Assembly (NCBI GenBank): GCA_963924565.1
Contig: OZ004613.1
Location: 6,696,001 to 6,760,000 of the forward strand
Length of the DNA stretch: 64,000 nucleotides
Direction of reading: 5' to 3'
DNA from: Ascidiella aspersa
Lineage: Eukaryota
Shown: positions 1 through 64,000 of the stretch, piece by piece
Position numbering within the stretch: position 1 is the first letter of the stretch
Layout of the letters: every line of letters begins with the position of its first letter
Made by a program: the position numbers and the translations under genes
Notes under the pieces: generated by a model
What the model saw: the letters and a program-made list of their open reading frames with translations, nothing else
Told to the model about the DNA's origin: nothing
Databases searched by the model: none

Positions 1-697
1 CCTTCCATTCATAGGTCGTCTAAAATACACTGATTGTGTTCTTTTATAAACCTTTAATAACAACTCAGACACGGTCTACTTTTATTTGTTAATTGTATTA
101 ATACCGAAAAACCCTGTTGTATGTAAATGAGGATGTACGATAGTATATAGTAATGTCCTTTATTATTTAATCGTAATGCTATATTCCAGGTGGTGGCATT
201 ATCTTTCAAAAAGGGTGAAACCGTTGGTAATTCTATTTTATGCTGATATATTCATTTTAACTAGGTTTTTTGACCGATCTCCCTCAGCCTTTCACTTTAA
301 AAGATAGCTTTCTCCAAGCTAAAATTTAACATTCTAAAGATTCTTAGCTTACTAACCCTAAGCTACAATTGGACAAAATCACCTAAAACGTTACTCTTGC
401 AAGTTTAAATTTTGTTGGCTTTGCTTATAAATTCGACCATGGTAAAAACGCCATTTGGTACCGAATCGGACTACCGTGCATTTTTGCCTAACTATTTTGA
501 GTTTTCCTTATCAAAGTTCACAATCAAACCGCATTAAGGGCATAATTTCATGTTACAATCAAACACTTAGAAGATAAAGCAGCGTAATAATTCTACAAAT
601 CAATTAGCAGGTTTTGGTATTTACAACACAAAACATAAAATACAACGCAGTCTTAGAAGGACAGCGAAAGTTTTATTTTGCCAAACATCCTTCAAGC

Positions 698-1465
698 CTA
701 ATAACCGCCAGTTACACAAAGTTCTGCCCCATTGACGTAAGGGCTTTCATCGCTTGCCAGGAACAAACAAGCATTAGCAACTTCGACAGGCCTTCCACAG
801 CGACCCAATGGAACAATTTTCTTAAAACCATCAATGGTCTTACTGTCAGCCAAGTGAAGCATAGGCGTTTCGATTGCGCCTGGTAAGACAACATTGCACC
901 TGACACCGAACCTTCCCACCTCAATGCACGTCGCTTTTGTGAAAGCAATTATCCCGGCTTTAGAAGCAGCGTACGACGAACAATTTCCCATTCCCTTGAC
1001 TCCCATAATGCTGGCGACGTTAACTACACTTGCTTCTGACACATCCTTGTTTTCGCCAAGCTCAAGTCGCAAAAGAAACTCCTTTGTAAAATTAAAAACG
1101 CCAATCAGGTTGACGTCCAATACGTGACTGAATGAAGCCAGGGTTGTTTCGACGATCGGAGACATGTGTATAACACCGGCATTGTTTACCAGGACATTGC
1201 AATCCTGTCCAAATTGGTTACTAACAGCAGTAAAAGCCTCAGACGCTGAATTCTCTTTGGCCACGTCGCATTGAATCATCGCCACTTTGCTTCGATATTT
1301 AGCACTAAACTTTTCGTAGGCATATTTAAGAGTTTCTTGGTTGTAATCCACCATCATGACTTTGGCACCTTCGGCCAAAAAGCGTTCGCAAATAGCTTCC
1401 CCGATGCCCCCTGCTGCTCCAGTGACAATGGCCACTTTACCGTTTAACCTACCAACTTGCGCCAT
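698..1465 (-). CDS. HSD17B8-like: Classical SDR, HSD17B8/FabG-like (SDR-1), 255 aa, intronless, NAD-type (Asp40)
   Basis: [12 protein letters not shown], catalytic N-S-YAASK, RCN..PG and LFLASDES motifs. The true ATG (MAQVGR) is at 1465; the ORF track starts at an upstream non-ATG codon. Confidence 0.9.
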   Translation of the reverse strand: MAQVGRLNGKVAIVTGAAGGIGEAICERFLAEGAKVMMVDYNQETLKYAYEKFSAKYRSKVAMIQCDVAKENSASEAFTAVSNQFGQDCNVLVNNAGVIHMSPIVETTLASFSHVLDVNLIGVFNFTKEFLLRLELGENKDVSEASVVNVASIMGVKGMGNCSSYAASKAGIIAFTKATCIEVGRFGVRCNVVLPGAIETPMLHLADSKTIDGFKKIVPLGRCGRPVEVANACLFLASDESPYVNGAELCVTGGY

Positions 1466-2350
1466 TTTGAAACACAAAGGTTATTCACAAAACAAATATT
1501 ATAACACGATGTGCACTGTGCAGTTATATAGAAAACAGAAAGCATTTTTTTCTAAATTGTAAGGAAAATAAACTATACTAAAATACCTTGGCCTGGCTAA
1601 AAGCTTCCTTCAATGCTTTTAGTCCTATCTTTCTGCACTGTGATATTTAGTTGCGCAACCGACCACATTTTATATTTCCTTCCATTCATAGGTCGTCTAA
1701 ATCGCCAATTTTGTTGTTTTATAAACGTTTAATAACAACTCGGACACGGTCTTATTTTATTTGTTAATTGTATTAATACCGAAAACCCTGGTGTATGTAA
1801 AAGAGGATGTCGATAGTATAGAGTAATGTCCTTTAGTATTTAATCTCAAGGCGTATGTTATATGCCAGGTGGTGGTATTATCTTTCGAAAAAAGGATGGT
1901 ACAGCCGCATGCTGGTATTTTCATTTGATTAGGTTTTCTAACCCAACTCGGATTTTTCACTTTAAAAGATAGATTTCTCCAAGCTAAAAAGTTAGTATTC
2001 TAAGGATTCTAAGATTACTAAACCTAAGGCACAGTTGGCAAAACAACTTTAAAACGTTACTCTTGCATGTTTCAATTTATTGGCTTTGCTTACAAATTCG
2101 ACTGTGGTAATAACGACATTTGGTACCGAATCTGACTACCGCAATTTTTTGCCTAAATATTTTGAGTTTGCATTGAAAAAGGTAGCAACAAACCATATTA
2201 AGGGCATAATTTCATGTTACATTCAAATATTAAGATACGATATTGCAGCATAATAATTCTACAAAACAATTATTAGCGGTTTATTGTATTCACAATACAA
2301 AACATAAATCACAACGCAGTCTTAGAAGGACAGCGAAATTTTTTTCAAGC

Positions 2351-3118
2351 CTAATAACCGCCAGTTACACAAAGTTCTGCCCCATTAACGTAAGAGCTTT
2401 CATCGCTTGCCATGAACAAACAAGCATTAGCAACTTCGACAGGCCTTCCACAGCGACCTAGTGGAACCATTTGCTTAAAACCTTCAATGGTTTTACTGTC
2501 AACCAATTGAAGCATAGGCGTTTCGATTGGGCCCGGCATTACAGCATTGCACCTGACACCAAACCTTCCCACCTCAATGCACGTCGTCTTTGTGAAAACA
2601 ATCACTCCGGCTTTAGAAGCAGCGTAAGCAGCGCAATTTTCCATTCCCTTGACTCCCATAACGCTGGCTACGTTGACGATACTTGCCGTGCTGACATCAT
2701 TGCTTTTTCCCAGTTCAAGTCGCAAAAGAAACTCCTTTGTAAAATTGAAGACCCCAGTTAGGTTGACGTCCAATACTTGGTTAAAAGAAGCCGTGGTTGT
2801 TTCGACGATCGGAGAGACAGGCATTACAGCGGCATTATTGACCAGAATATCGCAATTCTGTCCAAATTGGTTCTTTGCAGCAACAATAACCTCAGACGCT
2901 GAATTCTGTTTGGCGACGTCGCACTGAATCATCGCTACTTTGCTATGATATTTAGCGCTAAACTTTTCGTAGACATTTTTGAGATTTTCTTCACTCCAGT
3001 CCACCATCATAACTTTGGCACCTTCGGCCAGAAAGCGTTCGCAAATAGCTTCCCCGATGCCCCCTGCGGCTCCAGTGACAATCGCCACTTTACCGTTCAA
3101 CCTACCAACTTGCGACAT
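2351..3118 (-). CDS. HSD17B8-like: Classical SDR, HSD17B8/FabG-like (SDR-2), 255 aa, NAD-type (Asp40)
   Basis: Complete motif set; ATG (MSQVGR) at 3118; closest paralog of SDR-1. Confidence 0.9.
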   Translation of the reverse strand: MSQVGRLNGKVAIVTGAAGGIGEAICERFLAEGAKVMMVDWSEENLKNVYEKFSAKYHSKVAMIQCDVAKQNSASEVIVAAKNQFGQNCDILVNNAAVMPVSPIVETTTASFNQVLDVNLTGVFNFTKEFLLRLELGKSNDVSTASIVNVASVMGVKGMENCAAYAASKAGVIVFTKTTCIEVGRFGVRCNAVMPGPIETPMLQLVDSKTIEGFKQMVPLGRCGRPVEVANACLFMASDESSYVNGAELCVTGGY

Positions 3119-4613
3119 TTTAAAAACGTGAAACACAAAACCTTAATCACAAAAGAAATATCAAAACACAACATTCAATTATTTAGAGAGCCAAAAGCAA
3201 CATCATTATTTCTAAATTTTGAGGTAATGAACTACACTTTAATGTCTTGGCTTGTCTAGCAGCTTCCTTAAACGCTTTTAGTCCAAACATTATAATATTT
3301 TTTTTTGCAGACTGCAATGTTGCATGTTTTATGTTAATTGTATCTGTTAAATGACACACTATTAAGCTAAACACCCTGATTTATGTAAAACATGATTTGC
3401 AATGCATTAATAGCGTAAAATCAAGATGCACACCAGAGCATACAAAACATTCTGATGCCCTTTCTGCCATGACTTAAAAATGAACCCATTGAATGAAGTA
3501 CACTGCACATATTGCAGAGTGTATTTGACCTTCGCAAGTTTGCATCGGCACCACTATTGACGCGATACGTGGAAAGCAAAAGTAAAAGCGCTAAACGAGC
3601 GCTGCTAAAAAAATATTGGCCACAAGGTTTTTTCATTTAGCTACATATCTACAATACTTCAATTTTGGTTGTTTTTACAAATGCTATTTCCTTTTAAACA
3701 TTGTAGCTTATTTTGCAACACATTTGTCAATAAGCCTCTCTGCATGGGCGACCATTTACTAAGCAACTGTTAAAAAGCGGTACAAAACCAAACAATACCG
3801 ATTGATTTCGTTACAGCGAATTGGGTTTTTTTTTGGATGTTATAGAATTGATCGCTTAACTTTGGGGGCGTTAAGAAGTAAGAAATCATGACCCAATTTA
3901 GTATTTTTTTGTCAGTCGTACTTTTAAGGTCCAAGCCACCATAAAAGCTTCGATCAGCTAAATTAAAAAAATAAAAATCTTAACGACCCTAATGAGCGTG
4001 TTGGCTGACTATACATGACATATTTTACACGCGTCAAGAAAAAATGGCGGAAAGCAGTGAAGTTTAATCCATGCTAATCGTGAACTCTCAGGCACCAACT
4101 ATCTGATTTTTTGTGATTCAATATTAATTTAGGGCGATTTATCTAATTTTGTAATCACATCTCCTAAGGAAACTCTATATGCAGTTTTTCCGGCTAGTAG
4201 AAAGTGGCGTTTGATTAGCGAAGATTGTAAAAGTCTGTCTATGCTGGATCAGCAGAATGCAAAGCCCATCGAAAGTGGTAAAAGTTTTAAAACAGCTATG
4301 CCCTATAAAGTTCTGGCAACGCCGAGTTTTTCGTCTGTCATGCAATGAACATGTGATGTTGAACTTTGGCGGTTTCAATGCTGTTGGTAATCATTAACAT
4401 ACGGCTACCGAATTGGGAGTGAACTATGAGGCCATATGACGTATGGAATATGTGCAATGAGTCAGCCGTTCGCCATTACAAGGCTTGGGAGTATAGGACA
4501 TTGATGATTGATTCCCGTGTAAAGATGAGATCTAAAACATACACTTGGCTATTAAAAACGCGCTGTGTGTTGGGAAACTTAGGAGTCAGGACTTGATTAT
4601 GAATGATTTAACA

Positions 4614-4903
4614 CAGTGGTTGTCAAACTTTTTGGCTTGCGGCACACTATAAAAATCTTTAATATTTCGCGCCACACTTTAAACAGAACAACAATAAAAT
4701 GATTTTAGAATCGACATTTACACAAGCCAAACTATATGTAAATGTCTCAATATTATTAACTTCTAATAATTTGTGTGTTAAGTCTAAAATATTTGTGTGT
4801 ATGCCTATTGGTAATCGCGTAATAATACCCTTTTTTCCAAAATTGCAAAAATTTTCACGGCACACTTGACGATTCTTTGAGGCACACAGTTTGGGAATCA
4901 CTA
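4614..4903. mobile_element. Degenerate non-autonomous hAT-type MITE
   Basis: Ends cagtggttgtcaaact / agtttgggaatcacta, internal (g)cggcacac motifs; flanks atttaaca/atttggta match only partly. Confidence 0.5.
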
Positions 4904-5208
4904 ATTTGGTATGTGTCAACATGTAGCCTCGCTATGTCTTACACTAGACAATCACGATTCTGCTTGTCATGCATTTGCTTTACACATGTCATTCGAGGTT
5001 TTGCCCTGCTACGAACCACAGCAATGAATTCGCGCTCTGTTTGGTAAAATTTCGCTCTATTTACAGTTATCTTAAATGTTTATTTAGGGACAGCTTTGGT
5101 TCTTTCAAAATTATAAGTCGAACTTAAACTGACGGTGTGTTGATAGATTTTTAGCAAAGTCTTAGTTCGTTTTTTTTTTACGACAAGTTTCTGTATTTCA
5201 GATCTAAA

Positions 5209-5961
5209 ATGGCGTTACAGGGTAAATTAGCGATTGTCCATGGAGCCGCAGGGGGCATCGGGAAAGCTACTTGCGAACGCTTTCTGGCCGAAGGCGCAAA
5301 AGTTATGTTGGTGGATTTGAATCCGAAAAGTCTCAAAGATACCTACGAGAAATTGAGTGCAAAACATCAAGGTAAAGTGGCGATGTTTGAATGCGACATA
5401 ACCGTAGAAAATTCGGCTTCCGAAGCTTTTTCAAGTGCGCAGTCCCAGTTAGGACAGAAATGCAGCATTCTGGTCAACTGCGCTGGTATGTTTGACTTCG
5501 ATCACAGAAACAACCCTGGCTTTATTCAATGAAGTAGTGGCCGTCAACCTGAATGCCATCTTCCTTTTCACGAAGGAGTTCCTTCGGCGCCTTGAGCTTG
5601 GAGAGAACAACAACGGAGATGGAGCAAGTATCATAAACCTCGCAAGTATAGCGGCAAAGGATTCAAATATAACGCAAGCTACGCCCCTGCTAAAGCCGGG
5701 GTGATCGCTTTCACGAAGACGACGCACATGGAGGTGGGAAAGTACGGTGTCAGGTGCAATGCTCTTGCGCCCGGTTTGATTTACACCACGATTCTACGCA
5801 ATGTAGACGAGGATTTGCTTGAATAATTAAAGAAAATGGTTCTGATAGGGCGTAAGGGAAAACCCGCCGAAGTTGCTAATGCTTGTTTGTTCCTGGCAAG
5901 CGATGAAAGCTCTTACTTTAATGGAGCTGTACTTCAAATATCTGGTGGTTTACCCGCGTGA
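5209..5961 (+). pseudogene. SDR pseudogene (SDR-3p), full length, Asp40 type
   Basis: Homology moves from frame 1 to frame 2 (~5491) and back to frame 1 (~5658). In-frame TAA at 5824-5826, YAPAK variant motif, normal end SGGLPA-TGA at 5961. Confidence 0.9.
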
Positions 5962-6512
5962 ATGTTTCGTTGATCTAAAGCAGTTTTTGTTGATTAAATC
6001 AGTCGCTACCACCATAATTGTATCGTTGTAATTATACCTCGCTCAGCAATACTGCTGGTCAATTATGCTGTGTTTAAATACTTCCGTTCACTTAACTAAC
6101 CATTTATCTACAATAATGTTTATTAATGGAAATTTATCTGTGCTCGGCCCCCTGTTCGTTTGGTAATATAAACAACAGTTACAAATAATAAAGCGTTTTG
6201 GTTGAAGTGGTGACCCTTTTTGGTATACAATAGGCACCATATTTTAAGCCAAGACAAGCCATTGAAAAAACAACATTCAAGTTTAATTCTATTGACTTAA
6301 TTCATTACAATACTACCATATCCATGCTTAAGGAGCAAAACGCACAATGTCAGAAACAGCTTAGTTTGAGATTGTGTGATAATCCTACGTTACATTGGTG
6401 TGTAGTTTTAAATGACGAACAGCAAAAAGCTAGAACACGATGACAATTGCGCATAGATTTTTCTGATATATATATATTTAGGCTTTAAAAGTAATACTTT
6501 TTGTGATCACAA

Positions 6513-6914
6513 CAGGGCTGCGGAGTCGGTTAAAAATACCCAGAGTCGGACTCCCGAGTCCTACTCCGGCCAAAACAATAAATCCGAGTCCGTATCCCGA
6601 GTCCCGAGTCCGACTCCGGTCAAATGTGGGATTTTTTAGAGTCCCAAGTCCGACTCTGAATTTACAGCATGTATTGCGCCAATCTTGGCGAATATTCAGC
6701 CATCCACTTATAGGGGTATCGTATATTTCATTCACTCACAATACAAGGTTGGAAAATGTTCCACCATATGCTATTCCACGTTTACAATTTCCAGTTGGCG
6801 GTCATATCAGTCTTGGAACTTGGTACTTCGCATGCGCATGTCGGACTCGGGACTCGGGTTGTTTTACGTGGTCTTACTCGAGTCCCAAGTTTGGACTCCG
6901 ACTCCACAGCTCTG
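6513..6914. mobile_element. Non-autonomous TIR element (cagggctgcggagtcgg family)
   Basis: TIR cagggctgcggagtcgg / ccgactccacagctctg with gagtcc/gactcc subterminal repeats. Same family as 62489-63611; absent from the paralogous region at ~18950. Confidence 0.8.
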
Positions 6915-7937
6915 GTTTACACCCGTCATGCCACTTTACAGGACTTACATCTTAGCTGACTGAAAGGTACAAAAACTCTTCGTAACGATATCAAAGCCCA
7001 TACATAAGTAGGCATCATTTTGAATGTTTCGCATAACTCTGTATTCATTTTTAACATCTCCACGATCTGAAACTAGTTTTAGTGCTATATAAAAACGTAC
7101 TTGCAAAATCGTCAAAGTGCTTTGTTAGACTTCCTTTAAGAATTAAGTTCAAACAGCGGCGATGGTTGTTTTTCAGCTGCTTATTAATGGCTCGGGCGGA
7201 TATGTAACTAAAAATTACGACTTTTTTTTTTTTTGGTTTAAACAGATGATTTTAGCTTATTGAAATCCTTAATGTCTTTAACAGAGTATACCTTTTGTCG
7301 AAATGAAACTTTATCTATCAAAAGATTTGTGGCAACTTAATAGTCAAAACTACAATGAGATGCAAGGGCAGTGACGTTTTGACATGATAATTACCTCGCA
7401 AACCGTTTAAGTTTTGACGTAATACCGTTCACGACTTCGTTTGATGACAGTTATCCAAATACATAATGACGCCGCACGAACTAATAAGTTTAAGTGCAGC
7501 TGCAGAAAGCAACGCACCATTCAGCAGATATTGAATTACAGCCTGATATGCGCTAACAAAAGTATAGCAGCAACAGTTACAGCAATAACAGCTGCAGCAG
7601 TGGTGCGATCAGGTATGACTAAAGTTCTGTTAAGTTATGAAATCTAGTCAAAAGCCGATTTTACAGCAAACACGATTTCTGTTAAGGGCTTCTTCGGAAC
7701 TTTGTTGCAAGAAGAGTCAAATATCACAGAAACAGTTAATTCCGAGCATAAATATTTAAGGTTTAGTTTAGAACTGAATACGATAAGGAGACTTGGAGTG
7801 AAATTATTAAAAAAAAGCGGCAACGTTATAAACATTACTTTAAGTGCCAAGACAAATTAACCGTTCTTGGAAAAACACAACCCGTAAAATGATGTATTAA
7901 AAACACCGAGCTAAATATCAATGAAGTTTGCCTAGCA

Positions 7938-8265
7938 CAGGGGTTCTTAAACTGGGGTCCATGGACCCCTTGGGGGTACGTGAACCAGTTAAAGGGGGTC
8001 CACGAAGGCCTAATTGAACTATTAGTGTATATTCAAGCAATCTATTTTTCAAAAAAAAGAGTAGGCTAAAGTTAAAAAAAAAACGTTTTTGCACTGAATA
8101 TACTTTAAGTCTATTTCATTTCTCATTTTTCGGACCGAAAACAGCAAATTTCTGAAGTATGTTTGTATTATGACGTCATCACTAAAAAATTCTTGCCTTT
8201 GCTGGTCCGTGCGAAGCAAAAAAGTTTTTTAGGGGTCCGCAGTAAAAAAAGTTTAAGAACCCCTG
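7938..8265. mobile_element. hAT (Buster-type) MITE
   Basis: Perfect 16-bp TIR caggggttcttaaact; perfect 8-bp TSD gccTAgca (7930-7937, 8266-8273); empty sites in paralogous promoters at ~13170 and ~17050. Confidence 0.92.
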
Positions 8266-8688
8266 GCCTAGCAGGAACATCACCGTTTTGCAATATAGAC
8301 ATCTCTTTAAACGCTTGGTTAAAAGACAATACTTTAAACTTAACTCACTCGTCCATGACATTCAAGGGCGTCAGCAGGTTTTGCTCTATTGGCCGTGGTT
8401 TTGAAAGTACACAAGGCAGGCCTAAGCGCAACACAAGCAGTTACACTGTAAAGGTTTTTCGTCAATACGCTTTAGGATTGCAGGATTTTAAAGAAAGGTT
8501 TAAAATGTCGCAGGTTATTTCGGATAATTCATTTACTTATAACTAACGAGGGTCTCAGCACTTAATGTTTGATGTGAAGCGGTACTTAAACTGCAGTAAC
8601 ATATTATATATATAGACATAATGAAAAGGCACTTATATCGATTGTCATTATTTTGTATACAACACCTGTTTCTTGATTTAGGTTCAAA

Positions 8689-9462
8689 ATGGCGCAAGTT
8701 GGTCGGTTAGACGGTAAAGTGGCGATTGTTACTGGAGCCGCAGGGGGCATCGGGGAAGCTATTTGCGAACGTTTTCTGGCCGAAGGTTGCAAAGTTATGA
8801 TGGTGGGTCGCAATTATGAAAACCTGAAATCTGTCTACGATAAACTCAATGTTAAATATAAAAACCACGTGGCGATGATTCAATGCGATGTATCAGAAGA
8901 GAATTCGGCGTCACAGGTATTTGCAGCTGCTAGCAACCAATTTGGTGAGAATTGCAATGTTCTGGTAAACAATGCCGGTGTTGTACACGTTTCTCCGATC
9001 GTCGAAACAACACTGGCTTCATTCAATCAGGTATTGGACGTCAACCTGATTGGCGTCTTCAATTTTACAAAGGAGTTTCTTCAGCGACTTGAGCTGGGAA
9101 AGAACAAAGATGACCGCAGGGAAAGTATCGTCAACATTTCCAGTGTATTTGGAAGATATGGTTCACATGGTTTCTCCTCTTACGCTGCTTCTAAAGCTGG
9201 AGTTACTGCTTTTACAAAGACGACGTGTCTTGAGGTTGGCAGGTTTGGAGTAAGGTGCAATGCTGTATCGCCATCTACAACCGATACCCCAATGCTGAAT
9301 ATTCTTGACAGCGAAGCACTTGACGCCATCCAAGCAATGATTCCGATGGGTCGCCTTGGAAAGCCGATCGAAGTTGCTAATGCTTGTTTGTTCCTGGCAA
9401 GCGATGAAAGCTCTTACATCAATGGAGCGATCTTAGAAATATCTGGTGGTTTTATGGCGTAA
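8689..9462 (+). CDS. HSD17B8-like: Classical SDR, HSD17B8/FabG-like (SDR-4), 257 aa, NADP-type (Gly40-Arg41)
   Basis: Intact ORF with all motifs; preceded by acceptor-like tcttgatttag|gttcaaaATG. Confidence 0.92.
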   Translation: MAQVGRLDGKVAIVTGAAGGIGEAICERFLAEGCKVMMVGRNYENLKSVYDKLNVKYKNHVAMIQCDVSEENSASQVFAAASNQFGENCNVLVNNAGVVHVSPIVETTLASFNQVLDVNLIGVFNFTKEFLQRLELGKNKDDRRESIVNISSVFGRYGSHGFSSYAASKAGVTAFTKTTCLEVGRFGVRCNAVSPSTTDTPMLNILDSEALDAIQAMIPMGRLGKPIEVANACLFLASDESSYINGAILEISGGFMA

Positions 9463-9911
9463 AACTCCGAAAGAAGTGCCAAGACTTTCGTGAACCTTAT
9501 ACTTCCTATATCATCACACACTAACAATTACTCAGTTATATACTGATGTAAAACATTATTTTAACATTGATTATGCAAGACAAATTCATAACGATAGAAA
9601 ATTAACGTAGTCGTGAAAGATACACACATAGCCCCTCTGGCGTAGCTTTTTGACCAACGATAACGCCTATGCTCTATATGTCTTGGTTTGCTTGCGTCAT
9701 TGATCGACTGATTCGGTTATTCTCGGATGGTTTTCGATGTTTATGTAAAAGGTTTCACTGTATAGCGTAAATGATTTAACTTGCATTTTTCAGGTAAAAT
9801 GTTAAGTATAATAATAACACAATGAACGCGCAGCAAAGCAATTCGAGTCAACGTATGTAATTATCAAAGTGAAAGTGTTAAACTTTTTACAAATATTTTG
9901 CTATGTGGTTA

Positions 9912-12165
9912 TCTAATATATAAAATGGAAAAGTTTGTGGGTCAGCATATTGTTCGCGTTTTAGGGAAACAGACAGAGAAACGTATGGCTCATATTGCTC
10001 CTCTTAAGCGAGTCGCCGAGCAAGTGAATAAAATAGTAAGAAAGTCGTGTGCTCCCAGACAGAAAAAAATTGGTTTCTTTCTATGAGAGAAAGTCGCGCA
10101 TCTCAAGCGAGCGCCGTCGCAAACCGGTCACGGGTGAGCAATTTTTAGGCCATTTCAAAAACATCACACAACATTCGTTGCATGTTAACTCAAAAGGGCG
10201 GGCGTGCGACTTGCAAAACCTTGTAACGAAACGGGTTAAACCTTTTCACACATTTACAAAGCAATAACCTGCGTGAAGTACATTGCCTTGGTAAAAATAA
10301 AGTTTCATGTGGCAAAGTTTATATCGCATTTATTGTAGCGGTTTAAACTCCAAGCAAATTTACTTTTCAAACAGGATTTTCTTTCGTTAGATGCAGTATG
10401 GGTTTTACGTATTTGCTTGAATTTCGCCAATTTGAATAATTGCTGCTACGACTTTCTAGTGATTTTCGATCGATATATGTCACGCCTTGTCACGGGTTTT
10501 CGTTAGGTAAAATATGCGAGACGTGCTTAGCCAAGGTTGTGTGTTTAGAAGCTCCATATAAAAAAACACACACGTTGCAATTTGTTTGTTGTTAAATACC
10601 CCAATTTTTTTTAATTATCGGCTATAATATACGGCTTCAGCAAGCTTATACAATGCTGGTAACACGTGAATTAATGATTTTTTTGTGACCTATTTCAGAT
10701 ACAAAACTGTTTTTTAGGTTATACGTTAATTTTTTAAATATACACTGTTTAAACCAAATGAACAATTTACTGGAAATTTACGGCAACATAAAATTAGATC
10801 TTTAAAGCCACCCACATATGTCACATAGTTAAACACGCCATTCCGCTTTCACATTAATGCCGCTTTTACACAGGCTGTGGGGACTGTGGGGTGTTACTCT
10901 GATTGTGGGGAAGCATTAGGTTAACCGATTTTAGACACACGATATGACATGATTTGAAATTTATATTTAGTGACACGCAGTGCAAACGTTTAGACGCACG
11001 CAAATTTGTTATGACTTCTAAATAACTATGTCTGCATTATTTATAACCCTTACGAAGATATTACGATATCTGTTAAATTTTTGTGTATATACTGATTGCC
11101 ACATTTATCTTCCATCCTCCTAACGTAAACGTGCAAAACTTTTTTTCAAGCGCAATTACCTGCGTGGACATAAAAATCAAGTTAAGTGTATTGGCTTATA
11201 AAAAGAAATTGTGATGTTTCGAACTTAAGACTTTTATGTTTAAGAACTCCTTGAAGTATCAAAAATCCGCGCAAAATTAGGTATATAGAGTTAAAATATC
11301 GCAGTTATTACGGCTGTTTTAATTGTAACCGTTTTTCAGTTTAAACAACATTTTACTTACGTTGGACTCAGCATACCGGGATTACGTATTTGCTTGAATA
11401 CCACACAATGCGAACAATGGCTGCTACAACTTAAGTTTTCTTTACCTGAAAGATATTTGACGTGCTTAGCAGTTGGGTATTCAGTTGTTCCAAGTAAAAA
11501 CAATAAAGTTTAGGTTTGTTAATGATTTCCGATCGATATACATATCACGAAATGTCGTTAAATTGAAGCCGATTAGGTTAGCGCTTATTTACTAAAGCAT
11601 CCCGAAAATGATGTGGCGCCGGCAGTTTTGCTTATTACAAATATTAATCCCGCTATGCGATTCTTTGTAAATTTTTAAAACAGTTCGTTAATCGTGCTTG
11701 ATTTTTGTAAAATACAGTTTGTCGGATTATACTAAGTTCCAAAGTAAGGTTGATCGCTGTTCGGTAACAACCGTAAAACTAAAGACAGTTATGTTTGTTA
11801 AATGCATTCAGTTTGTATAGAAGCGCAGCTGAACTATGGGCTTTATATTGCCGTACAGTTTAAACACTGCGACAGAACCTCTGTTTAAAAAAAAGTACTT
11901 TCAAACTATACCGTTTTTTCGTAATTGCTGCTGTTTTGCTAAAGTTGCGAGATTGGTTAGACCTAATACTGTTGCTGCTTTCATAAGGGCCGCATCCTAC
12001 TTTAATTGTGAGAAAGTATTTACTCGACCCAGCCCTCTTTAACCACACAAAATCCGGGCATTGCCCGAATGCACATGATATATAGCGCTTATTGCAAACG
12101 GCTGCATATTATTTTTTTAAGCAAATACCCTATTTAACCTGGGCAACGCCGGGTATTTCGTCTAG
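9912..12165 (+). mobile_element. Non-autonomous Helitron (~2.25 kb)
   Basis: 5' A|TCtaatatataaaatgg; 3' GC hairpin cctgggcaacgccggg followed by CTAG|T; no TSD. Internal diverged repeat (~10265-10455 vs ~11155-11430); the 5' ~120 bp recur at 59369. Confidence 0.8.
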
Positions 12166-13585
12166 TGTTTAATAAATCGTAGTTTTAAAATCATTTTGGA
12201 ACAGATCGAAAACCCATTCAATACAATTGAAAAATATATAAATTCTTGTCCAAAGTTCCCATTGGTTCGGTATAATTTTTTTTTATATAAATTTTTATTG
12301 GTTAAATTTCAAAAGGACACCTTGGCATAAAAGTTTACAAACTATACAACATTGGGCTTTATTTTCTGAATGCAATTTCGTTAAAAACTTTCAATTAACA
12401 CAAAACGGTGTGCTATAGCCGAGAAAAGTCCTGGAATCTTTAGATAATTTTAAAAGGACCACAAGGCGGAAAAAGATGATGATAAACCTATGTAAAATGT
12501 CAGAAACGTAATACGTTTGTTGGTTCCTGGCTGTATTAGATATTCGAACTTTTTTTATTGTCATTTTATGTATTTAATGTATATGTATGTGTGACACTGA
12601 ACGGTTGTAATTTTTTTAGTGTGCTGAAAGTGAAAAAATAATAGTGTTTATCTTTCACCTGAATAAACTGCATTACATATTTTTGCTAATTTGCACTGCA
12701 CATTAAACGTGTAGCTTTTCAAATTATTAACTAACTGAACATTTTTTAATATTAATTATAAAATACGAAAACATATAAGCAGAACGAATAAATAAGCCCC
12801 AACAAAAGTATATATGGTAGCATTTTTAAACGCTTCGAATAGTTCTTGAGAACATTTTCTTTGTTCAACTGTGACTTAAAATTAGACAATTTTTTGGTTT
12901 GAGCAAATGATTTCAGCTAACTATAGTCCATAATGTCCATAACTGAGTACATTTTTGTCGTAATAAAACTTGCATCTTGCAGTATAGAAATGTCAACCTG
13001 TTACGCCCTGAAAAGAAATAATAGTTGCAAAAGTTACAGCAGTAGCAGTTGTAGCAGGGGTGCGATCAGGTATGCCTAAGTGTTGTTAATTTATGAAATC
13101 TAGGTAAAAGACGATTTTACTCGTGAAGTAGAATTTCTATCAGCTTGGGAAACACGATTAAAGTGTGCCTAGCATGAACATCACCGTTTTGCAATGATAA
13201 CTACCTCTCTAAACTCTCTGTTAAAGACAATATTTTAAACTTAAATCACTCGTCGATGACATTGAAGGGCATCAGCATGTTTTGCTCTGTGGTTTGGTTG
13301 TGGTTTTAAAACTACACAATGCAGGTTTGAGGGCAACAAAACTAGTTACTCTGTCAACGTTTTTTGGCAATAAGCTTTGAGATTTCAGCATTTGAACGGC
13401 AGGTTTAAAATGTGGCAAGTTATTTTGGACAATTAATTTATGTACGACCAACAAGGCTCTCAGCACACATGCTTGATAAAACGCGGTATTGCAAGTGCAG
13501 CAACATATTATATAGACTCTATTTAGAGGCACTGATTTCTATTGTCGTTTGTTGATGCAACACGTGTTTGTGCCTCAGATTTAGA

Positions 13586-14367
13586 ATGACACAAGTTGGA
13601 AGATTAAACGGTAAAGCGTGCGTTGTCACTGCGGAGCTGCAGGGGGCATCGGGGAAGGTATTTGCGAACGCTTTTTGGCCGAAAGTTGCAAAGTTTTGAT
13701 GGTGGATTTGAATGCTGAAACTCTCAAAGATGCCTACGAGAAGTTGAATGCCAAATATCAAGGCATAGTTGGGATGATTCAATGCGATGTAGCTGAAGAG
13801 CATTCTGTGTCAGAGGTTTTTCTATTGCACATCCTCAGTTTGGACAGAAATGCATGCAACGTTTTAATAAATAATGCCGGATGTCTAACTTTGTCTCCTA
13901 TTGTCGAAAGAACCAAAGTTTCATTTAAACAGGTTTTGGACACCAACCTGATTGGCGTCTTCAATTTTACAAAAGAGTTTCTTTTGCAACTTTATCTCAG
14001 TGAAAACAAGGATGCAACAGGGGCAAGTATCGTTAACCTTGCCAGCATAGCTGCACTGCAAGGATATGCAGATGCTTCGGCCTACGCTGCTTCTAAAGGT
14101 GGAGTGGTAGCCTTTACGAAGACGACATGCATTGAGGTGGGAAGGTTCGGTGTCAGGTGCAATGCAATAGCGCCGGGTCCAATTGATACTGCATTGCTAC
14201 ACAAGGCATGTGACAGTACAGTTCTTGATGCAATCAGGAAAATGATTCCGTTGCGTCGCATAAGAAAGCCAGTCGAAGTTGCCGATGCTTGTTTGTTTCT
14301 GGCAAGCGATGAAAGCTCTTACGTCAGTGGGGCGGTCTTACAAATATCTGGTGGTTATGCAGCGTGA
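13586..14367 (+). pseudogene. SDR probable pseudogene (SDR-5p), Asp40 type
   Basis: ATG at 13586 (MTQVGRLNGK); a 2-nt insertion at 13631-13632 shifts the frame in the TGxxxGxG motif. A -1 lesion (T-run 13817-13821) and a +4 lesion (tgca duplication 13851-13858) compensate each other; the remainder is open with YAASK. Confidence 0.85.
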
Positions 14368-14666
14368 AGACATTAACTGTATTGTTTGTTTATGGTTTTA
14401 CTAAAATAATGACTACTATATAATCTATTAAATAACCTTATTCGCAACTGTTGCTACTCACATTGTCCTTAGTAGGCTTCTATAACGGTGTATACTAAAA
14501 TAAAGCAAAACACGTGTGTGTTTATTTTTGGAAATTTATAACCGACAAAAAATGAATTAAGGGCAATTTCAATGTTGTTAAATAATACCAACAAAACAAC
14601 CATAAAAAAACTGATAGCAAAACTCAAAACAAGATGAACATTCTGAAATCTACCCTTACACTAGAC

Positions 14667-14971
14667 CAGTGGTTCTCAACCGGGATGCAGCGACAGCCTG
14701 GGGTGCATTATGTAATGCTCAAGGGTTTCGAGAGATATTTAAGGATCTTTCAAAATTTGATTTTTGCTCAACTTAACTTTTGGTGTAAGATTGGAGTGGA
14801 ATAAATCCTATTATAACTTCGTACCTTGGGTAGAGTTTATGTGTGTTGCTCCAGTTCCGTTTATGGTTTGTTATTTTAGTGAATTACCCACAGAAAAATC
14901 TTGTAGGGGTGCCGCAATTTATTTATTATTTCTGAGTTGTGCCGCTAGCCATAAAAGGCTAAGAAGCACTG
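14667..14971. mobile_element. hAT-type MITE
   Basis: TIR cagtggttctcaacc / ggctaagaagcactg; TSD cacTAgac / tacTAgac. Confidence 0.8.
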
Positions 14972-16084
14972 TACTAGACTATATTTCCTAATTAGTCTAT
15001 ATGGGATTATCGCGTAGCCTGGCCATCTAGAGGGGCATTAAGAGCACTCCTCGTTAAGTTAAGCGAGCTCGCTAACGACGCACGAGCTCGTTAAGTCGAC
15101 TTTTGGTATTTACGAACGCACTTCTCGTTAACCTAATGTCGCTAAATTCCTTGCAACTAACGAGCGGCCCAGACCACTCGGTAACGCATAATTTGTGTTC
15201 TGAAAACCTTACTTCTGTTAATTAAATTAAAAAAATATTTAATTAACGTTTATAATAATGCCGACACCTAATGGATGTCATATCAAAGATTCATGATTGA
15301 TTTGTGAATTTCTCAAGCCTAATGGCGTGAATATTAATTTAGGCGATCTCCTACCTACTTACTATGGACGCTGAATGTGAGGTGCTTACGGTGCCAAGAG
15401 CATCCCTAGCAAAAACTTGGGGTGCTCAGCATCTCAAAACAATAATAAATCATCCTGTAAAATCCTTTATATTTCTGTTGATGTTTACGACTTGAGGTGC
15501 TATTTCCATATATTCCTGCAGTAATTCGCAATTGTTTACCTCATCAAGAAAATACATTTTAACTCTTGTACCACTCTGCATGTAAACTTCTATTTTTAGT
15601 GAACAATTTTTGACGCCGTATTTTGCCCAAAATCTTGAACACCCCTGTCAAAAACATAAGTCGGCGTCTATTCTACATATAGTACACACTGATTTAAAAC
15701 CAACTTTAAACGTAATATTTTTTCAACCACCTAAAGGATTAACAAAAGCAGCAAATGTGTGCCATGACTCATTTTATTGGTGCTTTTGAGTCAGTTTATT
15801 AAACACATATAATCAGAACTAATAAACTAATGCAAAAAATAAACATTTTTGATAACAGAAAATAAATTTTCATCAATTGTTATATAGTTTATAAGTAAAT
15901 ATAAAACTCAATAGCTGTTGTATAGTTTGTATAAAAGCAATGAAAGCATTTTTATATAGGCAATACAAATCCATAACTAGGACATCGACGTTGTTGTTCA
16001 TGAAAGAAACATTCACATACGTGCACAACAAGTGTGATCCAGCTCTTCTGACTATTCTGACGTCCCTTTTGTACCAACTATAAC

Positions 16085-16152
16085 GGCTACGTATAGTTAT
16101 AGTACGGTCCCGGCTTGGCCGGAGGTCGTGAGTTCAAACCTCACTGCAGGCT
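16085..16152 (+). mobile_element. tRNA-derived relic (probable SINE head)
   Basis: Perfect T-arm gtgag-ttcaaac-ctcac (16128-16144) with B-box gttcaaacc and an A-box-like upstream motif; no full cloverleaf. Confidence 0.4.
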
Positions 16153-16369
16153 AGTTCATTCTCTAGCCTGCCTTGCTTGCGTCTCGACGGATTCGTTGAG
16201 TTTGTGATTGCCTCCGGTGTTTACGGACATGGTTTCACGGTATGACGTAAATGGTTTTAATTTCGCTTTTCAAAGGTCCAATATTGTGCAGCAAAGCATG
16301 TCTGATCAAGAAAGTTTCCTTTCGTTTCAAAACTGTAACTAAACAGTCCGATTTTATTGAATTAATTAG

Positions 16370-17472
16370 ATTATTTTAGCGTACTGAAGTCAATAATGTC
16401 CTTAACAGAGTATACAACTCGTCGCAATGGAACTTTAAAGATCAAAAGATTCACTGCAATTTCCAGTCAAAACTACAATGCGATGCAAGGGCAGTGGTGT
16501 GTTGACATGATAACTTTCTCGCAAACACGTTTACGTTTTGATGTAGTGCCGTTCACGACCACGTTTGACAAACATTATCCAAATGCATAATGAAGCCGCA
16601 CGAACTGATAAGTTTAAGTGCAGATGCAGAAAGCAACGCAGCATTCAGCAGATATTGAATTACAGCCTGAAATGCACTAACAAAAGTATAGAAGTTGCAA
16701 CAGTTACAACAATAACAGCTGCAGCAGTGGTGCGATCAGGTATAACTAAAGTTCTGTTAATTTATGAAATCTATAGTTAAAAGCCGATTTTACAGGAAAC
16801 ACGATTTCTGTTAAGGGCTTTTTCGGAACTTTGTTGCAAGAAGAGTCAAATATCACAGGAACAGTTAAGCCCGGGCATAAATATTGAAGGTTTAGTCTAG
16901 AAGTAAATGCGTTAAGGTGAGTTAAAATGAAATTCTATAAAAAACATTAACGTTGTGAACATTAGGTAAAATTCTGGAACATATTACCTGTTATTGGAAT
17001 ACTTAATCCGTAAAATAATCTATCTTTAAAACACTTATCAATAAAGCGTGCCTATAGCAGGAACATTACCGTTTTGCAATATAGACATCTCTTTAAACTC
17101 TCGGTTAAAAGACAATATTTTAAACTTAACTCATTCGTCCATGACATTCAAGGGCATCAGCAGGTTTTGCTCTATTGGCCGTGGTTTTGAAAGTACACAA
17201 GGCAGGCCTAAGGGCAACACAAGCAGTTGCACTGTAAAGGTTGTTTGGCAATGCGCTTTGGGATTTTAGGACTTTAAGGGCATGTTTAAAATGATGCAAG
17301 TTATTTCGGATAATTGATTAACTCATGATTAACAATGGTCTCAGCAGCTAGTGTTGCATGTGAAGCGCTACTAAAACTGCAGTAACAGATTATATAGACT
17401 AAATGGAAAGGAACATACTTCGATTTTTGTCATTCTTTTTATGCAGCACCTGTTTCTTGTTTTAGGCTGAAA
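16370..17472 (+). repeat. Segmental duplicate of the SDR-4 upstream region (~7250-8688) lacking the 7938 MITE; a third diverged copy lies at ~12910-13585
   Basis: Colinear blocks, e.g. gcagcagtggtgcgatcaggt and caccgttttgcaatatagacatctctttaaac. Confidence 0.85.
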
Positions 17473-17510
17473 ATGTCGCAAGTTGGCATCGGGGAAGCTA
17501 TTTGCGAACG
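17473..17510 (+). pseudogene. SDR 5' fragment (SDR-6f)
   Basis: [13 protein letters not shown] with a 45-nt internal deletion; homology ends at 17510. Confidence 0.85.
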
Positions 17511-18137
17511 TATATATTGTACTCATGTCACTTATAATCTTTTCTAAACGCCCAATTTTCATTGCATGTTATGATATGCAAACAGTAGGCCTATATGCGA
17601 AAAACACTACAGCTGGTCTGACTGGAAAGTTGCTTAAACTCGCACATTTGACGGTTAAATAACTATTTTAAAACGAAAATAAATGTGGCATGTTTAAAAG
17701 CACCTCTAGGCAACAAAGACAAAGGTAACATGCAAGGGCAGCGACATTTGAATGACACGATTCTAGAAACGTGCACGCCGTGCGATGTTTTGACCAAAAT
17801 AATCCTCGTTTTTTTGCTGCATAGCTTTGACTGCCGGCACGCAATGCACAGCTGTTTTAAACGGTCTTCATTCAAGTCTAGTCTCAAAAAGTTTGTTTAG
17901 AAAATGTGATCAGTCGAAACGAGTTTTAGCACTTTAAGTTGTCAACAGGAAGTGGAAACTTTATTATACACGATATGTTGTGAAATACATTCACTCGAGA
18001 CTGCGGTGAGGGACTGCAAGTATAAGCCAAAGTCCGAATAATGGCTAGTCAATAGTTTCGTCTATTCATCTTTTGGGGTAACTTTTGTGCTTCTGGCAAA
18101 CTTGTCGGCAATATGCTTCTGTTTTTTTAGACTTAGA

Positions 18138-18201
18138 ATAGCTTAAGTTGGTAGGCTAAATGGTAAACTGGCTATTGTCACTGGAGCCGCAGGGGGCATC
18201 G
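18138..18201 (+). pseudogene. SDR 5' fragment (SDR-7f)
   Basis: ATG>ATA and CAA>TAA, then [18 protein letters not shown]; truncated before a poly-T run. Confidence 0.85.
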
Positions 18202-19510
18202 CAAATTTTTTTTTTTTGCTGATTTGTTTTTAATTATGTTCGTATCTCACAGTAAACCGTCAAATTAAAATATCGGAATAAAATCGAAAATATCAGTCAT
18301 TCCTATTCTTAAATAATCGCAGTCGTAAATCGATTTGGCCAACAATTACAATCGTGGAAATTAGGTGGGAATTTCCAGTCCTTATGTGCTATTTTTCTTT
18401 CCTATGTAGCGTCAGTTGGTTTTGAATAAAACGGCCAAGTTGATAGTTTCGAGCCAGCCCCACTTAAACCTGTTTGTTTTCAATTTGCTCAAAAAATTGA
18501 ATGCGACAAGTCATTTGGATAAAAAATGAAAAATATCTAGTTGGCAAACGTTTTTCTAACATGAGCTATATTTTAATTAACAAACAACAAAAACGTTGCA
18601 TATAGAGAGTATAATGTTTTACAAGCAGAATTTGGTTAAAACTAATCAAGTTTATCAAAAAATGTTTTACATTTAAATTAATAAGTAAATAGAAATACTT
18701 AAGTCAAGTCAAGTCATTTAAAAACAACGAATTAAGTTCACTTTTATGATTTAAGTCATCACAACACTGCCATATACCAAGATTGAAAGAGCCAAAACGC
18801 ACAATTCAGAAAGAGCTTTGGTTAAGGTTAAATGATAACCCTGCGGTACATTGGCGTGTAGTTTTAAGTACAAGTAACAGCCAATAGCGAACGATGACAG
18901 TTGTGCATAGATTTCACTGATATATATGGCCTTTAAAAGTGTTTTTTGTATTTACACCCATATGCCAGTTAGCAAGATCTACATATTTGCTAACAGAAAT
19001 GCAACGAAAGCTTTTCACTATCTGAAAACAGTTGTTGTGCTACATAAAAACGTACTTGCAAACCGTCAAAGCGCATGGTTAGACTTCCTCCACAAATACC
19101 AAACAGCGGTGATGGTTGTTTTTCAGCTGCTTATTAATAGCTCGTGGCAGTTTCGTTGCACGGAAGTCATGCTTTGTATGCTAACGTAGTTGTTAGCGCT
19201 ACGAACTCGCATGACATTTAGTTGCAAACCGTTTAAGCCAATCGATTTTGGTTAGCTGCGGCAACTTAGCCTTTCGGGTGGGAATATCGGCAATACGATT
19301 TTGGATATCAGAATTTAAAGAACTGGTTTAGGTTTAAAATGTCGCAAGTTATTTTGTACAATTCATTTACTCATGGCCAACAAGGGTCTCATCACTTAAT
19401 GCTTGCCAGGTTGGGGTACTAACCAGCAGCAACATGTTGACTCAGTGGAAAGGCACCTCTTTGGATTGTCATTCTTTTTATGCAACATGTGCTTGTATTT
19501 CAGGTTGATA

Positions 19511-20284
19511 ATGGCGCAAGTTGGTAGGTTAAACGGTAAAGTGGCCATTGTTACTGGAGCCGCAGGGGGCATCGGGGAAGCTATTTGCGAACGCTTTCTG
19601 ACCGAAGGTGCCAAAGTCATGATGGTGGATTTGAATGCTAAAAGTCTTGATAATAAGTACGAGAAATTTGGTGCCAAATATAAAGGCAAAGTGACGAAGT
19701 ATCAATGCGATGTAACTAAAGAAAGTTCTGCCTCTGAGGCTTTTGAGAAATCCGTCTTTGAATTCGGTCAGAATTGCAACGTTCTAGTCAACTGCGCCGG
19801 CATTGCACCTATGTCTTCGATCGTCGAAACAACCCTGGCTTCATTCAATCAGGTATTGGACGTGAACCTAAATAGCGTCTTCATCTTTACAAGAGAATTC
19901 TTAAGGCGACTTGAGCTTTGTGAGAACAAGGATTCAACAGGAGCAAGTATCGTTAACATCTCCAGCATTTCGGCTAAATTGGGATTTTTAGATCACGCAA
20001 GCTACGCTGCCTCTAAAGCTGGAGTGGTGGCCTTTACAAAGACGACGTGCATTGAGGCGGGAAGGTTCGGTGTCAGGTGCAATGCACTCACACCCTCATG
20101 GATCGAAACTCCGCTTCTACAAGATGCTGACCCTGCGATGATTGAAGGATCCATTCCTTTCATTCCATTGGGTCGCATTGGAAAACCCGTCGAAGTTGCT
20201 AACGCTTGTTTGTTTCTGGCAAGCGATGAAAGCTCTTACATCAATGGGGCTATACTTCAAGTATCCGGTGGCGCGATGCCTTAA
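19511..20284 (+). CDS. HSD17B8-like: Classical SDR, HSD17B8/FabG-like (SDR-8), 257 aa, NAD-type (Asp40)
   Basis: Intact motifs; ttgtatttcag|gttgataATG at 19511. Confidence 0.92.
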   Translation: MAQVGRLNGKVAIVTGAAGGIGEAICERFLTEGAKVMMVDLNAKSLDNKYEKFGAKYKGKVTKYQCDVTKESSASEAFEKSVFEFGQNCNVLVNCAGIAPMSSIVETTLASFNQVLDVNLNSVFIFTREFLRRLELCENKDSTGASIVNISSISAKLGFLDHASYAASKAGVVAFTKTTCIEAGRFGVRCNALTPSWIETPLLQDADPAMIEGSIPFIPLGRIGKPVEVANACLFLASDESSYINGAILQVSGGAMP

Positions 20285-20286
20285 AG

Positions 20287-20754
20287 CAGGGATAGGGAAC
20301 CTATGGATCGCGAGCCATATATGGCTCTTCTGATGAATCTTGCTGGAAAATAAATCTATAATCTATCATTTATTATCATGATTGGAATATAACTGCATGC
20401 AGCCACGGTCGCTTTCCCAACTTATTTTGTTTCTTTTCAACACACATAGTAGTAAATTTTTCTGCGATTCGCGCAACTGCTAACCCGTTTAATCGAATCT
20501 CGTTATCTCCAAAAGGCCTTGCTCTGTCGACGGAACTCCATAATAAAAGTTGTGCAAACTTATAGCTAATTGATTTTTTTGTGCTTAGTATATGCTGCCT
20601 TTGAAATGTGAACAAAATAAAAGGCCCTTTGCAAATTACTATTCTTTCCAACATATAAATAGATGTTAAAAAAGTAGTATATTGCTCTCATGGAATAACA
20701 ACCAAGAATATTTGGCTTTTATGGCTCCCTCAGCTAAAAGGTTCCCGACTCCTG
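20287..20754. mobile_element. hAT-type MITE inserted 2 nt after the SDR-8 stop codon
   Basis: TIR cagggatagggaacct / aggttcccgactcctg; TSD cctTAaag / cctTAaaa contains the TAA stop. Confidence 0.85.
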
Positions 20755-21075
20755 CCTTAAAAGATAAACAAGAAAACCAGTCTTCGTTTATAAACTGCAA
20801 TGTTTCTCCTAAATTTTTTTAGTTGATATTAAAACATGCTTATCTAACTGTTTTGATCTTTGTTTTGTACGTATACACTTATTCCAAGCAACATTATTTT
20901 GTATATACTCGAAAACTAAATTCATATACTGCAACGAACTCTTTCGGTATTTGTTTATTTTGTGCTTTACTGAAATTCATATGTGCATGTCAGTCATAGC
21001 TTGCGATACCTTGGTAGGATAATGGTGAATTATACCAATCCAAGGTAGCATAACCCATTAAACCAGTCTATATAT

Positions 21076-21290
21076 AAACCCGTAACCCAAACTATAGCCC
21101 AAACCCGAACCAACCCCTAACCGAACCCCTAACACAAACCCAACCCCTAATCCAAACCAAGATAAAACCCCTAACCCAAACCCTAACCGAACCCCTAACA
21201 CAAACCCAACCCCTAATCCAAATCCAACCTCTAATCAAGCCCAAAACATAACCCCAAACCCAACCCCTAATCCTACCCCTAACCCAACCC
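21076..21290. repeat. Degenerate telomere-like (CCCTAA/AACCC) tract
   Basis: Runs of ccctaa/cccaaa hexamers; a 42-nt block is repeated at 21115 and 21181. Confidence 0.8.
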
Positions 21291-21825
21291 ATGATTCAAC
21301 AAAACTAACGTTTCGTGTAACAAAATTTTAAGTAACTTTTTGTTCCGAGAATTGTTCCCGGATGCTAATGTAGAAATGTAAGTCATTTCGTTATTTTGTT
21401 TATTGTTTAATGACATGTTGTTGTGTAAAGCAGCCAACAGTGGCTGGGTTTCTTGCTGAAACACACGCTACCAATACTTTATATATACTTAACACCATTC
21501 CCAATTAAAGATATATTTTCCAGTTAAAAATGACTAAGAATGAAACGTTTTGCAAAAAGCATATTGACACAAAAGTTTGAACAAAAATCGGGGAGGTTAA
21601 CAAAGACAAAAACGATTTGACCACAACAAAGCGCGAAAACACATAATTATAAACAAAAGATAACCATTGTAATGATACAAGCTCGCGACTGTTCATTTGA
21701 CTCAACGCAACGCCTACAGAGGTGGAAACCATCTCATTACAAACATGTTGAGATATAATAAATGTGGATTATTCGATATAATTGGTGATAACCATCTGTA
21801 AAAAAATATTTCACCGGGGAATATT

Positions 21826-22662
21826 TCATGCAAATAAACCACCAGATATTTGGAGTGTCGCTCCATTAACGTAAGAGCTTTCATCGCTTGCCAGGAACAA
21901 ACAAGCATTAGCAACTTCAATCGGCTTTCCAAGGCGCCTCATTGGAATCATCGCCTTTAACGTCTCAAACTTAGCAACTTCTACTTGCTTTCCAAAGCGC
22001 CCCATCGGTATCAATGGCCTGACGGCTTCAAGCTTCACCGGGTCAAAATTGTTTTGGATCAGAGTATCAATTACACCTGGCGTGACAGCATTGCACCTGA
22101 CACCGAACTTTCCTACTTCAATGCAAGTTGTCTTTGTGAAAGCATTCAAGCCGGCTTTAGAAGCAGCGTAGCTGGCATGATCTTCCACTCCGACCTGCCC
22201 AGCTAAACTGGACACATTCACGATACTTGCGCCTGTTGCATCCTTGTTCTTACCAAGCTCTAGTCGCCGAAGAAACTCCTTCGTGAAAGTGAAGACGCCG
22301 AATAGATTGGTGCTTAAGACCTCGTTGAAAGAAGCCAGGCTTGTTTGAACGATTGGAGACAAAGGCGCAACACCAGCGCAGTTTACCAAAACGTTGCAAT
22401 TTTGTCCGAACTGAGAAAGTGTCATTGAAAAAGACTCAGACGCGGATTTTTCCTCAGTTACATCACATTGAACCATGGCGACATTTTCCTTATATGTGAC
22501 ACTAAGCTTGTCGTAGACAGATTGCAGGTTTTCTAAATTCCGACCCACCATCATGACATTGGCACCTTCGGCCAGAAAGCGTTCGCAAATAGCTTCCCCG
22601 ATGCCCCCTGCGGCTCCAGTGACAATCGCCACTTTACCGTTTAACCTACCAACTTCCGACAT
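21826..22662 (-). CDS. HSD17B8-like: Classical SDR (SDR-9), 278 aa including a 21-aa paralog-derived insertion, NADP-type
   Basis: ATG (MSEVGR) at 22662; all motifs present; in-frame 63-nt insertion at 21910-21972. Confidence 0.85.
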   Translation of the reverse strand: MSEVGRLNGKVAIVTGAAGGIGEAICERFLAEGANVMMVGRNLENLQSVYDKLSVTYKENVAMVQCDVTEEKSASESFSMTLSQFGQNCNVLVNCAGVAPLSPIVQTSLASFNEVLSTNLFGVFTFTKEFLRRLELGKNKDATGASIVNVSSLAGQVGVEDHASYAASKAGLNAFTKTTCIEVGKFGVRCNAVTPGVIDTLIQNNFDPVKLEAVRPLIPMGRFGKQVEVAKFETLKAMIPMRRLGKPIEVANACLFLASDESSYVNGATLQISGGLFA

Positions 22663-24124
22663 TTTAGACCTGCTGGAACACAACGCGTAATGCTGAAAAT
22701 TCTCAAAAGTTGATCCCTCTGACTTATTCAATGCATTGACGAATTCACAGCTAAACTTACTGACCTACTTTCAAGTTAAAGTGCAACTACGTTAAAACAG
22801 TTCGCCTCGCTGTGGTAATAATTAACCACCTCCATCTCCTCTTTTCACTCACCAATTTAATTCTCTTTTTTTTCGCTTTTACGTCCACTCTTTTCCACAG
22901 CTCTCTCTACGAGAAAAATGGATAGTGCATATTTGGCCGAAGTCAGCAGCATTTGATGCCAGGGAGAGGTCATTTATCCCAAGAGCAAACTGGTTCACCA
23001 TACAACCTTTCTGGGGCTATTTAAACACCCACAAAGTGATTTGGTGGGATTAGGGAACAAAAAACAAAAACAATGCACATCACGTAAAATTAAATTTATT
23101 AGTACCAACACAAACAAGGATAAACCAAACCCTAACACAAATCAATGTTTCCACACTGGTTGATTTGTGCAGACCCGGTGGGCGGTGATACAGGTGTAGT
23201 GACATGTATAACTAGTTATAATATTTGCCGTGACATGAACAGAGTCGTGTGCCTTTTTCGATTACTCGTTTCACAGCATCAGATCTCTTTCTCTCCTTCC
23301 TCTCTCTCCTCTTACTCTCACTATCTCGCAATGTAATTTAGTGTTAGGCCTTTGACAGTCTGATCCCAGGGAGCGAAGAGTCGCCCGTTCTAATGCTAAT
23401 AAATTGGACTAATAAACTGATAGGAATCATATATACGGAGTCATAGGAATCCAACAATAGTCCAAATAAACATTAAAGACATCCTCAAACCGCTACACAG
23501 GCGAATAGTCAGATCATGGCCTGCTAGTTGAGTAGCCCTGGTGTATACACTCTTTAATTACCCTGGTGTATACACTTTTTAATTTACATTTGACTTGCTT
23601 TGTCAGAAAAAGTTTCTTAGGTCCTAGATTTTGAGTTAATATTCAAGTCACATGTCCATCGCTGCCACATTCTGTGAAAAAATACAAAAAATTAAGATTA
23701 ATAAGACGTTTAGTAGAAATATCAGAGGCCATACAGAAGTATGTATCATTTTGATTGACTGTAATATAAATAAAGAGTTGTTCCAAACGTTCAAAATGAT
23801 ATACTTCTGTATAAAAAAATATATTGACGTGAATCAAGGCGGAATTTAGGGTACTGGATCCATTGCGTCAAACAGGTTTATATTATTATTGCTGAAAATA
23901 TTGATAAGGTGAAACATAAATCTCCAAACAAATTAATTTATTAGGGAGAACTGTGAAACCAGCAGACAAGATGTGCGTTTCTAAAAAATGTGAATATATA
24001 TACAAATAGTACAAAAGGGTTTAACTTACAACACTTGAAATACGTTGTGAATTATTTGCACGAAGTTCATTGTGGAATAAAATATTTTCAAAGTGCCTTG
24101 CTGTATTTTTTGATTCATTTAGAA

Positions 24125-24848
24125 CAGGGGTCGGCAACCTTTTTGTAGTCGCTAGCAAACCAACCTCAGAAAGGTCTCTTCGGGCCGCACAAAATGTTAA
24201 CTAAGAATTAGGTTATTAAAATGTTAAAACTACCGTGAATCAGGCGAACCTCGGATCTTTTGCGCCTAAAAACGTGTTTAACTACATTTAAGGAGGCAGT
24301 AATAAAGCATTGGCGCAAAGCGCGAAAAAAATGCGTTTGTTGGGTTTAAAATCCGAGTCCACACATCGTCATCCATACTACTAATGAAAAGTGTAATAAA
24401 ACTACTTTGGGGAAACGAAATAACATTAGTTAATCTAGTTGAGTGTTTGGCAACCTTTTAAAGTCCGGGCACACCGGTCTAGAGTAGAGAGCACGATTTT
24501 ATTTTGATATAACGCTATTTCTTGCAAGTTTTCATTAGCCTACATTGCCGACAATAAAAAATAAAAAAAATGCTAAAAAATAAATGTCCAATATTTGTGA
24601 ATACGTTTTCCGTTTGTCCGCGACGCACTTGGCAGCCTTCCACGGCACAACGGTAAAGAAGCGCTGATCTATATTTCAAAAGACAACGTCAAAACGTAAA
24701 CAAACCGAATGGAGAAGGATCATTCGAAGCGCGAACATTTTTAGTATTTGAAATGGAATCGTGCCTAGTTTGTCAAAGAGGTGGCGGGCCGGACGAATTT
24801 CATCGGCGGGCCGGATCCGGCCCGCGGGCCGTAGGTTGCCGACGCCTG
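24125..24848. mobile_element. Non-autonomous hAT (Buster-type) element, 724 bp
   Basis: TIR caggggtcggcaacct / aggttgccgacgcctg (15/16); perfect TSD attTAgaa; gcgggcc subterminal repeats. Confidence 0.92.
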
Positions 24849-25124
24849 ATTTAGAATCTAGATAAAAAACATTAGAGATTTCGCTAATTCTTTGTCCCGT
24901 TTGAAAAGGTAGGATGGATACATCCGTGCCAAACACAACGGTAACACAGGGTATATCGGGTAACACAGCAACTTGTGTAATGCCTGAATGGTTTGGTCTT
25001 TGTCACTATATGACTTTCTCGCTTGCCTGCCGTTCTGGAATTGTACGGCAAGTCGAGGTGTAAAGCAATTCAGTCATTTCGTCAGTTAGAATTTTGTGAA
25101 AAGGCTTCTCGTTTTAAACTGAAA

Positions 25125-25778
25125 ATGTCGCAAGTTGGCAGGTTACTCGGTAAAGTGGCGATTGTTACTGGAGCCGCAGGGGGCATCGGGGAAGCTATTT
25201 GCGAACGCTTTCTGGCCGAAGGTGCTAAAGTTATGATGGTGGGTCGGAATTTAGAAAACCTGCAATCTGTCTACGAAAAACTTAATGTCATATATAAGGA
25301 AAACGTCGCAATGGTTCAAGGCGATGTAACTCAGGAGAAATCCGCGTCTGAGTCTTTTTCAATCACACTTTCTAAGTTCGGTCAAAATTGTAACGTTTTG
25401 GTAAACTGCGCTGGTGTTGCGCCTTTGTCTCCAGGCGCAAGTATCGTGAATGTGTCCAGTTTAGCTGGGCAGGTCGGAGTGGAAGATCATGCCAGCTACG
25501 CTGCTTCTAAAGCCGGCTTGAATGCTTTCACAAAGACAACTTGCATTGAAGTAGGAAAGTTCGGTGTCAGGTGCAATGCTGTCACGCCAGGTGTAATTGA
25601 TACTCTGATCCAAAACAATTTTGACCCGGTGAAGCTTGAAGCCTTCAAGCAAATGATTCCAATGGGTCGCTTTGGAAAGCAAGTAGAAGTTGCTAATGCT
25701 TGTTTGTTCCTTGCAAGCGATGAAAGCTCTTACATTAATGGAGCGACGCTCCAAATATCTGGTGGTTTATTTGCATAA
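25125..25778 (+). CDS. SDR-10, inverted twin of SDR-9 with an in-frame 120-nt deletion (217 aa; probably catalytically impaired or a pseudogene)
   Basis: ATG at 25125; the junction cca|ggc at 25433/25434 removes IVQTSLAS...KNKDAT (40 aa). The 3' flank 25779-26070 is the reverse complement of ~21505-21825. Confidence 0.7.
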   Translation: MSQVGRLLGKVAIVTGAAGGIGEAICERFLAEGAKVMMVGRNLENLQSVYEKLNVIYKENVAMVQGDVTQEKSASESFSITLSKFGQNCNVLVNCAGVAPLSPGASIVNVSSLAGQVGVEDHASYAASKAGLNAFTKTTCIEVGKFGVRCNAVTPGVIDTLIQNNFDPVKLEAFKQMIPMGRFGKQVEVANACLFLASDESSYINGATLQISGGLFA

Positions 25779-26479
25779 AATATTCCCAGGTGAAATAATT
25801 TTTCACGGTTGGTTTTCTTCAATGATGTCGATAATCCACATTTATAATATCTCAACATGTTTGTAATGAGTTGGTTTACACCAGTAAAGGCGTTGCGTCA
25901 GCAAGATAAACAGTCGCGAGCTTGTATCATTAAAATGGTTAAATGTTGTGTATAATTATGTGTTTTCGAGCTTTGTTATTGTCAAATATGTTTTTAACTT
26001 CTCCGATTTTTGTTCAAAGTTTTGTGTCATTGTGCATTCTTAGTCATATTTTACTGGAAAACATATCTTTTGTATCGTAATCCAACAAGCATTACTTGTA
26101 GATAAAAAAAATTACCATGTATAACTTTATTTGAGTATTAACCATGCAACTAAATTCATTAATAAATGCCCTTTATTGTGTAAACCATAACATAAAGCGT
26201 ATGTTTCTATGTAACAGGACACGCTACCCGTGCTTTATTAGTATTTTCCTTATTAATGACATTCCTTGTAGTAAAAGCCGTAGACCAGATTTGGAAAACT
26301 GGATTTCTTTTAGCGTTTTCAATAAGATTAGAATTAAAATTAGAGCATTTCAATTTTCCAAATTAGATTAGAATTAGAATTAGATCATTTTGAGTTTATA
26401 ATTATAGAACTACTAAATTGTTAAAAAAACGAATTTTAACTAAAATATGAACTGGAATTACATTTGATTGTTCACAACC

Positions 26480-26645
26480 AATTTAATTTGAGATTCTTCA
26501 TTTTTCGGCCCGTCAGCCGACTTCGACCCACCATCATGACTTTGGCACCTTCGGCCAGAAAGCGTTCGCAAATAGCTTCCCCGATGCCCCCTGCGGCTCC
26601 AGTGACAATGGCCACTTTACCCTGTAACCGACCAAATTGTTCCAT
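26480..26645 (-). pseudogene. SDR 5' fragment (SDR-11f), Gly-Arg type
   Basis: [41 protein letters not shown], then decays. Its upstream region (26646-27330) is an inverted homolog of the SDR-14/15/16 promoter. Confidence 0.88.
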
Positions 26646-27105
26646 TTTGCACTAATAAACAAAAGGTGCAGCCTAAAAAATAAAATATAATTAAGGCGAC
26701 AACCGTTATCTTGTCAATCTCCTTGTGCTGATTTCCTTACACGAGTTCTTATCGCTGACTTACAACTGATCCTAACAAAGTTTTGTCACTTCAATTGTTC
26801 TGTCATTTTAAGATCTTATTTTCTTGAGTTGCATAAATGTTTGTGGCCGCCTTTCTTTTGAAATCTGGGCGTATGGCAAAATCAATTGCACACTGCGTCA
26901 TTGTGTAATTAAATATTTGACGTTGAACGAAAACGTTTTGATGTTTAATGAGATCGTGCATGACTTAAATAGAAAAAATGCAAAGAGTGGAAATTTAGTC
27001 ACGAATTTATCGGGTTCAAACGCCATTCGCTGCCTTGCCTTAACATATATCGCAAAATTTGACGAACGCTTGTATTACCCCTCTTTCACAATAATTAGGT
27101 ACATG

Positions 27106-27292
27106 CCAGTGTTTTTTTAAGGTGCTTTGCGGGACCGAAACGGTCCCCCAAATTTTTCCAGCGGTTTCCCAAAATGCCTATAAATAATTCGTTTGAGCAA
27201 ATGTGCATATTTTTTGGTATTTGAATGAAACACTTGCGGTCTCTTAAGACTATTTAGCGGTCACCCAAACCAAACCTTAAAAAAAACCCTGG
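27106..27292. mobile_element. Small TIR MITE
   Basis: TIR ccagtgtttttttaagg / ccttaaaaaaaaccctgg; flanking ggtacat duplication; empty sites in paralogous promoters (~35325, ~41170, ~45810). Confidence 0.75.
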
Positions 27293-28145
27293 GTACATCG
27301 GTACTTGACAAAACCTTTAATATGGACTTTTTTTTAAATCTTTAGGTTTTGTGGTTTATTGTGGTTTAGGTTTTTCTCTTAACAAATGTTTTTCTCATAA
27401 CGAATATGTCGCACTGCAGGTGCTGTGATTGGGTTGTGGTTATTGGTAGCGTCGACTATAAAAGCTTATATACGGACGTTCAATCTTTTTTTTTAATTCC
27501 ACAAAAAACTATCGCAAGCACCAGATAATATATGACGGACATCCGTGGCAAAATATTTTTTTATTACTGCCAATCTGCATTTACGTTACAAAAGAAGCAG
27601 GTTGGTCAAAGTTTAGCTATCTTCAAGAAAGCTTTATCTCGCAGTACGAGTTAATTCTTATTAACCAAAATAGACGATAATAGCAAAGTCATATCAAGCG
27701 AATAAGTGTACACAAACACTTCGTGGCTTTGTGATTTTTTTTTGCATGTTTTATGGTTGACAAGTTGATGTTGCGGGCAACATTAAAGTGGCAAGCTGAC
27801 CGCATTTTCCCAAGTTTGGCCAAACAAGCTTAATGTTAACACCATTTTATGATAAGGTACACTTGAGGCAAGACATATGTAAACAGAGGGATAAAGAGTA
27901 GATATGTTGAATATGTATCAGTGAGTAGGTGAAAGAAAAACAGGGAGAAAGAGGGCTCAAGAGAAAGGTGCTGGTTGGTTATTAACAGATCATCGCGGCT
28001 TTTAAAGAACTTTGGACGTTGCTTTACTTTGCGGTATCAACCTCAATTTATCAGTTGATACGGTTTTGGAAATGCAGACATGTGCTCAAGATCAATTCAA
28101 ATTTTGAATTGCTAAGGTTTATATTGTTTTGCTTTTCAGATTAGA

Positions 28146-28427
28146 ATGTCGCAAGTTGGTAGGTTAAACGGTAAAGTGGCCATTGTCACTGGAGCCGCAG
28201 GGGGCATCGGGGAAGCTATTTGCGAACGCTTTCTGGCCGAAGGTGCCAAAGTAATGATGGTGGACTGGAATCTTGAAAAACTTAATAACACTTACAAAAA
28301 ACTGTTTGCCAAATATCAGAGCAAAATAGCAATGTTTCAATGCGATGTGTCGGATGAGAATGCAGCGAATGAAGCGCTTTCAAAAACGCACTCTCAGTTT
28401 GGAGAACACTGCAATGTTCTAGTAAAT
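28146..28427 (+). pseudogene. SDR 5' half (SDR-12f) interrupted by a hAT transposon, Asp40 type
   Basis: 94 clean codons up to NVLVN, then the TIR cagggttgtccaaact begins at 28428; the 3' half is not found. Confidence 0.9.
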
Positions 28428-28776
28428 CAGGGTTGTCCAAACTTTATGGGACGCGGGACGCATTCGGCAAGGAAATTAGATCGCGGGCCGCAGTTGACAT
28501 TTTTCCTCTTATACACTGTCTCACCGTACCAGATGTAAAGTAAAACACGTACATGTGTAAATGAATCTTCATATTTATCATAAAAACATATTGGGGAATA
28601 GATTAAAGAAGCTAAGATGTGAATACTACGAATAAGAGAGTTTTGGAAATTTTGAACAACGTCAGTAGACCAGGAAACCTTAAAAATAACTGACAAGTAT
28701 GAATAAGAATAAACCATAAATTTATTCGTAAAAAATATTCAAGGAAGTACGTAAAACGGTACAGTTTACTTAAAAT

Positions 28777-30574
28777 TCAGTGAGATGGGTGTGCCTGTAT
28801 TTTGGAAGCCAGCTCCTTTGTGTCAATGTCAACTGAGGTTACGGCTAAACGAAGGCAGGCTTCGAGAGATGTTTGTTTAAGTAGATTCCTCTCTTTGGAT
28901 TTAATCGACTTCATTGCAGAAAATGCTGCTTCACAAAGGTAGGCACTGCCAAACATTGACAGCAAGTGCAATCCAAAACGGCGTAAATTAGGATAATGCT
29001 CTTCAGAAAGAAGAGGCCAAAATTTAGTGATTGGCAGTGTAGCTTTGCTTAATAAAAACTGGTCACTTTGCAAGTCACACAATTCAAGCTGCAAATCGTC
29101 ATCGGCTTCTGATATAGTTATAGTCAGCGGAGCATTGAATACATTGAAGTTTTTCTCAAGGTGCCGGAAATCTTGAAATCGCTTGTTGAAGTCTTCAATC
29201 AGGGTATCAAGAGTTTCAACAAAGCAGCAGAAGTTATTGTCCTCTATTTCTTTAGAAATAACGTCACAACTTGGAAAGTGAATCAGAATGTTACTTTGCA
29301 GATTACTTTTGAAGAGACATAATTTTTTGCGGAAGCCATCTATGAAACCATACAGAGAAGCAATTGTTTGATTCCTACCCTGTAAACTTAAATTGAGCTT
29401 ATTCAGATGCTGAGTAATATCCGTGAAAAATGCTAGACCTTTCAGAAAGTTGACGTCTTGCAATAAACCTTTAAACCCATCAGTGTCTGCATTCAGTTCT
29501 TCTAAAAAGTTTAGAATCTCATTACGCAGACTGAAGAACTGCTGCAAACATTTCCCAGCACTAAGCCAACGAACAGTAGAATGGAGTGAAACGTCAGAAA
29601 ATTCTGTATCCAAATCTTTCAAGAAATCAACAAATAGACGATGTCTCAGCGCTTTATTACCGCCTCTAATGAAATTAATAATTTCATTACATGCTGCATC
29701 ACATCAGATAAACGTATACAGCGACTAGATAACGATTCTTGATGAATAATGCAATGAAGCATTGGGCAGTCGACTCCAGCATCTCTCAAGTACCCTATAA
29801 CCCCTCTTTTAGCTCCAGTCATTGATTTGGCCCCATCTGTAACGATGCAAGAGCATTTCTGAAATCCACCATACTTGCTCACTGAAGAATTCAGCGCTTC
29901 ATAAATATCAGATCCTTTCGTAGTGGTAAAAAGTGGGAGTAAGCCGAGTAACTCCTCACTGACATTAAACTGTGAGTCAATACTTTTAATAAAGACAAGC
30001 AACTGGCTGACATCCCTTATATCTGTGCTTTCATAAAGAGCGAGAGAAAAATAAACACACTGCTGAATTTGATTCATGACCTTCTCCTGAACGAAATTGC
30101 TAAGCTCTTCAACACGTCTAGCAACAGTTTGATGCGAGAGTGGAATTTTTTCAAACCCACGAGCTGCATCGTTAAAGCCCATGGCCTTTCCCATAGCTAT
30201 TGCACATCGCTTAATGAGATCACCGTCAGAGAATGCCTTTTTGGATTTAGCCATCAAAAGTGATACATCATAAGAAGCAATGGTTGTAGAAGACGAAGGC
30301 TTCACTAATTGAAACATGTTTTCTTGACGCTTACGCAGGTTTGATTTGAGATCATTGAGTAGGGCTCGCCGCGCCTCACCAGTGTATTTATCATAGCCAG
30401 TGACATGAAGAGTGCTGTAGTGTCGTTGTACATATTGTACTCTTTCATAACAGATATCATTTCATTACAAATTAAACATAAAACTCGACCACTTTGTTCT
30501 TTCACCAGGAATCTCAATTCCCAACTATCCTTGAATTTACGTTTTTCATCACAGATTTTTCTTTTCTGAGCCAT
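28777..30574 (-). pseudogene. hAT transposase pseudogene (GTF2IRD2/EPM2AIP1/ZBED5-like)
   Basis: MAQKRK.. start at 30574; BED-like CLIC..RHY..H, TDGA, HCIIHQE, VRWLS and YLCEAAFS motifs. Frameshifts at ~30432 (+2) and ~29682 (-1); the first catalytic Asp is mutated (LDES>LYES). Confidence 0.92.
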
Positions 30575-30900
30575 CGTAAAAAATGTGGCACTAAGTCTGA
30601 AAAGAAAGAATAAAACAGAATGTAATGGAGGATTAAGTAAAACTGAAATTATAAAGAATATTCTCAGCATAAAGCACACAGCCAATATTGCAGAAAACAT
30701 TTTATTTACAAATGCCTGACGTTTCGAGATAAACTTTTCTCATTTTCAAAGGCTACATTGTACCGGTTAGGGTTAGGCTAAACTTGTGACGTCATATCAG
30801 AAAAATTTGTACCACTGTACTCTAAATAATTTCGTTGAACTGTGTATTTAGTGTTTCAAAGACTTGTTTTTAGTTTTGCGTTTTCCTAAAGCCTTTACAC

Positions 30901-31346
30901 CAGTGGTCGCCAAACTGCGGGCCGCGGCCTAAATATCGGCCGCAGAGCCATTTTCAGTGGACCGCGATCTACTTTTGAATAGTTTAGTGTTATCATGTAG
31001 TTGTGGGCCGCGTGATAGCGTTACTTTCTTTGCACTTTATTTAAAAAAAAAATTTGGCTTAGAATTTTTATATTTTCTCAGCATGGTTCAGACCCACGTG
31101 CCAATTGTGGTACTGAGAGTGCCTGTCAAACTATATATATCTTTTTTGTATATTCTTTGTTTCATAATATGTTTTACTTTGTGGCATGGCTGTGTTTTAG
31201 GCATCGAGGCGCCGTGTAATACTTCGCCTTAAAACTCAAAAATATCCTAAATTCGCCACTTTTTTCGTAGTGGTTTTACGTAGTGGGCCTTCAATAGCTC
31301 TGAAAAGAGTACTTTAGCCGCAACAAAAAAAGTTCACCGAAGACCT
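30901..31346. mobile_element. hAT MITE nested in the 5' region of the large hAT
   Basis: Left TIR cagtggtcgccaaact; perfect TSD cttTAcac (30893-30900, 31347-31354); right TIR degenerate. Confidence 0.75.
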
Positions 31347-31850
31347 CTTTACACAAACGGTTGGACGAATTGTAATAGAAAGATGACAATTCGTAAAAAT
31401 GTTAACATAATATAGGGTTCCCTTTAAGGCGCGGCCCGCCAATGTAAATCACCAGGCCGCAACCTCTTCTATAGCATGAGGCCATTCTTCATATGTTTTG
31501 GCTATTTTAACTACGTAAACGTAAATATTTGCCAAATCCCACTTGTGCATATGCGGCACAGACCTTTTGCGCAGTACAATAGCTGAATCAGCGTTACAAC
31601 ATACCTATACTCACTAAAACAAATATTTGCTCTGTACAACTCAGACGGAACACCGTTAAGCAAGGCGTAAATAAATATCAAAGTCAATACAGAAGTATAG
31701 CTAACATTTGCTAAAAGTTTCGATTACAATTTCATTCAACATTTTCATCAATGCATCCAACTTCAGTATGGGATTTGATATTCTTATTACGTTAGACTAC
31801 AACCTCTAACCATAACATTGGTACAACGTTCTACTTTTGTTTAAAGATAT

Positions 31851-31920
31851 TGTAGGGGTGCCGTAATCTATTTATTATTTCTGAGGGGTGCCGCAAGCCA
31901 TAAAAGGTTGGGAACCACTG
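31851..31920. mobile_element. Right-end fragment of the 14667-type MITE
   Basis: Matches 14902-14971 and ends aggttgggaaccactg; left end absent. Confidence 0.65.
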
Positions 31921-32326
31921 TTGTAAACAAAGACAAGTAGAGCGATTTCTATCTATTGACATGTTACCTTGTGGACCTAACTCTATTCCAAAATGAAGTT
32001 GAGATAGGTGGGCAATGTATCTGATTGATTAATTATTAACAGAGCAACGCCACCTTGTAAAATATTCCGACAACGTCACACTTCCAGTTTTTCAGCATGG
32101 TCTTAAGGGACACCAGCAAATATTGCGCTCCTGACTGCAAAAAACTACCTCGGCAAGCACTTTTCGCTTGGTTAAGGATAGGTACGAAAACAGTTTATGG
32201 AAGATCATTAGCAACTTAAGTCATTTCGTCTGTAAAGCTTTTAAAGCAAAGCGCGTTTAAGTTCAGGTTTAGAATGATCATTTGTTCAACTTTTGCAGTG
32301 ATACGCTTTTGTTTTGCAGTTTTATA

Positions 32327-33100
32327 ATGGCGCAAGTTGGTAGGTTAAACGGTAAAGTGACCGTTGTCACTGGAGCCGCAGGGGGCATCGGGGAAGCTAT
32401 TTGCGAACGCTTTCTGGCCGAAGGTGCCAACGTAATGATGGTGGATTGCCATTTGGAAAATCTCAAAGTTGTTCATGGAAAATTGAATGCCAGTTATGAA
32501 GGTAAAGTGGCGATGATTCGATGCGACGTAACGGAAGAGAATTCGGCTTGTGAGGCGTTCACGGCTGCAAACGAGCAGTTCAAGCAGAATTGTAACGTTT
32601 TGGTTAACTGCGCTGGTATTCCGGGCATGTCTCCAATTGTCGAAGCAAGCCTGGCTTTCTTCAATAAGGTATTAAGCGTCAACCTTAAGGGCGCCTTCAC
32701 TTTCACGAGAGAGTTCTTACGGCGACTTGAGCTTGGAGAGAAGAAGGATACGACAGGTGCCAGTATAGTTAACATCGCCAGCATTGCAGCCAATACAGGA
32801 TTTGAAAATTTATCTGCCTACGGTGCTTCTAAAGCTGGACTGGTCGCTTTCACAAAGACGACGTGCATTGAGGTGGGAAAATACGGTGTCAGGTGCAATG
32901 CGCTAACGCCAGGTGCAATTGACACAGCTTTCATAAGCGATACCCAAAAGGAACAGTTTGAGACGTTAAAGGCGATGATTCCAATGAGGCGCCTTGGAAA
33001 GCCGATTGAAGTTGCTAATGCTTGTTTGTTCCTGGCAAGCGATGAAAGCTCTTACATTAATGGGGCAACACTTCAAGTATCTGGTGGTTCTATGGCGTGA
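32327..33100 (+). CDS. HSD17B8-like: Classical SDR, HSD17B8/FabG-like (SDR-13), 257 aa, NAD-type (Asp40)
   Basis: Intact, YGASK; gttttgcag|ttttataATG. Confidence 0.92.
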   Translation: MAQVGRLNGKVTVVTGAAGGIGEAICERFLAEGANVMMVDCHLENLKVVHGKLNASYEGKVAMIRCDVTEENSACEAFTAANEQFKQNCNVLVNCAGIPGMSPIVEASLAFFNKVLSVNLKGAFTFTREFLRRLELGEKKDTTGASIVNIASIAANTGFENLSAYGASKAGLVAFTKTTCIEVGKYGVRCNALTPGAIDTAFISDTQKEQFETLKAMIPMRRLGKPIEVANACLFLASDESSYINGATLQVSGGSMA

Positions 33101-33513
33101 ATCATTTAACGAATAAAGCTCCACAGACTGGATTGCTATATTTTAGGTTGCGTTATTATTGTTACAAAGCTAATAATTTGACTTGTCGTTAAAATGAATA
33201 AACAGCGTCAGAATAGCGACATATTTCAATGGAATAAATGCCGTGTTGTAAACAAGTTATTTTGAAATGGCTTAAGTCAAAGTCGGGATATTTGTAAAAT
33301 AACTAAAGTCCAAGTCAAGTCTGTTTGAATAAATACCAAGTCAAGTCCCAGTTAAGTCATAATTAGAGCAAATCCATCTCAAGTCAAGTCCTTTTCATAA
33401 AAATTAAACGTTAAACAATTACATTTGGTAAACTTTACCATTCATGGACAATAATTCAACAGAAACATAACAAAAACGCAAAATATATGACAATCCTTTT
33501 ACGTGCACATATT

Positions 33514-34703
33514 CAATTTAGTTATTTTTGCGTTATGCTTTTGAGACAACTGCATTTCTGTTCCAAATTTAAAATGGCGCAGGTTGATGATTACTAATAT
33601 TTTCATAAAAAAACTAAATTAAATTTGTTTTTTGACTAAGTAACTTTTCGGAGAGTTTGAACTGTGAAGTAGCCCACAGTTGAAACCCAGTAGACTCTAC
33701 ATGTAGTATAAGCCTTACAGGCTCTATGAGTCTACAGAAATCGACATGAAGTATAAATGTAAGATTCTCAAAATCTATATGTATAATACATTTTTTCAAA
33801 TAATAAATATTAGTCGAAAAATAATGCTTTGGTGCCTTCTTTTCAAAGATGTTTCGGATTCGTTGGTTGACCAATAGGCAACATTTGGTAAACATTTCGA
33901 ATAAAAATTCATTTTCAACATCTTTCTTCATTTTCAACATTTTGATCCATTTTCAACATTTTTATCAATGCAACCTACTTCAGCATGGGCTTAGATATTC
34001 TTACTACGTTAGACTACAACCTTTAGTTTTTAAGCATGTCCATTACACACACCAGTAAATATTGCGCTCTTGGGTACGAAAACGACCCCGACAAGCACTT
34101 TTCGCTTGGTTAAAGATCTGGAACGAAAAAGTTTAAGCAAGCCATTACCAACGTAAGTCAAGTCTGTAGAGCTTTGAAAGCACAGCGCATTTAACTTCAG
34201 GTTTAGAATGATCATTTTTCCAACTTTTGCAGTCTTATAGATTGTAAAATATCATTAGATATTATAAAAATAATAAGCAAAAAACGGTCGCAAAATGCCC
34301 TGTCCGCAGCAAAATGTTTTTTATCTTAAATTCCTATATGGTGTTACTCGTAAACAAGGCTAGTAGACGGCTCGGGATTCGGGAATTAATTACAGCTACC
34401 TAAGTCCACAGTCTAGAGTGGCTTACACAGTGGCAAGTATGTTCTACCAACCTATCGTGGTTGCATATGATAACCCTATACGTGTACATTCGTGTCTACC
34501 CGCTCTATTTTAATACCATTGTTAGAAAGAATATTGCGCTATGGAGAGTCAGGCTCGAGATTCGAATTTTTTTTAGCCGTATAGTTAAAGTTCTTCTGAA
34601 ATTGTGCTTTTACATATAAATAACGAACCGGGTGAAAAAATGACAGAAAAGGGGAAAAAGGCTCAAAATATGAAACTGAACCTATTTAAGGCGAGCCCAA
34701 AAG
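33514..34703 (+). repeat. 1.19-kb spacer unit, 1 copy
   Basis: Unit start caatttagttatttttg at 33514 recurs at 34704. Confidence 0.9.
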
Positions 34704-34857
34704 CAATTTAGTTATTTTTGAAATATGCTTTTGTTACAACTGCATTTCTGTTCCAAATTTAAAATGGCACAGGTTGATAATTACTAATATTTTCATAAAA
34801 AAAACTAAATTAAATTTGTTTTGGGACTAAGTAGTGACAGCCCAGCAGACTCTTCAT

Positions 34858-35010
34858 CAGGGTTAAGGAAAGTTGGCCACCAATACCTACGGCTTGCACA
34901 CTTTTTCTGTCCTGTCAGCCGATGTGGATATTTTGATTGATAGCTCATTTACCCCCTAAAACGAGAAAATTTACCCCTGGGGTAAATTTACCCCAGGTTA
35001 AGAAAGGCTG
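34858..35010. mobile_element. 153-bp hAT-type MITE (co-duplicated copies at 40690-40843 and 45347-45500)
   Basis: TSD ctcTAcat (one mismatch per copy); palindrome ggggtaaatttacccc; empty site in the 1.19-kb units; left TIR degenerate. Confidence 0.7.
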
Positions 35011-35786
35011 CTCTACATGCAGACTCTACGAGTTTACAAAATCTACATGAAGTATAAATGTAAGATTCTCAAAATCTATATGTATAAGACATTTTTTCAA
35101 ATAATCAATATTAATCTAAAAATAACGCGTTGGTGCCTTCTTTTTAAAGATGTTCTGATTCGCTGAATGTTACATATTTGCGCAACAAGTTCGACCGAAA
35201 TCGCAAAGTTTCTTAAATCTTATTAGTTTGTTGCGCAAAATGGTTACGTCATCTTTGAATATTTTAATTTCGCAGATATTTTAGGGTATTGCGACACATT
35301 AAAGGTTTTGTCAAGCATCGATGTACGTAATCATGGCAAAAGTAGGGTAATACAAGCGCTCGTTAAAATTTGCGACATATGTAATTGCAAGGCAGTGTAG
35401 CGGCGTTTGTTCCCCATAAATTCGTGGCTAAACTTTCACTCTTTGCGGTTGTTTTTTCTATTTATGTCACGTTCTCGTTCAACGCTCATATCATGCGCGA
35501 TCTCGTTCAATAACTAATTACACGATGACGCAGAGTGCAACTGACTGGTCACACGTTCAGATTTACAACGAAGGGCAGCCACAAACAGTTATGCAACTCA
35601 GAAAAAAAAGACTCTAAAATAACAGCACAATTGAAGTGACAAAACTTTGTTAGGATCAGTTGTCAGCGATAAGAATACATGTAAGGAAGTCAGCGCAAGG
35701 AGATTGATACAAAAAAATAAATAATACGGTTGTCGCCATAATTGCATATTATTTTTTAGGCTGCATCTGTGTTCAGTATTTTTAGT

Positions 35787-36560
35787 ATGGCACCATTAGG
35801 TAGATTACAAGGTAAAGTGGCGATTGTCACTGGAGCCGCAGGGGGCATCGGGGAAGCTATTTGCGAACGTTTTTTGGCCGAAGATGCCAAAGTCATGATG
35901 CTGGGTCGGAATGAAGAAAATCTCAAAAATGTTTACGAAAAGTTAGTTGCGAAGTACAAAGAAAATGTGGCCATGATTCAATGTGACGTAGCTGAAGAGA
36001 ATTCGGCTTGTGAGGCTTTTACTGCTGTAAGCAAGCAATTCGGAGGGAATTGTAACGTTTTGGTTAACTGCGCTGGTATTCCCGGCATGTCTCCAATCGT
36101 CGAAACAAGCCTGGATTCATTCAATAAGGTATTAAGCGTCAACCTTAAAGGCGCCTTCACTTTCACGAGAGAGTTCTTACGGCGACTTGAGCTTGCTGAG
36201 AACAAGGATTCAACAGGAGCAAGCATAGTTAACATCTCCAGCATTGCAGCCAATACAGGATTTGAAAATTTATCTGCCTACGGTGCTTCTAAAGCTGGAC
36301 TGGTCGCTTTCACAAAGACGACGTGCATTGAGGTGGGAAAATACGGTGTCAGGTGCAATGCGCTAACGCCAGGTGTAATTGACACAGCTTTCATAAGCGA
36401 TACCCAAAAGGAACAGTTTGAGACGTTAAAGGCGATGATTCCAATGAGGCGCATTGGAAAGCCGATTGAAGTTGCTAATGCTTGTTTGTTCCTGGCAAGC
36501 GATGAAAGCTCCTACATTAATGGGGCAACACTTCAAGTATCTGGTGGTTCTATGGCGTGA
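35787..36560 (+). CDS. HSD17B8-like: Classical SDR (SDR-14), 257 aa, hybrid of an SDR-16-like N-terminus and an SDR-13-like C-terminus, NADP-type
   Basis: Intact ORF from MAPLGR; see findings for the mosaic structure. Confidence 0.9.
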   Translation: MAPLGRLQGKVAIVTGAAGGIGEAICERFLAEDAKVMMLGRNEENLKNVYEKLVAKYKENVAMIQCDVAEENSACEAFTAVSKQFGGNCNVLVNCAGIPGMSPIVETSLDSFNKVLSVNLKGAFTFTREFLRRLELAENKDSTGASIVNISSIAANTGFENLSAYGASKAGLVAFTKTTCIEVGKYGVRCNALTPGVIDTAFISDTQKEQFETLKAMIPMRRIGKPIEVANACLFLASDESSYINGATLQVSGGSMA

Positions 36561-36962
36561 ATCATTTAACGAATAAAGCTCCACAGACTGGATTTCTATA
36601 TTTTAGGTTGCCATATTGTTGTTACTAAGCTAATAATTTGACTTGTCGTTAAAATGAATAAATAGCTTCAGAATAGCGACATATTTTAATGGAATAAATG
36701 CCGTGTTGTAAACAAGTCATTTTGAAATGGCTTAAGTCAAAGTCGGGATATTTGTAAAATAACTTAAGTCCAAGTCAAGTCTGTTTGAATAAATACCAAG
36801 TCAAGTCCCAGTTAAGTCATAATTAGAGCAAATCTATTTCAAGTCAAGTCCTTGTCATAAAAATTAAAATTTAATTCTCTACCATTCATGGACAATAATT
36901 CAACTGAAACATAAGAAAAACGCAAAATATATGACAAGCTAATATTTTTACGTACACATATT

Positions 36963-39900
36963 CAATTTAGTTATTTTTGCGTTATGCTTTTGAGACAACT
37001 GCATTTCTGTTCCAAATTTAAAATGGCGCAGGTTGATGATTACTAATATTTTCATAAAAAAACTAAATTAAATTTGTTTTTTGACTAAGTAACTTTTCGG
37101 AGAGTTTGAACTGTGAAGTAGCCCACAGTTGCAACCCAGCAGACTCTACATGTAGTATAAGCCTTACAGGCTCTATGAGTCTACAGAAATCGACATGAAG
37201 TATAAATGTAAGATTCTCAAAATCTATATGTATAATACATTTTTTCAAATAATAAATATTAGTCGAAAAATAATGCTTTGGTGCCTTCTTTTCAAAGATG
37301 TTTCGGATTCGTTGGTTGACCAATAGGCAACATTTGGTAAACATTTCAAATAAAAATTCATTTTCAACATCTTTATTCATTTTCAACATTTTCATCCATT
37401 TTCAACATTTTTATCAATGCAACCTACTTCAGTATGGGCTTTGATATTCTTACTACGTTAGACTACAAACTTTAGTTTTTAAGCATAGCCATTAGAGACA
37501 CCAGTAAATATTGCGCTCTTGGGTACGAAAACGACCCCGACAAGCACTTTCGCTTGGTTAAAGATCTGGAACGAAAAAGTTTAAGCAAGCCATTACCAAC
37601 TTAAGTCAAGTCTGTAGAGATTTGAAAGCACAGCGCATTTAACTTCAGGTTTAGAATGATCATTTTTCCAACTTTTGCAGTCTTATAGATTGTAAAATAT
37701 CATTAGATATTATAAAAATAATAAGCAAAAAACGGTCGCAAAATGCCCTGTCCGCAGCAAAATGTTTTTTATCTTAAATTGCTATATGGTGTTACTCGTA
37801 AACAAGGCTAGTAGACGGCTCGGGATTCGGGAATTAATTACAACTACCTAAGTCCACAGTCTAGAGTGGCTTACACAGTGGCAAGTATGTTCTACCAACC
37901 TATCCTGGTTGCATATGATAACCCTATACGTGTACATTCGTGTCTACCCACTCTATTTTAATACCATTGTTAGAAAGAATATTGCGCTATGGAGAGTCAG
38001 GCTCGAGATTCGAATTTTTTTTAGCCGTATAGTTAAAGCTCTTCTGAAATTGTGCTTTTACATATAAATAACAAACCGGGTGAAAAAATGACAGAAAAGG
38101 GGAAAAAGGCTCAAAATATGAAACTAAAACTTTTTAAGGCGAGCCCAAAACCAATTTAGTTATTTTTGCATTATGCTTTTGAGACAACTGCATTTCTGTT
38201 CCAAATTTAAAATGGCACAGGTTGATAATTACTAATATTTTCATAAAAAAAACTAAATTAAATTTGTTTTTTGACTAAGTAACTTTTCGGAGAGTTTGAA
38301 CTGTGAAGTAGCCCACAGTTGCAACCCAGCAGACTCTGCATGTATAGTATAAGCCTTACAGGCTCTATGAGTCTACAGAAATCGACATGAAGTATAAATG
38401 TAAGATTCTCAAAATCTATATGTATAAAACATTTTTTCAAGTAATAAATATTAGTCGAAAAATAATGCTTTGGTGCCTTCTTTTCAAAGATGTTTCGGAT
38501 TCGTTGGTTGACCAATAGGCAACATTTGGTAAACATTTCAAATAAAAATTCATTTTCAACATCTTTATTCATTTTCAACATTTTCATCCATTTTCAACAT
38601 TTTTATCAATGCAACCTACTTCAGTATGGGCTTTGATATTCTTACTACGTTAGACTACAAACTTTAGTTTTTAAGCATAGCCATTAGAGACACCAGTAAA
38701 TATTGCGCTCTTGGGTACGAAAACGACCCCGACAAGCACTTTTCGCTTGGTTAAAGATCTGGAACGAAAAGGTTTAAGCAAGCCATTACCAACGTTAGTC
38801 AAGTCTGTAGAGATTTGAAAGCACAGCGCATTTAACTTCAGGTTTAGAATGATCATTTTTCCAACTTTTGCAGTCTTATAGATTGTAAAATATCATTAGA
38901 TATTATAAAAATAATAAGCAAAAAACGGTCGCAAAATGCCCTGTCCGCAGCAAAATGTTTTTTATCTTAAATTGCTATATGGTGTTACTTGCAAACAAGG
39001 CTAGTAGACGGCTCGGGATTCGGGAATTAATTACAGCTACCTGAGTCCAGAGTCTAGAGTGGCTTACACAGTGGCAAGTATGTTCTACCAACCTATCGTG
39101 GTTGCATATGATAACCCTATACGTGTACATTCGTGTCTACCCACTCTATTTTAATACCATTGTTAGAAAGAATATTGTGCTATGGAGAGTCAGGCTCGAG
39201 ATTCGAATTTTTTTTTAGCCGTATAGTTAAAGCTCTTCTGAAATTGTGCTTTTACATATAAATAACAAACCGGGGAAAAAATGACAGAAAAGGGGAAAAC
39301 GGCTCAAAATATGAAACTAAACCTTTTTAAGGCGAGCCCAAAAGCAATTTAGTTATTTTTGCATTATGCTTTTGAGACAACTGCATTTCTGTTCCAAATT
39401 ATAATGGCACAGGTTGATAATTACTAATATTTTCATAAAAAAAACTAAATTAAATTTGTTTTTTGACTAAGTAACTTTTCGGAGAGTTTGAACTGTGAAG
39501 TAGCCCACAGTTGCAACCCAGTAGACTCTACATGTAGTATAAGCCTTACAGGCTCTATGAGTCTACAGAAATCGACATGAAGTATAAATGTAAGATTCTC
39601 AAAATCTATATGTATAATACATTTTTTCAAATAATAAATATTAGTCGAAAAATAATGCTTTGGTGCCTTCTTTTCAAAGATGTTTCTGATTCGTTGGTTG
39701 ACCAATAGGCAACATTTGGTAAACATTTCGAATAAAAATTCATTTTCAACATCTTTCTTCATTTTCAACATTTTGATCCATTTTCAACATTTTTATCAAT
39801 GCAACCTACTTCAGTATGGGCTTTGATATTCTTTCTACGTTAGACTACAGCCTTTAGTTTTTAAGCATAGCCATTAGAGACACCAGTAAATATTGCGCTC

Positions 39901-40535
39901 TTGGGTACGAAAACGACCCCGACAAGCACTTTTCGCTTGGTTAAAGATCTGGAACGAAAAAGTTTAAGCAAGCCATTACCAACTTAAGTCAAGTCTGTAG
40001 AGATTTGAAAGCACAGCGCATTTAACTTCAGGTTTAGAATGATCATTTTTCCAACTTTTGCAGTCTTATAGATTGTAAACTATCATTAGATATTATAAAA
40101 ATAATAAGCAAAAAACGGTCGCAAAATGCCCTGTCCGCAGCAAAATGTTTTTTATCTTAAATTGCTATATGGTGTTACTCGTAAACAAGGCTAGTAGACG
40201 GCTCGGGATTCGGGAATTAATTACAGCTACCTAAGTCCACAGTCTAGAGTGGCTTACACAGTGGCAAGTATGTTCTACCAACCTATCGTGGTTTCATATG
40301 ATAACCCTATACGTGTACATTCGTGTCTACCCGCTCTATTTTAATACCATTGTTAGAAAGAATATTGCGCTATGGAGAGTCAGGCTCGAGATTCGAATTT
40401 TTTTTTAGCCGCATAGTTAAAGCTCTTCTGAAATTGTGCTTTTACATATAAATAACGAACCGGGTGAAAAAATGACAGAAAAGGGGAAAAAGGCTCAAAA
40501 TATGAAACTGAACCTTTTTAAGGCGAGCCCAAAAG
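36963..40535 (+). repeat. 1.19-kb spacer unit, 3 tandem copies
   Basis: Unit starts at 36963, 38152 and 39345; next boundary at 40536. Confidence 0.92.
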
Positions 40536-41633
40536 CAATTTAGTTATTTTTGCATTATGCTTTTGTGACAACTGCATTTCTGTTCCAAATTTAAAATGGC
40601 ACAGGTTGATAATTACTAATATTTTCATAAAAAAAACTAAATTAAATTTGTTTTGGGACTAAGTAGTGACAGCCCAGCAGACTCTACATCAGGGTTAAGG
40701 AAAGTTGGCCACCAATGCCTACGGCTTGCACACTTTTTCTGTCCTGTCAGCCGATGTGGATATTTTGATTGATAGCTCATTTACCCCCTAAAACGAGAAA
40801 ATTTATCCCCTGGGGTAAATTTACCCCAGGTTAAGAAAGGCTGCTCTACCTGTAGTATAATCCTTACAGGCTCTACGAGTTTACAAAATCTACATGAAGT
40901 ATAAATGTAAGATTCTCAAAATCTATATGTATAAGACATTTTTTCAAATAATCAATATTAATCTAAAAATAACGCGTTGGTGCCTTCTTTTTAAAGATGT
41001 TCTGATTCGCTGAATGTTACATATTTGCGCAACAAGTTCGACCGAAATCGCAAAGTTTCTTAAATCTTATTAGTTTGTTGCGCAAAATGGTTACGTCATC
41101 TTTGAATATTTTAATTTCGCAGATGTTTTAGGGTATTGCAACACATTAAAGGTTTTGTCAAGCATCGATGTACGTAATCATGGCAAAAGTAGGGTAATAC
41201 AAGCGCTCGTTAAAATTTGCGACATATGTAATTGCAAGGCAGTGTAGCGGCGTTTGTACCCCATAAATTCGTGGCTAAACTTTCACTCTTTGCCGTTGTT
41301 TTTCTATTTATGTCACGTTCTCGTTCAACGCTCATATCATGCGCGATCTCGTTCAATAACTAATTACACGATGACGCAGAGTGCAACTGACTGGTCACAC
41401 GTTCAGATTTACAACGAAGGGCAGCCACAAACAGTTATGCAACTCAGAAAAAAAAAGACTCTAAAATAACAGCACAATTGAAGTGACAAAACTTTGTTAG
41501 GATCAGTTGTCAGCGATAAGAATACATGTAAGGAAGTCAGCGCAAGGAGATTGATACAAAAAAATAAATAATACGGTTGTCGCCATAATTGCATATTATT
41601 TTTTAGGCTGCATCTGTGTTCAGTATTTTTAGT

Positions 41634-42407
41634 ATGGCACCATTAGGTAGATTACAAGGTAAAGTGGCCATTGTCACTGGAGCCGCAGGGGGCATCGGGG
41701 AAGCTATTTGCGAACGTTTTTTGGCCGAAGATGCCAAAGTCATGATGCTGGGTCGGAATGAAGAAAATCTCAAAAATGTTTACGAAAAGTTAGTTGCGAA
41801 GTACAAAGAAAACGTGGCCATGATTCAATGTGACGTAGCTGAAGAGAATTCGGCTTGTGAGGCTTTTACTGCTGTAAGCAAGCAATTCGGAGGGAATTGT
41901 AACGTTTTGGTTAACTGCGCTGGTATTCCCGGCATGTCTCCAATCGTCGAAACAAGCCTGGATTCATTCAATAAGGTATTAAGCGTCAACCTTAAAGGCG
42001 CCTTCACTTTCACGAGAGAGTTCTTACGGCGACTTGAGCTTGCTGAGAACAAGGATTCAACAGGAGCAAGTATAGTTAACATCTCCAGCATTGCAGCCAA
42101 TACAGGATTTGAAAATTTATCTGCCTACGGTGCTTCTAAAGCTGGACTGGTCGCTTTCACAAAGACGACGTGCATTGAGGTGGGAAAATACGGTGTCAGG
42201 TGCAATGCGCTAACGCCAGGTGTAATTGACACAGCTTTCATAAGCGATACCCAAAAGGAACAGTTTGAGACGTTAAAGGCGATGATTCCAATGAGGCGCA
42301 TTGGAAAGCCGATTGAAGTTGCTAATGCTTGTTTGTTCCTGGCAAGCGATGAAAGCTCCTACATTAATGGGGCAACACTTCAAGTATCTGGTGGTTCTAT
42401 GGCGTGA
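41634..42407 (+). CDS. HSD17B8-like: Classical SDR (SDR-15), protein identical to SDR-14
   Basis: Identical translation with a few synonymous differences (gcg/gcc, aat/aac, agc/agt). Confidence 0.88.
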   Translation: MAPLGRLQGKVAIVTGAAGGIGEAICERFLAEDAKVMMLGRNEENLKNVYEKLVAKYKENVAMIQCDVAEENSACEAFTAVSKQFGGNCNVLVNCAGIPGMSPIVETSLDSFNKVLSVNLKGAFTFTREFLRRLELAENKDSTGASIVNISSIAANTGFENLSAYGASKAGLVAFTKTTCIEVGKYGVRCNALTPGVIDTAFISDTQKEQFETLKAMIPMRRIGKPIEVANACLFLASDESSYINGATLQVSGGSMA

Positions 42408-42809
42408 ATCATTTAACGAATAAAGCTCCACAGACTGGATTGCTATATTTTAGGTTGCGTTATTGTTGTTACAAAGCTAATAATTTGACTTGTCGTTAAA
42501 ATGAATAAATAGCTTCAGAATAGCGACATATTTTAATGGAATAAATGCCGTGTTGTAAACAAGTCATTTTGAAATGGCATAAGTCAAAGTCGGGATATTT
42601 GTAAAATAACTTAAGTCCAAGTCAAGTCTGTTTGAATAAATACCAAGTCAAGTCCCAGTTAAGTCATAATTAGAGCAAATCTATTTCAAGTCAAGTCCTT
42701 GTCATAAAAATTAAAATTTAATTCTCTACCATTCATGGACAATAATTCAACTGAAACATAAGAAAAACGCAAAATATATGACAAGCTAATATTTTTACGT
42801 ACATATATT

Positions 42810-45191
42810 CAATTTAGTTATTTTTGCGTTATGCTTTTAAGACAACTGCATTTCTGTTCCAAATTTAAAATGGCGCAGGTTGATGATTACTAATATTTTC
42901 ATAAAAAAACTAAATTAAATTTGTTTTTTGACTAAGTAACTTTTCGGAGAGTTTGAACTGTGAAGTAGCCCACAGTTGCAACCCAGCACACTCTACATGT
43001 AGTATAAGCCTTACAGGCTCTATGAGTCTACAGAAATCGACATGAAGTATAAATGTAAGATTCTCAAAATCTATATGTATAATACATTTTTTCAAATAAT
43101 AAACATTAGTCGAAAAATAATGCTTTGGTGCCTTCTTTTCAAAGATGTTTCGGATTCGTTGGTTGAACAATTGGCAACATTTGGTAAACATTTCAAATAA
43201 AAATTCATTTTCAACATCTTTATTCATTTTCAACATTTTCATCCATTTTCAACATTTTTATCAATGCAACCTACTTCAGTATGGGCTTTGATATTCTTAC
43301 TACGTTAGACTACAGCCTTTAGTTTTTAAGCATAGCCATTAGAGATACCAGTAAATATTGCGCTCTTGGGTACGAAAACGACCCCGACAAGCACTTTCGC
43401 TTGGTTAAAGATCTGGAACGAAAAAGTTTAAGCAAGCCATTACCAAAGTAAGTCAAGTCTGTAGAGATTTGAAAGCACAGCGCATTTAACTTCAGGTTTA
43501 GAATGATCATTTTTCCAACTTTTGCAGTCTTATAGAATCTAGAATATCATTAGATATTATAGAAATAATAAGCAAAAAACGGTCGCAAAATGCCCTGTCC
43601 GCAGCAAAATGTTTTTTATCTTAAATTGCTATATGGTGTTACTTGCAAACAAGGCTAGTAGACGGCTCGGGATTCGGGAATTAATTACAGCTACCTAAGT
43701 CCACAGTCTAGAGTGGCTTACACAGTGGCAAGTATGTTCTACCAACCTATCGTGGTTGCATATGATAACCCTATACGTGTACATTCGTGTCTACCCACTC
43801 TATTTTAATACCATTGTTAGAAAGAATATTGCGCTATGGAGAGTCAGGCTCGAGATTCGAATTTTTTTTAGCCGTATAGTTAAAGCTCTTCTGAAATTGT
43901 GCTTTTACATATAAATAACAAACCGGGTGAAAAAATGACAGAAAAGGGGAAAAAGGCTCAAAATATGAAACTAAACCTTTTTAAGGCGAGCCCAAAACCA
44001 ATTTAGTTATTTTTGCATTATGCTTTTGAGACAACTGCATTTCTGTTCCAAATTTAAAATGGCACAGGTTGATAATTACTAATATTTTCATAAAAAAAAC
44101 TAAATTAAATTTGTTTTTTGACTAAGTAACTTTTCGGAGAGTTTGAACTGTGAAGTAGCCCACAGTTGCAACCCAGTAGACTCTACATGTAGTATAAGCC
44201 TTACAGGCTCTACGAGTCTACAGAAATCGACATGAAGTATAAATGTAAGATTCTCAAAATCTATATGTATAATACATTTTTTTAAATAATAAATATTAGT
44301 CGAAAAATAATGCTTTGGTGCCTTCTTTTCAAAGATGTTTCTGATTCGTTGGTTGACCAATAGGCAACATTTGGTAAACATTTCGAATAAAAATTCATTT
44401 TCAACATCTTTCTTCATTTTCAACATTTTGATCCATTTTCAACATTTTTATCAATGCAACCTACTTCAGTATGGGCTTTGATATTCTTACTACGTTAGAC
44501 TACAACCTTTAGTTTTTAAGCATAGTTATTAGAGACACCAGTAAATATTGCGCTCTTGGGTACGAAAACGACCCCGACAAGCACTTTTCGCTTGGTTAAA
44601 GATCTGGAACGAAAAAGTTTAAGCAAGCCATTACCAACGTTAGTCAAGTCTGTAGAGCTTTGAAAGCACAGCGCATTTAACTTCAGGTTTAGAATGATCA
44701 TTTTTCCAACTTTTGCAGTCTTATAGATTGTAAAATATCATTAGATATTATAAAAATAATAAGCAAAAAACGGTCGCAAAATGCCCTGTCCGCAGCAAAA
44801 TGTTTTTTATCTTAAATTGCTATATGGTATTACTTGCAAACAAGGCTAGTAGACGGCTCGGGATTCGGGAATTAATTACAGCTACCTAAGTCCACAGTCT
44901 AGAGTGGCTTACACAGTGGCAAGTATGTTCTACCAACCTATCGTGGTTGCATATGATAACCCTATACGTGTACATTCGTGTCTACCCACTCTATTTTAAT
45001 ACCATTGTTAGAAAGAATATTGCGCTATGGAGAGTCAGGCTCGAGATTCGAATTTTTTTTTGAGCCGTATAGTTAAAGCTCTTCTCAAATTGTGCTTTTA
45101 CATATAAATAACGAACAGGGTGAAAAAATGACAGAAAAGGGGAAAAAGGCTCAAAATATGAAACTGAACCTATTTAAGGCGAGCCCAAAAG
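42810..45191 (+). repeat. 1.19-kb spacer unit, 2 tandem copies
   Basis: Unit starts at 42810 and 43999; next boundary at 45192. Confidence 0.92.
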
Positions 45192-46275
45192 CAATTTACT
45201 TATTTTTGAAATATGCTTTTGTGACAACTGCATTTCTGTTCCAAATTTAAAATGGCACAGGTTGATAATTACTAATATTTTCATAAAAAAAAACTAAATT
45301 AAATTTGTTTTGGGACTAAGTAGTGACAGCCCAGCAGACTCTTCATCAGGGGTAAGGAAAGTTGGCCACCAATACCTACGGCTTGCACACTTTTTCTGTC
45401 CTGTCAGCCGATGTGGATATTTTGATTGATAGCTCATTTACCGCCTAAAACGAGAAAATTTATCCCCTGTGGTAAATTTTCCCCAGGTTAAGAAAGGCTG
45501 CTCTACATGCAGACTCTACGAGTTTACAAAATTTACATGAAGTATAAATGTAAGATTCACAAAATCTATATGTATAAGACATTTTTTCAGATAATCAATA
45601 TTAATCTAAAAATAACGCGTTGGTGCCTTCTTTTTAAAGATGTTCTGATTCGCTGAATGTTACATATTTGCGCAACAAGTTGGACCGAAATCAAAGTTTC
45701 TTAAATCTTATTAGTTTGTTGCGCAAAATGGTTACGTCATCTTTGAATATTTTAATTTCGCAGATGTTTTAGGGTATTGCGACACATTAAAGGTTTTGTC
45801 AAGCATCGATGTACGTAATCATGGCAAAAGTAGGGTAATACAAGCGCTCGTTAAATTTTGCGACATATGTAATTGCAAGGCAGTGTAGCGGCGTTTGTAC
45901 CCCATAAATTCGTGGCTAAACTTTCACTCTTTGCCGTTGTTTTTTCTATTTATGTCACGTTCTCGTTCAACGCTCATATCATGCGCGATCTCGTTCAATA
46001 ACTAGTTACACGATGACGCAGAGTGCAACTGACTGGTCACACGTTCAGATTTACAACGAAGGGCAGCCACAAACAGTTATGCAACTGAGAAAAAAAAAGA
46101 CTCTAAAATAACAGCACAATTGAAGTGACAAAACTTTGTTAGGATCAGTTGTCAGCGATAAGAATACATGTAAGGAAGTCAGCGCAAGGAGATTGATACA
46201 AAAAAATAAGTAATACGGTTGTCGCCATAATTGCATATTATTTTTTAGGCTGCATCTGTGTTCAGTATTTTTAGT

Positions 46276-47052
46276 ATGGCACCATTAGGTAGATTACAAG
46301 GTAAAGTGGCCATTGTCACTGGAGCCGCAGGGGGCATCGGGGAAGCTATTTGCGAACGTTTTTTGGCCGAAGATGCCAAAGTCATGATGCTGGGTCGGAA
46401 TGAAGAAAATCTCAAAAATGTTTACGAAAAGTTAGTTGCGAAGTACAAAGAAAATGTGGCCATGATTCGATGCGATGTAGCTGAAGAGAATTCGGCTTGT
46501 GAGGTCTTTACTGCTGTTAAAAAGCAATTCGGACAGAATTGCAATGTTCTGGTTAATAATGCTGCTGTCTTGTCAGTGTCGTCGATCGTTGACACAACCA
46601 TGGATTCATTCAACCAAGCATTGGACGTCAACCTGAACGGCGTCTTTATCTATACAAAGGAATTTCTCAAGCGGCTCAAACTTACCGAGGGTCAAAATGC
46701 AGCAGGCGCAAACATCGTTAACGTCACCAGCATGGCGGGTAGGCTGGGATTCAAAGATTGCTCTGCCTACTCTGCTTCTAAAGGTGGAGTGGATGCTTTC
46801 ACAAAGACGACATGCATTGAGGTGGCAAGGTTCGGTGTCAGGTGCAATGGGGTTTCGCCCTGTGTTATTGATACTCCATTGCTACACCGCTCGTTTAACA
46901 AAGCCTATATCGATGCTGTCAAGCCAATGATTCCGATGGGGCGCTTTGGAAAGCCGGTAGAAGTTGCTAATGCTTGTTTGTTCCTGGCAAGCGATGAAAG
47001 CTCTTACATCGATGGAGCGATCTTAGAAATATCTGGTGGTTTTATGGCCTAA
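46276..47052 (+). CDS. HSD17B8-like: Classical SDR, HSD17B8/FabG-like (SDR-16), 258 aa, NADP-type
   Basis: Intact, YSASK; the first 64 residues are identical to SDR-14/15 and the C-terminal two thirds are distinct. Confidence 0.92.
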   Translation: MAPLGRLQGKVAIVTGAAGGIGEAICERFLAEDAKVMMLGRNEENLKNVYEKLVAKYKENVAMIRCDVAEENSACEVFTAVKKQFGQNCNVLVNNAAVLSVSSIVDTTMDSFNQALDVNLNGVFIYTKEFLKRLKLTEGQNAAGANIVNVTSMAGRLGFKDCSAYSASKGGVDAFTKTTCIEVARFGVRCNGVSPCVIDTPLLHRSFNKAYIDAVKPMIPMGRFGKPVEVANACLFLASDESSYIDGAILEISGGFMA

Positions 47053-48575
47053 AGAGTTCACCCGGTAACGAAAGGCTGGCGATCCTTGTGTATAAATATT
47101 ATTAAATGCTTATAACTAATGTGGAAAATGTATATTATTCGATGCTTATAACTAATGCGGAAAAATGTAAGTCATTTCGCTTTTCACGATGCTAATAAAC
47201 TTATTACCTAATGACATTTTATTGTGTACAAAAGGGACTGGATTTCTTTCTGAAACACATTCTACCGGTTACGTTTGTACTTATGTAGCACTGTTTTTAA
47301 TTAATTACTTACTTCTATTATAATAGAAAAAAACTAAATAAAATTTGTTTTGGGGCTAAGAAACTACGCGGAGAACAGTAAAGTAGAGCCAACGGTGGCA
47401 GCTAAGCAACCTCATCCATGTAGTAATGTGGTATAAACCCCAGCAGGCTTTTCTCACGTTTGTTACCAACAGGGGTTGCCAACTACTTTTTGTTTTACAA
47501 CCACCAACAGTGACTCTTCTTCTTCCTCTTCTGCACGAATTTAATAATTTATCCCCCTAAAATTCCTTTTAACTAACTTAATTAACTAACGTTTCAAAAT
47601 TTGATAAAGATGACTATAGTATCAAAGCACTCCGAGCAATAAAATCAATAAAATTATAATCAATGTTACAAAATTGAGTATTAAACTCAATAAAATTACT
47701 TCTAGCTAAACGTTGCAGCAATTCCTGTTAGTCATTTTACTGGAATATGGTTAATAATTTTATCAGAATGTATGATGTTTTTGTGGTATTTCTGGGATAC
47801 CGTAAGTCACTTGCATTTGTGCAATGCACCGTAGATACAAAAGACATCCAAAAATGGTAGCAGGCCACTGACATTACTCAAAAATCCCACGGTGGCTGCG
47901 TTACCAGATAACAGAAACAATTAATTATACGCACTTCCATCATTATACTGTAAATAAGTCACCAATATAGTGACCGCTTTTGGAGACATTAAGAAAACAT
48001 ACGGCTCGCCGACAAAAGAGTCGACCACAATTTAAGCCTTTTAAGGCATCAAAAATAAAGGGGCCTATAGGTCGCTAACATAGTTGCCATAATTTGAATT
48101 AATGTTCACTCTGCAGTCCTGATCACTAAGTCAGGTTCAGAAGGGCGGGCACAAGGCATTCCTTCCGAAAATATATTTCGTCCATTTTTTAGTTCGCAAA
48201 TAAAATTTTGGCAAATAAAATTTTCGTTTGTAAACAGTTTGCAGTTGGAATTAATTTCATAAGTTTGTTTTTTAAGCATATTTTTAGCCCAAGATTGGTT
48301 AACACTAGGTGCGTTTTGAACCTGCGTTATATTTAGATGTTAAGCGCTATAGCGCCACCCAGTTCACACATAACGAGTCGCTAACAAGGGTTACAAAAAG
48401 CGAACTCGATTTTTTGTCAATTTCGTCAAGAAATTCAAACAGACAAGGTTTCGACCATGGAGTGAAAAGCCCTTCTCGCTTGGCTGCGATTATGCGTCTG
48501 AAGAAACCAGTCCTAATGTAACTCATCCATATTTTAATCTTTTGCAGCGATACGCTTTTGTGTTTCAGGTTTAAA

Positions 48576-48700
48576 ATGGCGAAACTTGGTAGATTACACG
48601 GAATTGGGAAAGCTATTTGCGAACGTATTCTAGACGAAGGTTTCAAAGTCATGATGATGAATTTGAATAAAAAAATTTTGGAGGTGTTTTCGAAAAACAT
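48576..48700 (+). pseudogene. Old SDR 5' fragment (SDR-17f)
   Basis: tgtgtttcag|gtttaaaATG, MAKLGRLH-GIGKAICERILDEGFKVMM with a 33-nt deletion; end approximate. Confidence 0.8.
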
Positions 48701-48756
48701 AACAAATCACTTTTGCAAGAGAGTTTCACAGAATTTTTAACACATATGTGTGTGCA

Positions 48757-49862
48757 TCTATGATTGTATAAGAATGCTTTGAACCACACACATCACGTAG
48801 GCTTCATGGCTACCAACTGTCATACAGTCGTCATGTAGAGGATTTGTACTATGACGTCTCGATATTACGCCACACCAACTTTGGCGTATCTGGCAAAATT
48901 CGGAGAAATCACCGCGTGGTTTTAAATGGGAATTCCCGAGGGTATTTCCCAGGTGCGCAGAGCGGCGATGCGTGTTTATAAATACCGAAGCGGACAAAAC
49001 AAACAAACAGGGATTTGTAATATGAGTACTCAAAAGGAATTCTGGTTTTGTGAAATGTACGTCAGACAAAGGCTGTTATTTCCGAATTTTAACAAATCAA
49101 TAAAACCAGTAGGTACGATTGCTCAAGGGATTTAAACTGTGTGTACTGTATATATACCGGAAAATATATCAATATTTCGGTATATAAACTGGTTGTTGCT
49201 AAATGGTTCGCCCCTATTCGTAAGTGTAAAACATAAATCGTGCTAATTGCTTTGAATCAAATGGCGAATAAGGGTAAGCGTACAAAACGTATTCACGCAG
49301 TTAAAACAGCAATAAAACGAGTAAGATGGTGGAAGTCATGGTCCAGTGCCCCCACCATGGTTCCTCCCCTAAACGTATGATTGTATTGTTGGAAATGTTG
49401 GCGCAACACCATGTTGTAAAGCGGTATCTCCCAATAGTTCCACCATTTTGTGTTCTATTTAGGTTTCGCTTGGTATTTGTGCCCATTAAAAGGATTCTTG
49501 GCACCGCCTACTTGTAAATACCATGCGCGTCAAAACACCCAAATAAATCTTAAAAAAACCTGAGCCACTGAAATACCAAATTATCTTTTCGATCGCTTTA
49601 TTTAACTTTGTCTTGTTATGGCTAATTCACTTCACCTCACTTGGTTTGTTTTATTTCCTTTAAGTATTGCGTTTTTCACTTATTACCACTAATTGTTTCC
49701 CGCCTTTGTTTTATTGCTAAGGGCAATTCCTTAGTTTCATCAGTGGCTAAAACTAAAGAACCACGACAGTCTGGTTTGAGCGTGGTGTGGTACAGTGTAT
49801 TGGTTTTCATGAGCAAGCGAGCTAGCGTACGTGCTAGTCGCTTTGCTACAGTTAGAGCCTAG
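48757..49862 (+). mobile_element. Candidate non-autonomous Helitron
   Basis: A|TCtatgattgtataagaatg at 48757; imperfect 36-nt palindrome at 49812-49847 ending 11 nt before CTAG|T (49859-49862). The pairing of the two ends is inferred. Confidence 0.5.
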
Positions 49863-50431
49863 TGTTGGCGTTCGCGCCTCACGGCCACACAGAATAATAA
49901 ATACCAATGTTTAACTGGAGTGCGGCATCCGGTCAGTGACAGGCCGTCAAGCAGTGAATAAGATATGGCGCAACAATAACACTGATCATGTTTCAAAGCG
50001 AATTTATTTCGGTCATGGATTTATGGTACAACTTTAGTCCTTTAAAGCTTAATAAATACAATTTTTGCTTATATTTTAGTGTGTCAGACTCACTTGTTTA
50101 CAACTAGCCAAATTTCTAAAAGAAAAAATAAGCGTTTTTATTATTTAAAATGTCAAACGAAACTCCAGAAATAAAAAACTCTTCTCGAACGAATAAACCC
50201 ACAGGTCTGTAACATATAATATTGTAATGTTTATGAAAATCTAGCATCAGCTTTAAACATTTCTTCCTTGAGATATTTTAAAATATGTGCCAACTGTTTT
50301 TAACTATAGTCCCGAGAAGGCTAGAACACTTTTGTATAAATGTAACAATCAAAACAAATAGGAAAATATCACTTATACCTATACTTTAGCCTGCCTAAAA
50401 GTTAAAAGGTATCGTTTTTTTCGTGAGATTA

Positions 50432-50635
50432 TCAGGGTCGTAATGACTTAAGTCGATGACTTGAATTAAGTGCACTTAGGTTACTGTTTTCGAATGGCTT
50501 TACGTTTAGTCGTTTACCCAATTTTAATATCTTGAATTTAAAGACTAGAATTGCTCGTATTATGACTTTACTGGGACTTGACTTGTTATTTATTCAAAAT
50601 GACTTGACTTGGACTTAAGTCATTTCAAAATGAAT
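50432..50635. repeat. Dispersed gacttgactt/aagtcaagtc-rich element (related copies at ~18500-18770, 33243-33395, 36700-36855 and 42550-42700)
   Basis: Clustered aagtc pentamers and cagtgttgt-like ends; probably a TIR-element family. Confidence 0.5.
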
Positions 50636-51057
50636 AGTTAAAAGTAATCGTTTTCGACTCGTTTTTCTCGTCGCCAACGAGTAATTCGACAGGTTCAACA
50701 GCCATACTTCGTAACCATAGTTATATTAAGTCTAAATATGACGTAATTTTTTAGCAATTTCTCGATTTTTGTTTAGATCGGTAATCGATTTTCCAGGGTA
50801 AATTTGTCAAAAGTTTTAAGGGTAGCCGCAATATATTACTAACCGACACTATAGCTTTGTATTTTGGAAAAACTTAACTGATACGTTAGATTAAAAAAAG
50901 GAAAGAAACCATTTGATGTTGGGTTTAAGTGAAAGATTAACTTTATTTTACGTGGTAGTAAAAGTCACGTTCGGAACAACCCCTAGCGTATTGTAATAAA
51001 CTATTCCGGCGTATAAAAGCATACAGCGCTGTCTGTCAACATTCCTTTGTGAAAACG

Positions 51058-51831
51058 TCACCTCATTAAACCGCCAGATATGTCAAGGATGGCACCGTTT
51101 ATGTAAGAGCTTTCATCGCTCGCCAGGAACAAACAAGCATTAGCAACTTCGGCCGGCTTACCGAAGCGCCTCATTGGAATATGTGGCTTTGCTTTATCAG
51201 GAAATGCACGGCCGTAGGGACTCAGCATTGTAGTGTCGATTAAACCTGGGGTGGCTGCATTGCACCTGACACCGAACTTTCCCACCTCAATGCACGTCGT
51301 TTTCGTTAAGGCATTTACACCAGCTTTGGAAGCAGCGTAGGACGAACCTTTTAGCAATCCAACATTTCCCGCTAAGCTTGAAACATTAACGATACTTGCT
51401 CCAGCTGCATCCTTGTTTTTACCAAGCTCAAGTCTCTGAAGAAACTCCCTTGTATAAGTGAAGGCGCCAAACAGATTGATGCCTATGACATGATTAAAAG
51501 AAGCCAGGGTTGTGTCGACGATCGGCGATAAAGGTAGGACACCTGCATTGTTTACTAGAACATTGCATTTCTGACCGAATCGGTTGCTAATAGCACTAAA
51601 AGCCTCACGCGCGGAACTCTCTTTAGATACGTCGGATTGAATCATCGCCACGTTGCCTTTAAATGTTTCACTGAGTTTTTTGAAGGCAGAATTTAGATTT
51701 TCTTGATTCCGACCCACCATCATTACTTTGGAACCTTCGGCCAGAAAGCGTTCGCAAATAGCTTCCCCGATGCCCCCTGCGGCTCCAGTGACAATAGCCA
51801 CTTTACCTTTTAACCTACCAACTTGCGCCAT
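51058..51831 (-). CDS. HSD17B8-like: Classical SDR, HSD17B8/FabG-like (SDR-18), 257 aa, NADP-type
   Basis: Intact motifs; ATG (MAQVGR) at 51831. Confidence 0.92.
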   Translation of the reverse strand: MAQVGRLKGKVAIVTGAAGGIGEAICERFLAEGSKVMMVGRNQENLNSAFKKLSETFKGNVAMIQSDVSKESSAREAFSAISNRFGQKCNVLVNNAGVLPLSPIVDTTLASFNHVIGINLFGAFTYTREFLQRLELGKNKDAAGASIVNVSSLAGNVGLLKGSSYAASKAGVNALTKTTCIEVGKFGVRCNAATPGLIDTTMLSPYGRAFPDKAKPHIPMRRFGKPAEVANACLFLASDESSYINGAILDISGGLMR

Positions 51832-52101
51832 TATAAAACCACCAAACAAAACCGCAATAACTGCAACAGTTGAAAGCTTGATGTGCTTCTAAGCCTGTTA
51901 TCTTATGCACTTTCCCAGCCAAGCCAACAATACCTATATGATGCATTGAGTGTCGTGTTTGAAAACATGAAGTTAATGATTGGCAGAACCTGAAAAACAG
52001 CAGCCAAAGCGAGCAGTGTTTGCTAAGATCCGTAGCTGTAGTGAGTGAATGCGTTTATAAGGCATAAACCTATGTATTTTTGTGTTATTGTTATTCTAAC
52101 T

Positions 52102-52364
52102 CAGGGGTCACCAAACTACAACCTACGGGCCAGATCCTGTCGGACATATCAATTAATCTGACCCGCTGCGCACCTCTGGAACTTTAAACTGTATGACAAT
52201 TTAGCAAAGCTCACTACGATGATTGTTGCATATAGTTACTTGTATTTCTTTCGTTCAACCCTAGTTAGGTTGAAGTGTGACAAAACTTTTATTTCTGTCC
52301 CGCGTTGGTAAATCCCAATAGATATCCGCCCCGCCATGATCAGGTCGTGTAGGTATCCGACCCT
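52102..52364. mobile_element. Degenerate hAT-type MITE
   Basis: Left end caggggtcaccaaact after ttcTAact; the right end is degenerate and abuts the next MITE. Confidence 0.4.
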
Positions 52365-52370
52365 TTAAGG

Positions 52371-52722
52371 CAGGGGTTCTTAACCAGGGGTACGTGTACC
52401 CCTTGGTGGTACGAAGCACCAAAGCAGGGGGTACGACATGCAGTGTGAAATTATGCGCTATTTAGGCATATTTGTATTTAGGCAGGTACGAAAAGCAACA
52501 TAAAAAAACAATATTAAATTGACTGATTTTTTGTGTGTGGTAAATATTGTTGCTTACAAGACTGTATTTAATGCATGCATTCAACACGGAAGTTAGAAAT
52601 ACATTGAGTTTAATACCTATCATTACAATTTAATTTACTTCCGTCGGTCATTGTAGACAGGGGTACGAGAAAATTTCATGAAAGCTAAAGGGGTAGACCG
52701 CCAAAAAGGTTAAGAAACACTG
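52371..52722. mobile_element. hAT (Buster-type) MITE
   Basis: TIR caggggttcttaacc / ggttaagaaacactg; perfect TSD cttTAagg. Confidence 0.9.
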
Positions 52723-53121
52723 CTTTAAGGTTTTACACAGTAGGCCTATGCCTTGCGAAGGATGTGGATAAACATAACTAGGTTCAATCTGACATAGACA
52801 ACGCGATATGCACTACCGGGACCTTTGCAAACTTTCAGAGATGATATCACAATTAGGGTCAAACATGTATTTGTAGGAAATCGCTGATTCCAAAGAGCAC
52901 TTGCAAAAACAAAGCGTGAAAAAATCGTTATATGTTTAAAAATAGTACAAAGATATTCTAAATTGGAGGTCATAGGGCACATAAATAAGATTCGACCCAT
53001 TGCTCGAAATGATGGCATTATTCCTATAATTTTGGAAAATACACCAAAGAGCCACTGCTCCATAGCCGTATGAACATTAAACTTGCACAAAAGTCTTGTA
53101 CAGAAAAGTGAGCGAGGTATT

Positions 53122-53608
53122 AATTACGTTATTGAATCAATGCAATGGTCATGTTGCAATTACGTTATTGAATCAATGCAATGGTCATGTTGCAATTACG
53201 TTATTGAATCAATGCAATGGTCATGTTGCAATTACATTATTGAATCAATGCAATGGTCATGTTGCAATTACGTTATTGAATCAATGCAATGGTCATGTTG
53301 CAATTACGTTATTGAATCAATGCAATGGTCATGTTGCAATTACGTTATTGAATCAATGCAATGGTCATGTTGCAATTACGTTATTGAATCAATGCAATGG
53401 TCATGTTGCAATTACGTTATTGAATCAATGCAATGGTCATGTTGCAATTACGTTATTGAATCAATGCAATGGTCATGTTGCAATTACGTTATTGAATCAA
53501 TGCAATGGTCATGTTGCAATTACGTTATTGAATCAATGCAATGGTCATGTTGCAATTACGTTATTGAATCAATGCAATGGTCATGTTGCAATTACGTTAT
53601 TGAATCAA
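53122..53608. repeat. 36-bp minisatellite, 13.5 copies
   Basis: Unit aattacgttattgaatcaatgcaatggtcatgttgc; a single g>a variant in copy 4; no spacers. Confidence 0.97.
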
Positions 53609-54506
53609 GCGATTAGGCAACAATTCATATAATGTAGGTTAAATAGAGTAGTTTTGTTAGGCGATGCCCTGTGGCAGTTAGAGCCACATGGCAAATTACA
53701 TGCAGCACTGAAGTCATGGTAAAGTAAGGAGTTACATGAAGGCTGTATGTCATTAGAGGTTATAGTTTAACAGGCTGTTTTCTTCGGCAACCTACTATAA
53801 CCCCTGGGACAGGGTATACCCCACAAGATAAGACCTGGGTGAAACTACGCATAAGAAAAGGGGAATAGTTTCTCGCCTTTGCAAGTGTTCGAAAATTCAA
53901 CTGTTCGAAATTGGTAACATGTTGTTGGTTTACCTATGGAACGTCTAATATAGTTGTATTTTATGGCGATACGGGCACCCTTTATTTACACAAAAAGGAC
54001 AGCTACCGGTGCGGTACAAAAAGAAGTCACGCAAAAATATATATGACTAAAACAAAGAAATCTGTAAAGGTATAATGTTTACAGTATCCTCAGCCAAATA
54101 TGTCACTTTTAAGGCTTAGTTAGATTATACACCATATACACCACTAATCGAATCAGTCGATCAATGCAGGCTATAGAAAAACAACTAACCCGTGGTGAGG
54201 TTCGCTCATACGACCTCGGCCATAGCAGAAACGTATATCTACCACAACGTATATCCACATTGACGAAATAAACTTGGTATCGGACGAGTACGAACACTAC
54301 CACTTGGGATCGAGTACCTAACCGTATTCGAAAACATCAGTTAAACCTATACTAGGCATAATAAGTAATGTATTTTTTTCTCGTTGACAAAAGAGCGAAA
54401 CGCTTAATTAAGCTAAGCTTTCTTTCCATAGCCCAGGCTTATTATTCTGCTTTTAGCAGTTGCCTGGCCGTGACACTTTGAGTTGACCGGATAAATAGGC
54501 GCTTCG

Positions 54507-57274
54507 TTAGGTTCTGTAAAGCGCGAGACACATAAACAAGCCAATCAGCAGCAAAGCGTACCGGGCTGAAACCTGATAACCATCACTGCCTGCTGGCAAT
54601 GGCGAAACAGGCTGGTCAGTTGTCGGATATGTTGCTACTGGTTGTGATGTCGGGATGGTAGTTTCTTGTGCTGTTGTTGAAGGTGATCGTGTTTGTGTCG
54701 GTGTTTGTTCGACTGTAGATGTGGACTGTGTAGTTGATGTCTGTCCCGAGCAATTTTGAATGCTGTCCTTTGGAAATTTCGTCAGGCTACAGTTTGTCAC
54801 AACGGGCGTGTTGCAGCCGTTTGCGTTGCAGCAACAAGTCCAACTGAAAAAACAAAAAGGGAATTTTAAAACGCAAGTAGGACAAAAATAAGACAGAGCT
54901 GTAATAAGCCCGAACGGCAGGTCATATTATGGCTGTAACTATCGATGTAATCTAAAAACATGATTTAAAACAGAATCTTTCCAATGTTTAATATAATTAA
55001 TCAGCTACAATTGGCAGCACAAGCTATCATGCAGCACGCAGCCATTACCCCTCCCACAAAAATATAGTTTTTGCCAATCTACCTATATATACATATGCCA
55101 AACAATTCGAATGTTAACTGTTAGGGAAATATAAATACAACATTGGAAACGACCGTTTTCAAATTACAATTTTTGCCAAAGTAAACTGGTTTAACGATTA
55201 TATTTTACGCGCCTATAGAAAGCCATTTTTTGCACATTTAGTGTCTGGTGTATACTTTCCTTTTTTCGGGTTTGTGCTAAAGATGCCATGCATGTCTCCC
55301 TCTAAATTAAACATTGGCTAATTGGAACTAAATAAACATACTTTTTCGCCCCCAACGTGATCCTTTTACCAACATATCCTTGCATAAATTAGGACCAAAT
55401 TTCAGTTGCCTATTTGCGCAAGAGTTCGAGCATGAACTCAACCTTTTATGCTTGTCAATCCTCGTGCCCCCCGTCTCAATCCTCGTGCCCCCCTGCTTTT
55501 AAAATTCCCAGTATTGTGTTTAACGTATTTTCACTTGTTTTACTTCTGGGCAAAAGGAAATTGCAAAATCGTTTCACCTGGCATTACACATTAGTTGCTT
55601 GCCCAACAGCATTTGCCGGATACTTAATAATTAGGCTAAGGGTATCAGCAAGTAATTGGCCGACCGAAAATGGCTAGCATAAAGCAGCACAGTAATTGTT
55701 TCGCCACAGCAATAGGTCTTTAACCAAACTTGCCACTCGCGTGACAAAAATTAGGCGTAACTTTCCGCAATAAAACGAACAAAATAGTTGCAATATTCTA
55801 CTTTAAACATCCCTACTGACGAGTAAAGGCAGGTGTCCGAAAAATGTGTTACAAAACGTTTACAGTCATAATAAAACAATCTTGTAAATAGTGACACTTT
55901 GTACCTATAGATAGAAAGGTAGACCCGTAGCCCCCAATGACCGCTCCGTGGCCCCCCAGGGGGGCCGAGGGCTACGGTTGAGAAACCCTGGGCTACACAA
56001 ACAAAAATCCTAGATCCGCCCCTGTAGATTATTAAGTTTTTTAAATCGCATGACATAAAACACGCTCTAAACCACATTTGCTACTGACCTGTCACAGGAA
56101 GGCGAACATCTGTAACTAAAACTCCGCAATCCATCGGTGGTAGTTTCTATTAAAACACCTTGATTCACACAGGGATTTAAAGGTTCTCAAATCTGTTGAC
56201 TGGTTTAGTTTTAACTACATTGTGATAGGTTAAACCAGGGGTTCTTAAACTGGGGTCCATGGACCCCTTGGGGGTCCGTGAACTAGTTTTAGGGGGTCCA
56301 TGAAGGTCTAATTGAAATATTAGCATTTATTTAAGAAGTAATCAATTTATTAAAAAAATCAATTTAATTAAAAATAAAAAGGTTTTGCACTGAATGTATT
56401 TAGACTCCATTTCACTTTTACATTTTTGGACCAAAATCAGCAAATTTATGAAGTCTATTTGTACTGTGACGTCAATTTATGACGTCATTTTTTAATTTTT
56501 GTTTTGCCTACAGTGGTCCACGCGAGATAAAAAAAATTTTAGGGGTTCGCGGTAAAAAAAGTTTAAGAAACCCTGGGTTAAACCTTCTTTATAATGTGCA
56601 AGGGGCAGTCGACTATTGGAATTTGCTTTGTACATTGACAACGAGTATAGTTCGGTGCAGCTTTGAGAATTTATTTTAATAAAGTTATATAGTTTTACAA
56701 TTCTTCTGTAACTGAAAAATAGTGGGTATATGTGTGTGCTTGAAGTTGTCTTGTAGGTTGTATTATGTTCCGTTACTGAATAAAAGAATTATAAGTATTC
56801 TTATTTCATTACAAGTGTTTTTTTGTATAAGAAGGTTGAACCATTACTCAACTCCAAAAACAATGATTAAAGCAAGCCACCCAAACGTACTTTAAAATTA
56901 TTAAAGCTTATGTGCACAACTCAGTTCAATAAAACATTACTATTTTAATAATACAGTAGAGCCAAATGTTTTTACAGATCTCAATTTTGTTATTATGCCG
57001 CACCATTTCATAATTGAATATTATGCAATGTAGCTACAAATGTCTCGTTTAAAACGTGTTCAGAATCAGTTTTTGGTTAATTATGTTTACACCCACCTTG
57101 CGTTACGCAATTTCCATCACAAGGTTTCAACTCTAATGTGCAGGTTGTTTTGATGAAGTTAGAGTTTCCGCTGGGATCGTTGTACATCGCAACTTCTCCT
57201 TCATAGCAGTCTTTCAACGAGACCGCTTCAACCACGAATGCAAGAACGCAGAAAAGTTTCATGGAATTAGACAT
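54507..57274 (-). CDS. Probable GPI-anchored Ly6/uPAR (three-finger)-like protein with Thr/Ser/Pro stalk, 190 aa, 3 coding exons (LU-A)
   Basis: Exons 57274-57097, 56146-56089 and 54843-54507 (573 nt). Splice sites AG|GTGGGT, ttttaatag|, AG|GTCAGT and ttttttcag|, phases 1 and 2. Signal peptide, LKDCY start, CCCNANGCN and a hydrophobic C-terminus. Confidence 0.85.
56236..56575 (+). mobile_element. hAT MITE (7938 family) in LU-A intron 1
   Basis: TIR caggggttcttaaact / agtttaagaaaccctg; perfect TSD ggtTAaac. Confidence 0.93.
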
Positions 57275-57420
57275 ATTGGCAATCGCAATAAGATAGTAAA
57301 CGTTTCGGCTATAGGTTGGCTATAATTTTGTTTCAATAATCATTTTTTAGTGTTGTAATAACCAATCAGGTACATGAGTAAAACTTTCGACTGAATTAAA
57401 CGTGTTCATTTAGTTTAGCA

Positions 57421-57759
57421 CAGGGGTTCTTAAACTTTTTTTACCGCGGACCCCTAAAATTTTCTTTCATTTCCCGTGGACCACTGTAGGCAAAAAAAAT
57501 TAAAAAATGACCTCATAAATTGACGTCACAGTACAAATAGACTTCATAAATTTGCTGATTTTGGTCCAAAATTGTGAAAGTGAAATGGAGTCTAAATACA
57601 TTCAGTGGAAAACCATTTTATTTTTAATTAAATTGATTTCATTAATAAATTGATTACTCCTTAAATAAACACGTATATTTTAATTAGACCTTCATGGACC
57701 CCCTAAAGAATGTTCTCGGACCCCCAAGGGGTCAATGGACACCAGTTTAAGAACCCCTG
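57421..57759 (-). mobile_element. hAT MITE (same family, inverted) 147 bp upstream of the LU-A ATG
   Basis: Perfect TIR; perfect TSD gttTAgca; near reverse complement of 56236-56575. Confidence 0.93.
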
Positions 57760-59368
57760 GTTTAGCATATTGAGTATTATGCAGTGATGAAAGTAAGTCG
57801 GAACGGTAAGGAACGGCATTCGGTTAGAACATTTTTTGAAAATGAATTATTTTTCTACCAGGACATATCACTTATACACCAGGCCACGCCACCAAAACGT
57901 TTTAATGCATTCAAACTTAGGTCTTTTAAAATTACAGTTATGACGTCGTCTAAGAAAATTTTATTAATCTATCATCACCCTGAAACTATATAACATTTAA
58001 GAATAGTTTTCCAAGTTTTTTAAACCATTTTAGAGTAAAAAGAACATGTATTGGTCATCAGACAAACATAATGAGTTAATTAAGTAAAAAATAATTCAAA
58101 AACACACAGGCTCTGACTATACCGACTTCTCATTTTGTCAACAAGGGGTTCTTCAATTGTTCAAACTACCAGGGTCTTAATATAGTAAAAAGTATTATTG
58201 CAATGCTTAACATGAAAATTGGGTTTATTTCAGTTGTGCGGGTTACTTTGTTTGAGTCATTTGGCTCTAAACACTTTTAAACAATTTTAAACTAAGGTAT
58301 ATCTGCCAGAACGGAAACACTAACAATGCAACAGTCAGGGACCACGTCTAATACTCATTTTACTACATTTAGGTAAGAGCAATCATTCGTACTCAACATT
58401 TGTTTCGCCATCAACAACGTGATGTTGCCAACATAAAGTAAAACAATTAGTTGTGGTATGTCAAAACACCTACCATCTTTCCTCGGTGAAGTATCGAGGG
58501 GACATTAAAGGGGTTTACCCAGCCAGCCAGACAATACCTGCTAAAAAATGTCACCAAAGGCAGTCACAAAGCATATTGTCATGGCGTAAACAATATGTAA
58601 TTTGAGCACAAATTGTTCTGGCATACAAAGCGCAATCATAATTCTAAGAGTAAAATAATAGGTTGGGCTAACACCGTTTCATTTTTTATGACGGAGTAAC
58701 TTTTTATCCAATTATAGGGAAGTAACATAAAATAAATCGATTTCGTAGCAATTTGCCCCAAAATTCTTTGGTATGGTGGGATTCTTGGTTATAATAAAAA
58801 AACTGTTATGTTTGTTCAATATTTGCACATTTGCCTTTTTGGGACTGAATTTTTTCAATTTTGGAACTCATTTTGTAAGACCAAACGATTTTTCTGAAAT
58901 TAACGCGAAACGCGAAATCTTGAAACACACCAAAACCATATGTGAACCCAAAAAAAGTGGTCAAACGCGTAACTAAGTACCCCTACTTTAAATTGTAAAC
59001 TACTATTGGTGGAAAACTAAACAAAAATATCCCACGCCATCACTTGAGTGAATTGTTTCATAGTGAAAACGTTTAGTGGTCAAACCAGGAATTTTGGGCA
59101 AATGAATACTTTTTATTTTTGTTTTAACGCCTAAACCTTTCTTCTGAATGCTTACACAAGTATTGCCTTGAAAAACATACCGTCGTTTCTTTTATATTGA
59201 TGATAAAATGTGATATTCCGATTATATTAGCGAACATGATGTGCACGAAAATGCGACACGCCTTCTACACCAACATAGCGCCAATCTATTTTAAGCGGTA
59301 GTAAGTCAAAGATAAATTGTCCGCAAGGTGGTGCTAGTGATTAACAAAGACCATTGTAATAAACAGAA

Positions 59369-59500
59369 TCTTATATATACATATATATGTATAATAAAAA
59401 TTTGTGGGTCAGTATCCAACGAGTTCGCGTTTTAGGGAGACAGACAGGACAACGTATAGCTCATATTGCTCCGTCTTAAGTTTGTCGCCGGGCAAGTGGG
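59369..59500 (+). mobile_element. Helitron 5' end, same family as 9912
   Basis: A|TCttatatata..., tttgtgggtcag...gttcgcgttttaggga...gctcatattgctcc shared with 9912-10030; 3' end not identified. Confidence 0.6.
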
Positions 59501-61435
59501 AATAAGCTATAAGCAAGTATTTTGTGGTATTGTGTGTTGACCATCTTTTTTAATACATCAAAATAGCATTTTTGATGATGAAGTCGCCTACAACAGTTAC
59601 CGTACCATCGACACATCTCGTCTTTCTAAAGTTTTTTTAACGCCTATTACTTGCAATTGTTAACAAAACTGATAAAATATTGATGAGATGTTTGATAATT
59701 GTTTTGACACAATTTCAATAAAATAAGTCGCAACTTGACAGAGCAAAATAAGATAAAAGTGGTTGCTTAACGGAATGAACATATTAACAATGGCAACTTA
59801 TTTGGTTTAATAAAGTAAAATAGATTGTTTGTGTACGCATGAACGGTGGCAATGTTAGCACATAGGAAAAACTGACAGTGAATGTTTCCGACAAGAAAAT
59901 CACTTTACCAAGGTACCAAAAGCAGTTCTGTTTACCGACAACTTTAAAAAACAAAAAACAGAAGTTAAAAAAACTAAGGTTATGACGAACAACACAACGC
60001 TTAACGTAGGCAGATTCCCGAAAACAAAAAAAAAACAAAAAACTTCTGCATGTGTTAACAACTTAAAGGCGAAGGGTAAGATGCCAAAGGCTTCACAAGA
60101 CAACAAGACATCGCGCCTTTTTTTGCGAGAATGTGTAAACAACTTAAAATAATCAAACAGAAGTTTATAAATGAAACGGTACGATGAAACAACAACCCAA
60201 CGCTTAACATAACTGTAAAAAATGAAAAACAAAAACATCTATAGGTAAGGTGGAAGGCAAAGGCTGACAAAACAACAAACATCGCGGCCCTTGCTTTTTT
60301 GAGATTGTGTATGGTCACGTGACGTTAACTTGATATTTGGATCACGTGTTGTCCTTGTTGACTCGCGTCGCCGGGTTTTCCCTGTTTTCGCGCAAAGCAG
60401 AATCGACGTAATTCAAAGCGAAGCCCGCTACACAATATTTATCCGGTTGCCATAGGCGTAAGCTAACACGGCCACCTCTACTGTGTCCTCGTGCCCCAAC
60501 CTTAAAAACACTTGCCACAGTTCTGCCCCAACTGCGGCTGTAAGTTTAAACTAAGGTTGTCCAGTATTTGATATTTTAATCTGATAGCGATAGCAGATAG
60601 TTAAGACCAAAAGAATCGCGATCCAATGCGATACCAGCGACGTCGTTACAATGCCCAAACAAATACAAATAAAATATCGGCTCCGATCCGGTATTATTGG
60701 ATATACCTACTTTAGACCTGGGAATTTATTTTATTTTTTTCCTGAGCAAGATGCCCATTCAAACAACTTAAAAATAATATTCTTATACAGGTTTATAGGT
60801 CTATACGTTTAAAATGCGAAAAGTAAACCTGTTTAACTTGGCTTAAATTAAAGCAAAATGAGATCTTTAGACGCAGTGGGATAGTTAACAAACACATAGT
60901 AAGCTACCTAAAAGGGTGTATAGAGAATCCAAAACCGTGTTGGGGTTTGTCATACTGACTAACTTTGATTTGACCGTACGAGGAAACATCAAATCTATTT
61001 TGTTCGTTTCTAAGCGACTGATATTCAAAATAGCCAGGTAGGCCTTTTTTCATTTCAGTCATTAGCGCGGAAATGTATTTCACAGTGTGACCAAATACAT
61101 GGTATTGGTAGACCCTGTTTTTTTTACATTTGAGTAACCCCAAATGTACCTTGGCCCATCCCTTGGTTCGCCAAAGTTACATTGTAACCATTGTTGTACA
61201 TACCAAGTGCTGGATTCGGCATTTTACACGATAGATAAGATGACCCGTTTATGAGTTTTAGTTTCATTGAAACTGTATATGAAGTGAGAGTACATCTTTT
61301 TTTAAAGGGTGCCTTCCTTTATACTTTAAAGTCTTACCTATAAGTTGCCGTCTCTCGGCCTACGACAGGGCAAACCATCCCTTGCCTTTGAAAATTTGCA
61401 AGGGTATAACACAGGAACGCATGGCGGGAATCTAT

Positions 61436-62599
61436 TTAGGAAATCCCGCAGGCGAACATTACAGCAAGCAGCACAAGGGATAAGCAGGCCTTCAAACTAA
61501 GACCGCCTGAAGTGGTTGTCGCATTTGAGCTTACAGAAGACACGTTCGTTACAGACGGTTTGGGCGTTACGGTTGCTGATGTTGACGATGTTATTGTTGT
61601 GGATGGTTCTGTTGCTGTAGTGGTGGTGCTAGTTGTTGTTGTTGTTATTGTTGTTGTTGTTGTTGTTGTAGTTGTTGCTGATGTTGTTGTCGGATCGCTG
61701 CAACTTCTGATTGATTCAAACCAGTCCTGACCACAGTCGCCTACATCCACTGCTGGAAGGTTGCAAAGCGCAGTGTTGCACGAACATATTACTTGCCTGC
61801 AAGCAAAACAATTGCATAATCGAGACAGTACGGCCGCAAAGGCACCTGATTACTATCATTAGTAAATATATCATAGCCCATACAGAATATATCATAGCCC
61901 ATACACAAATGCAGAATTTTAAAAATGAATGAAGATATATTTGAAACGGTCAAAATGCTATACATACACTTCTGTATATGATTTGATATTCCTACAACGC
62001 CTATCAACCTCCAAGCACCATATACCACCATATATATATTAAATACCAGTGGCTTTTTACAAAAAAACTACGTCAGTGTTTTGATAAGGTTAAAGTTATA
62101 AACAAATGGTACTTGATTTAACTGTGACATTCAATCTCCGTTAAAAACTGCGTTGTTGTTTATCTCTACTTTGTTTTAATTTACTAAACTTACGAAACGT
62201 AATTTTTTACTAAACTTACGAAACGTGAGTTGTAGGAGCAGAAACACAGTAGTAGTAGAATCTAATTTGAGTTGGGTCGGTTATTTCTAAAAAAAGTAGT
62301 AGTTGCATTTAATTCGTTTATATAAAGTTAAAAAAAATATTATAATTTTTGCCTATATGTTGCAAAGCGTTTAACTTCTTTGCTTAAGTGTTAAAAAATC
62401 ACTAAAAGAAATCACCTCTGTGTATTGTGTCAAACCCATTCAGAAAACCCGGTAATTTACCCAGACAATAATAAACTTGCCAAGGGGGCAGGGCTGCGGA
62501 GTCGGTTAAAATAAACCCGAGTCCGACTCCGGCCAAAAAAATAAACCCGAGTCCGAGTCCCGACTCCCGAGTCCGACTCCGGCCAAATGTCGAACTATA

Positions 62600-62630
<31 letters not shown>

Positions 62631-64000
62631 ATTTAATTGGATAACAGGCTAGCAACAGGACACTCAAACTTTTTCGCGCGAATCGATAATGTTTTTGCAA
62701 TATTGCTGCTGTTGTTGTGTGTTATCACATCTTTTGAAACACGATAACGCAAAATTTTATTTTTGCGCTTTTTTTATTTTTTTTTATTTTTTTTTTATTT
62801 ATTAATTTATTTTTTTTTTATTTGCGCTGACATCGCAGCATTACATCTCGTGCACGAGCAGTTTATTATGTGTCCAATGCTAAAATCCTTCTGAATTTAC
62901 AGTTTAGCGCCAATTAAACCCATTTTTTTTTCGCGTTTTCGCGACCGATGACAAACTTCACTATTTTTAGTTGTCTCAGTGATATTTAATTAAAAATGCC
63001 GAAGTGCTTTACGTAGAGAGGGGGGACGCAAGGCATGGGAAAATTACCAAGGGGGACACGGCTGAAAAAAATAAAAAATAAAATAAAAAGCAAAATATAA
63101 GCTATACATTATAAAGCTAAATAGGAAAACTCTGTTTACTGATGAGCTACGCCAGAAGTATCCGCGTTTCAGAAAAGGACGTGTTAATTTCGAAGCTGAA
63201 TGCAATACTTAGATATAGTACGTTTTTCTCAAACGTAACAATTCTACTTTCGTTTTACCTGCAGGCAAGAAAATGTCCTCTTTTAAGGTGCTGAAAATAT
63301 GGTAGCCCTACTCTACAGCCTGTATTTCTTACTCAACTAAATTAAGGTGGATTTTTTTGCAATCCACTCATATTGGTGTCATAATTAATCCACCCGCATT
63401 ACATGGTTGAAAAATATTTCACATTTGCTATTACACTTTTACAACTTACATTTTGCCGCCTTAACTGTTTTAAAATTTGATACTGCGCATGCGCACCTCG
63501 GACTCGGGACTCGGGTAGGTTTACGCGGTCTTACTCGAGTCCCGAGTCCGACTCCGGCAAAACAAACCGACTCCGTCGAGTCCAGAGTCCGACTCCGACT
63601 CCGCAGCCCTGTAAGGGGGTCATTAAACTTTTGGATTTCGCGAACCAGATAAACAATTTTGCATTCACCTTATTTACAAAATTATTATAAAACTATAACA
63701 AAATATAAAAGTAATATTTACCTAATTTTATACAGAGCTAGGTGCTTTATGAAATGGTCGTTTACTTTAAAATGTAGCTTAAATTTGCGTGTATTTGGGT
63801 GATCCTTGCAATAAAAGACTGCAGATTTCAGAAAATGCTTACCCCAGCTTTCACAACTATTGTCCGGTGAACATGTGGTCGTTGAAAGCTCGCACGTATT
63901 CCTGTAGTACCTCGTCACACCAGTTGTTTGATTTGTAACAGGTTGAACGGCTATCGTACCATTGTAACACTCCAGCGTCAGAGTACATTGGATGTAGAAC
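61436..64000 (-). CDS. Probable GPI-anchored Ly6/uPAR-like mucin-stalk protein (LU-B), paralog of LU-A, 5'-partial
   Basis: Exons >64000-63843 (..TLECYNG..TC..TC...SCESW, G|GTAAGC), 62286-62220 (tttttttag| ... TC|GTAAGT) and 61796-61436 (gcttgcag|; CSCNTALCN, poly-Thr stalk, hydrophobic tail). Same intron phases as LU-A. Confidence 0.85.
62489..63611. mobile_element. Non-autonomous TIR element (1123 bp) in an LU-B intron
   Basis: Perfect 17-bp TIR cagggctgcggagtcgg; 8-bp TSD caaggggg / taaggggg; related to 6513-6914. Confidence 0.9.

Follow-up and report, generated by a model that had tools for sequence, protein, structure and literature searches.

Gene content and transcription of the array

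The window analysed here, a 64,000-nucleotide stretch of the Ascidiella aspersa genome (contig OZ004613.1), harbors 18 SDR loci on both strands: ten full open reading frames (ORFs), one internally deleted ORF, two frameshifted pseudogenes and five fragments. A locus-by-locus recount gave the same numbers as an earlier note on this DNA, and all loop sequences quoted there were located in the window. The array as a whole is, however, larger than the 18 loci of that note. It extends 96 kb upstream of the window (about 35 loci, 17 full ORFs), and no more copies were found in the 20 kb past the window on the side of 51058..51831. Broken loci make up about half of the array, which is flanked by NACHT-domain genes and other repeated genes.

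In the following, NAD- and NADP-type refer to the motif at residues 40-41, with residues numbered after the copy at 8689..9462. Two full ORFs of 255 amino acids, 698..1465 (− strand; Asp40-Tyr41) and 2351..3118 (−; Asp-Trp), are both NAD-type by motif and form tandem twin units (82% over 1.6 kb). The pseudogene at 5209..5958 (+) carries a 5-base and a 1-base deletion and shows 90% identity to an intact copy that lies upstream of the window. It is followed by the full ORF 8689..9462 (+; 257 amino acids; NADP-type by motif, Gly40-Arg41) and by a second pseudogene at 13586..14367 (+), with a frameshift near codon 16 and more indels near codons 79-99. A tiny, internally deleted 5' fragment (17473..17511, +) was recognised by nhmmer (E 3e-5) and sequence inspection, and a further 5' fragment (18140..18201, +) comprises codons 1-21 with a stop inside. 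The ORF at 19511..20284 (+; NAD-type by motif, Asp-Leu) encodes 257 amino acids from the aligned ATG, and a further ATG lies upstream at 19487. At 21826..22662 (−; 278 amino acids; NADP-type by motif) a full ORF contains a 21-codon duplication after the lid, the added part of which resembles the 32327 type. The deleted ORF at 25125..25778 (+; NADP-type by motif) is 94% identical to it and has lost 40 codons in frame, including the catalytic Asn. Two 5' fragments, 26471..26644 (−; codons 1-56; Gly-Arg type) and 28146..28429 (+; codons 1-95; Asp type), precede the full ORF 32327..33100 (+; NAD-type by motif, Asp-Cys), the hybrid ORF 35787..36560 (+; Gly-Arg), its twin 41634..42407 (+; three silent differences) and the full ORF 46276..47052 (+; 258 amino acids; NADP-type by motif). 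A decayed 5' fragment lies at 48577..48698 (+), and 51058..51831 (−; 257 amino acids; NADP-type by motif) is the last copy of the array on that side. The copies were previously described as intronless, and they are indeed single-exon, but this is nothing special here, since HSD17B10, DHRS4-like and other genes of this genome are also single open frames.

Transcription was assessed with one raw RNA run, chosen by species label, whose depth covers four of the ten full ORFs and the two pseudogenes. Sense RNA was present on all four covered intact genes and almost absent from both pseudogenes. The highest depth was observed at 2351..3118 (9.6 sense versus 0.09 antisense), followed by 8689..9462 (sense, 2.3-6.7), while 698..1465 (sense, 0.4-1.1) and 19511..20284 (sense, 0.7-1.1) reached a depth near 1 only. 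The pseudogenes at 5209 and 13586 gave depths of 0 (bin 5069-5735) and 0-0.11, respectively. Expression, which the earlier note wanted checked, is thus confirmed for these four covered copies, two of them at low level. The coverage of run X3 resembles that of an RNA assembly, with genes covered and most spacers missing. In 13 of the 26 rows from this genome, a pyrimidine-rich stretch that ends in AG precedes the start by 6-10 bases. Concerning 5' splicing or trans-splicing, neither joints nor loose ends at the beginning of a gene were among those listed (15 of 233 joints).

Origin from a second ascidian HSD17B8 copy

The array proteins carry the sequence features of classical SDRs (TGxxxGxG, NxAG, Asn-Ser-Tyr-Lys). 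Among the 22 analysed ORFs, Asn119, Tyr165 and Lys169 are unchanged in all, and Ser152 (exception outside the window) and Thr15 are each present in 21. The folded model of the 8689 copy (pLDDT 95.8) is a one-domain Rossmann fold, and its nearest fold is human HSD17B8 (TM 0.91 to 4cqm; best matches 4cqm, 4cql and 2pd6). Bacterial FabG proteins were among the top matches, and therefore horizontal transfer from bacteria was considered. In a phylogeny with HSD17B8 and FabG, as proposed in the earlier note, the array forms one clade (100/100), which is nested in a second tunicate clade (100/99) within tunicate HSD17B8 and apart from bacterial FabG. A grouping of the array with FabG was rejected (p-AU 8.5e-5; tree without CBR4 sequences), and with it the transfer. 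The HSD17B8 ancestry claimed earlier is supported, both by tree position and by fold.

However, the array copies are not HSD17B8 itself but derive from a second, older ascidian paralogue. The true HSD17B8 orthologue is a separate, intron-bearing multi-exon gene on another contig (C9) and is the sister of Phallusia HSD17B8 (100/97). HSD17B8 was duplicated in an ancestor common to Ciona and Phallusia, the single-exon second copy (the founder, G000:C7:6376243) gained new loop sequences that were kept between species, and the founder multiplied in this lineage to 23 full ORFs, itself included, with a roughly equal number of broken copies. Synteny of the founder with L041/L042 was considered and rejected: the 30 matches listed were all to SDRs, and the neighbours differ (SYS1 versus an F-box/ApaG gene). 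The pocket signature of HSD17B8 consists of T-R-D after NxAG, G-N-x-G-Q-x-N-Y, and P-G-F...M-T...V-P, and all three motifs are retained in the C9 gene. Asp101, Asn159, Gln162 and Pro207 occur in 123-124 of 124 canonical relatives and in none of the 23 array rows; since the canonical relatives were selected by the second motif, only the first and third motifs are independent in this comparison. HSD17B8 (17beta-HSD8, SDR30C) is the alpha subunit of the mitochondrial ketoacyl reductase that it forms with CBR4, a role described in the accessible text of a recent preprint (bioRxiv 10.64898/2026.07.13.738135). The array has its origin, fold and tetrad in common with this enzyme, and half of the copies retain its Asp40. 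Unlike HSD17B8, each copy consists of one exon and has no pocket signature, and the other half of the copies has Gly-Arg at residues 40-41.

HSD17B8 was earlier taken to be normally a single-copy gene, which is only partly right. In amphioxus, 107 SDR-Rdh/Hsd genes including six Hsd17b8 genes are given in the available text of PMC3184775, Styela clava has at least six divergent HSD17B8 paralogues, and other ascidians already possess the second HSD17B8 clade. Styela and amphioxus expanded HSD17B8 independently, and the Styela set is parallel to the array. As in the array, SDR multiplication in amphioxus was independent, included HSD17B8 and occurred partly in linked groups (PMC3184775). The array is larger (23 full ORFs), lies in one 147-kb block and shows a two-state cofactor motif and hybrids, which the available part of the amphioxus account does not report. 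Likewise, the open-access main texts consulted describe neither this array nor any HSD17B8 of the NADP type, and information on loop or cofactor states may be contained in the amphioxus supplement.

Loops, cofactor motif and exchange between copies

In the 23 array ORFs, three segments, hereafter loops, share 35% identity as opposed to 72% elsewhere. This pattern is reversed in canonical HSD17B8 relatives (67% in loops versus 53% in non-loop positions, n=124), and the variable segments fall at the sites most conserved in HSD17B8 orthologues. Loop and non-loop identity are 63/63% in the founder and three orthologues and 38/66% in the six Styela paralogues. At the nucleotide level the difference is 0.48 in the three loops and 0.23 elsewhere. 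When the loop mask was moved in a circle, only one of 256 shifts reached the loop value. The loops are predicted to line the substrate pocket and to set the substrate, although the C-terminal pocket varies in most SDR families anyway, according to the part of PMC2792337 available to us. Hence, two statements of the earlier note need to be qualified. A constant scaffold and tetrad were described, and the tetrad is nearly invariant, but non-loop identity is only the 72% given above and falls to 54% at residues 44-60. Loops were said to differ in almost every copy, and they are the most divergent segments, but 32327, 35787 and 41634 have essentially identical loops, and thus the ten full ORFs give eight loop sets.

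Residues 40-41, the cofactor-selecting pair, constitute a fourth variable site that had been overlooked. Of 24 ORFs, 12 have Asp followed by Cys, Leu, Tyr or Trp and 12 have Gly-Arg, with no mixed state, and the two residues switched jointly on 3-4 branches. Gly-Arg is found in none of 143 relatives. The array Asp aligns with the Asp of human HSD17B8, and the array Gly-Arg aligns with the Gly-Arg at the end of strand 2 of NADPH-dependent (R)-specific alcohol dehydrogenases/ketoreductases of Lactobacillus. These enzymes, which reduce a broad range of carbonyls, are not close to the array (about 34-36% identity), and Gly-Arg arose independently in the latter. Following the rule for NAD/NADP choice in the available text of PMC2792337, Asp with a non-basic residue is predicted from the sequence to specify NAD use and Gly-Arg to specify NADP use.

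Exchange among copies was evident from a PHI-like test (p 0.002), mutually rejecting segment trees and long identical tracts in 13 of 231 pairs. Unequal crossing-over and conversion swap pieces between copies, and 35787 is a clean hybrid. Its 5' part and upstream flank come from the 46276 type, whereas its 3' part, all three loops and the downstream flank come from the 32327 type. The switch point lies near codons 70-89, informative sites are distributed 50:4 to the left and 10:138 to the right of the best break, and the flanks match the two parents at 99% and 91% identity. Both 35787 and 41634 lie in a 6-kb duplication (97.7% identity), and 41634 could be an uncollapsed allele of the hybrid rather than a duplicate.

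Two regions, the loops and the stretch directly following residue 40, have the highest silent as well as replacement differences, and silent and total divergence peak at the loops and in the 40-60 segment. Four-fold silent differences amount to 0.58 in loops and 0.36 elsewhere (p 0.0004), and silent diversity of the surface helix 44-60 is as high as in loops (0.60). At conserved codons, silent diversity was not significantly lower farther away from the loops (Spearman p 0.23). The low silent diversity of codons 1-39 recurs in part in comparisons with the founder and another species (0.40 and 0.52 versus 0.48-0.79), so that it is not all due to conversion. In human red/green opsins, divergence peaks under conversion are regarded as a mark of selection, at least in the accessible text of PMC3924837. 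There, as in the array, exchange between tandem copies makes the scaffold uniform, whereas segments of functional importance retain their old differences, also at silent sites. The array differs in having many copies where the opsins have two, each gene carries three or four islands, and the function of these islands is a predicted one.

An HSD17B10 array that arose independently in this genome shows the same design as the HSD17B8-derived array. Its copies show 0 of 388 silent differences over codons 31-70, yet at the three corresponding loops nucleotide identity is 51-56%, a value equalled by one of 255 shifts.

Selective forces and a putative carbonyl reductase repertoire

The earlier note proposed selection for many specificities and suggested recombination-aware site models of dN/dS. 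In our analysis (custom GY94 site-model code in which branch lengths were fixed apart from one common scale factor and empirical-Bayes posteriors involved no integration over parameters), purifying selection prevails overall (dN/dS 0.39). Ongoing diversifying selection on the pocket, as in a toxin arms race, seemed at first sight well supported: naive M2a placed 7% of sites at 2.7 (LRT 69.5), M8 versus M8a gave an LRT of 58, nine of 15 flagged sites fell in the 34 loop positions (p 1e-5), and an LRT of 10-20 was left when double hits alone were allowed. In addition, the loops of the four closest pairs contain 51 replacement versus 13 silent codon differences, although their dN/dS of 0.75 is not different from 1. 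This signal was, however, lost once synonymous-rate variation was modelled (LRT about 0, no class above 1). Simulated true selection kept an LRT of 48-78 under the same model (7/7 runs), and data simulated without selection produced naive LRTs of 85-192 in 12/12 runs. Positive selection was therefore rejected as the explanation of the naive signal, and an arms race is improbable; the array is a clear case of standard positive-selection tests giving a strong false signal. Even less probable is a ketoreductase set that tailors one secondary-metabolite or lipid pathway with free-standing PKS/FAS partners. The descent from a ketoacyl reductase and the NADP motif in half of the copies would suit such a role, but the ketoacyl-CoA residues of the pocket signature are missing from all array rows, and the high gene turnover would be ill-suited to a fixed pathway. 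Furthermore, none of 18 ketosynthase matches lies on the array's contig (C7), which speaks against a polyketide synthase link and leaves nothing in favour of the natural-product ketoreduction suggested earlier.

Relaxed constraint with drift is a more serious contender, which we nevertheless consider less probable than a functional repertoire. According to this explanation, unequal crossing-over in an unstable region makes the array grow and shrink, and nothing more is selected for than an SDR that folds and is active, or the number of genes. The loops would be drifting after release from the constraint of the former CoA substrate, and conversion would leave them out for the simple reason that they have already become too dissimilar. 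A loop dN/dS of 1.00 (CI 0.90-1.11) with shared dS, the missing class above 1 after silent-rate variation, the breakage of about half of the loci, the repeated genes on the flanks, NACHT-domain genes among them, and the high silent diversity of the surface helix all agree with drift. On the other hand, loop dN/dS decreases to 0.45-0.55 with its own dS (LRT 21-29), indicating that the loops are still constrained. The joint change of residues 40 and 41 without any mixed state, and the recurrence of the same three islands in the unrelated HSD17B10 array and in Styela, also argue against drift. The remaining pattern fits selection that preserves the old differences between loops in the face of conversion, but relaxed constraint can give it too.

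Taken together, the tandem array of second-copy HSD17B8 genes probably represents a small carbonyl reductase/dehydrogenase repertoire, in which the loops are predicted to determine the substrate and residues 40-41 the use of NAD or NADP. The original gene presumably keeps the mitochondrial fatty-acid role, and the copies would thereby have been freed. The loops might then stay different because exchanges that would replace a useful pocket are selected against, so that old differences would be maintained, with no arms race demonstrated. Copies with Gly-Arg would be reductases that use NADPH, and those with Asp would be NAD-linked. Candidate substrates are small lipophilic carbonyls and alcohols, potentially dietary or microbial compounds, quinones, or steroid- or lipid-like molecules.

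It is tempting to speculate, and we regard this as doubtful at present, that ascidians have more than once converted housekeeping SDRs of mitochondria, HSD17B8 and independently HSD17B10, into a combinatorial kit, with a two-state cofactor module at the front and old, guarded pocket modules that are re-paired by unequal crossing-over. If so, a single crossing-over step would suffice to change an enzyme linked to NAD into a reductase that uses NADPH, with the substrate unaltered. A natural example is the pair 32327/35787, in which the loops are the same and the cofactor motifs are opposite. Tandem SDR expansions and divergence islands under conversion are already known, and taken by itself the array does not represent a novel type of system. 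Of interest are the re-use of a conserved mitochondrial enzyme family at such a scale in a chordate, the NAD-to-NADP motif switch in half of the copies, the occurrence of the same design twice in one genome and again in Styela, and a natural hybrid in which cofactor choice and pocket shape are uncoupled by motif and which could be assayed with two proteins. If the substrates of the copies are distinct, the array would also provide a ready panel of animal ketoreductases. Vanabin matches in this genome led us to consider a link to vanadium chemistry, which the parallel expansion in Styela does not require.

Extent, transcription and ancestry of the array

The tandem HSD17B8-derived loci form a real, transcribed and recombining SDR array that stems from a second ascidian HSD17B8. 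Six-frame searches of window positions 698-51831 recovered all 18 loci counted in the earlier note: 10 full ORFs, one ORF lacking 40 codons, two pseudogenes with frameshifts (5209 and 13586, named like all loci by start position) and five fragments. Upstream of the window (C7:6696001-6760000 of the 308.6-Mb genome, G000) the array runs on to C7:6600406 through 17 further loci (seven full ORFs, six broken near-full copies, four fragments), so that 147 kb hold about 35 loci, 17 of them full ORFs. Outlying copies lie at C7:6.376-6.387 Mb (two full, two broken), at C7:9.00-9.04 Mb (two full, several fragments), on contig C3 (two full) and, as broken copies, on C1 and C6; the genome search, which scores best candidates only, gives at least 23 full ORFs genome-wide. 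Across 25 rows, paralogues have a median identity of 73% at the nucleotide and 66% at the residue level. Nested duplications occupy window 33473-45322, with a 6-kb block at 97.7% identity and a 1.3-kb spacer repeat present six times.

DNA runs X1 and X2, which may be the source of the assembly, bear out the stretch across all 30 bins of window 400-20399, spacers included. At window 13850, inside pseudogene 13586, both lack 4 bases that the assembly has, thus the lesions of this pseudogene differ between alleles. Window 400-20399, holding four of the ten full ORFs, was also analyzed with stranded RNA run X4 (about 6% of the run used; 1100 reads placed, mostly on repeats). Each of the four intact genes in this interval had first mates on the strand opposite to the coding one. 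Depth was 9.6 (2351), 2.3-6.7 (8689), 0.4-1.1 (698) and 0.7-1.1 (19511), and 0 and 0-0.11 in pseudogene bins; X4 stems from another animal and its reads were accepted from 93% likeness, so that very close unseen paralogues could add reads.

Bacterial FabG was among the top database matches of the array copies, and bacterial transfer therefore needed testing. In a 42-row tree with 10 of the 24 array ORFs, picked to span the types (a quick tree held all 24), the array formed one clade (support 100/100). It grouped at 98/97 with the founder, a single-exon copy, and founder relatives (Phallusia and two further records). This group nests in a second tunicate clade including Ciona sequences (100/99), itself within tunicate HSD17B8; Phallusia and Ciona supply the nearest named relatives. 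A tree constrained to join array and FabG was rejected (p-AU 8.5e-5), and with it a bacterial origin by transfer. The phylogeny against HSD17B8 and FabG that the earlier note had proposed thus upholds its HSD17B8-like assignment. Its view of HSD17B8 as normally single-copy needs qualification, as PMC3184775 describes six Hsd17b8 genes in amphioxus, and Styela clava has its own expansion of six named divergent rows.

The predicted structure of ORF 8689 (pLDDT 95.8) has human HSD17B8 as its best match. The array copies are, however, not functional HSD17B8: the true gene is a distinct one on C9, sister to Phallusia HSD17B8, with eight exons located, the first exon not among them. The founder (G000:C7:6376243-6377016) is an undescribed, conserved ascidian HSD17B8 paralogue. 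Its loops (G-G-x-S/D, G-K-x-G-M, P-G-F-I-E-T-P-x-L-D) are kept in Phallusia and two further records. An F-box/SMI1/ApaG gene begins about 260 bases past its end on the same strand, possibly as an operon. Since one founder orthologue in another genome is single-exon and the sole such copy in 9.6-14 kb, intron loss preceded expansion. Retroposition is a likely source of the single-exon copy, though other genes of this genome are single frames too.

Predicted pocket loops, selection and recombination

In SDR enzymes, the loops after strands 4, 5 and 6 line the pocket. The three segments singled out earlier (98-101, 153-164 and 196-213 in 8689 numbering) sit after these strands in the 8689 model and are predicted to line the substrate pocket. 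They are indeed the most variable parts of the array, with a mean identity of 35% vs 72% elsewhere among 23 ORFs (identical twin and founder excluded). PMC2792337 assigns the SDR substrate site to a variable C-terminal region. Loop and remaining identities were 67% and 53% in 124 canonical HSD17B8 relatives, 63% and 63% in the founder with three orthologues, and 38% and 66% in six Styela paralogues. The canonical set was chosen by its second-loop motif, and the independent contrast is that of loops 1 and 3 only, with 86% and 59% identity vs 26% and 36% in the array. Asp101, Asn159, Gln162 and Pro207, near-invariant in canonical HSD17B8, occur in 0/23 array rows.

Selection was analyzed in 22 ORFs (twin, deleted copy, founder and C1 copy excluded; included were a copy that lacks a start codon and another whose insertion columns were removed), with an overall dN/dS of 0.39. 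Naive models favored positive selection (M2a vs M1a: LRT 69.5, 7% of sites at 2.7; M8 vs M8a: LRT 58) and placed 9 of 15 flagged sites among the 34 loop positions, with two more at 41 and 43. Four-fold silent differences were likewise higher in loops than outside (0.58 vs 0.36, p 0.0004; 0.52 vs 0.33 with the next two bases identical), and reached 0.60 at codons 40-60 and 0.21 at 1-39. Adding site-wise rate variation gained about 180 log units in fit, and the LRT dropped to about 0; with double hits as the only addition, an LRT of 10-20 remained. Simulated rate variation without selection yielded naive LRTs of 85-192 in 12 of 12 cases, and simulated true selection gave 48-78 under the rate-variation model in 7 of 7. 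Selection for many specificities, as the earlier note had it, is therefore not supported as positive selection (dN/dS > 1). Loop dN/dS was 1.00 with shared dS and 0.55 with own dS; pairwise, it came to 0.45 across 10 disjoint pairs and to 0.75 across the 4 closest, with 0.28-0.36 in the rest of the gene. Thus, of the proposed site-model comparison, what stands is that loops evolve faster than the scaffold, not demonstrably above neutral.

Our best reading, held with moderate confidence, is a repertoire of carbonyl reductases/dehydrogenases that evolves by birth and death and falls into two predicted cofactor classes. Its chief rival, relaxed drift, is less probable; the data make an arms race unlikely. 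The array resembles known SDR expansions under conversion in how it works. Divergence peaks under gene conversion are a known pattern (PMC3924837), and the array's loop pattern fits it. However, the gradient of silent diversity around the loops was not significant (p 0.23) and the low variation of the 5' end is in part also seen in comparisons with outgroups, which both argue against a firm reading as conversion peaks. With two of its three window sizes a PHI-like test gave p 0.002, with the third 0.026, and trees from three gene segments were mutually rejected. Unusually long identical tracts occurred in 13 of 231 pairs, a count that may be inflated by low variation in codons 8-35, where several of them fall.

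Predicted cofactor classes and a hybrid gene

At the end of strand 2 (residues 40-41), 12 of 24 array ORFs carry Asp with Cys, Leu, Tyr or Trp after it, whereas the other 12 carry Gly-Arg; within the window, 4 ORFs are Asp-type and 7 Gly-Arg-type. The founder has Asp-Arg. Among 143 relatives, none has Gly-Arg and two have Gly with another residue. In alignments the array Asp falls on the Asp of human HSD17B8, and Gly-Arg, found in half of the array ORFs, on the Gly-Arg at the equivalent position of NADPH-dependent Lactobacillus ketoreductases. According to PMC2792337, NAD use follows from an acid at the end of strand 2, NADP use from a basic residue in the next loop. On this basis the array is predicted to comprise an NAD and an NADP class. 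On front-part trees that omit codons 40-41 the pair changed state 4 times (bootstrap range 2-5); on the back-part tree there were 5 changes.

ORF 35787, the clearest instance of recombination, joins a Gly-Arg front to the loops of an Asp-type gene. Ahead of codon 86-89 it agrees with 46276 at 50 of 54 informative sites, and past it with 32327 at 138 of 148; the flank upstream is 99% like 46276, the one downstream 91% like 32327. One unequal crossover would place the genes in the order seen: 32327, hybrid, 46276. The hybrid and its twin 41634 are 3 silent bases apart; the twin lies in the 6-kb block and may be an uncollapsed allele.

A second SDR array and neighboring sequences

A cleaner instance of the same design is found at G000:C2:38772670-38779658, where five tandem paralogues come after a canonical single-exon HSD17B10 (E 1e-103 against human HSD17B10). 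Their first 90 codons are nearly identical (0 silent differences in 388 comparisons at codons 31-70) and their pocket loops very different, with 51-56% nucleotide identity in blocks with the same three loops; 1 of 255 loop-mask shifts reached the observed contrast. A single cofactor residue pair is common to all five, and homogenisation passes through it, whereas identity in the HSD17B8 array falls from 84-93% to 66% just after codon 40. This contrast, a single comparison, is suggestive.

Further SDR genes at G000:C3:28717100-28772045 comprise four single-frame DHRS4-like genes (one at E 1e-85 to human DHRS4) and two membrane-anchored, HSD17B12-like ones, with a retroelement-like frame of 1509 codons between them. 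Bacterial-looking SDR genes (FabG-like and others) on small contigs C48, C18 and C67 are possibly contaminant or symbiont sequence. Two vanabin matches in the genome exceed the Pfam cut-off and, taken with Phallusia and Ciona as nearest named relatives, indicate a phlebobranch ascidian.

NACHT/NOD2-type winged-helix genes flank the array upstream (G000:C7:6578341-6592090 and 6398049-6399818; Pfam basis for L001:4279-6090). Minus-strand Cys-rich, Thr-rich exons with hydrophobic tails at window 54510-54926, 61439-61849 and 63721-64000 gave only a weak mucin match in Pfam and resemble Ly6-like GPI-anchored proteins. Two minus-strand frames at window 29646-30700, the longer without a match in Pfam or NCBIfam, resemble a broken hAT/GTF2IRD2-type transposase. 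The labels FBXO3, KDM2, HSD17B12, Ly6-like and hAT-like are our assumptions from domain content or sequence appearance, not database names. A 36-base tandem repeat (13.5 copies, 99% matches) at window 53122-53608 accounts for a spurious 158-aa ORF at 53140.

What the first reader, a model, noticed from the sequence alone, without database searches (positions are those of the whole stretch)
3037..51789. A 41-nt DNA island invariant across 12 diverged paralogs, including all synonymous sites
Seen: actggagccgcagggggcatcggggaagctatttgcgaacg is identical in SDR-2, 4, 8, 9, 10, 11f, 12f, 13, 14, 15, 16 and 18 (one change in SDR-1), on both strands and even in dead fragments. It contains eight fourfold-degenerate codons, yet the sequence ~35 nt downstream is highly divergent. 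Two other islands behave similarly (ggtgtcaggtgcaatg; gaagttgctaatgcttgtttgttcctggcaagcgatgaaagctcttac). Protein constraint alone does not fix silent sites. Inference: frequent short-tract gene conversion, with the islands acting as homology anchors that bracket exchangeable variable cassettes, or a nucleotide-level element such as a small-RNA target or protein-binding site.
Basis: partly seen in the sequence, partly recalled or inferred. Interest (0 to 1): 0.8.

Follow-up and report, generated by a model that had tools for sequence, protein, structure and literature searches.

The report
Gene-conversion islands in SDR gene array
In a cluster of some thirty copies of a dehydrogenase gene in what an earlier scan note calls a sea squirt, the stretches coding for the most conserved protein motifs are kept almost letter-for-letter alike, silent positions included, most likely because the copies keep overwriting one another there; this is a clear example of a known process.

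Summary
The 41-mer occurs 12 times exactly and once with one change in the window (0 expected). In the 308-Mb genome it occurs 31 times with at most 3 changes, always inside copies or fragments of one short-chain dehydrogenase (SDR) family whose coding sequence has no introns. It is the core of a block of about 95 nt (CDS nt 24-118).

Two further blocks behave the same way. Silent-site diversity is about 0.15 in the blocks and 0.41 at equally protein-conserved codons elsewhere. Most flanks cannot be aligned and silent sites in the variable parts are near saturation, so the copies are old.

Codon preference, RNA structure, overlapping reading frames, a complementary locus elsewhere and polishing artefacts all found no support.

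The family is a recombinational patchwork. It shows long identical tracts inside variable regions, strongly supported conflicting segment trees and chimeric genes. Block homogeneity is also greater inside the main cluster than for dispersed copies.

Best reading (about 0.65): non-allelic gene conversion and unequal crossing-over, surviving only where long protein-invariant runs keep identity high. A nucleotide-level element is not excluded (about 0.15).

This is a new member of a known kind, of moderate interest.

The parts
698..1465 (-). SDR copy 1, intact (255 aa)
   Evidence: Open reading frame and tblastn match. Island 1 at 1383-1423 with one silent change (GCC to GCA). Island 2 at 892-907. 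Island 3 at 737-784.
2351..3118 (-). SDR copy 2, intact
   Evidence: Islands at 3036-3076, 2545-2560 and 2390-2437.
5214..5961 (+). SDR copy 3, pseudogene (frame broken, no proper start)
   Evidence: Island 1 region has 8 of 75 changes. Islands 2 and 3 are exact at 5746-5761 and 5869-5916.
8689..9462 (+). SDR copy 4, intact
   Evidence: Islands at 8731-8771, 9247-9262 (2 mismatches) and 9370-9417.
13586..14367 (+). SDR copy 5, N-terminus disrupted (no ATG), probable pseudogene
   Evidence: Island 1 region has 8 of 75 changes. Islands 2 and 3 at 14149-14164 and 14275-14322.
17485..17511 (+). Orphan fragment holding the 3' half of island 1 (CDS nt 58-84)
18138..18205 (+). Orphan 5' fragment (CDS nt 1-68) holding the 5' half of island 1
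19511..20284 (+). SDR copy 8, intact
   Evidence: Islands at 19553-19593, 20069-20084 and 20192-20239.
21826..22662 (-). SDR copy 9, intact reading frame with a 21-aa internal duplication whose two halves resemble different paralogs (chimera, junction at the start of island 3)
   Evidence: Protein alignment. Islands at 22580-22620, 22089-22104 and 21871-21918.
25125..25778 (+). SDR copy 10, in-frame 40-aa deletion
   Evidence: Islands at 25167-25207, 25563-25578 and 25686-25733.
26519..26645 (-). 5' fragment (CDS nt 1-127), inverted relative to copy 10; island 1 exact at 26563-26603
   Evidence: It forms an inverted repeat with 25122-25246.
28146..28427 (+). 5' fragment (CDS nt 1-282) followed by a hAT transposase remnant; island 1 exact at 28188-28228
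32327..33100 (+). SDR copy 13, intact
   Evidence: Islands at 32369-32409, 32885-32900 and 33008-33055.
35787..36560 (+). SDR copy 14, intact; lies in one unit of a 5.85-kb tandem duplication
   Evidence: Islands at 35829-35869, 36345-36360 and 36468-36515.
41634..42407 (+). SDR copy 15, protein identical to copy 14 (second unit of the duplication)
   Evidence: Islands at 41676-41716, 42192-42207 and 42315-42362.
46276..47052 (+). SDR copy 16, intact chimera. About 2.2 kb upstream plus CDS nt 1-193 match the copy-14 unit; the rest is related to other paralogs. Transcribed on the sense strand.
   Evidence: Islands at 46318-46358, 46834-46849 and 46960-47007.
48600..48696 (+). Decayed fragment (CDS nt 58-155)
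51058..51831 (-). SDR copy 18, intact
   Evidence: Islands at 51749-51789, 51258-51273 and 51103-51150.

Best explanation
The islands are the parts of an old, large SDR gene family that still evolve in concert. The family has about 23 intact copies and many broken ones. Most lie in C7:6.38-6.75 Mb, and a few are dispersed.

Shown: the paralogs exchange sequence by non-allelic homologous recombination, that is, ectopic gene conversion with surviving tracts of roughly 40-160 nt, plus unequal crossing-over that makes chimeric genes.

Inferred: exchange needs local identity, and converted copies survive only where they do not overwrite functionally diverged residues. It therefore persists only across the longest protein-invariant runs. 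These are the Rossmann glycine loop (codons 9-33), the FTKTTCIEVGRFGVRCN block and the [16 protein letters not shown] block. There the silent sites are carried along and stay homogeneous, while the regions between have escaped and diverged to near saturation.

Inferred: the 3' edge of island 1 coincides with a residue switch at codons 40-41 (Asp in 12 copies, Gly-Arg in 10). In classical SDRs this switch decides NAD versus NADP preference, so selection against converting it would set that boundary.

A weak extra contribution of direct selection on silent sites cannot be separated from this.
For: Age of the copies. Mean identity of the flanks falls to 0.35-0.4 within about 100 nt of the CDS, and silent sites in variable parts have pS 0.5-0.7. 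The islands are therefore not left over from recent duplication.

Recombination. Twenty of 231 pairs share identical runs with permutation p<0.0005, against about 0.1 expected. Several runs lie wholly in variable sequence, and some involve copies on another chromosome. Nearest neighbours change along the gene. Segment trees conflict with UFboot 87-100; for example L034 groups with L035/L036 in one segment and with L040 in another, and L045 groups with L042 and then with L038/L043. Copy 16 is a chimera and copy 9 carries a chimeric internal duplication.

Graded pattern. Silent heterozygosity at conserved codons falls as the amino-acid identity of neighbouring codons rises (rho -0.58, p 1e-10). 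The longest invariant runs are the most homogeneous.

Proximity. Island pS is 0.21 within the main cluster, 0.29 between cluster and dispersed copies, and 0.36 among dispersed copies, at equal variable-region pS of 0.55-0.58 (permutation p 0.017).

Lineage specificity. Another animal's homologue (51% identical) and two bacterial-like contigs encode the identical 16-aa island-3 motif. They share only 8, 4 and 6 of its 16 third positions.

Pseudogenes. Silent island sites are as conserved in pseudogenes (10.8% off consensus) as in intact copies (10.9%), while first and second codon positions are relaxed.

Literature. The dependence of ectopic conversion on identity, and its homogenising of silent sites in families under purifying selection, are established (PMC3924832).
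Against: Island distances still correlate with variable-region distances (Mantel r 0.46; pS rho 0.33). Homogenisation is therefore incomplete, and a uniformly slower rate in the islands would fit this as well.

Two silent sites (CDS nt 36 and 42) lie inside the protein-invariant block within 10 nt of the 41-mer, yet are polymorphic in all combinations. Tract-wise homogenisation does not predict this simply.

Pseudogenes have accumulated private changes in islands at the same rate as at other formerly constrained sites (4.5% against 5.0%). There is no sign of ongoing correction on that time scale.

The GC3 excess expected from biased conversion is small (0.47 against 0.43). The PHI-like test is only modestly significant (p 0.02). 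The proximity effect weakens to p 0.066 without the outlier L054.

No close relative's genome was available for the classical species-specific test.
Confidence: 0.65

Rival explanations
1. The islands are nucleotide-level functional elements held by purifying selection on the RNA or DNA itself. Examples would be a family-wide small-RNA (siRNA or piRNA) target or an RNA- or DNA-binding-protein site that co-regulates all paralogs, placed on motif-coding sequence because that sequence is stable.
For: Silent sites are far more conserved than at equally protein-conserved codons elsewhere. Island divergence scales with overall divergence like a slower clock. Dispersed copies on other chromosomes keep the island with 1-3 changes. 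A 125-nt inverted repeat covering island 1 (25122-25246 and 26524-26648, 90% complementary) could in principle give double-stranded RNA.
Against: No locus outside the SDR family matches either half of the 41-mer with up to 2 mismatches in 308 Mb. There is no excess RNA structure, no Rfam family and almost no antisense reads at the two gene copies that were laid. Three separate blocks would each need their own element. Conservation is graded with the length of the protein-invariant run rather than forming a block of 21-30 nt. Homogeneity depends on genomic proximity. Silent island sites are not relaxed in pseudogenes (limited power).
Confidence: 0.15
2. The copies are young, so the islands show their true age, and the variable regions were driven apart by diversifying selection or local hypermutation.
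For: pN/pS reaches 0.7-0.8 in the substrate-loop region, codons 200-220.
Against: Silent sites in the variable regions are also near saturation (pS 0.5-0.7). Flanking non-coding DNA cannot be aligned for most pairs. Positive selection does not raise silent divergence.
Confidence: 0.04
3. Selection on codon choice or translation (accuracy at conserved residues, or a 5' ramp) fixes the silent sites.
For: Silent conservation tracks amino-acid conservation.
Against: Only 49% of the fixed island codons are the family's preferred codon. The rarest glycine codon, GGG (10% usage), is fixed at two positions, next to fixed GGA, GGC and GGT. Islands 2 and 3 lie far from the start codon.
Confidence: 0.03
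4. Assembly or polishing artefact that homogenised repeated segments.
For: None positive. It is a generic risk for multi-copy sequence.
Against: Polymorphic silent sites immediately flank the 41-mer and are kept in the assembly. Raw Illumina reads of another sample pile up 4-10 fold in the bins that hold islands 1 and 3, with no alternative letters listed there. Contigs from an independent study break at the islands, as expected for true repeats of 31 nt or more (the variant table was truncated).
Confidence: 0.02

Closest known systems
[quoted passage not shown]
   Same: Old duplicates with diverged flanks whose coding sequence, silent sites included, stays homogeneous. Conversion depends on sequence identity and interacts with purifying selection.
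   Different: Here about 30 copies are involved, not 2-4. Only three short blocks (about 50-95 nt) of each gene remain homogeneous, and the rest has escaped and diverged to near saturation.
Mosaic gene conversion with persistent islands of divergence (GOT1 paralogs of the copepod Tigriopus californicus, PMC3728101; only title and abstract seen)
   Same: Conversion among paralogs gives novel combinations, while selected regions resist homogenisation.
   Different: The picture is inverted. In this family divergence is the rule and homogeneity forms the islands. The family is also much larger and partly dispersed over chromosomes.
Small-RNA targeting of motif-coding sequence in multigene families (plant miR482/2118 on the P-loop of NLR genes; from my own knowledge, not checked here)
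   Same: A conserved protein motif of a large family coincides with nucleotide-level conservation that could allow family-wide regulation.
   Different: No complementary locus was found. There are three blocks rather than one site of about 22 nt. The organism is an animal (a tunicate, according to an earlier unchecked scan note). No small-RNA data were available.
Programmed cassette conversion systems (chicken immunoglobulin pseudo-V donors, Borrelia vlsE, trypanosome VSG; from my own knowledge)
   Same: Conserved segments flank variable segments, and pseudogene-like fragments are present in the array.
   Different: There are many independently intact genes, each with its own start and upstream acceptor-like motif. 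No single expression site is seen. The fragments are 5' pieces rather than variable cassettes. Tract ends do not sit at the conserved segments.

Membership tests
Concerted evolution by ectopic gene conversion / non-allelic recombination | Segments of paralogs far more alike than neighbouring neutral sequence allows | tested here: met
   Island pS is 0.14-0.25, against 0.5-0.7 elsewhere. Flanks are about 0.35-0.4 identical.
Concerted evolution by ectopic gene conversion / non-allelic recombination | Shared identical tracts longer than chance (GENECONV-type test) | tested here: met
   Twenty of 231 pairs reach p<0.0005. Several tracts lie wholly in variable sequence.
Concerted evolution by ectopic gene conversion / non-allelic recombination | Conflicting phylogenies between gene segments | tested here: met
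   Conflicting clades with UFboot 87-100 between four segments. The nearest-neighbour mosaic agrees.
Concerted evolution by ectopic gene conversion / non-allelic recombination | Paralogs within a species more alike than orthologues between species (species-specific fixed silent states) | tested here: inconclusive
   Only distant outgroups were available. With an identical 16-aa motif they share 4-8 of 16 third positions. The divergence is too deep to exclude slow constraint. Close relatives are withheld or absent.
Concerted evolution by ectopic gene conversion / non-allelic recombination | Homogeneity stronger between physically close copies | tested here: met
   Island pS is 0.21 within the cluster, 0.29 between cluster and dispersed copies, and 0.36 among dispersed copies, at equal variable-region pS. 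Permutation p is 0.017, or 0.066 without L054.
Concerted evolution by ectopic gene conversion / non-allelic recombination | GC enrichment at converted silent sites (biased conversion) | tested here: inconclusive
   GC3 is 0.47 in the islands and 0.43 elsewhere.
Classical short-chain dehydrogenase/reductase (Pfam adh_short_C2 / adh_short) | Profile match above threshold, with the TGxxxGIG, NNAG-type and YxxxK motifs | tested here: met
   PF13561 at 8.5e-62 and PF00106 at 4.2e-52. NCBIfam NF005559 (glucose 1-dehydrogenase subfamily) scores 221 bits against a cut-off of 215. The motifs are visible in the alignment.
Small-RNA target site shared by a gene family | A locus elsewhere that encodes a complementary small RNA | tested here: not met
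   All matches to either half of the 41-mer (up to 2 mismatches, both strands, 308 Mb) lie in SDR copies or fragments. Small RNAs made from the family itself were not testable.
Small-RNA target site shared by a gene family | Small RNAs mapping to the site | not testable with these tools
   No small-RNA library was offered.
Programmed cassette-conversion diversification | One expressed acceptor gene fed by silent donor cassettes | tested here: not met
   About 23 intact full-length genes exist. The fragments are 5' pieces. RNA reads cover copy 16, and reads that carry a paralogue's letters come from at least one further copy.

The most novel reading that the evidence does not exclude
The islands are not only a by-product of conversion but are themselves used. 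One version is a family-wide nucleotide-level regulatory handle, for example endogenous siRNAs or piRNAs made from inverted SDR fragments such as 25122-25246 / 26524-26648, acting on all paralogs at the Rossmann-motif island. The other version is recombination anchors kept by selection, because shuffling cofactor-switch and substrate-loop segments creates new enzyme combinations.
Probability: 0.1. Interest if true: 0.7.

Novelty: new member of a known kind. Interest (0 to 1): 0.35.

Why it matters
This is a clean natural example of partial escape from concerted evolution. Within one 774-nt gene, three short blocks remain locked together across about 30 copies, on at least four assembly contigs, while the rest has diverged to saturation.

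It gives a usable system for measuring ectopic conversion tract lengths, their dependence on identity and the filtering of conversion by selection in a chordate. It also flags a large, undescribed, bacterial-like SDR expansion with an apparent NAD/NADP switch dimorphism.

It does not point to a new mechanism.

Tried and rejected
Codon preference. Only 49% of the fixed island codons are the preferred ones, and rare GGG is fixed twice.

Local RNA structure. Mean z-scores against synonymous-codon shuffles are between -0.5 and +0.7 in all windows and about -0.4 to +0.2 over the islands.

Known RNA families. Rfam at gathering thresholds gave nothing in the window.

Overlapping or antisense reading frames. 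No consistently long alternative frame crosses the islands. The antisense frames were not put in register between copies, so this check is rough.

Complementary small-RNA locus. None was found.

Recent duplication. Rejected by the unalignable flanks and the saturated silent sites.

Pseudogene test. It was meant to separate selection from conversion but is inconclusive. Private changes are 4.5% in islands and 5.0% at other invariant sites. Silent island sites are equal in dead and live copies, but the power is low.

Four-gamete / PHI-like test. Only modest (p 0.02). Incompatibility is already 40% for sites less than 15 nt apart, so homoplasy is heavy.

Cross-species test. The word search found only a 51% relative. 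A degenerate pattern for the island-1 peptide found nothing in metagenome contigs. The island-3 peptide pattern found two GC-rich bacterial-like contigs. 'Organism B' in the read search is 0-2.6% different at low depth, too close to be informative.

Literature. Searches found no description of this SDR expansion.


Full report
**What is there**

The window (G000 contig C7:6,696,001-6,760,000) holds 18 copies or fragments of one gene. Ten have an undisturbed full-length frame. One carries an in-frame duplication, one an in-frame deletion, two are broken, and five are 5' or internal fragments.

The product is a classical short-chain dehydrogenase/reductase of 255-258 aa. It matches PF13561 at 8.5e-62 and the NCBIfam glucose 1-dehydrogenase subfamily above its cut-off. 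The closest solved structures are bacterial FabG-type reductases. The coding sequence has no introns.

Genome-wide the family has about 23 intact full-length copies and many broken ones. Copies are 57-100% identical in protein to the copy-14 query. Most lie in C7:6.38-6.75 Mb. There is a small second group at C7:9.01-9.04 Mb, and single copies or pseudogenes lie on C1, C3 and C6. The next most similar SDRs in the genome are only 31-34% identical.

An earlier scan note calls the genome a tunicate (unchecked).

The 41-mer occurs 12 times exactly and once with one change, on both strands, with none expected by chance. The two other islands occur 13 times each. In the whole genome the 41-mer has 31 matches with up to 3 changes, 18 of them exact, and every one lies in an SDR copy or fragment.

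Among amino-acid-invariant degenerate codons of the window copies, the DNA-invariant ones are strongly clustered: 21 runs against 40.6 expected, p about 2e-5. None of the 29 such codons between codon 36 and codon 165 is invariant.

In 22 intact copies genome-wide:
- silent heterozygosity at conserved codons is 0.15 in the three blocks and 0.41 elsewhere;
- windowed pS is 0.14-0.25 in the blocks and 0.5-0.7 elsewhere.

The nucleotide alignment shows that the 41-mer is just the stretch between two polymorphic silent sites (CDS nt 42 and 84). These sit inside a homogeneous block of about 95 nt (nt 24-118) that ends abruptly.

**It is not an artefact**

Illumina reads from another sample pile up 4-10 fold in the bins that hold islands 1 and 3. 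No alternative letters were listed inside any island, although that table was truncated. Short contigs from an independent study stop at the islands, as repeats of 31 nt or more make them do.

**Simple explanations that fail**

- The copies are old. Mean flank identity drops to 0.35-0.4 within about 100 nt of the CDS, and variable-region silent sites are near saturation. Some subfamilies do share flanks.
- Codon preference fails. Only half of the fixed codons are preferred, and four different glycine codons are each fixed at their own positions.
- No unusual RNA folding, no Rfam family and no consistently long alternative reading frame cover the islands.
- No locus outside the family is complementary or identical to either half of the 41-mer.
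- RNA-seq shows sense-strand transcription of copy 16 and almost no antisense signal.

**Evidence for recombination among the copies**

A GENECONV-style run test gives 20 of 231 pairs with p<0.0005, where about 0.1 is expected. Tracts lying wholly in variable sequence include:
- L031/L036, nt 128-185;
- L034/L035, nt 246-304;
- L040/L052, nt 274-323;
- L043/L044, nt 411-451.

Some of these pairs are on different chromosomes. Each copy's nearest relative changes along the gene.

Maximum-likelihood trees of four segments conflict with UFboot 87-100. Copy 16 shares about 2.2 kb of upstream sequence and CDS nt 1-193 with the copy-14 duplication unit, and then switches to other relatives. Copy 9 carries a 21-aa duplication whose halves resemble different paralogs, joined at the start of island 3.

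**Why the islands sit where they do**

Silent heterozygosity of a conserved codon falls as the amino-acid identity of its neighbours rises (rho -0.58). The three longest protein-invariant runs (22, 16 and 10+6 codons) are the three islands, whereas short motifs such as NNAG and YxxxK are not homogenised.

This graded pattern is what identity-dependent conversion predicts once it is filtered by selection against overwriting diverged residues. The principle is stated in PMC3924832.

The 3' edge of island 1 falls on codons 40-41, where 12 copies have Asp and 10 have Gly-Arg. By established SDR knowledge this position decides NAD versus NADP preference. The link to the boundary is my inference.

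Island silent divergence is lower within the main cluster (0.21) than between cluster and dispersed copies (0.29) or among dispersed copies (0.36), at equal variable-region divergence (p 0.017; 0.066 without one outlier). A fixed functional element would not depend on position in this way.

The identical island-3 peptide occurs in a 51%-identical gene of another animal and in two bacterial-like contigs. They share only 8, 4 and 6 of its 16 third positions. The protein motif alone therefore does not fix the silent letters. The homogeneity belongs to this lineage.

**What remains open**

Island distances still track overall relatedness. Two silent sites inside the invariant block are polymorphic in all combinations. 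Pseudogenes have decayed as fast inside islands as at other formerly constrained sites.

Conversion is therefore occasional rather than rapid, and a uniformly slower clock from direct selection on the nucleotides is not excluded. Silent island sites are no more variable in pseudogenes than in live genes (10.8% against 10.9%), while first and second positions are relaxed. That favours a DNA-level process, but the power is low.

No close relative's genome could be reached for the classical test of concerted evolution.

**Verdict**

- The picture of anchors bracketing cassettes is not supported, because tracts start and stop in variable sequence.
- The regulatory-element alternative is unsupported but alive at about 0.15.

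The phenomenon is partial, motif-restricted concerted evolution in a tandem family. It belongs to a known kind (PMC3924832; PMC3728101, abstract only) and is unusually sharp and large here.

Noticed in passing
window, all SDR copies; L061, L062: The family may have a bacterial origin. Its coding sequence has no introns. The best outside matches after two eukaryote-like contigs (51% and 42% identity) are bacterial and archaeal SDRs at about 40%, while the genome's own next SDRs are only 31-34% identical. The 51% relative sits on a contig next to an F-box/ApaG (FBXO3-like) gene, so it comes from another eukaryote.
   Followed up: partly
8-12 nt upstream of the ATG of most copies, e.g. window 8670-8688, 19490-19510, 32305-32326: A polypyrimidine run followed by AG lies just before the start codon in most copies. 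It looks like a 3' splice acceptor, either for a 5'-UTR intron or for spliced-leader trans-splicing.
   Followed up: no
codons 40-41 of each copy (CDS nt 118-123): There is a sharp dimorphism right at the end of island 1: Asp-X in 12 intact copies and Gly-Arg in 10. In classical SDRs this position predicts NAD(H) versus NADP(H) preference. The two types are scattered over the mosaic.
   Followed up: partly
window 28777-30700 (-): Broken hAT-type transposase (dimerisation domain, 1.2e-6, plus a weak zinc-finger hit) about 350 nt downstream of the truncated SDR fragment 28146-28427. It probably caused the truncation.
   Followed up: partly
window 50434-50630: Very high-copy short repeat. Read depth is about 2,600 against about 10 nearby. 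Many reads show internal 'goes back' joints, that is, variable tandem sub-repeats. It is also present in RNA reads.
   Followed up: no
window 33473-39155 and 39296-45000: Recent tandem duplication of a unit of about 5.85 kb (97.9% identity). It carries two SDR genes with identical proteins. A third, older unit supplies the upstream part of copy 16.
   Followed up: partly
window 25122-25246 and 26524-26648: Inverted repeat of 125 nt, 90% complementary, formed by the 5' end of copy 10 and an inverted 5' fragment. It covers island 1 and could form double-stranded RNA if transcribed through.
   Followed up: no
window 17485-17511 and 18138-18205: Two orphan pieces about 630 nt apart together cover CDS nt 1-84, roughly one half of island 1 each. 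The first piece joins CDS nt 3-12 directly to nt 58-84. They are remnants of a rearranged copy.
   Followed up: partly
window 46850-46851: All 12-13 RNA reads show CT where the DNA has GG; 0 of 6 DNA reads show it. This changes the Gly codon into the Ala codon that most paralogs carry. The likely cause is cross-mapping of reads from a more highly expressed paralog, not editing.
   Followed up: no
whole window: CpG observed/expected is about 0.98 in the window and 0.91-0.99 in the genes, so there is no sign of germline CpG depletion. The 41-mer keeps four CpGs in all copies.
   Followed up: no

What the first reader, a model, noticed from the sequence alone, without database searches (positions are those of the whole stretch)
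19511..51831. Binary NAD/NADP cofactor switch segregating among paralogs
Seen: residues 40-41 at the end of beta2 are either Asp-x (SDR-1, 2, 3p, 5p, 8, 12f, 13) or Gly-Arg (SDR-4, 9, 10, 11f, 14, 15, 16, 18). Known: in classical SDRs, Asp 18 residues after the last Gly of TGxxxGxG marks NAD(H) preference (cD1d), while a basic residue at the next position marks NADP(H) preference (cP2); HSD17B8 is Asp-type. Inference: the cluster encodes both oxidative (NAD+) and reductive (NADPH) versions, and the switch lies just 3' of the invariant island where it can be exchanged as a small cassette.
Basis: partly seen in the sequence, partly recalled or inferred. Interest (0 to 1): 0.75.

Follow-up and report, generated by a model that had tools for sequence, protein, structure and literature searches.

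The report
NAD/NADP-type modules shuffled among SDR paralogs
A tandem array of small dehydrogenase genes carries either an NAD-type (Asp) or an NADP-type (Gly-Arg) cofactor motif, and recombination between neighbouring copies has moved the front part of the gene that holds this motif onto different enzyme bodies.

Summary
In the window, 7 SDR copies have Asp-x and 8 have Gly-Arg at residues 40-41, 18 and 19 residues after the last Gly of TGAAGGIG. Across the genome, 39 of 40 readable copies are D-x (22), G-R (16) or D-R (1).

Gly40/Arg41 align without gaps to Gly37/Arg38 of NADP-dependent L. brevis R-ADH. Asp40 aligns to the Asp of HSD17B8. NAD versus NADP preference is therefore well predicted, but it was not measured.

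The classes do not follow the gene tree. Codons 95-279 reject Gly-Arg monophyly (p-AU 1.65e-84), whereas codons 42-80 do not (p 0.26).

S14 and S15 are unequal-crossover hybrids. Their 5' flank and about the first 86 codons come from S16 (Gly-Arg). The rest of the gene and the 3' flank come from S13 (Asp). L007 and S4 are older mosaics.

The switch always travels with codons 42-62, so it moves as a large 5' module. A two-codon cassette is not supported.

Asp is ancestral. First readers of this scan noted the same switch and the same hybrids on this genome only.

Verdict: real, and partly as interpreted. It is a new variant of known kinds (SDR cofactor determinants; Lepore-type hybrids). Interest is moderate.

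The parts
698..1465 (-). S1, intact SDR, Asp-type (DY; switch codons 1343-1348)
2351..3118 (-). S2, intact SDR, Asp-type (DW; switch codons 2996-3001)
5206..5952 (+). S3p, frameshifted SDR pseudogene, Asp-type (DL; 5314-5319)
8689..9462 (+). S4, intact SDR, Gly-Arg type (8806-8811). Multi-mosaic: codons 42-62 are nearest L012 (GR), codons 87-130 are 92% identical to S1 (Asp), codons 250-279 are 98% identical to S16
13586..14367 (+). S5p, SDR with a frameshift at the Gly motif, Asp-type (DL; 13705-13710)
19511..20284 (+). S8, intact SDR, Asp-type (DL; 19628-19633)
21826..22662 (-). S9, SDR, Gly-Arg type (22540-22545), with a 63-nt in-frame insert that matches S13
25125..25778 (+). S10, Gly-Arg type (25242-25247), with a 40-codon in-frame deletion that removes the Asn119 region
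26487..26645 (-). S11f, N-terminal fragment, Gly-Arg type (26523-26528)
28146..28430 (+). S12f, truncated copy, Asp-type (DW; 28263-28268), followed by hAT transposase ORFs
32327..33100 (+). S13, intact SDR, Asp-type (DC; 32444-32449). It is the 3' parent of the hybrids
35787..36560 (+). S14, hybrid SDR, Gly-Arg type (35904-35909). 5' flank plus CDS nt 1-258 resemble S16; nt 267 to the end plus 3' flank resemble S13. Breakpoint at 36044-36053
41634..42407 (+). S15, second copy of the hybrid (protein identical to S14), Gly-Arg type (41751-41756)
46276..47052 (+). S16, intact SDR, Gly-Arg type (46393-46398). It is the 5' parent of the hybrids
51058..51831 (-). S18, intact SDR, Gly-Arg type (51709-51714)
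32588..46533 (+). Three tandem units that run from mid-gene to mid-gene (32588-36044, 36048-41891, 41895-46533). They are 96-98% identical end to end and differ by 1, 3 and 2 copies of a ~1.19-kb sub-repeat. This is the footprint of the unequal crossovers
35811..35903 (+). Island 1 (codons 9-39, shown on S14). It is nearly invariant, also at synonymous sites, among all paralogs, and ends at the codon before the switch

Best explanation
The window is part of a large array of intronless classical SDR genes. Each copy carries one of two versions of the adenosine-ribose subsite at the end of strand beta2. One version is Asp40 followed by a non-basic residue, predicted to prefer NAD(H). The other is Gly40-Arg41, predicted to prefer NADP(H), as in L. 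brevis R-ADH Gly37-Arg38. Asp is ancestral, probably Asp followed by a basic residue, as in L024 (D-R) and the outside relatives P0001 and P0003 (D-K). The Gly-Arg version arose within a crown group of the family. Homologous recombination between paralogs then redistributed the 5' part of the gene (switch plus codons 42 to about 62-90, sometimes with the promoter) onto different C-terminal, substrate-binding bodies. The clearest case is S14/S15, produced by unequal crossing-over between S16 (Gly-Arg, 5' part) and S13 (Asp, 3' part). The result is pairs of enzymes with nearly the same pocket and opposite predicted cofactor class (S13 versus S14/S15; L009 versus L007). Shown here: the dimorphism, the alignment to characterised enzymes, the mosaicism and its breakpoints, purifying selection, and the polarity. 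Inferred: the cofactor preference itself, and the oxidative versus reductive roles in the cell.
For: Dimorphism: (22 D-x, 16 G-R, 1 D-R and 1 degenerate among 40 copies).

Homology to characterised sites. Literature passages.

Classical SDR identity: Pfam adh_short_C2 scores 209 and 201 bits against a cut-off of 27. T15, G16, G20, G22, S152, Y165 and K169 are invariant and N119 at least 90% conserved in 40 sequences.

Trees: codons 95-279 need 5 changes of class, of which 3 are forced by starred branches. S13(D)+S14/S15(GR) has support 100/100 and L007(GR)+L009(D) 100/99. Codons 42-80 need 3 changes, and starred branches force only 1. AU tests on the C-terminal part reject Gly-Arg monophyly (p 1.65e-84), S14+S15+S16+L005+L006 (p 1.5e-4) and L007+S9+S10 (p 0.0087). 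The N-terminal part does not reject Gly-Arg monophyly (p 0.258).

Hybrid S14: versus S16 it is 97-100% identical from -1200 to CDS nt ~210, then 40-70%. Versus S13 it is ~40% identical upstream and 95-100% from nt ~345 through +1900. In the triplet test the left side splits 50:4 and the right side 10:138, with the breakpoint at nt 258-267 and permutation p<=0.0005. For S13 versus S14, dS is 0.95 in codons 40-86 and 0.09 in codons 87-249. For S14 versus S16, dS is 0.04 in codons 1-39, 0.16 in codons 40-86 and 0.94 in codons 87-249. The three mid-gene-to-mid-gene units are 96-98% identical.

Older mosaics: L007 has a breakpoint at nt ~219-222, p<=0.0005; S4 with parents L012 and L022 gives p 0.002.

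Linkage block: the nearest neighbour is of the same class in 24 of 24 copies for codons 42-62, and in 12 of 24 for codons 87-130. Class differentiation is strongest in codons 42-61 (p 0.001-0.003) and absent in codons 1-39.

Selection: dN/dS is 0.24-0.45 in 13 pairs, and the Arg and Gly codons vary synonymously.

Polarity: in the rooted tree all basal lineages are Asp-type, and all 11 Gly-Arg rows lie in one clade with support 91/85. Eleven of the 12 outside sequences are Asp-type.

Transcription: sparse RNA-seq reads lie on the S13 and S14 coding regions, with the first mate on the minus strand.
Against: No enzyme was assayed. Cofactor preference rests on two residues and on homology. In one classical SDR the equivalent swaps killed activity instead of switching cofactor.

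The N-terminal segment is short (117 nt). It also fails to reject the C-terminal groupings S13+S14+S15 (p 0.262) and L007+L009 (p 0.111), so the tree conflict is proved from one side only. For S14 and L007 it is carried by flanks, dS and the triplet tests.

The groups in the AU and triplet tests were named after the trees were seen.

S4 with parents L012 and S1 is weak (p 0.067; 0.043 without the switch codons).

A control triplet also shows mosaicism (S1/S2/L022, p 0.0045), so recombination is general and not aimed at the switch.

The permutations ignore relatedness.

The RNA evidence is thin. Only 64 reads were laid from about 6% of one run, and 51 of them fit only in part. At two S13 places all reads differ from the reference, so they come from another individual or another copy.

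Several copies are broken (S3p, S5p, S10, S11f, S12f) and S9 carries an insert.

Confidence: 0.7

Rival explanations
1. Small-cassette gene conversion. Short conversion tracts anchored in the invariant island just 5' of codon 40 copy only the switch and a few neighbouring codons between paralogs.
For: Island 1 (codons 9-39) is homogenised, also at synonymous sites: pairwise synonymous difference is 0.19 against 0.39 elsewhere, MWU p 6e-5. It shows no class differentiation. It ends exactly at the codon before the switch. Short exchanged patches do exist elsewhere: S4 codons 87-130 are 92% identical to S1, and S4 codons 250-279 are 98% identical to S16. The 63-nt S13-like insert in S9 is flanked by the first 11 nt of island 2 on both sides.
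Against: No pair of copies shares codons 42-62 while differing in class: the nearest neighbour is of the same class in 24 of 24. In the datable event the whole 5' flank moved and the breakpoint lies at nt 258-267, not in the island. The L007 breakpoint is at nt ~219-222. Because the island carries no signal, a 5' boundary inside it can be neither shown nor excluded for the old events.
Confidence: 0.2
2. Repeated point mutation. Asp to Gly (GAT to GGT) and gain of Arg happened several times independently under selection for NADP use, and similar neighbouring residues are convergent.
For: D to G is a single transition. A D-R state exists (L024, GAT CGC), from which G-R is one step. The short N-terminal tree does not prove a single origin: it needs 3 changes in the best tree.
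Against: Synonymous divergence shows the mosaic. For S13 versus S14, dS is 0.95 in codons 40-86 against 0.09 in codons 87-249. For L007 versus L009 it is 1.25 against 0.45. The non-coding flanks of S14 match two different parents. Gly-Arg monophyly is not rejected for codons 42-80 (p 0.258).
Confidence: 0.07
3. The dimorphism has no functional consequence. Both classes use the same cofactor or are dual-specific, or much of the array is decaying, and the two motifs are neutral markers of two old 5' haplotypes.
For: No assays exist. Of the 17 window copies or fragments, 7 are broken, truncated or degenerate (S3p, S5p, S6f, S10, S11f, S12f, S17f) and S9 carries an insert. RNA support is sparse. 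Motif swaps do not always switch preference.
Against: Arg41 and Gly40 are conserved through synonymous codon changes, while residue 41 drifts in the Asp class. dN/dS is 0.24-0.45. The same two residues decide preference in L. brevis R-ADH. The catalytic residues are intact in the full-length window copies.
Confidence: 0.2

Closest known systems
Lactobacillus brevis / L. kefir NADP-dependent R-specific alcohol dehydrogenase (PDB 1nxq, 4rf5) and its G37D variant
   Same: It is a classical SDR of about 250 aa. Gly37-Arg38 at the end of beta2 align without gaps to Gly40-Arg41 of S14. The whole proteins match at E ~1e-38. G37D is reported to prefer NAD+ (review passage).
   Different: It is a bacterial single gene and the switch was made in the laboratory. 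Here both states occur naturally among paralogs. S14 scores 186.5 bits against the NCBIfam equivalog cut-off of 400, so it is not an orthologue. The substrates here are unknown.
HSD17B8 / bacterial FabG-like reductases (PDB 4cql, 4nbu)
   Same: These are the best full-length PDB matches (4nbu E 3.6e-45 and 8.1e-44; 4cql 2.2e-41). Their Asp aligns with residue 40.
   Different: The FabG equivalog models are not reached: 211-230 bits against a cut-off of 296. Identity is about 40%. There is no evidence of a role in fatty-acid synthesis. The genes are intronless and massively amplified.
Lepore / anti-Lepore haemoglobin and CYP11B1/CYP11B2 chimeric genes (unequal crossing-over between tandem paralogs; recalled, apart from the search listing)
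   Same: A hybrid gene lies between its two parents in the same orientation. It has the 5' flank of the downstream parent, the 3' flank of the upstream parent, and one breakpoint at a homologous position.
   Different: What is re-paired here is a predicted cofactor-specificity module (with its promoter) and a substrate-binding body of an oxidoreductase. The hybrid has itself been duplicated (S14, S15).
Clostridium absonum 7alpha-HSDH (Ala37-Arg38)
   Same: It is an NADP-dependent classical SDR in which the Arg directly after the 'Asp position' binds the 2'-phosphate and stacks on the adenine (passages).
   Different: It has two further arginines (16 and 194) that the copies here lack; their Gly motif is TGAAGGIG. 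Its A37D and R38 mutants were inactive rather than switched.

Membership tests
Classical SDR (Pfam adh_short / adh_short_C2) | Profile score above Pfam's gathering threshold over a single domain of about 250 aa | tested here: met
   S14 scores 209.2 and S8 201.2 bits on PF13561 (cut-off 27); on PF00106 they score 176.9 and 162 bits
Classical SDR (Pfam adh_short / adh_short_C2) | N-terminal TGxxxGxG glycine motif | tested here: met
   TGAAGGIG at residues 15-22. T15, G16, G20 and G22 are invariant in 40 aligned sequences (alignment)
Classical SDR (Pfam adh_short / adh_short_C2) | Catalytic Asn-Ser-Tyr-Lys tetrad | tested here: met
   S152, Y165 and K169 are invariant and N119 at least 90% conserved. 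Exceptions: S10 has lost the N119 region, and L015 has Gly at 152
NAD(H)-preferring classical SDR (Asp at end of beta2; subclass name cD1d recalled) | Acidic residue about 18-20 residues after the Gly motif, directly after beta2 | tested here: met
   Asp40 in 7 window copies and 22 genome-wide. It aligns to the Asp of 4cql and 4nbu. The rule is stated in PMC2792337 (passage)
NAD(H)-preferring classical SDR (Asp at end of beta2; subclass name cD1d recalled) | Measured preference for NAD(H) | not testable with these tools
   Needs kinetics
NADP(H)-preferring classical SDR (basic residue after beta2; subclass name cP2 recalled) | No acidic residue at the key position, and a basic residue at the next one | tested here: met
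   Gly40-Arg41 in 8 window copies and 16 genome-wide. They align without gaps to residues 37-38 of 1nxq. The best N-terminal PDB matches all have G-R at the aligned positions
NADP(H)-preferring classical SDR (basic residue after beta2; subclass name cP2 recalled) | Measured preference for NADP(H) | not testable with these tools
   Needs kinetics.
3-oxoacyl-ACP reductase FabG (NCBIfam equivalogs) | Score above the curated equivalog cut-off | tested here: not met
   On NF004198, S14 scores 216.7, S13 211.4 and S8 229.6 bits against a cut-off of 296. On TIGR01830 they score 189-197 against 297.75
Glucose 1-dehydrogenase subfamily NF005559 | Score above the curated subfamily cut-off (215) | tested here: inconclusive
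   S14 221.4, S13 215.0, S8 201.4 bits. These are borderline, and a subfamily model says little about substrate
Unequal-crossover (anti-Lepore-type) hybrid gene | The 5' flank and 5' coding part match one tandem parent, and the 3' coding part and 3' flank match the other | tested here: met
   sliding identity; dS by segment
Unequal-crossover (anti-Lepore-type) hybrid gene | A single breakpoint at a homologous position; the hybrid lies between the parents in the same orientation; the duplicated unit runs from mid-gene to mid-gene | tested here: met
   The breakpoint is at nt 258-267, with sites split 50:4 on the left and 10:138 on the right. The three units are 96-98% identical end to end

The most novel reading that the evidence does not exclude
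The array works as a natural combinatorial library. Two cofactor modules (NAD-type and NADP-type, each with its own promoter) are repeatedly re-paired by non-allelic recombination with diversified substrate pockets. Selection keeps matched pairs such as S13/S14-S15 and L009/L007. Such a pair would oxidise and reduce the same small molecule with opposite cofactors. It could therefore act as an oxidation/reduction couple, for example for epimerisation, deracemisation or on/off control of a signalling metabolite.
Probability: 0.25. Interest if true: 0.75.

Novelty: new variant of a known kind. Interest (0 to 1): 0.55.

Why it matters
The two residues that decide NAD versus NADP use in classical SDRs are textbook knowledge, and they are usually changed one enzyme at a time in the laboratory. 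Here a genome offers the natural experiment. Closely related substrate-binding bodies are joined to either cofactor module: for S13 versus S14, dN is 0.036 in codons 87-249. The joining event can still be read in the flanks. This gives ready-made enzyme pairs for testing how far the beta2-alphaC-beta3 module alone sets cofactor preference and reaction direction. It also gives a concrete case of recombination, not point mutation, spreading a cofactor switch through a gene family. My searches of the held library found no paper describing such a case. That is not proof of absence.

Tried and rejected
Single origin with strict vertical descent of the Gly-Arg class: rejected by the C-terminal tree.

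Convergent point mutation as the main cause: rejected for S14/S15 and L007 on synonymous divergence and flanks.

Breakpoints inside island 1: not seen for S14 or L007.

FabG or R-ADH orthology: not met.

Origin of the family: the nearest outside proteins are only 51% (P0001) and 42% (P0002, P0003) identical, and the rest are about 40% bacterial-type SDRs. Human HSD17B8 scores about as well as the bacterial enzymes. I therefore make no claim of horizontal transfer.

One search was wasted: I set max_evalue too tight, so it showed only the three alignments already seen. One search, with the N-terminal 68 residues, gave the R-ADH register.

Literature: the names cD1d and cP2 gave 0 papers. An Arg38 / L. 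kefir search gave nothing specific (listing only).

Papers seen: PMC2792337, passages. PMC12433975, one passage. PMC4785404, passages; its Supplementary Table S3 on arginines in other SDRs was not seen and could refine how many basic residues NADP-type SDRs need. All other papers were seen as search listings only.

Full report
**What is there.** The window (G000:C7:6696001-6760000, GC about 38%, no N) holds 17 copies or fragments of one intronless gene of about 257 codons. Pfam places it in the classical short-chain dehydrogenases: adh_short_C2 scores 209 and 201 bits against a cut-off of 27. The Gly motif is TGAAGGIG at residues 15-22. S152, Y165 and K169 are invariant and N119 nearly so in a 40-sequence alignment. 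The genome has 77 matches at E<=1e-10, most of them on the same contig within about 100 kb upstream of the window and inside it. No NCBIfam equivalog is reached. The FabG model scores 211-230 bits against a cut-off of 296. The glucose 1-dehydrogenase subfamily model is borderline at 215-221 against 215. The substrate is therefore unknown.

**The observation.**
- Asp-x at residues 40-41: S1, S2, S3p, S5p, S8, S12f, S13.
- Gly-Arg at residues 40-41: S4, S9, S10, S11f, S14, S15, S16, S18.

Asp40 lies 18 residues after the last Gly of the motif. I added 14 full-length copies and 10 broken ones from the rest of the genome. The census of 40 readable copies is D-x 22, G-R 16, D-R 1 (L024) and degenerate 1 (S17f). 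The Arg codon varies synonymously (CGG 8, CGA 6, CGC 2), and so does the Gly codon (GGT 13, GGA 2, GGG 1). In the Asp class residue 41 is C, L, Y or W. This points to selection holding Arg only where Gly replaces Asp.

**What the two states mean.** S14 residues 5-44 align without gaps to residues 2-41 of L. brevis R-specific alcohol dehydrogenase 1nxq, so Gly40-Arg41 correspond to its Gly37-Arg38. A review passage reports that the G37D mutant prefers NAD+. Gly40 aligns with the Asp of 4nbu, 4ni5 and 2cfc. Asp40 of S8 aligns with the Asp of human HSD17B8. Kavanagh et al. [quoted passage not shown] In C. absonum 7alpha-HSDH the Arg at this position binds the 2'-phosphate, but its A37D and R38 mutants were inactive rather than switched. 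The prediction of NAD-type versus NADP-type is thus well founded and untested. 'Oxidative versus reductive' is a further inference from cellular cofactor ratios (general knowledge).

**The classes do not follow the gene tree.**
- Codons 95-279: the class needs 5 changes, of which starred branches force 3. S13 (Asp) is sister to S14/S15 (Gly-Arg) with support 100/100. L007 (Gly-Arg) is sister to L009 (Asp) with support 100/99. Gly-Arg monophyly is rejected (p-AU 1.65e-84).
- Codons 42-80: the class needs 3 changes, and starred branches force only 1. S14/S15 group with S16, L006 and L005. L007 groups with S9 and S10. Gly-Arg monophyly is not rejected (p 0.258).
- The C-terminal data reject these N-terminal groupings (p 1.5e-4 and 0.0087).
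- The short N-terminal segment does not reject the C-terminal groupings (p 0.262 and 0.111), so the conflict is proved from one side only.
- The groups were chosen after seeing the trees.

**The datable event.** S14 is 97-100% identical to S16 from at least 1.2 kb upstream to about CDS nt 210, and unrelated downstream. It is unrelated to S13 upstream and 95-100% identical to S13 from about nt 345 through at least 1.1 kb of 3' flank. A triplet test puts the breakpoint between nt 258 and 267 (codons 87-90). Informative sites split 50:4 on the left and 10:138 on the right, permutation p<=0.0005. Synonymous divergence tells the same story. For S13 versus S14, dS is 0.95 in codons 40-86 and 0.09 in codons 87-249. 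For S14 versus S16, dS is 0.04 and 0.16 in the two 5' segments and 0.94 in the body. The stretches from mid-S13 to mid-S14, mid-S14 to mid-S15 and mid-S15 to mid-S16 align end to end at 96-98%. They differ only by 1, 3 and 2 copies of a ~1.19-kb sub-repeat. This is the footprint of unequal crossing-over between S16 (5' part, Gly-Arg) and S13 (3' part, Asp-type lineage), followed by a second round. S14 and S15 are anti-Lepore-type hybrids that join an NADP-type module and the S16 promoter region to the body of S13.

**Older mosaics and the extent of the linked block.**
- L007 is S9-like in the 5' part and L009-like in the 3' part, with a breakpoint at nt ~219-222 (p<=0.0005).
- S4 is a multiple mosaic. 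With parents L012 and L022 the test gives p 0.002. With L012 and S1 it gives 0.067, or 0.043 without the switch codons.
- A control triplet within one class (S1/S2/L022) is also mosaic (p 0.0045). Another (L008/L013/L017) is not (p 0.41).

Recombination is thus general in the family. The nearest neighbour is of the same class in 24 of 24 copies for codons 42-62, and in 12 of 24 for codons 87-130. Class differentiation peaks in codons 42-61 (permutation p 0.001-0.003), fades by about codon 100 and is absent in codons 1-39 (the permutations ignore relatedness). The switch therefore travels with the rest of the beta2-alphaC-beta3 region. I found no case where it moved alone.

**The islands.** Codons 9-39 and 250-267 are nearly invariant among paralogs, also at synonymous sites. 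Pairwise synonymous difference is 0.19 and 0.14 against 0.39 elsewhere for codons whose amino acid is at least 90% conserved (MWU p 6e-5 and 4e-6). I delimited the islands after seeing the data. Island 1 ends at the codon before the switch. The breakpoints I could place lie 100-150 nt further 3'. The 63-nt S13-like insert in S9 is flanked on both sides by the first 11 nt of island 2. That is direct evidence of an exchange anchored in an island.

**Polarity.** The protein tree was rooted on nine bacterial-type relatives. The family plus P0001-P0003 forms a clade with support 97/97. L024 (D-R) pairs with P0001 (D-K) with support 94/85. All basal lineages are Asp-type. All 11 Gly-Arg rows lie in one clade with support 91/85, together with five Asp rows. 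Eleven of the 12 outside sequences have Asp; P0007 has G-R. Asp is ancestral, possibly with a basic neighbour. All Asp-class codons at position 41 begin with T (TGC, TTG, TAC, TGG), whereas the Arg codons are CGN and L024 has GAT CGC. This fits decay of an ancestral CGN by C-to-T change, and it is an inference.

**Function and expression.** dN/dS is 0.24-0.45 in 13 pairs. One RNA-seq run of the same species label was sampled to about 6%. It gave 64 reads on 31800-37000, with depth up to 5 on the S13 coding region and up to 3.7 on S14. All of these had the first mate on the minus strand, which is the sense orientation for most stranded libraries. However, 51 reads fit only in part, and at two S13 places all reads differ from the reference. 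This is weak positive evidence of transcription.

**Comparison with what is known, and verdict.** The residues are the textbook determinants. The hybrid mechanism is that of Lepore-type genes (recalled). New here is their combination: a natural family in which recombination re-pairs predicted NAD-type and NADP-type modules with different enzyme bodies. Three literature searches found no such report. I rate it a new variant of a known kind, with interest 0.55. First readers of this scan noted the switch and the hybrids on this same genome; I reached both before that look-up.

Noticed in passing
window 28777-30700 (-): Three ORFs (281, 223 and 131 aa) of a hAT-type transposase lie directly after the truncated S12f; the first carries Pfam Dimer_Tnp_hAT (E 1.2e-6). 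No 3' remainder of S12 was found beyond them.
   Followed up: partly
window, codons 9-39 and 250-267 of every SDR copy (e.g. 35811-35903 and 36534-36587 in S14): Two nucleotide islands are nearly invariant, also at synonymous sites, among paralogs that are 60-75% identical elsewhere. Synonymous pair difference is 0.19 and 0.14 against 0.39. The cause could be gene-conversion homogenisation or a nucleotide-level constraint; it is not resolved.
   Followed up: partly
window 21910-21972 (-), inside S9: A 63-nt in-frame insert is identical in sequence to the matching part of S13. It is flanked on both sides by the same 11 nt that start island 2. This looks like a misaligned ectopic exchange.
   Followed up: partly
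window 25125-25778 (+), S10: A 40-codon in-frame deletion removes the helix with catalytic Asn119. Otherwise the copy is 90-100% identical to S9.
   Followed up: no
window 33514-45191: A ~1.19-kb sub-repeat is present in 1, 3 and 2 copies in the three intergenic spacers. Each copy carries a conserved 108-110-aa ORF on the minus strand (e.g. 33614-33940, 37063-37395).
   Followed up: partly
window 53083-53632 (+): A perfect tandem repeat with a 39-nt period (13 or more units) is open in two frames.
   Followed up: no
window 54507-54800 (-) and 61436-61750 (-): Thr/Ser/Pro-rich, mucin-like ORFs each end in a hydrophobic tail.
   Followed up: no
L024 (G000:C7:6376246-6377016, -): This is the most divergent family member (57% identical to S14) and has Asp-Arg (GAT CGC) at the switch. 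It pairs with the outside protein P0001 (D-K). It is a possible survivor of the ancestral state, from which both classes are one nucleotide change away.
   Followed up: partly
L015 (G000:C7:9034580-9035344, +): This is an intact ORF of the Gly-Arg class with Gly in place of the catalytic Ser152, so it is possibly inactive.
   Followed up: no
whole family: The nearest proteins outside this genome in a 5.8-billion-protein collection are only 51% and 42% identical and carry no names. The family is intronless, and homology between older copies stops within about 50 nt of the start and stop codons.
   Followed up: partly

What the first reader, a model, noticed from the sequence alone, without database searches (positions are those of the whole stretch)
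21910..21972. 63-nt in-frame insertion copied from a different paralog 11 kb away on the opposite strand
Seen: SDR-9 reads ..[39 protein letters not shown]. The insert is not a self-duplication. It matches SDR-13 positions 32954-33016 at 62 of 63 nt, including cgcCtt (SDR-14/15 have cgcAtt), and the gene then returns to its own SDR-9/10-type end (ggagcgac..caaatatctggtggtttatttgca). The insert ends inside the third invariant island. Inference: a very recent out-of-register template switch or ectopic conversion, which is direct evidence of cassette transfer between paralogs and gives a protein with two tandem lid segments.
Basis: seen in the sequence. Interest (0 to 1): 0.78.

Follow-up and report, generated by a model that had tools for sequence, protein, structure and literature searches.

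The report
Paralog-templated 63-nt insertion in SDR gene
One gene in a large array of short-chain dehydrogenase copies carries an extra in-frame 21-codon piece copied out of register from a different copy; this is a clear but mechanistically ordinary scar of DNA break repair that used the wrong template.

Summary
The intact 278-aa SDR gene at 21826-22662(-) has 63 extra in-frame bases (21910-21972) that its inverted sister gene at 25125-25778(+) lacks. These bases match the paralog at 32954-33016(+) at 62 of 63. The one mismatch is the first base, which is native. From the second base on, identity to that paralog is 101/101 and runs into a conserved island, although the two genes are otherwise only 74% identical. 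The junction occurs once in the 308.6-Mb assembly. A broken paralog 45 kb away on the same strand matches the 63 bases equally well, so the donor is not uniquely fixed.

Raw Illumina reads cover the junction at normal depth, with no reads skipping the 63 bases. That argues against an assembly chimera, but it is not proof at the level of single reads.

Best reading: the strand entered the paralog by homology in the island, copied about 62 nt, and rejoined with only 1 nt of microhomology. This is an ectopic templated insertion, or out-of-register template switch.

AlphaFold puts the copied segment in the canonical position. The native segment becomes a low-confidence extension of the substrate loop.

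Seven substitutions clustered 27 nt upstream of the junction remain unexplained.

This is a new example of a known kind of event, of modest interest.

The parts
21826..22662 (-).
   Evidence: Translation. Pfam adh_short_C2 at 3.5e-59, split into two stretches at the insert. TGxxxGxG, N-S-Y-K and PG positions are kept (invariant columns).
21910..21972 (-). The 63 extra in-frame bases (21 codons, KFETLKAMIPMRRLGKPIEVA). The base at 21972 is native or shared, and the remaining 62 are donor-type.
   Evidence: 62/63 to 32954-33016. Absent from sister g08. The junction is unique in the genome.
21871..21971 (-). Full tract of perfect identity to the donor paralog (101 nt). It comprises 62 nt of net insertion plus 39 nt of the conserved island, within which the switch back must lie.
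   Evidence: Difference strings and alignment A1. The first recipient-specific base after the tract is 21870.
21973..22035 (-). Native homologous 63-nt segment (KLEAVRPLIPMGRFGKQVEVA), now the first of two tandem homologous segments. Like the insert, it ends in GAAGTTGCT.
   Evidence: Alignment with g08. HMMER aligns both segments to the same residues (205-221) of PDB 4ni5.
22000..22023 (-). Cluster of 7 substitutions relative to sister g08, 27 nt upstream of the junction, inside an otherwise 100% identical block
   Evidence: 0 differences in 252 aligned nt before the cluster and 27 nt after it. No donor exists in the assembly for either version.
32327..33100 (+). The donor segment is 32955-33055.
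25125..25778 (+). It shows the pre-insertion state and itself carries a 120-nt in-frame deletion at 25431/25432.
   Evidence: Inverted repeats I1-I6, alignment, and the 'skips 120' reads in X8.

Best explanation
This is a real, recent mutational event in one member of a large array of intronless SDR genes. The array has at least 39 C-terminal matches in the genome, and its nearest named relatives are tunicate HSD17B8-like / (3R)-3-hydroxyacyl-CoA dehydrogenase-like proteins.

Proposed course of events (inferred):
1. A break, or a dissociated nascent strand, in g07 lay at the boundary between its variable loop segment and the conserved island that follows.
2. It paired with another paralog through that island, which is identical at the nucleotide level across paralogs.
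3. Synthesis copied about 62 nt of the paralog's own loop segment.
4. The new end was joined back to the g07 end with only 1 nt of microhomology, one full segment (63 nt) out of register.

The event is therefore a homology-driven entry plus a non-homologous exit: aborted SDSA followed by end joining, or equivalently an out-of-register template switch.

What is shown:
- the composition of the junctions;
- the 101-nt perfect tract;
- the sister gene without the insert;
- the intact ORF.

What is inferred:
- the break;
- the polarity of synthesis;
- the joining pathway.

Consequence for the protein: a 278-aa SDR that keeps all cofactor and catalytic motifs. The copied segment takes the canonical place before helix alpha-G. 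The native segment is pushed into the substrate-binding loop, lengthening it by 21 residues. Whether the enzyme still works is not known.
For: - Identity is 62/63, extending to 101/101, against 73.8% gene-wide identity and 45-48/63 for unrelated paralogs.
- Sister g08 lacks the insert and is 100% identical to g07 over 252 nt upstream, so the event is nested in a very young block.
- The junction is unique in the genome.
- Illumina raw DNA (X8) covers the junction bin at normal depth, with no 63-nt skip. Paralog reads are recognised as joints.
- The islands are invariant even at synonymous sites in 21 intact paralogs, which gives a perfect homology anchor.
- Mosaicism exists elsewhere in the array: a 179-nt identical run between two genes that are 79% identical overall.
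- There is experimental precedent. In yeast, repair synthesis switches templates between 72%-identical sequences at short microhomologies, including out-of-frame misalignments, and is mutagenic (PMC12891019). In Drosophila, aborted SDSA is followed by end joining with templated insertions (PMC2895639).
- The AlphaFold model has mean pLDDT 90.9. Residues 230-250 (the copy) score above 90 and residues 201-230 score 45-59.
Against: - No per-read listing proves that a single read crosses both junctions.
- X8 may come from the same individual as the assembly.
- Contigs of another individual (X1) have a hole at 21890-22023, so presence in the population is untested.
- RNA reads are few and mostly paralog-derived, so expression is not shown.
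- The exact protein is not on record elsewhere, and the junction is absent from metagenome contigs.
- The 1-nt microhomology and the in-frame length are also what a two-step history could give.
- The AlphaFold placement may be driven by how the alignment placed the family on the second segment.
Confidence: 0.74

Rival explanations
1. Two-step history. First, g07's own 63-nt segment was duplicated in tandem. Later, an in-register gene conversion from a g11-type paralog overwrote the second copy and part of the island.
For: The first codon of the insert (AAG) equals the first codon of the native segment (AAG CTT...), so the single mismatch to the donor is also explained this way. Conversion and mosaicism are frequent in this array. 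Microhomology-bounded tandem duplications arise during repair synthesis (PMC12891019).
Against: This needs two events. It also needs the left edge of the conversion tract to fall within 1-3 nt of the duplication junction, which is a coincidence. No self-duplicated intermediate exists anywhere in the genome. Both events would have to be younger than the 0-difference g07/g08 block.
Confidence: 0.13
2. One compound repair event with three partners. Repair synthesis on g07 used sister g08 for nt 428-690 (possibly from nt 268) and a g11-type gene for the insert plus island, and the two nascent ends were joined out of register. The 7-substitution patch and the private base at 21870 would be errors of that synthesis.
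For: The 100% g07/g08 block ends at or just past the junction. The patch lies 27 nt from the junction, and a private G sits exactly at the end of the donor tract. No donor exists for the patch. Repair synthesis is mutagenic and prone to template jumps.
Against: Seven substitutions in 24 nt is very dense for polymerase error. g08's 120-nt deletion was not transferred, so either the tract or its direction must be constrained. Which gene carries the derived patch is unresolved.
Confidence: 0.08
3. Assembly, consensus or polishing chimera: the 63 nt were never in one molecule.
For: The tract is identical to a paralog, which is the kind of place where mis-assigned reads could corrupt a consensus. 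Contigs of run X1 do not bridge the site.
Against: Independent-technology raw reads (X8) give normal, continuous depth across 21940-21993 with no 63-nt skip and no loose ends listed at the junctions. Genuine paralog reads show up separately, as a joint with 32 foreign letters. An in-frame, exactly one-segment insertion flanked by unique sequence on both sides is not a typical polishing product. The assembly is highly contiguous (75 contigs).
Confidence: 0.05

Closest known systems
Interchromosomal / ectopic template switching during gene conversion (yeast ICTS; Hicks 2010, Tsaponina 2014, PMC12891019)
   Same: A short tract is copied from a roughly 72-74% identical homeologous sequence, with return to the original template. 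The junctions are at very short microhomology. Out-of-frame misalignments have been described, and associated mutagenesis is reported.
   Different: Here only one junction is homology-guided (the island). The other has 1 nt of microhomology and is a full 63 nt out of register, giving a net insertion rather than a replacement. This is a natural event in an animal genome, not a selected assay product.
Aborted SDSA followed by alternative end joining with templated insertions (Drosophila P-element gap repair, Pol theta; PMC2895639)
   Same: Synthesis from a homologous template, followed by dissociation and joining with little or no microhomology, leaving extra templated sequence.
   Different: In the fly assay the template is the sister chromatid or nearby flanks. 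Here it is a diverged paralog 11 kb (or 45 kb) away. The pathway and polymerase are not testable from sequence.
Non-allelic (interparalog) gene conversion in tandem gene families
   Same: Sequence is transferred between paralogs of one array. Mosaic genes are found elsewhere in the same array.
   Different: Ordinary conversion is in register and conserves length. This event adds a segment.
Classical SDRs of the FabG / HSD17B8 type (PDB 4ni5, 4nbu, 2pd6, 4cql)
   Same: Same fold and motifs. The best PDB matches have E-values of 1e-38 to 1e-34, and Pfam matches are adh_short_C2 and adh_short.
   Different: g07 has 21 extra residues between the substrate loop and helix alpha-G. None of the 120 listed homologues (242-290 aa, best 49% identity) shows a near-identical relative or evidence of this repeat.

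Membership tests
Classical short-chain dehydrogenase/reductase (SDR; Pfam adh_short / adh_short_C2) | Significant match to the family profile over the Rossmann core | tested here: met
   PF13561 at 3.5e-59 (200.7 bits, cut-off 27) and PF00106 at 3.1e-49.
Classical short-chain dehydrogenase/reductase (SDR; Pfam adh_short / adh_short_C2) | Cofactor motif TGxxxGxG and N-A-G motif | tested here: met
   T15, G16, G20, G22, N94, A96 and G97 are invariant or nearly invariant columns and are present in g07. The sequence reads VTGAAGGIG ... NCAG.
Classical short-chain dehydrogenase/reductase (SDR; Pfam adh_short / adh_short_C2) | Catalytic tetrad N-S-Y-K | tested here: met
   N119, S152, Y165 and K169 are conserved columns and are present in g07.
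Classical short-chain dehydrogenase/reductase (SDR; Pfam adh_short / adh_short_C2) | Canonical single-copy C-terminal segment (loop into alpha-G, then beta-7) | tested here: not met
   The segment is present twice in tandem. The Pfam match is split into 2 stretches, and both copies align to residues 205-221 of 4ni5. The fold is still predicted with pLDDT 90.9, with the second copy in place.
Classical short-chain dehydrogenase/reductase (SDR; Pfam adh_short / adh_short_C2) | Oxidoreductase activity | not testable with these tools
   Needs expression and an enzyme assay.
Templated insertion by ectopic repair synthesis (SDSA plus end joining / template switch) | The inserted sequence has an identifiable template elsewhere in the genome | tested here: met
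   101/101 identity to 32955-33055. A second candidate, L005, matches at 62/63.
Templated insertion by ectopic repair synthesis (SDSA plus end joining / template switch) | One junction lies in shared homology and the other has little or no microhomology | tested here: met
   The right junction lies somewhere in the 39-nt island shared by donor and recipient. The left junction shares 1 nt.
Templated insertion by ectopic repair synthesis (SDSA plus end joining / template switch) | The pre-insertion state is documented | tested here: inconclusive
   Only the paralogous sister g08 shows the uninterrupted state. No empty allele of g07 itself was seen, and the other-individual contigs have a hole there.
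Templated insertion by ectopic repair synthesis (SDSA plus end joining / template switch) | Dependence on a DNA break and on specific repair factors | not testable with these tools
   Inference from model-organism work.

The most novel reading that the evidence does not exclude
The array may be a cassette-shuffling system. The nucleotide-invariant islands are conserved even at synonymous sites in 21 paralogs. They could act as fixed recombination anchors that let the variable substrate-loop segments be exchanged among 40 or more SDR genes. That would diversify substrate specificity much as conversion-based repertoires do. The 63-nt insertion would be a mis-registered product of this process, and possibly a way to evolve longer lids.
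Probability: 0.1. Interest if true: 0.7.

Novelty: new member of a known kind. Interest (0 to 1): 0.3.

Why it matters
This is an unusually legible natural example of how break repair with a paralog as template can add a whole structural segment to an enzyme in one step while keeping the reading frame. Donor, recipient and an uninterrupted sister gene all lie within 12 kb. It shows that sequence moves between members of this array, and that the conserved islands can serve as entry points. If the 278-aa protein is expressed and active, it would be a fresh case of lid-length innovation in an SDR. Otherwise it is an ordinary mutational scar in a fast-evolving gene family.

Tried and rejected
- **Chance or conservation as the cause of the match.** Rejected: unrelated paralogs match at 45-48/63 and the two genes are 74% identical overall.
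- **Pure self-duplication.** Rejected: the native segment and the insert agree at only 45 of 63 positions (compared in a window shifted by 2 nt).
- **Unequal crossing-over between g07 and g11.** Rejected: they lie on opposite strands, and both flanks of the insert are g07/g08-type.
- **A better donor elsewhere in the genome.** None found. L005 ties on the 63 nt but has 2 mismatches in the following island.
- **A donor for the 7-substitution patch.** None found for either the g07 or the g08 version; the best other match is 88-90%.
- **Heteroduplex repair against g11 as the source of the patch.** Rejected: the g07 states at the checked patch sites are not g11-like.
- **Independent occurrence of the exact protein.** Not on record.
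- **The junction 26-mer in JGI metagenome contigs.** 0 hits.
- **Earlier notes of this scan.** Nothing found, by place or by words.
- **Other-individual contigs.** X1 and X3 do not cover 21940-21993 at all, so they say nothing about polymorphism.
- **RNA run X9.** Only 24 reads were laid, 18 of them partial and mostly carrying paralog differences, so there is no verdict on expression.

Full report
**What is there**

The window holds about 13 full or nearly full copies and 2 fragments of an intronless short-chain dehydrogenase/reductase (SDR) gene.
- The whole 308.6-Mb, 75-contig assembly has at least 39 matches to the C-terminal part. Most lie on the same contig between 6.38 and 6.75 Mb.
- The nearest named relatives are tunicate proteins annotated as (3R)-3-hydroxyacyl-CoA dehydrogenase-like or estradiol 17-beta-dehydrogenase 8-like (Clavelina 45%, Ciona 42-44%, Styela 39%). 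The best database hit of any kind is only 49% identical.
- The organism is therefore probably a tunicate whose own proteins are not in the database. This is an inference.

**The recipient gene**

- It matches Pfam adh_short_C2 at 3.5e-59, with the match split into two stretches.
- It keeps the TGxxxGxG, N-A-G, N-S-Y-K and P-G positions.

**The observation**

- The mismatch is the very first base. That base equals the base that would follow natively (GCT-AAT in the sister gene, GCT-AAG in g07).
- From the second base on, identity to g11 is perfect for 101 nt (21971 down to 21871 = 32955-33055). It continues through a 39-nt island shared by nearly all paralogs and ends at a base private to g07 (21870).
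- Elsewhere g07 and g11 are 73.8% identical. Unrelated paralogs match the 63-nt segment at only 45-48 positions. The match is therefore copying, not conservation.
- The junction-bearing 171-mer occurs once in the genome.

One correction: a fragmented paralog outside the window (L005, G000:C7:6673073-6673184, the same strand as g07, about 45 kb away) also matches at 62/63.
- It has two mismatches in the island that follows. g11 is therefore only mildly favoured as donor.

**Is it an assembly artefact?**

Raw Illumina genomic reads (X8, about 6x sampled) were laid on 21400-23000.
- Summed depth is 8.1 in the bin 21940-21993, which contains the non-homologous junction. Unique flanking bins give 6-13.
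- No joint skipping 63 nt was listed, and no loose ends were listed at 21909/21910 or 21972/21973.
- Reads from paralogs were recognised for what they are. Three reads join 21971 to 22067 with 32 foreign letters that are the g11-type upstream sequence. Three reads skip 120 nt, which is the deletion of sister g08.
- This supports the assembled structure with a second technology.
- It is not a per-read proof, and the run may come from the assembled individual.
- A heterozygous empty allele cannot be excluded at this depth.
- Contigs of another individual (X1, about 2% diverged in the flanks) and of a marine metagenome (X3) do not cover 21940-21993 at all, so they are uninformative.
- RNA reads (X9) are few and mostly paralog-like, so there is no verdict on expression.
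- The exact protein is not on record elsewhere, and the junction 26-mer is absent from JGI metagenome contigs.

**Context: the sister gene and timing**

g07 and g08 are arms of an inverted repeat (21608-22665 and 25122-25994, with a 2.46-kb spacer). Their divergence is strikingly uneven:
- 22 differences in CDS nt 1-267 (8%).
- No differences in the next 252 aligned nt. g08 has a 120-nt in-frame deletion within this stretch.
- Seven differences packed into 24 nt (window 22000-22023; VRPL in g07, FKQM in g08).
- No differences in the last 27 nt before the junction.
- Three or four scattered differences in the tail.

The insertion therefore sits in a block that was homogenised between the sisters very recently. 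The insertion itself shows 0/101 differences from its donor, which gives an upper bound of roughly 3% divergence.

**Mechanism (inferred)**

Both the native segment and the insert end in GAAGTTGCT, followed by the island. The simplest history has four steps:
1. A break or a dissociated nascent strand at the segment/island boundary of g07.
2. Pairing with a g11-type paralog through the island.
3. Synthesis of about 62 nt of the paralog's loop segment.
4. Joining to the other g07 end with 1 nt of microhomology, one segment out of register.

The island is a plausible anchor. Across 21 intact paralogs its codons are uniform even at synonymous sites, unlike the rest of the gene.

Experimental precedent exists for every step:
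- Yeast repair synthesis jumps between 72%-identical templates at short microhomologies. It sometimes does so out of frame, and it is mutagenic (PMC12891019).
- In Drosophila, aborted SDSA is completed by end joining that leaves templated insertions (PMC2895639).

The in-frame length may be luck (one chance in three) or survivorship.

**Rivals**

- **Self-duplication followed by in-register conversion.** This also explains the first-base mismatch, because the native segment begins with AAG too. It needs two events and a tract edge within 1-3 nt of the duplication junction, and no intermediate exists.
- **A compound three-partner event (g08 plus a g11-type donor).** This would tie in the patch and the private base at 21870. 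Seven changes in 24 nt is dense for polymerase error, however, and the direction of change in the patch is unresolved. Neither version has a donor in the assembly.
- **An assembly chimera.** I rate this at about 5%.

**Consequence for the protein**

HMMER aligns both the native segment (about residues 208-225) and the copy (230-246) to the same residues 205-221 of PDB 4ni5.

An AlphaFold2 model was built with a 40-sequence alignment (mean pLDDT 90.9, pTM 0.89).
- It places the copied segment (230-250) confidently before helix alpha-G (247-258).
- A helix at 224-238 runs across the junction.
- Residues 201-230, which include the native segment, have pLDDT of 45-59.

The practical effect would therefore be a 21-residue longer, probably flexible, substrate-binding loop rather than two equivalent lids. 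The alignment placed the family on the second segment, which may bias this result. Activity is untested.

**Verdict**

The event is real with good probability. It is a clean natural example of an ectopic templated insertion in a gene family that shows other mosaics (a 179-nt identical run between two genes that are 79% identical overall). It is a new member of a known kind of event, and interest is modest. The more ambitious reading, with the islands as anchors of a cassette-shuffling system, is not excluded but is unsupported beyond the synonymous-site invariance.

Noticed in passing
window 22000-22023 (g07) versus 25644-25667 (g08, my estimate from the alignment): Seven substitutions in 24 nt sit inside an otherwise 100% identical g07/g08 block, 27 nt from the insertion junction. 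Neither version has a donor anywhere in the assembly, and the direction of change is unresolved.
   Followed up: partly
window 25431/25432 (g08): The sister gene has a 120-nt in-frame deletion that removes about 40 residues of the core (the equivalent of g07 nt 308-427). Three Illumina reads show the same skip. The ORF stays open, but the protein probably cannot fold as an SDR.
   Followed up: partly
window, all SDR copies; e.g. 22560-22645 and 21871-21909 in g07: Two islands ([26 protein letters not shown] and [17 protein letters not shown]) are nearly invariant at the nucleotide level, including synonymous sites, across 21 intact paralogs that are otherwise about 72-77% identical. The cause could be concerted evolution confined to the islands or a constraint at the nucleotide level.
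   Followed up: partly
window 41634-42404 versus 46276-47049; also 35787-36557: These genes are mosaics. The genes at 41634 and 46276 share a 179-nt identical run at the 5' end but are only 79% identical overall. The genes at 35787 and 41634 encode identical proteins (99.6% nt identity).
   Followed up: partly
window 21077-21291: A degenerate telomere-like array (CCCTAA/CCCAAA variants, about 215 nt) lies about 535 nt downstream of the g07 stop codon. It is the only such array in the window. Any role as a fragile site is speculation.
   Followed up: no
window 53122-53608: A 36-nt unit is repeated 13.5 times at 99% identity. It overlaps two mechanical ORFs at 53083-53632.
   Followed up: no
window 33907, 37356, 38548, 39738, 43203, 44393: The same 19-nt x 3 mini-array recurs six times between the SDR genes at 32-47 kb. 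It marks a repeated intergenic unit of about 1.19 kb within the recent tandem duplications.
   Followed up: no
L005 = G000:C7:6671573-6674684: This is a fragmented g11-type paralog. Only pieces matching g07 nt 1-338, 538-594 and 692-828 are present. It matches the insert as well as g11 does (62/63).
   Followed up: partly
window 21868 and 21986: X8 reads show possible heterozygous or paralog-derived variants. At 21868, A>G appears in 7 of 20 reads, and some of those reads are otherwise clean. At 21986, T>G (Q to P in GKQVEVA) appears in 2 of 6 DNA reads and 3 of 3 RNA reads.
   Followed up: no

What the first reader, a model, noticed from the sequence alone, without database searches (positions are those of the whole stretch)
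32327..47052. Lepore-type hybrid genes graft an NADP-type cofactor module onto an NAD-type enzyme's substrate pocket
Seen: the order is SDR-13, spacer, SDR-14, spacer, SDR-15, spacer, SDR-16. SDR-14/15 have the promoter and first 64 residues of SDR-16 (Gly40-Arg41). From NCNVLVNCAGIPGMS onward they follow SDR-13 (Asp40), with the same three substrate loops, only two differences after IAANTG, and the same 3' flank. This is the product expected from unequal crossover between SDR-16 and SDR-13 around codons 65-90, followed by one more duplication. Inference: one recombination event created an enzyme with SDR-13's substrate, the opposite cofactor (possibly the reverse reaction direction) and SDR-16's regulation, which was then amplified. 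This is the strongest sign that the array is a modular cofactor x substrate shuffling system.
Basis: partly seen in the sequence, partly recalled or inferred. Interest (0 to 1): 0.86.

Follow-up and report, generated by a model that had tools for sequence, protein, structure and literature searches.

The report
Hybrid dehydrogenase genes from unequal crossover
Two near-identical, transcribed genes in a tandem array of short-chain dehydrogenases are real hybrids of their two neighbours. They were made by an ordinary unequal crossover of the "anti-Lepore" kind and then duplicated once more, and they are predicted, not shown, to join an NADP-type cofactor half to the catalytic and substrate half of an NAD-type enzyme.

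Summary
S14 (35787-36560) and S15 (41634-42407) match S16 (46276-47052) through the whole upstream spacer and CDS nt 1-186. From nt 267 on, and in the 3' flank, they match S13 (32327-33100).

- **Incongruence:** each half gives a 100%-supported clade. AU tests reject the opposite groupings (p 0.002 and 2.5e-6). The best breakpoint is nt 258/267 (Fisher 3e-32).
- **Spacers:** all three are homologous end to end, as expected if S16 on one chromatid recombined with S13 on the other.
- **Type:** this is the anti-Lepore (duplication) product, not Lepore. A second crossover inside a 1.19-kb spacer sub-repeat then duplicated the hybrid.
- **Reads:** independent Illumina DNA reads, k-mer depth and stranded RNA reads support about two hybrid copies and transcription.
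- **Junction:** it is not clean. A 75-nt patchy zone has 6 sites matching neither parent. A small S16-like patch sits at nt 329-333. Divergence from S13 is 8% in nt 267-458 but 1% in nt 459-771.
- **Cofactor swap:** Gly40-Arg41 versus Asp40 at the end of strand beta2 is a sound sequence-based prediction but is untested.
- **"Shuffling system":** this is over-read. The array shows ordinary conversion and crossover mosaicism.

It is a new example of a textbook mechanism.

The parts
32327..33100 (+). S13, the upstream parent: intact 257-aa classical SDR with Asp40 at the end of strand beta2 (predicted NAD type). It donated CDS nt ~267-774 and the 3' flank to the hybrids.
   Evidence: ORF. Pfam PF13561/PF00106. 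S13+S14+S15 clade at 100/100 for nt 267-771. The N-terminal 73 aa match NAD+-dependent 15-PGDH best among classical SDRs, with Asp aligned. Stranded RNA reads.
33101..35786 (+). Spacer 1: 3' flank F3 33101-33513, one 1190-bp sub-repeat R 33514-34703, 130-bp partial R 34704-34833, upstream block F5 34834-35786.
   Evidence: Self-BLAST. Segment distances. R occurs only in these three spacers in the whole genome.
35787..36560 (+). S14, hybrid copy 1: nt 1-186 match S16, nt 194-266 are a patchy zone, nt 267-774 match S13. Intact 257-aa ORF with Gly40-Arg41.
   Evidence: AlphaFold model with pLDDT 94.5. DNA and RNA reads.
35973..36052 (+). Junction zone in S14 (CDS nt 187-266, codons 63-89; helix alphaD and the loop before strand beta4). 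Parental states alternate and 6 sites match neither parent. The main switch lies between nt 258 and nt 267.
   Evidence: Site table. Max-chi2. No other donor in the genome; best non-self matches are 87% (S16), 86%, 84% and 81% (S13). Secondary structure.
36561..41633 (+). Spacer 2: F3 36561-36962, three R units (36963-38151, 38152-39344, 39345-40535), partial R 40536-40665, F5 40666-41633. It is itself a recombinant: its F3 is like spacer 3 and its F5 is like spacer 1.
   Evidence: F3 differs 1.5% from spacer 3 and 5.8% from spacer 1; F5 differs 0.84% from spacer 1 and 1.8% from spacer 3. Site pattern.
41634..42407 (+). S15, hybrid copy 2: protein identical to S14, with 3 synonymous differences at CDS nt 36, 180 and 438.
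   Evidence: In the X8 reads, C:T is 10:8 at window 36224 (nt 438), so both copy types are present.
42408..46275 (+). Spacer 3: F3 42408-42809, two R units (42810-43998, 43999-45192), partial R 45193-45322, F5 45323-46275.
46276..47052 (+). S16, the downstream parent: intact 258-aa SDR with Gly40-Arg41 (predicted NADP type). It donated the upstream region and CDS nt 1 to ~260. Its 3' half and downstream flank are unrelated to those of S13, S14 and S15.
   Evidence: the downstream flank is about 44% identical to F3, which is noise level. S14+S15+S16 clade at 100/99 for nt 1-190. Its L005/L006-like affinity runs continuously across the hybrid's breakpoint to about nt 300.
35904..35909 (+). Codons 40-41 of S14 (Gly-Arg), immediately at and after the end of strand beta2. 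This is the predicted 2'-phosphate (NADP) determinant. The equivalent codon 40 of S13 (32444-32446) is Asp.
   Evidence: Alignment. Model strand beta2 spans residues 35-40. The GR-type N-terminus aligns with 'GRN' of NADPH-dependent malonyl-CoA reductase and with DHRS4 and L. brevis R-ADH.

Best explanation
S13 and S16 are old neighbouring paralogues (about 73% DNA identity) in a tandem array of intronless classical SDR genes in an animal-like genome.

First event. A misaligned homologous exchange paired S16 on one chromatid with S13 on the other. It resolved in the most conserved local stretch: codons 65-89, helix alphaD and the loop before strand beta4, which include a 22-nt run identical in both parents. 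The duplication-bearing product is 13 - spacer - hybrid(16 5'::13 3') - spacer - 16. This is the anti-Lepore configuration.

Second event. A later unequal crossover inside the 1.19-kb sub-repeat array of the two spacers duplicated the hybrid with its flanks. This gave S14 and S15 and the 1/3/2 sub-repeat counts.

Later changes. Small conversion patches and point changes blurred the junction, and S13 diverged in nt 267-458.

State of the hybrids. They are intact, carry only synonymous differences from each other, and are transcribed.

Predicted function. The first beta-alpha-beta-alpha-beta-alpha unit comes from S16, including Gly40-Arg41 at the end of beta2. The NNAG strand, the catalytic Asn-Ser-Tyr-Lys residues and the substrate loops come from S13. 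The hybrids are therefore predicted to act on S13's substrate with NADP(H) instead of NAD(H), under S16-type upstream sequence.

Shown: the mosaic, the flanks, the incongruence, a copy number of about 2, and transcription. Inferred: the crossover mechanism and the order of events. Predicted only: cofactor use, substrate and reaction direction.
For: - Mosaic and flanks.
- Segment trees: 100/99 and 100/100.
- AU tests: p 0.0019 and 2.5e-6; max-chi2 3e-32.
- All three spacers are homologous end to end. Sequence upstream of S13 and downstream of S16 is unrelated to them.
- Spacer 2 is a recombinant of spacer 3 (5' part) and spacer 1 (3' part).
- S16's affinity to L005/L006 runs continuously across the hybrid's breakpoint, so S16 is a parent and not the recombinant.
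- Reads:
  - DNA depth in the hybrid-specific bin 35976-36174 is 8.0, against about 4.0 in the S13-specific bins.
  - An X1 contig over 36047-36335 has k-mer depth 119, against 41-50 for single-copy contigs.
  - The S14/S15 diagnostic site splits 10:8.
  - Stranded RNA reads lie over S13 and over the hybrid, including the junction bin.
- Purifying selection: 3 of 3 S14/S15 differences are synonymous, and the CDS differs 0.4% against 1.5-1.8% for the spacers.
- Fold and motifs: Pfam; T15, G16, G20, G22, N119, S152, Y165, K169; model pLDDT 94.5 with beta2 35-40, alphaD 71-85 and beta4 91-94.
- Cofactor motif: the GR N-terminus best matches NADPH enzymes and the Asp N-terminus best matches NAD+ 15-PGDH.
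- Laboratory module swapping has reversed the coenzyme preference of an SDR (review PMC5655348).
- Anti-Lepore definition, and a reduplication precedent in hedgehog globins: PMC4041002.
Against: - The junction is not a single clean breakpoint. Six sites in nt 194-297 match neither parent, and no other donor exists in this assembly.
- An S16-specific state (nt 329, Asp110) lies inside the S13-like part.
- Divergence from S13 is very uneven: about 8% in nt 267-458, 1% in nt 459-771 and 5-6% in the first 400 bp of the 3' flank. At least one further conversion or a burst of change in S13 is therefore needed.
- Read coverage was only about 6x, so the 2:1 depth ratio is noisy, and no long read spanning S14 to S15 was examined.
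- No listed contig piece was shown to bridge the junction.
- Cofactor preference, substrate and direction are untested. Arg after beta2 predicts NADP preference but does not guarantee it.
Confidence: 0.78

Rival explanations
1. Interparalogue gene conversion without crossover. A pre-existing plain duplicate (of S13 or of S16) was overwritten on one side by its neighbour, giving the same chimeric pattern without the hybrid arising together with the copy-number gain.
For: - Conversion is demonstrably active in this array. The gene at 21826-22731 (- strand) carries a 135-nt 3' graft that is 96% identical to S13.
- There are S16-like micro-patches inside the hybrid's S13-like part.
- Divergence is uneven along the hybrid.
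- PMC4041002 notes that conversion can mimic Lepore and anti-Lepore patterns.
Against: - The switch in affinity includes the complete flanking spacers (2.7-5 kb), not only the coding part. That would need kilobase-long tracts ending exactly at a homologous in-frame point.
- One crossover explains the extra copy, both flanks and the order 13-H-16 at once.
Confidence: 0.1
2. The hybrid type is the ancestral gene. S13 and S16 are the recombinants: their outer halves were replaced by other paralogues.
For: With three sequences the recombinant cannot be named from similarity alone. S16 itself looks like an older mosaic, L005/L006-like up to about nt 300.
Against: - No donor exists for S13's 5' half or S16's 3' half; both sit on long, isolated branches.
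- S16's L005/L006 affinity runs uninterrupted across the hybrid's breakpoint at nt 260.
- Two independent long replacements would be needed instead of one exchange.
Confidence: 0.05
3. Assembly artefact: the second hybrid copy, or the hybrid itself, is a mis-join or a retained haplotype of a repeat-rich region.
For: The region is highly repetitive, with units 97-99% alike. Short-read depth was low and noisy.
Against: - The window has no N runs.
- The two units differ by 1.5-1.8% in their spacers and in sub-repeat number, 3 against 2.
- Independent Illumina reads give about 2x depth in the hybrid-specific bin and a roughly 1:1 split at a site that distinguishes S14 from S15.
- X1 k-mer depth is 2.4-2.9x single copy.
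Confidence: 0.04
4. One reading: the array is a selected, modular cofactor x substrate shuffling system in which N-terminal cofactor modules are repeatedly re-assorted with C-terminal substrate modules.
For: - Three mosaics have junctions in the same region: hybrid nt 258/267, L007 about nt 220, S16 about nt 300.
- Two well-supported sister pairs in the 3' tree differ in cofactor motif: S13 versus the hybrids, and L009 versus L007.
- The junction coincides with a structural boundary, the alphaD/beta4 loop.
Against: - The older breakpoints are post-hoc and weakly supported.
- The region is also where the paralogues are most alike, so homology-driven exchange alone predicts junctions there.
- Cofactor type needs only 4 changes on the 5' tree and 6 on the 3' tree for 25 genes.
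- No special sequence feature or machinery is associated with the array.
- The one graft in another gene lies at the 3' end, not at the module boundary.
Confidence: 0.1

Closest known systems
Anti-Lepore haemoglobin duplications (HBB/HBD fusion genes; fixed examples in carnivores, eulipotyphlans and cetaceans; PMC4041002)
   Same: - A tandem pair of paralogues undergoes unequal crossover.
- The hybrid has the 5' part and upstream flank of the downstream gene, and the 3' part and downstream flank of the upstream gene.
- The junction is in frame and both parents are retained on either side.
- The later reduplication of the hybrid has a precedent in hedgehogs.
   Different: - The genes here are intronless enzyme genes in an invertebrate-like genome.
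- The parents are far more diverged (73%).
- The junction is patchy.
- The two halves carry separable biochemical functions (cofactor versus substrate) rather than mainly regulatory differences.
CYP11B1/CYP11B2 chimeric gene of glucocorticoid-remediable aldosteronism (PMC8750845, abstract seen)
   Same: Unequal crossing-over occurs between adjacent enzyme paralogues. The chimera joins the 5' and regulatory part of one gene to the catalytic specificity of the other. The retention of both parents in that case is stated from my own knowledge, not.
   Different: That case is a human disease allele in intron-containing P450 genes, and what is swapped is regulation. Here the exchange also moves a cofactor-binding sub-domain.
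Engineered coenzyme switching in SDRs by point mutation or module swapping (review PMC5655348; L. brevis R-ADH wild-type and mutant structures appear among the PDB hits)
   Same: The determinant is the same: Asp versus Gly/Arg at and after the end of strand beta2 of the Rossmann fold. The idea is also the same: replacing the coenzyme pocket with that of a homologue changes the preference.
   Different: Those cases are laboratory constructs with measured kinetics. Here the swap is natural, covers the whole first 64-88 residues, and has not been assayed.
Hybrid genes in other tandem families formed by NAHR and conversion (KIR, glycophorin GYPA/GYPB; titles and abstracts seen; red/green opsins from my own knowledge)
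   Same: Copy-number change and chimeric genes arise from misaligned paralogues, with recurrent exchange within one cluster.
   Different: Those are receptor or surface-protein families in vertebrates, with no cofactor or substrate partition.

Membership tests
Classical short-chain dehydrogenase/reductase (Pfam PF00106 / PF13561) | Match above the Pfam gathering score | tested here: met
   S13, S14 and S16 score 194-209 bits on PF13561 (cut-off 27) and 164-177 bits on PF00106 (cut-off 26.6).
Classical short-chain dehydrogenase/reductase (Pfam PF00106 / PF13561) | Gly-rich TGxxxGxG cofactor motif and the catalytic Asn-Ser-Tyr-Lys residues | tested here: met
   T15, G16, G20, G22, N119, S152, Y165 and K169 are present in S14. 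They are invariant or nearly invariant in a 38-sequence alignment. The NNAG motif reads NCAG in S13/S14/S15 and NNAA in S16.
Classical short-chain dehydrogenase/reductase (Pfam PF00106 / PF13561) | Single-domain Rossmann fold of about 250 residues | tested here: met
   AlphaFold2 model: pLDDT 94.5, pTM 0.93, alternating strand/helix order E11-14 ... E248-251. Best PDB sequence matches are FabG-like and R-ADH SDRs at E 1e-45 to 1e-38.
Anti-Lepore-type duplication hybrid (unequal crossover product) | 5' part and upstream flank derive from the downstream parent | tested here: met
   S14/S15 are 98-100% identical to S16 over the upstream spacer and nt 1-186. Clade support is 100/99. AU rejects S13+hybrid there, p 0.0019.
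Anti-Lepore-type duplication hybrid (unequal crossover product) | 3' part and downstream flank derive from the upstream parent | tested here: met
   The S13+S14+S15 clade has 100/100 support for nt 267-771. AU rejects S16+hybrid, p 2.5e-6. The 3' flank F3 is 94-95% identical to S13's flank and unrelated to S16's.
Anti-Lepore-type duplication hybrid (unequal crossover product) | Both parents retained, in the order upstream parent - hybrid - downstream parent, with the intergenic spacer duplicated | tested here: met
   The order is S13, S14, S15, S16, all with intact ORFs. The three spacers are homologous end to end.
Anti-Lepore-type duplication hybrid (unequal crossover product) | The extra copies are real in the organism's DNA | tested here: inconclusive
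   Short reads at about 6x give 8.0 against about 4.0 depth and a 10:8 split at the S14/S15 site. X1 contig k-mer depth is 119 against 41-50. This is supportive but noisy, and no spanning long reads were available.
   The orientation is the reverse (16 5'::13 3') and both parents are present. No 13 5'::16 3' gene was found in the genome-wide search.
NADP(H)-preferring classical SDR (basic residue directly after strand beta2) versus NAD(H)-preferring (Asp at the end of beta2); rule stated from my own knowledge of coenzyme-based SDR classification | The sequence determinant at the end of beta2 | tested here: met
   S14/S15/S16 read ...VMMLG40-R41-N and S13 reads ...VMMVD40-C-H. Model strand beta2 spans 35-40. 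The GR form aligns with 'GRN' of NADPH-dependent enzymes, and the Asp form aligns with Asp of NAD+ 15-PGDH.
NADP(H)-preferring classical SDR (basic residue directly after strand beta2) versus NAD(H)-preferring (Asp at the end of beta2); rule stated from my own knowledge of coenzyme-based SDR classification | Measured coenzyme preference | not testable with these tools
   This needs purified enzymes and kinetics with NAD(H) and NADP(H).

The most novel reading that the evidence does not exclude
The exchange seen in S14/S15 may be the latest of several in this array that all resolve at the alphaD/beta4 boundary (nt ~210-300). If so, NAD-type and NADP-type first halves would be repeatedly re-assorted with different substrate halves, and the viable products kept by selection. 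That would be a natural counterpart of laboratory module swapping and a route to cofactor switching by recombination instead of point mutation.
Probability: 0.12. Interest if true: 0.65.

Novelty: new member of a known kind. Interest (0 to 1): 0.38.

Why it matters
The case is clean, recent and well bounded: an ordinary unequal crossover has produced intact, transcribed enzyme genes. The two halves of each gene carry separable biochemical determinants, with adenosine/2'-phosphate recognition in one and the catalytic centre plus substrate loops in the other. Both parents sit next to the hybrids for direct comparison.

Three enzymes (S13, the hybrid, S16) could be expressed and assayed. That would show whether one recombination event can switch coenzyme preference while keeping the substrate. 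Protein engineers do this deliberately, but it is rarely documented in nature.

It does not reveal a new mechanism. Hybrid genes of this type are textbook genetics.

Tried and rejected
- **Third donor for the junction zone.** A genome-wide DNA search with nt 184-274 of the hybrid found only the two hybrids at 100%, then S16 at 87%, L005 at 86%, L006 at 84% and S13 at 81%. No extra donor exists in this assembly.
- **Donor for S13's odd states in nt 297-451.** The rare states are scattered over different paralogues. L017 shares only 3 of them. They are mostly S13-specific changes, not one conversion tract.
- **The 1.19-kb spacer sub-repeat as a transposon or gene.** Its 108-110-aa minus-strand ORF has no significant Pfam match (best E 0.03). 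The unit occurs nowhere else in the genome except for a roughly 60-80-bp dispersed element.
- **Bacterial-type promoter and terminator scan.** It was uninformative and is not applicable to this eukaryote-like genome.
- **Pairwise max-min identity as a mosaic detector.** It failed because all paralogues share a very conserved 5' end and a hypervariable nt 570-660. I replaced it with nearest-neighbour scans and triplet tests.
- **Earlier findings of the scan.** There was nothing near this place and nothing relevant by words.
- **Database relatives.** The nearest proteins are 51% and 42% identical, unnamed and from metagenome or run assemblies, and the rest are about 40% identical bacterial SDRs. 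No orthologue with a known substrate was found.
- **Takase et al. 2014 (PMC4246080).** This paper on SDR loop swapping is not held. I cite it only through the review PMC5655348.


Full report
**Setting.** The window is G000:C7:6696001-6760000 of a 308.6-Mb, 75-contig assembly. GC is about 38% and genes are separated by kilobases. A hAT-transposase remnant lies at 28777-30317, so the genome looks like that of an animal. The window carries many intronless ORFs of about 257 aa. They are classical short-chain dehydrogenases/reductases (PF13561 and PF00106, far above the gathering scores). Genome-wide there are at least 25 intact copies plus fragments, most of them in C7:6.60-6.75 Mb. The nearest database proteins are only 51% and 42% identical and unnamed. 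Beyond those come bacterial SDRs at about 40%. No substrate can be assigned by orthology.

**Checking the observation.** The four genes are S13 32327-33100, S14 35787-36560, S15 41634-42407 and S16 46276-47052, all on the + strand.

- A four-way DNA alignment with flanks shows that S14 and S15 are 98-100% identical to S16 over at least 600 bp upstream and CDS nt 1-186. From about nt 267 through the stop codon and into the 3' flank they follow S13.
- S13 and S16 themselves are only 73% identical.
- Of 201 sites where the hybrid agrees with exactly one parent, 50:4 (S16:S13) lie 5' of nt 258 and 10:137 lie 3' of nt 267 (Fisher 3e-32).
- Maximum-likelihood trees of 25 intact paralogues place S14+S15+S16 together for nt 1-190 (100/99) and S13+S14+S15 together for nt 267-771 (100/100).
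- AU tests reject the opposite groupings (p 0.0019 and 2.5e-6).

**What the flanks say.** The three spacers are homologous from end to end. Each consists of four blocks:

- a 400-bp 3' flank (F3);
- a 1190-bp unit R, present 1, 3 and 2 times;
- a 130-bp partial R;
- a 950-bp upstream block (F5).

R occurs nowhere else in the genome. Sequence upstream of S13 and downstream of S16 is unrelated to the spacers. This is the structure expected if the ancestral arrangement 13 - spacer - 16 recombined with itself out of register, with S16 paired to S13. The result is 13 - spacer - (16 5'::13 3') - spacer - 16.

Because the hybrid has the 5' end of the downstream gene and both parents are retained, it is the anti-Lepore (duplication) product as defined for HBB/HBD (PMC4041002). 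It is not the Lepore (deletion) product.

S16's own affinity to paralogues L005 and L006 runs uninterrupted across the hybrid's breakpoint to about nt 300. This identifies S16 as a parent and S14/S15 as the recombinants.

**The second duplication.** Spacer 2 is itself a mosaic. Its F3 is closest to spacer 3 (1.5% against 5.8%), and its F5 is closest to spacer 1 (0.84% against 1.8%). The switch lies in the R units. An unequal crossover between the R arrays of the two spacers that then flanked the single hybrid explains three things: the second hybrid copy, the recombinant spacer and the 1/3/2 R counts. S14 and S15 differ at three CDS positions (nt 36, 180, 438), all synonymous. Their spacers differ by 1.5-1.8%, so both copies appear to be under purifying selection.

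**Complications.** The junction is not clean.

- Between nt 194 and nt 266, parental states alternate. Six sites (nt 194, 198, 245, 259, 260, 297) match neither parent.
- No other donor exists in this assembly.
- The parents share a 22-nt identical run (nt 208-229) inside this zone. I infer heteroduplex formation with patchy repair, plus later point changes.
- In a second individual (X2 contigs) the positions nt 194 and 198 carry the parental letters at multi-copy depth. This is a hint, not proof, that those states are young.
- An S16-specific state (nt 329, Asp110; 20 of 21 other paralogues differ) sits inside the S13-like part.
- Divergence from S13 is about 8% in nt 267-458 but about 1% in nt 459-771. 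Most of the excess lies on the S13 branch and is not traceable to one donor.

At least one further small conversion, or a burst of change in S13, is therefore needed.

**Is it real, and is it expressed?** I used one read-laying run on 31001-36960.

- Illumina WGS run X8 was sampled at about 6x. Depth is 8.0 in the bin that only hybrid-type reads can cover at 95% or more (35976-36174), against 1.8-6.4 (mean about 4.0) in five S13-specific bins. Depth is about 11 in the three-copy F5 block.
- At window 36224 (nt 438, which distinguishes S14 from S15) the reads split 10 C to 8 T.
- A contig of run X1 over 36047-36335 has k-mer depth 119, against 41-50 for S13-specific contigs.
- Stranded RNA run X9 puts reads in the sense orientation on S13 and on the hybrid, including the junction bin.

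This supports about two hybrid copies and their transcription. The depth is low, and I saw no long read spanning S14 to S15.

**Function.** An AlphaFold2 model of the hybrid (pLDDT 94.5) gives beta2 at residues 35-40, alphaD at 71-85 and beta4 at 91-94. The main switch (codons 86-89) therefore falls in the alphaD/beta4 loop.

- The S16-derived part is the first beta-alpha-beta-alpha-beta-alpha unit. It holds the Gly-rich motif and the residue pair at the end of beta2.
- The S13-derived part holds the NNAG strand, N119/S152/Y165/K169 and the variable substrate loops.

From established knowledge of classical SDRs, Asp at the end of beta2 favours NAD(H), and a basic residue just after it favours NADP(H). 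Consistent with this:

- The GR-type N-terminus finds NADPH-dependent enzymes first: the malonyl-CoA reductase SDR domain with an aligned 'GRN', DHRS4, clavulanic acid dehydrogenase and L. brevis R-ADH.
- The Asp-type N-terminus finds NAD+-dependent 15-hydroxyprostaglandin dehydrogenase, with the Asp aligned.
- Laboratory module swapping has reversed the coenzyme preference of an SDR (PMC5655348).

The predicted cofactor switch is reasonable but unmeasured. The suggested reversal of reaction direction is a further inference from cellular NAD and NADP ratios.

**The wider claim.** Other mosaics exist.

- L007 pairs with L023 in the 5' part and with L009 in the 3' part (breakpoint about nt 220).
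- S16 is L005/L006-like to about nt 300.
- The minus-strand gene at 21826-22731 carries an out-of-register 135-nt 3' graft 96% identical to S13, which duplicates 21 codons.

This is the ordinary behaviour of a tandem family undergoing conversion and unequal crossover. The cofactor motif changes only 4 times on the 5' tree and 6 times on the 3' tree. Junctions fall where the paralogues are most alike. I find no evidence for a dedicated shuffling system. A selected re-assortment at the module boundary is not excluded, and I rate it at about 0.12.

**Verdict.** The mechanism is supported with two corrections: it is anti-Lepore, and it involves more than one event. The functional reading is plausible but untested, and the system-level claim is not supported. 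This is a new and tidy example of a well-known kind of event.

Noticed in passing
window 21826-22731 (- strand): This SDR gene is an ordinary paralogue of S13 (74%) up to the position equivalent to S13 nt 692. It then jumps back to S13 nt 629 and continues at 96% identity for 135 nt. This is an out-of-register graft from an S13/hybrid-like gene that duplicates 21 codons (…GKQVEVA-KFETLKAMIPMRRLGKPIEVA…). The genes are on opposite strands, so this must be gene conversion, not crossover.
   Followed up: partly
window 25023-25778 (+ strand): This is a sibling of the gene at 21826-22731. Its ORF lacks about 45 residues between NCAGVAPLSP and GASIVNVSS (helix alphaE and the catalytic Asn region). 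It is probably an internally deleted, inactive copy.
   Followed up: no
window 33514-34703; 36963-40535; 42810-45192: A 1190-bp tandem sub-repeat is confined to the three spacers (6 copies, 97-98% alike) and found nowhere else in the genome. Each copy has a 108-110-aa minus-strand ORF with no Pfam match. The copy number of 1/3/2 marks the site of the second unequal crossover.
   Followed up: partly
all SDR paralogues of the array (CDS nt 1-100 versus nt 570-660): The first ~100 nt of the CDS are 90-97% identical at the DNA level even between paralogues that are about 65-70% identical overall. The substrate-loop region at nt ~570-660 is only about 50% identical. This suggests homogenisation or strong constraint at the 5' end and diversification of the substrate loop.
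   Followed up: no
L007 (G000:C7:6687340-6688110), L009 (C7:6669546-6670313), window 21826-22731: An older chimera of the same kind. L007 (Gly-Arg type) groups with L023 in the 5' part and with L009 (Asp type) from about nt 220 onward (uncorrected max-chi2 p 5e-6). S16 itself is L005/L006-like only up to about nt 300.
   Followed up: partly
window 28777-30700 (- strand): A hAT-family transposase remnant (C-terminal dimerisation domain PF05699, split into ORFs 28777-29622 and 29646-30317) lies next to a weak zinc-finger ORF at 30305-30700. A dispersed repeat at 30900-31340 has dozens of copies at 74-85% identity on all chromosomes.
   Followed up: no
window 53083-53632: A tandem repeat of a 39-bp (13-codon) unit is open in two frames (YVIESMQWSCCN… and ITLLNQCNGHVA…). 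It lies about 1.2 kb from the SDR gene at 51058-51849.
   Followed up: no
window 35980, 35984 and bin 35976-36174 in run X2: Contigs of a second individual carry the parental G and C at hybrid nt 194 and 198, at about 3.5x that run's single-copy depth. Summed depth over the junction bin is only about 1x. This may indicate sequence or copy-number polymorphism of the hybrids.
   Followed up: no
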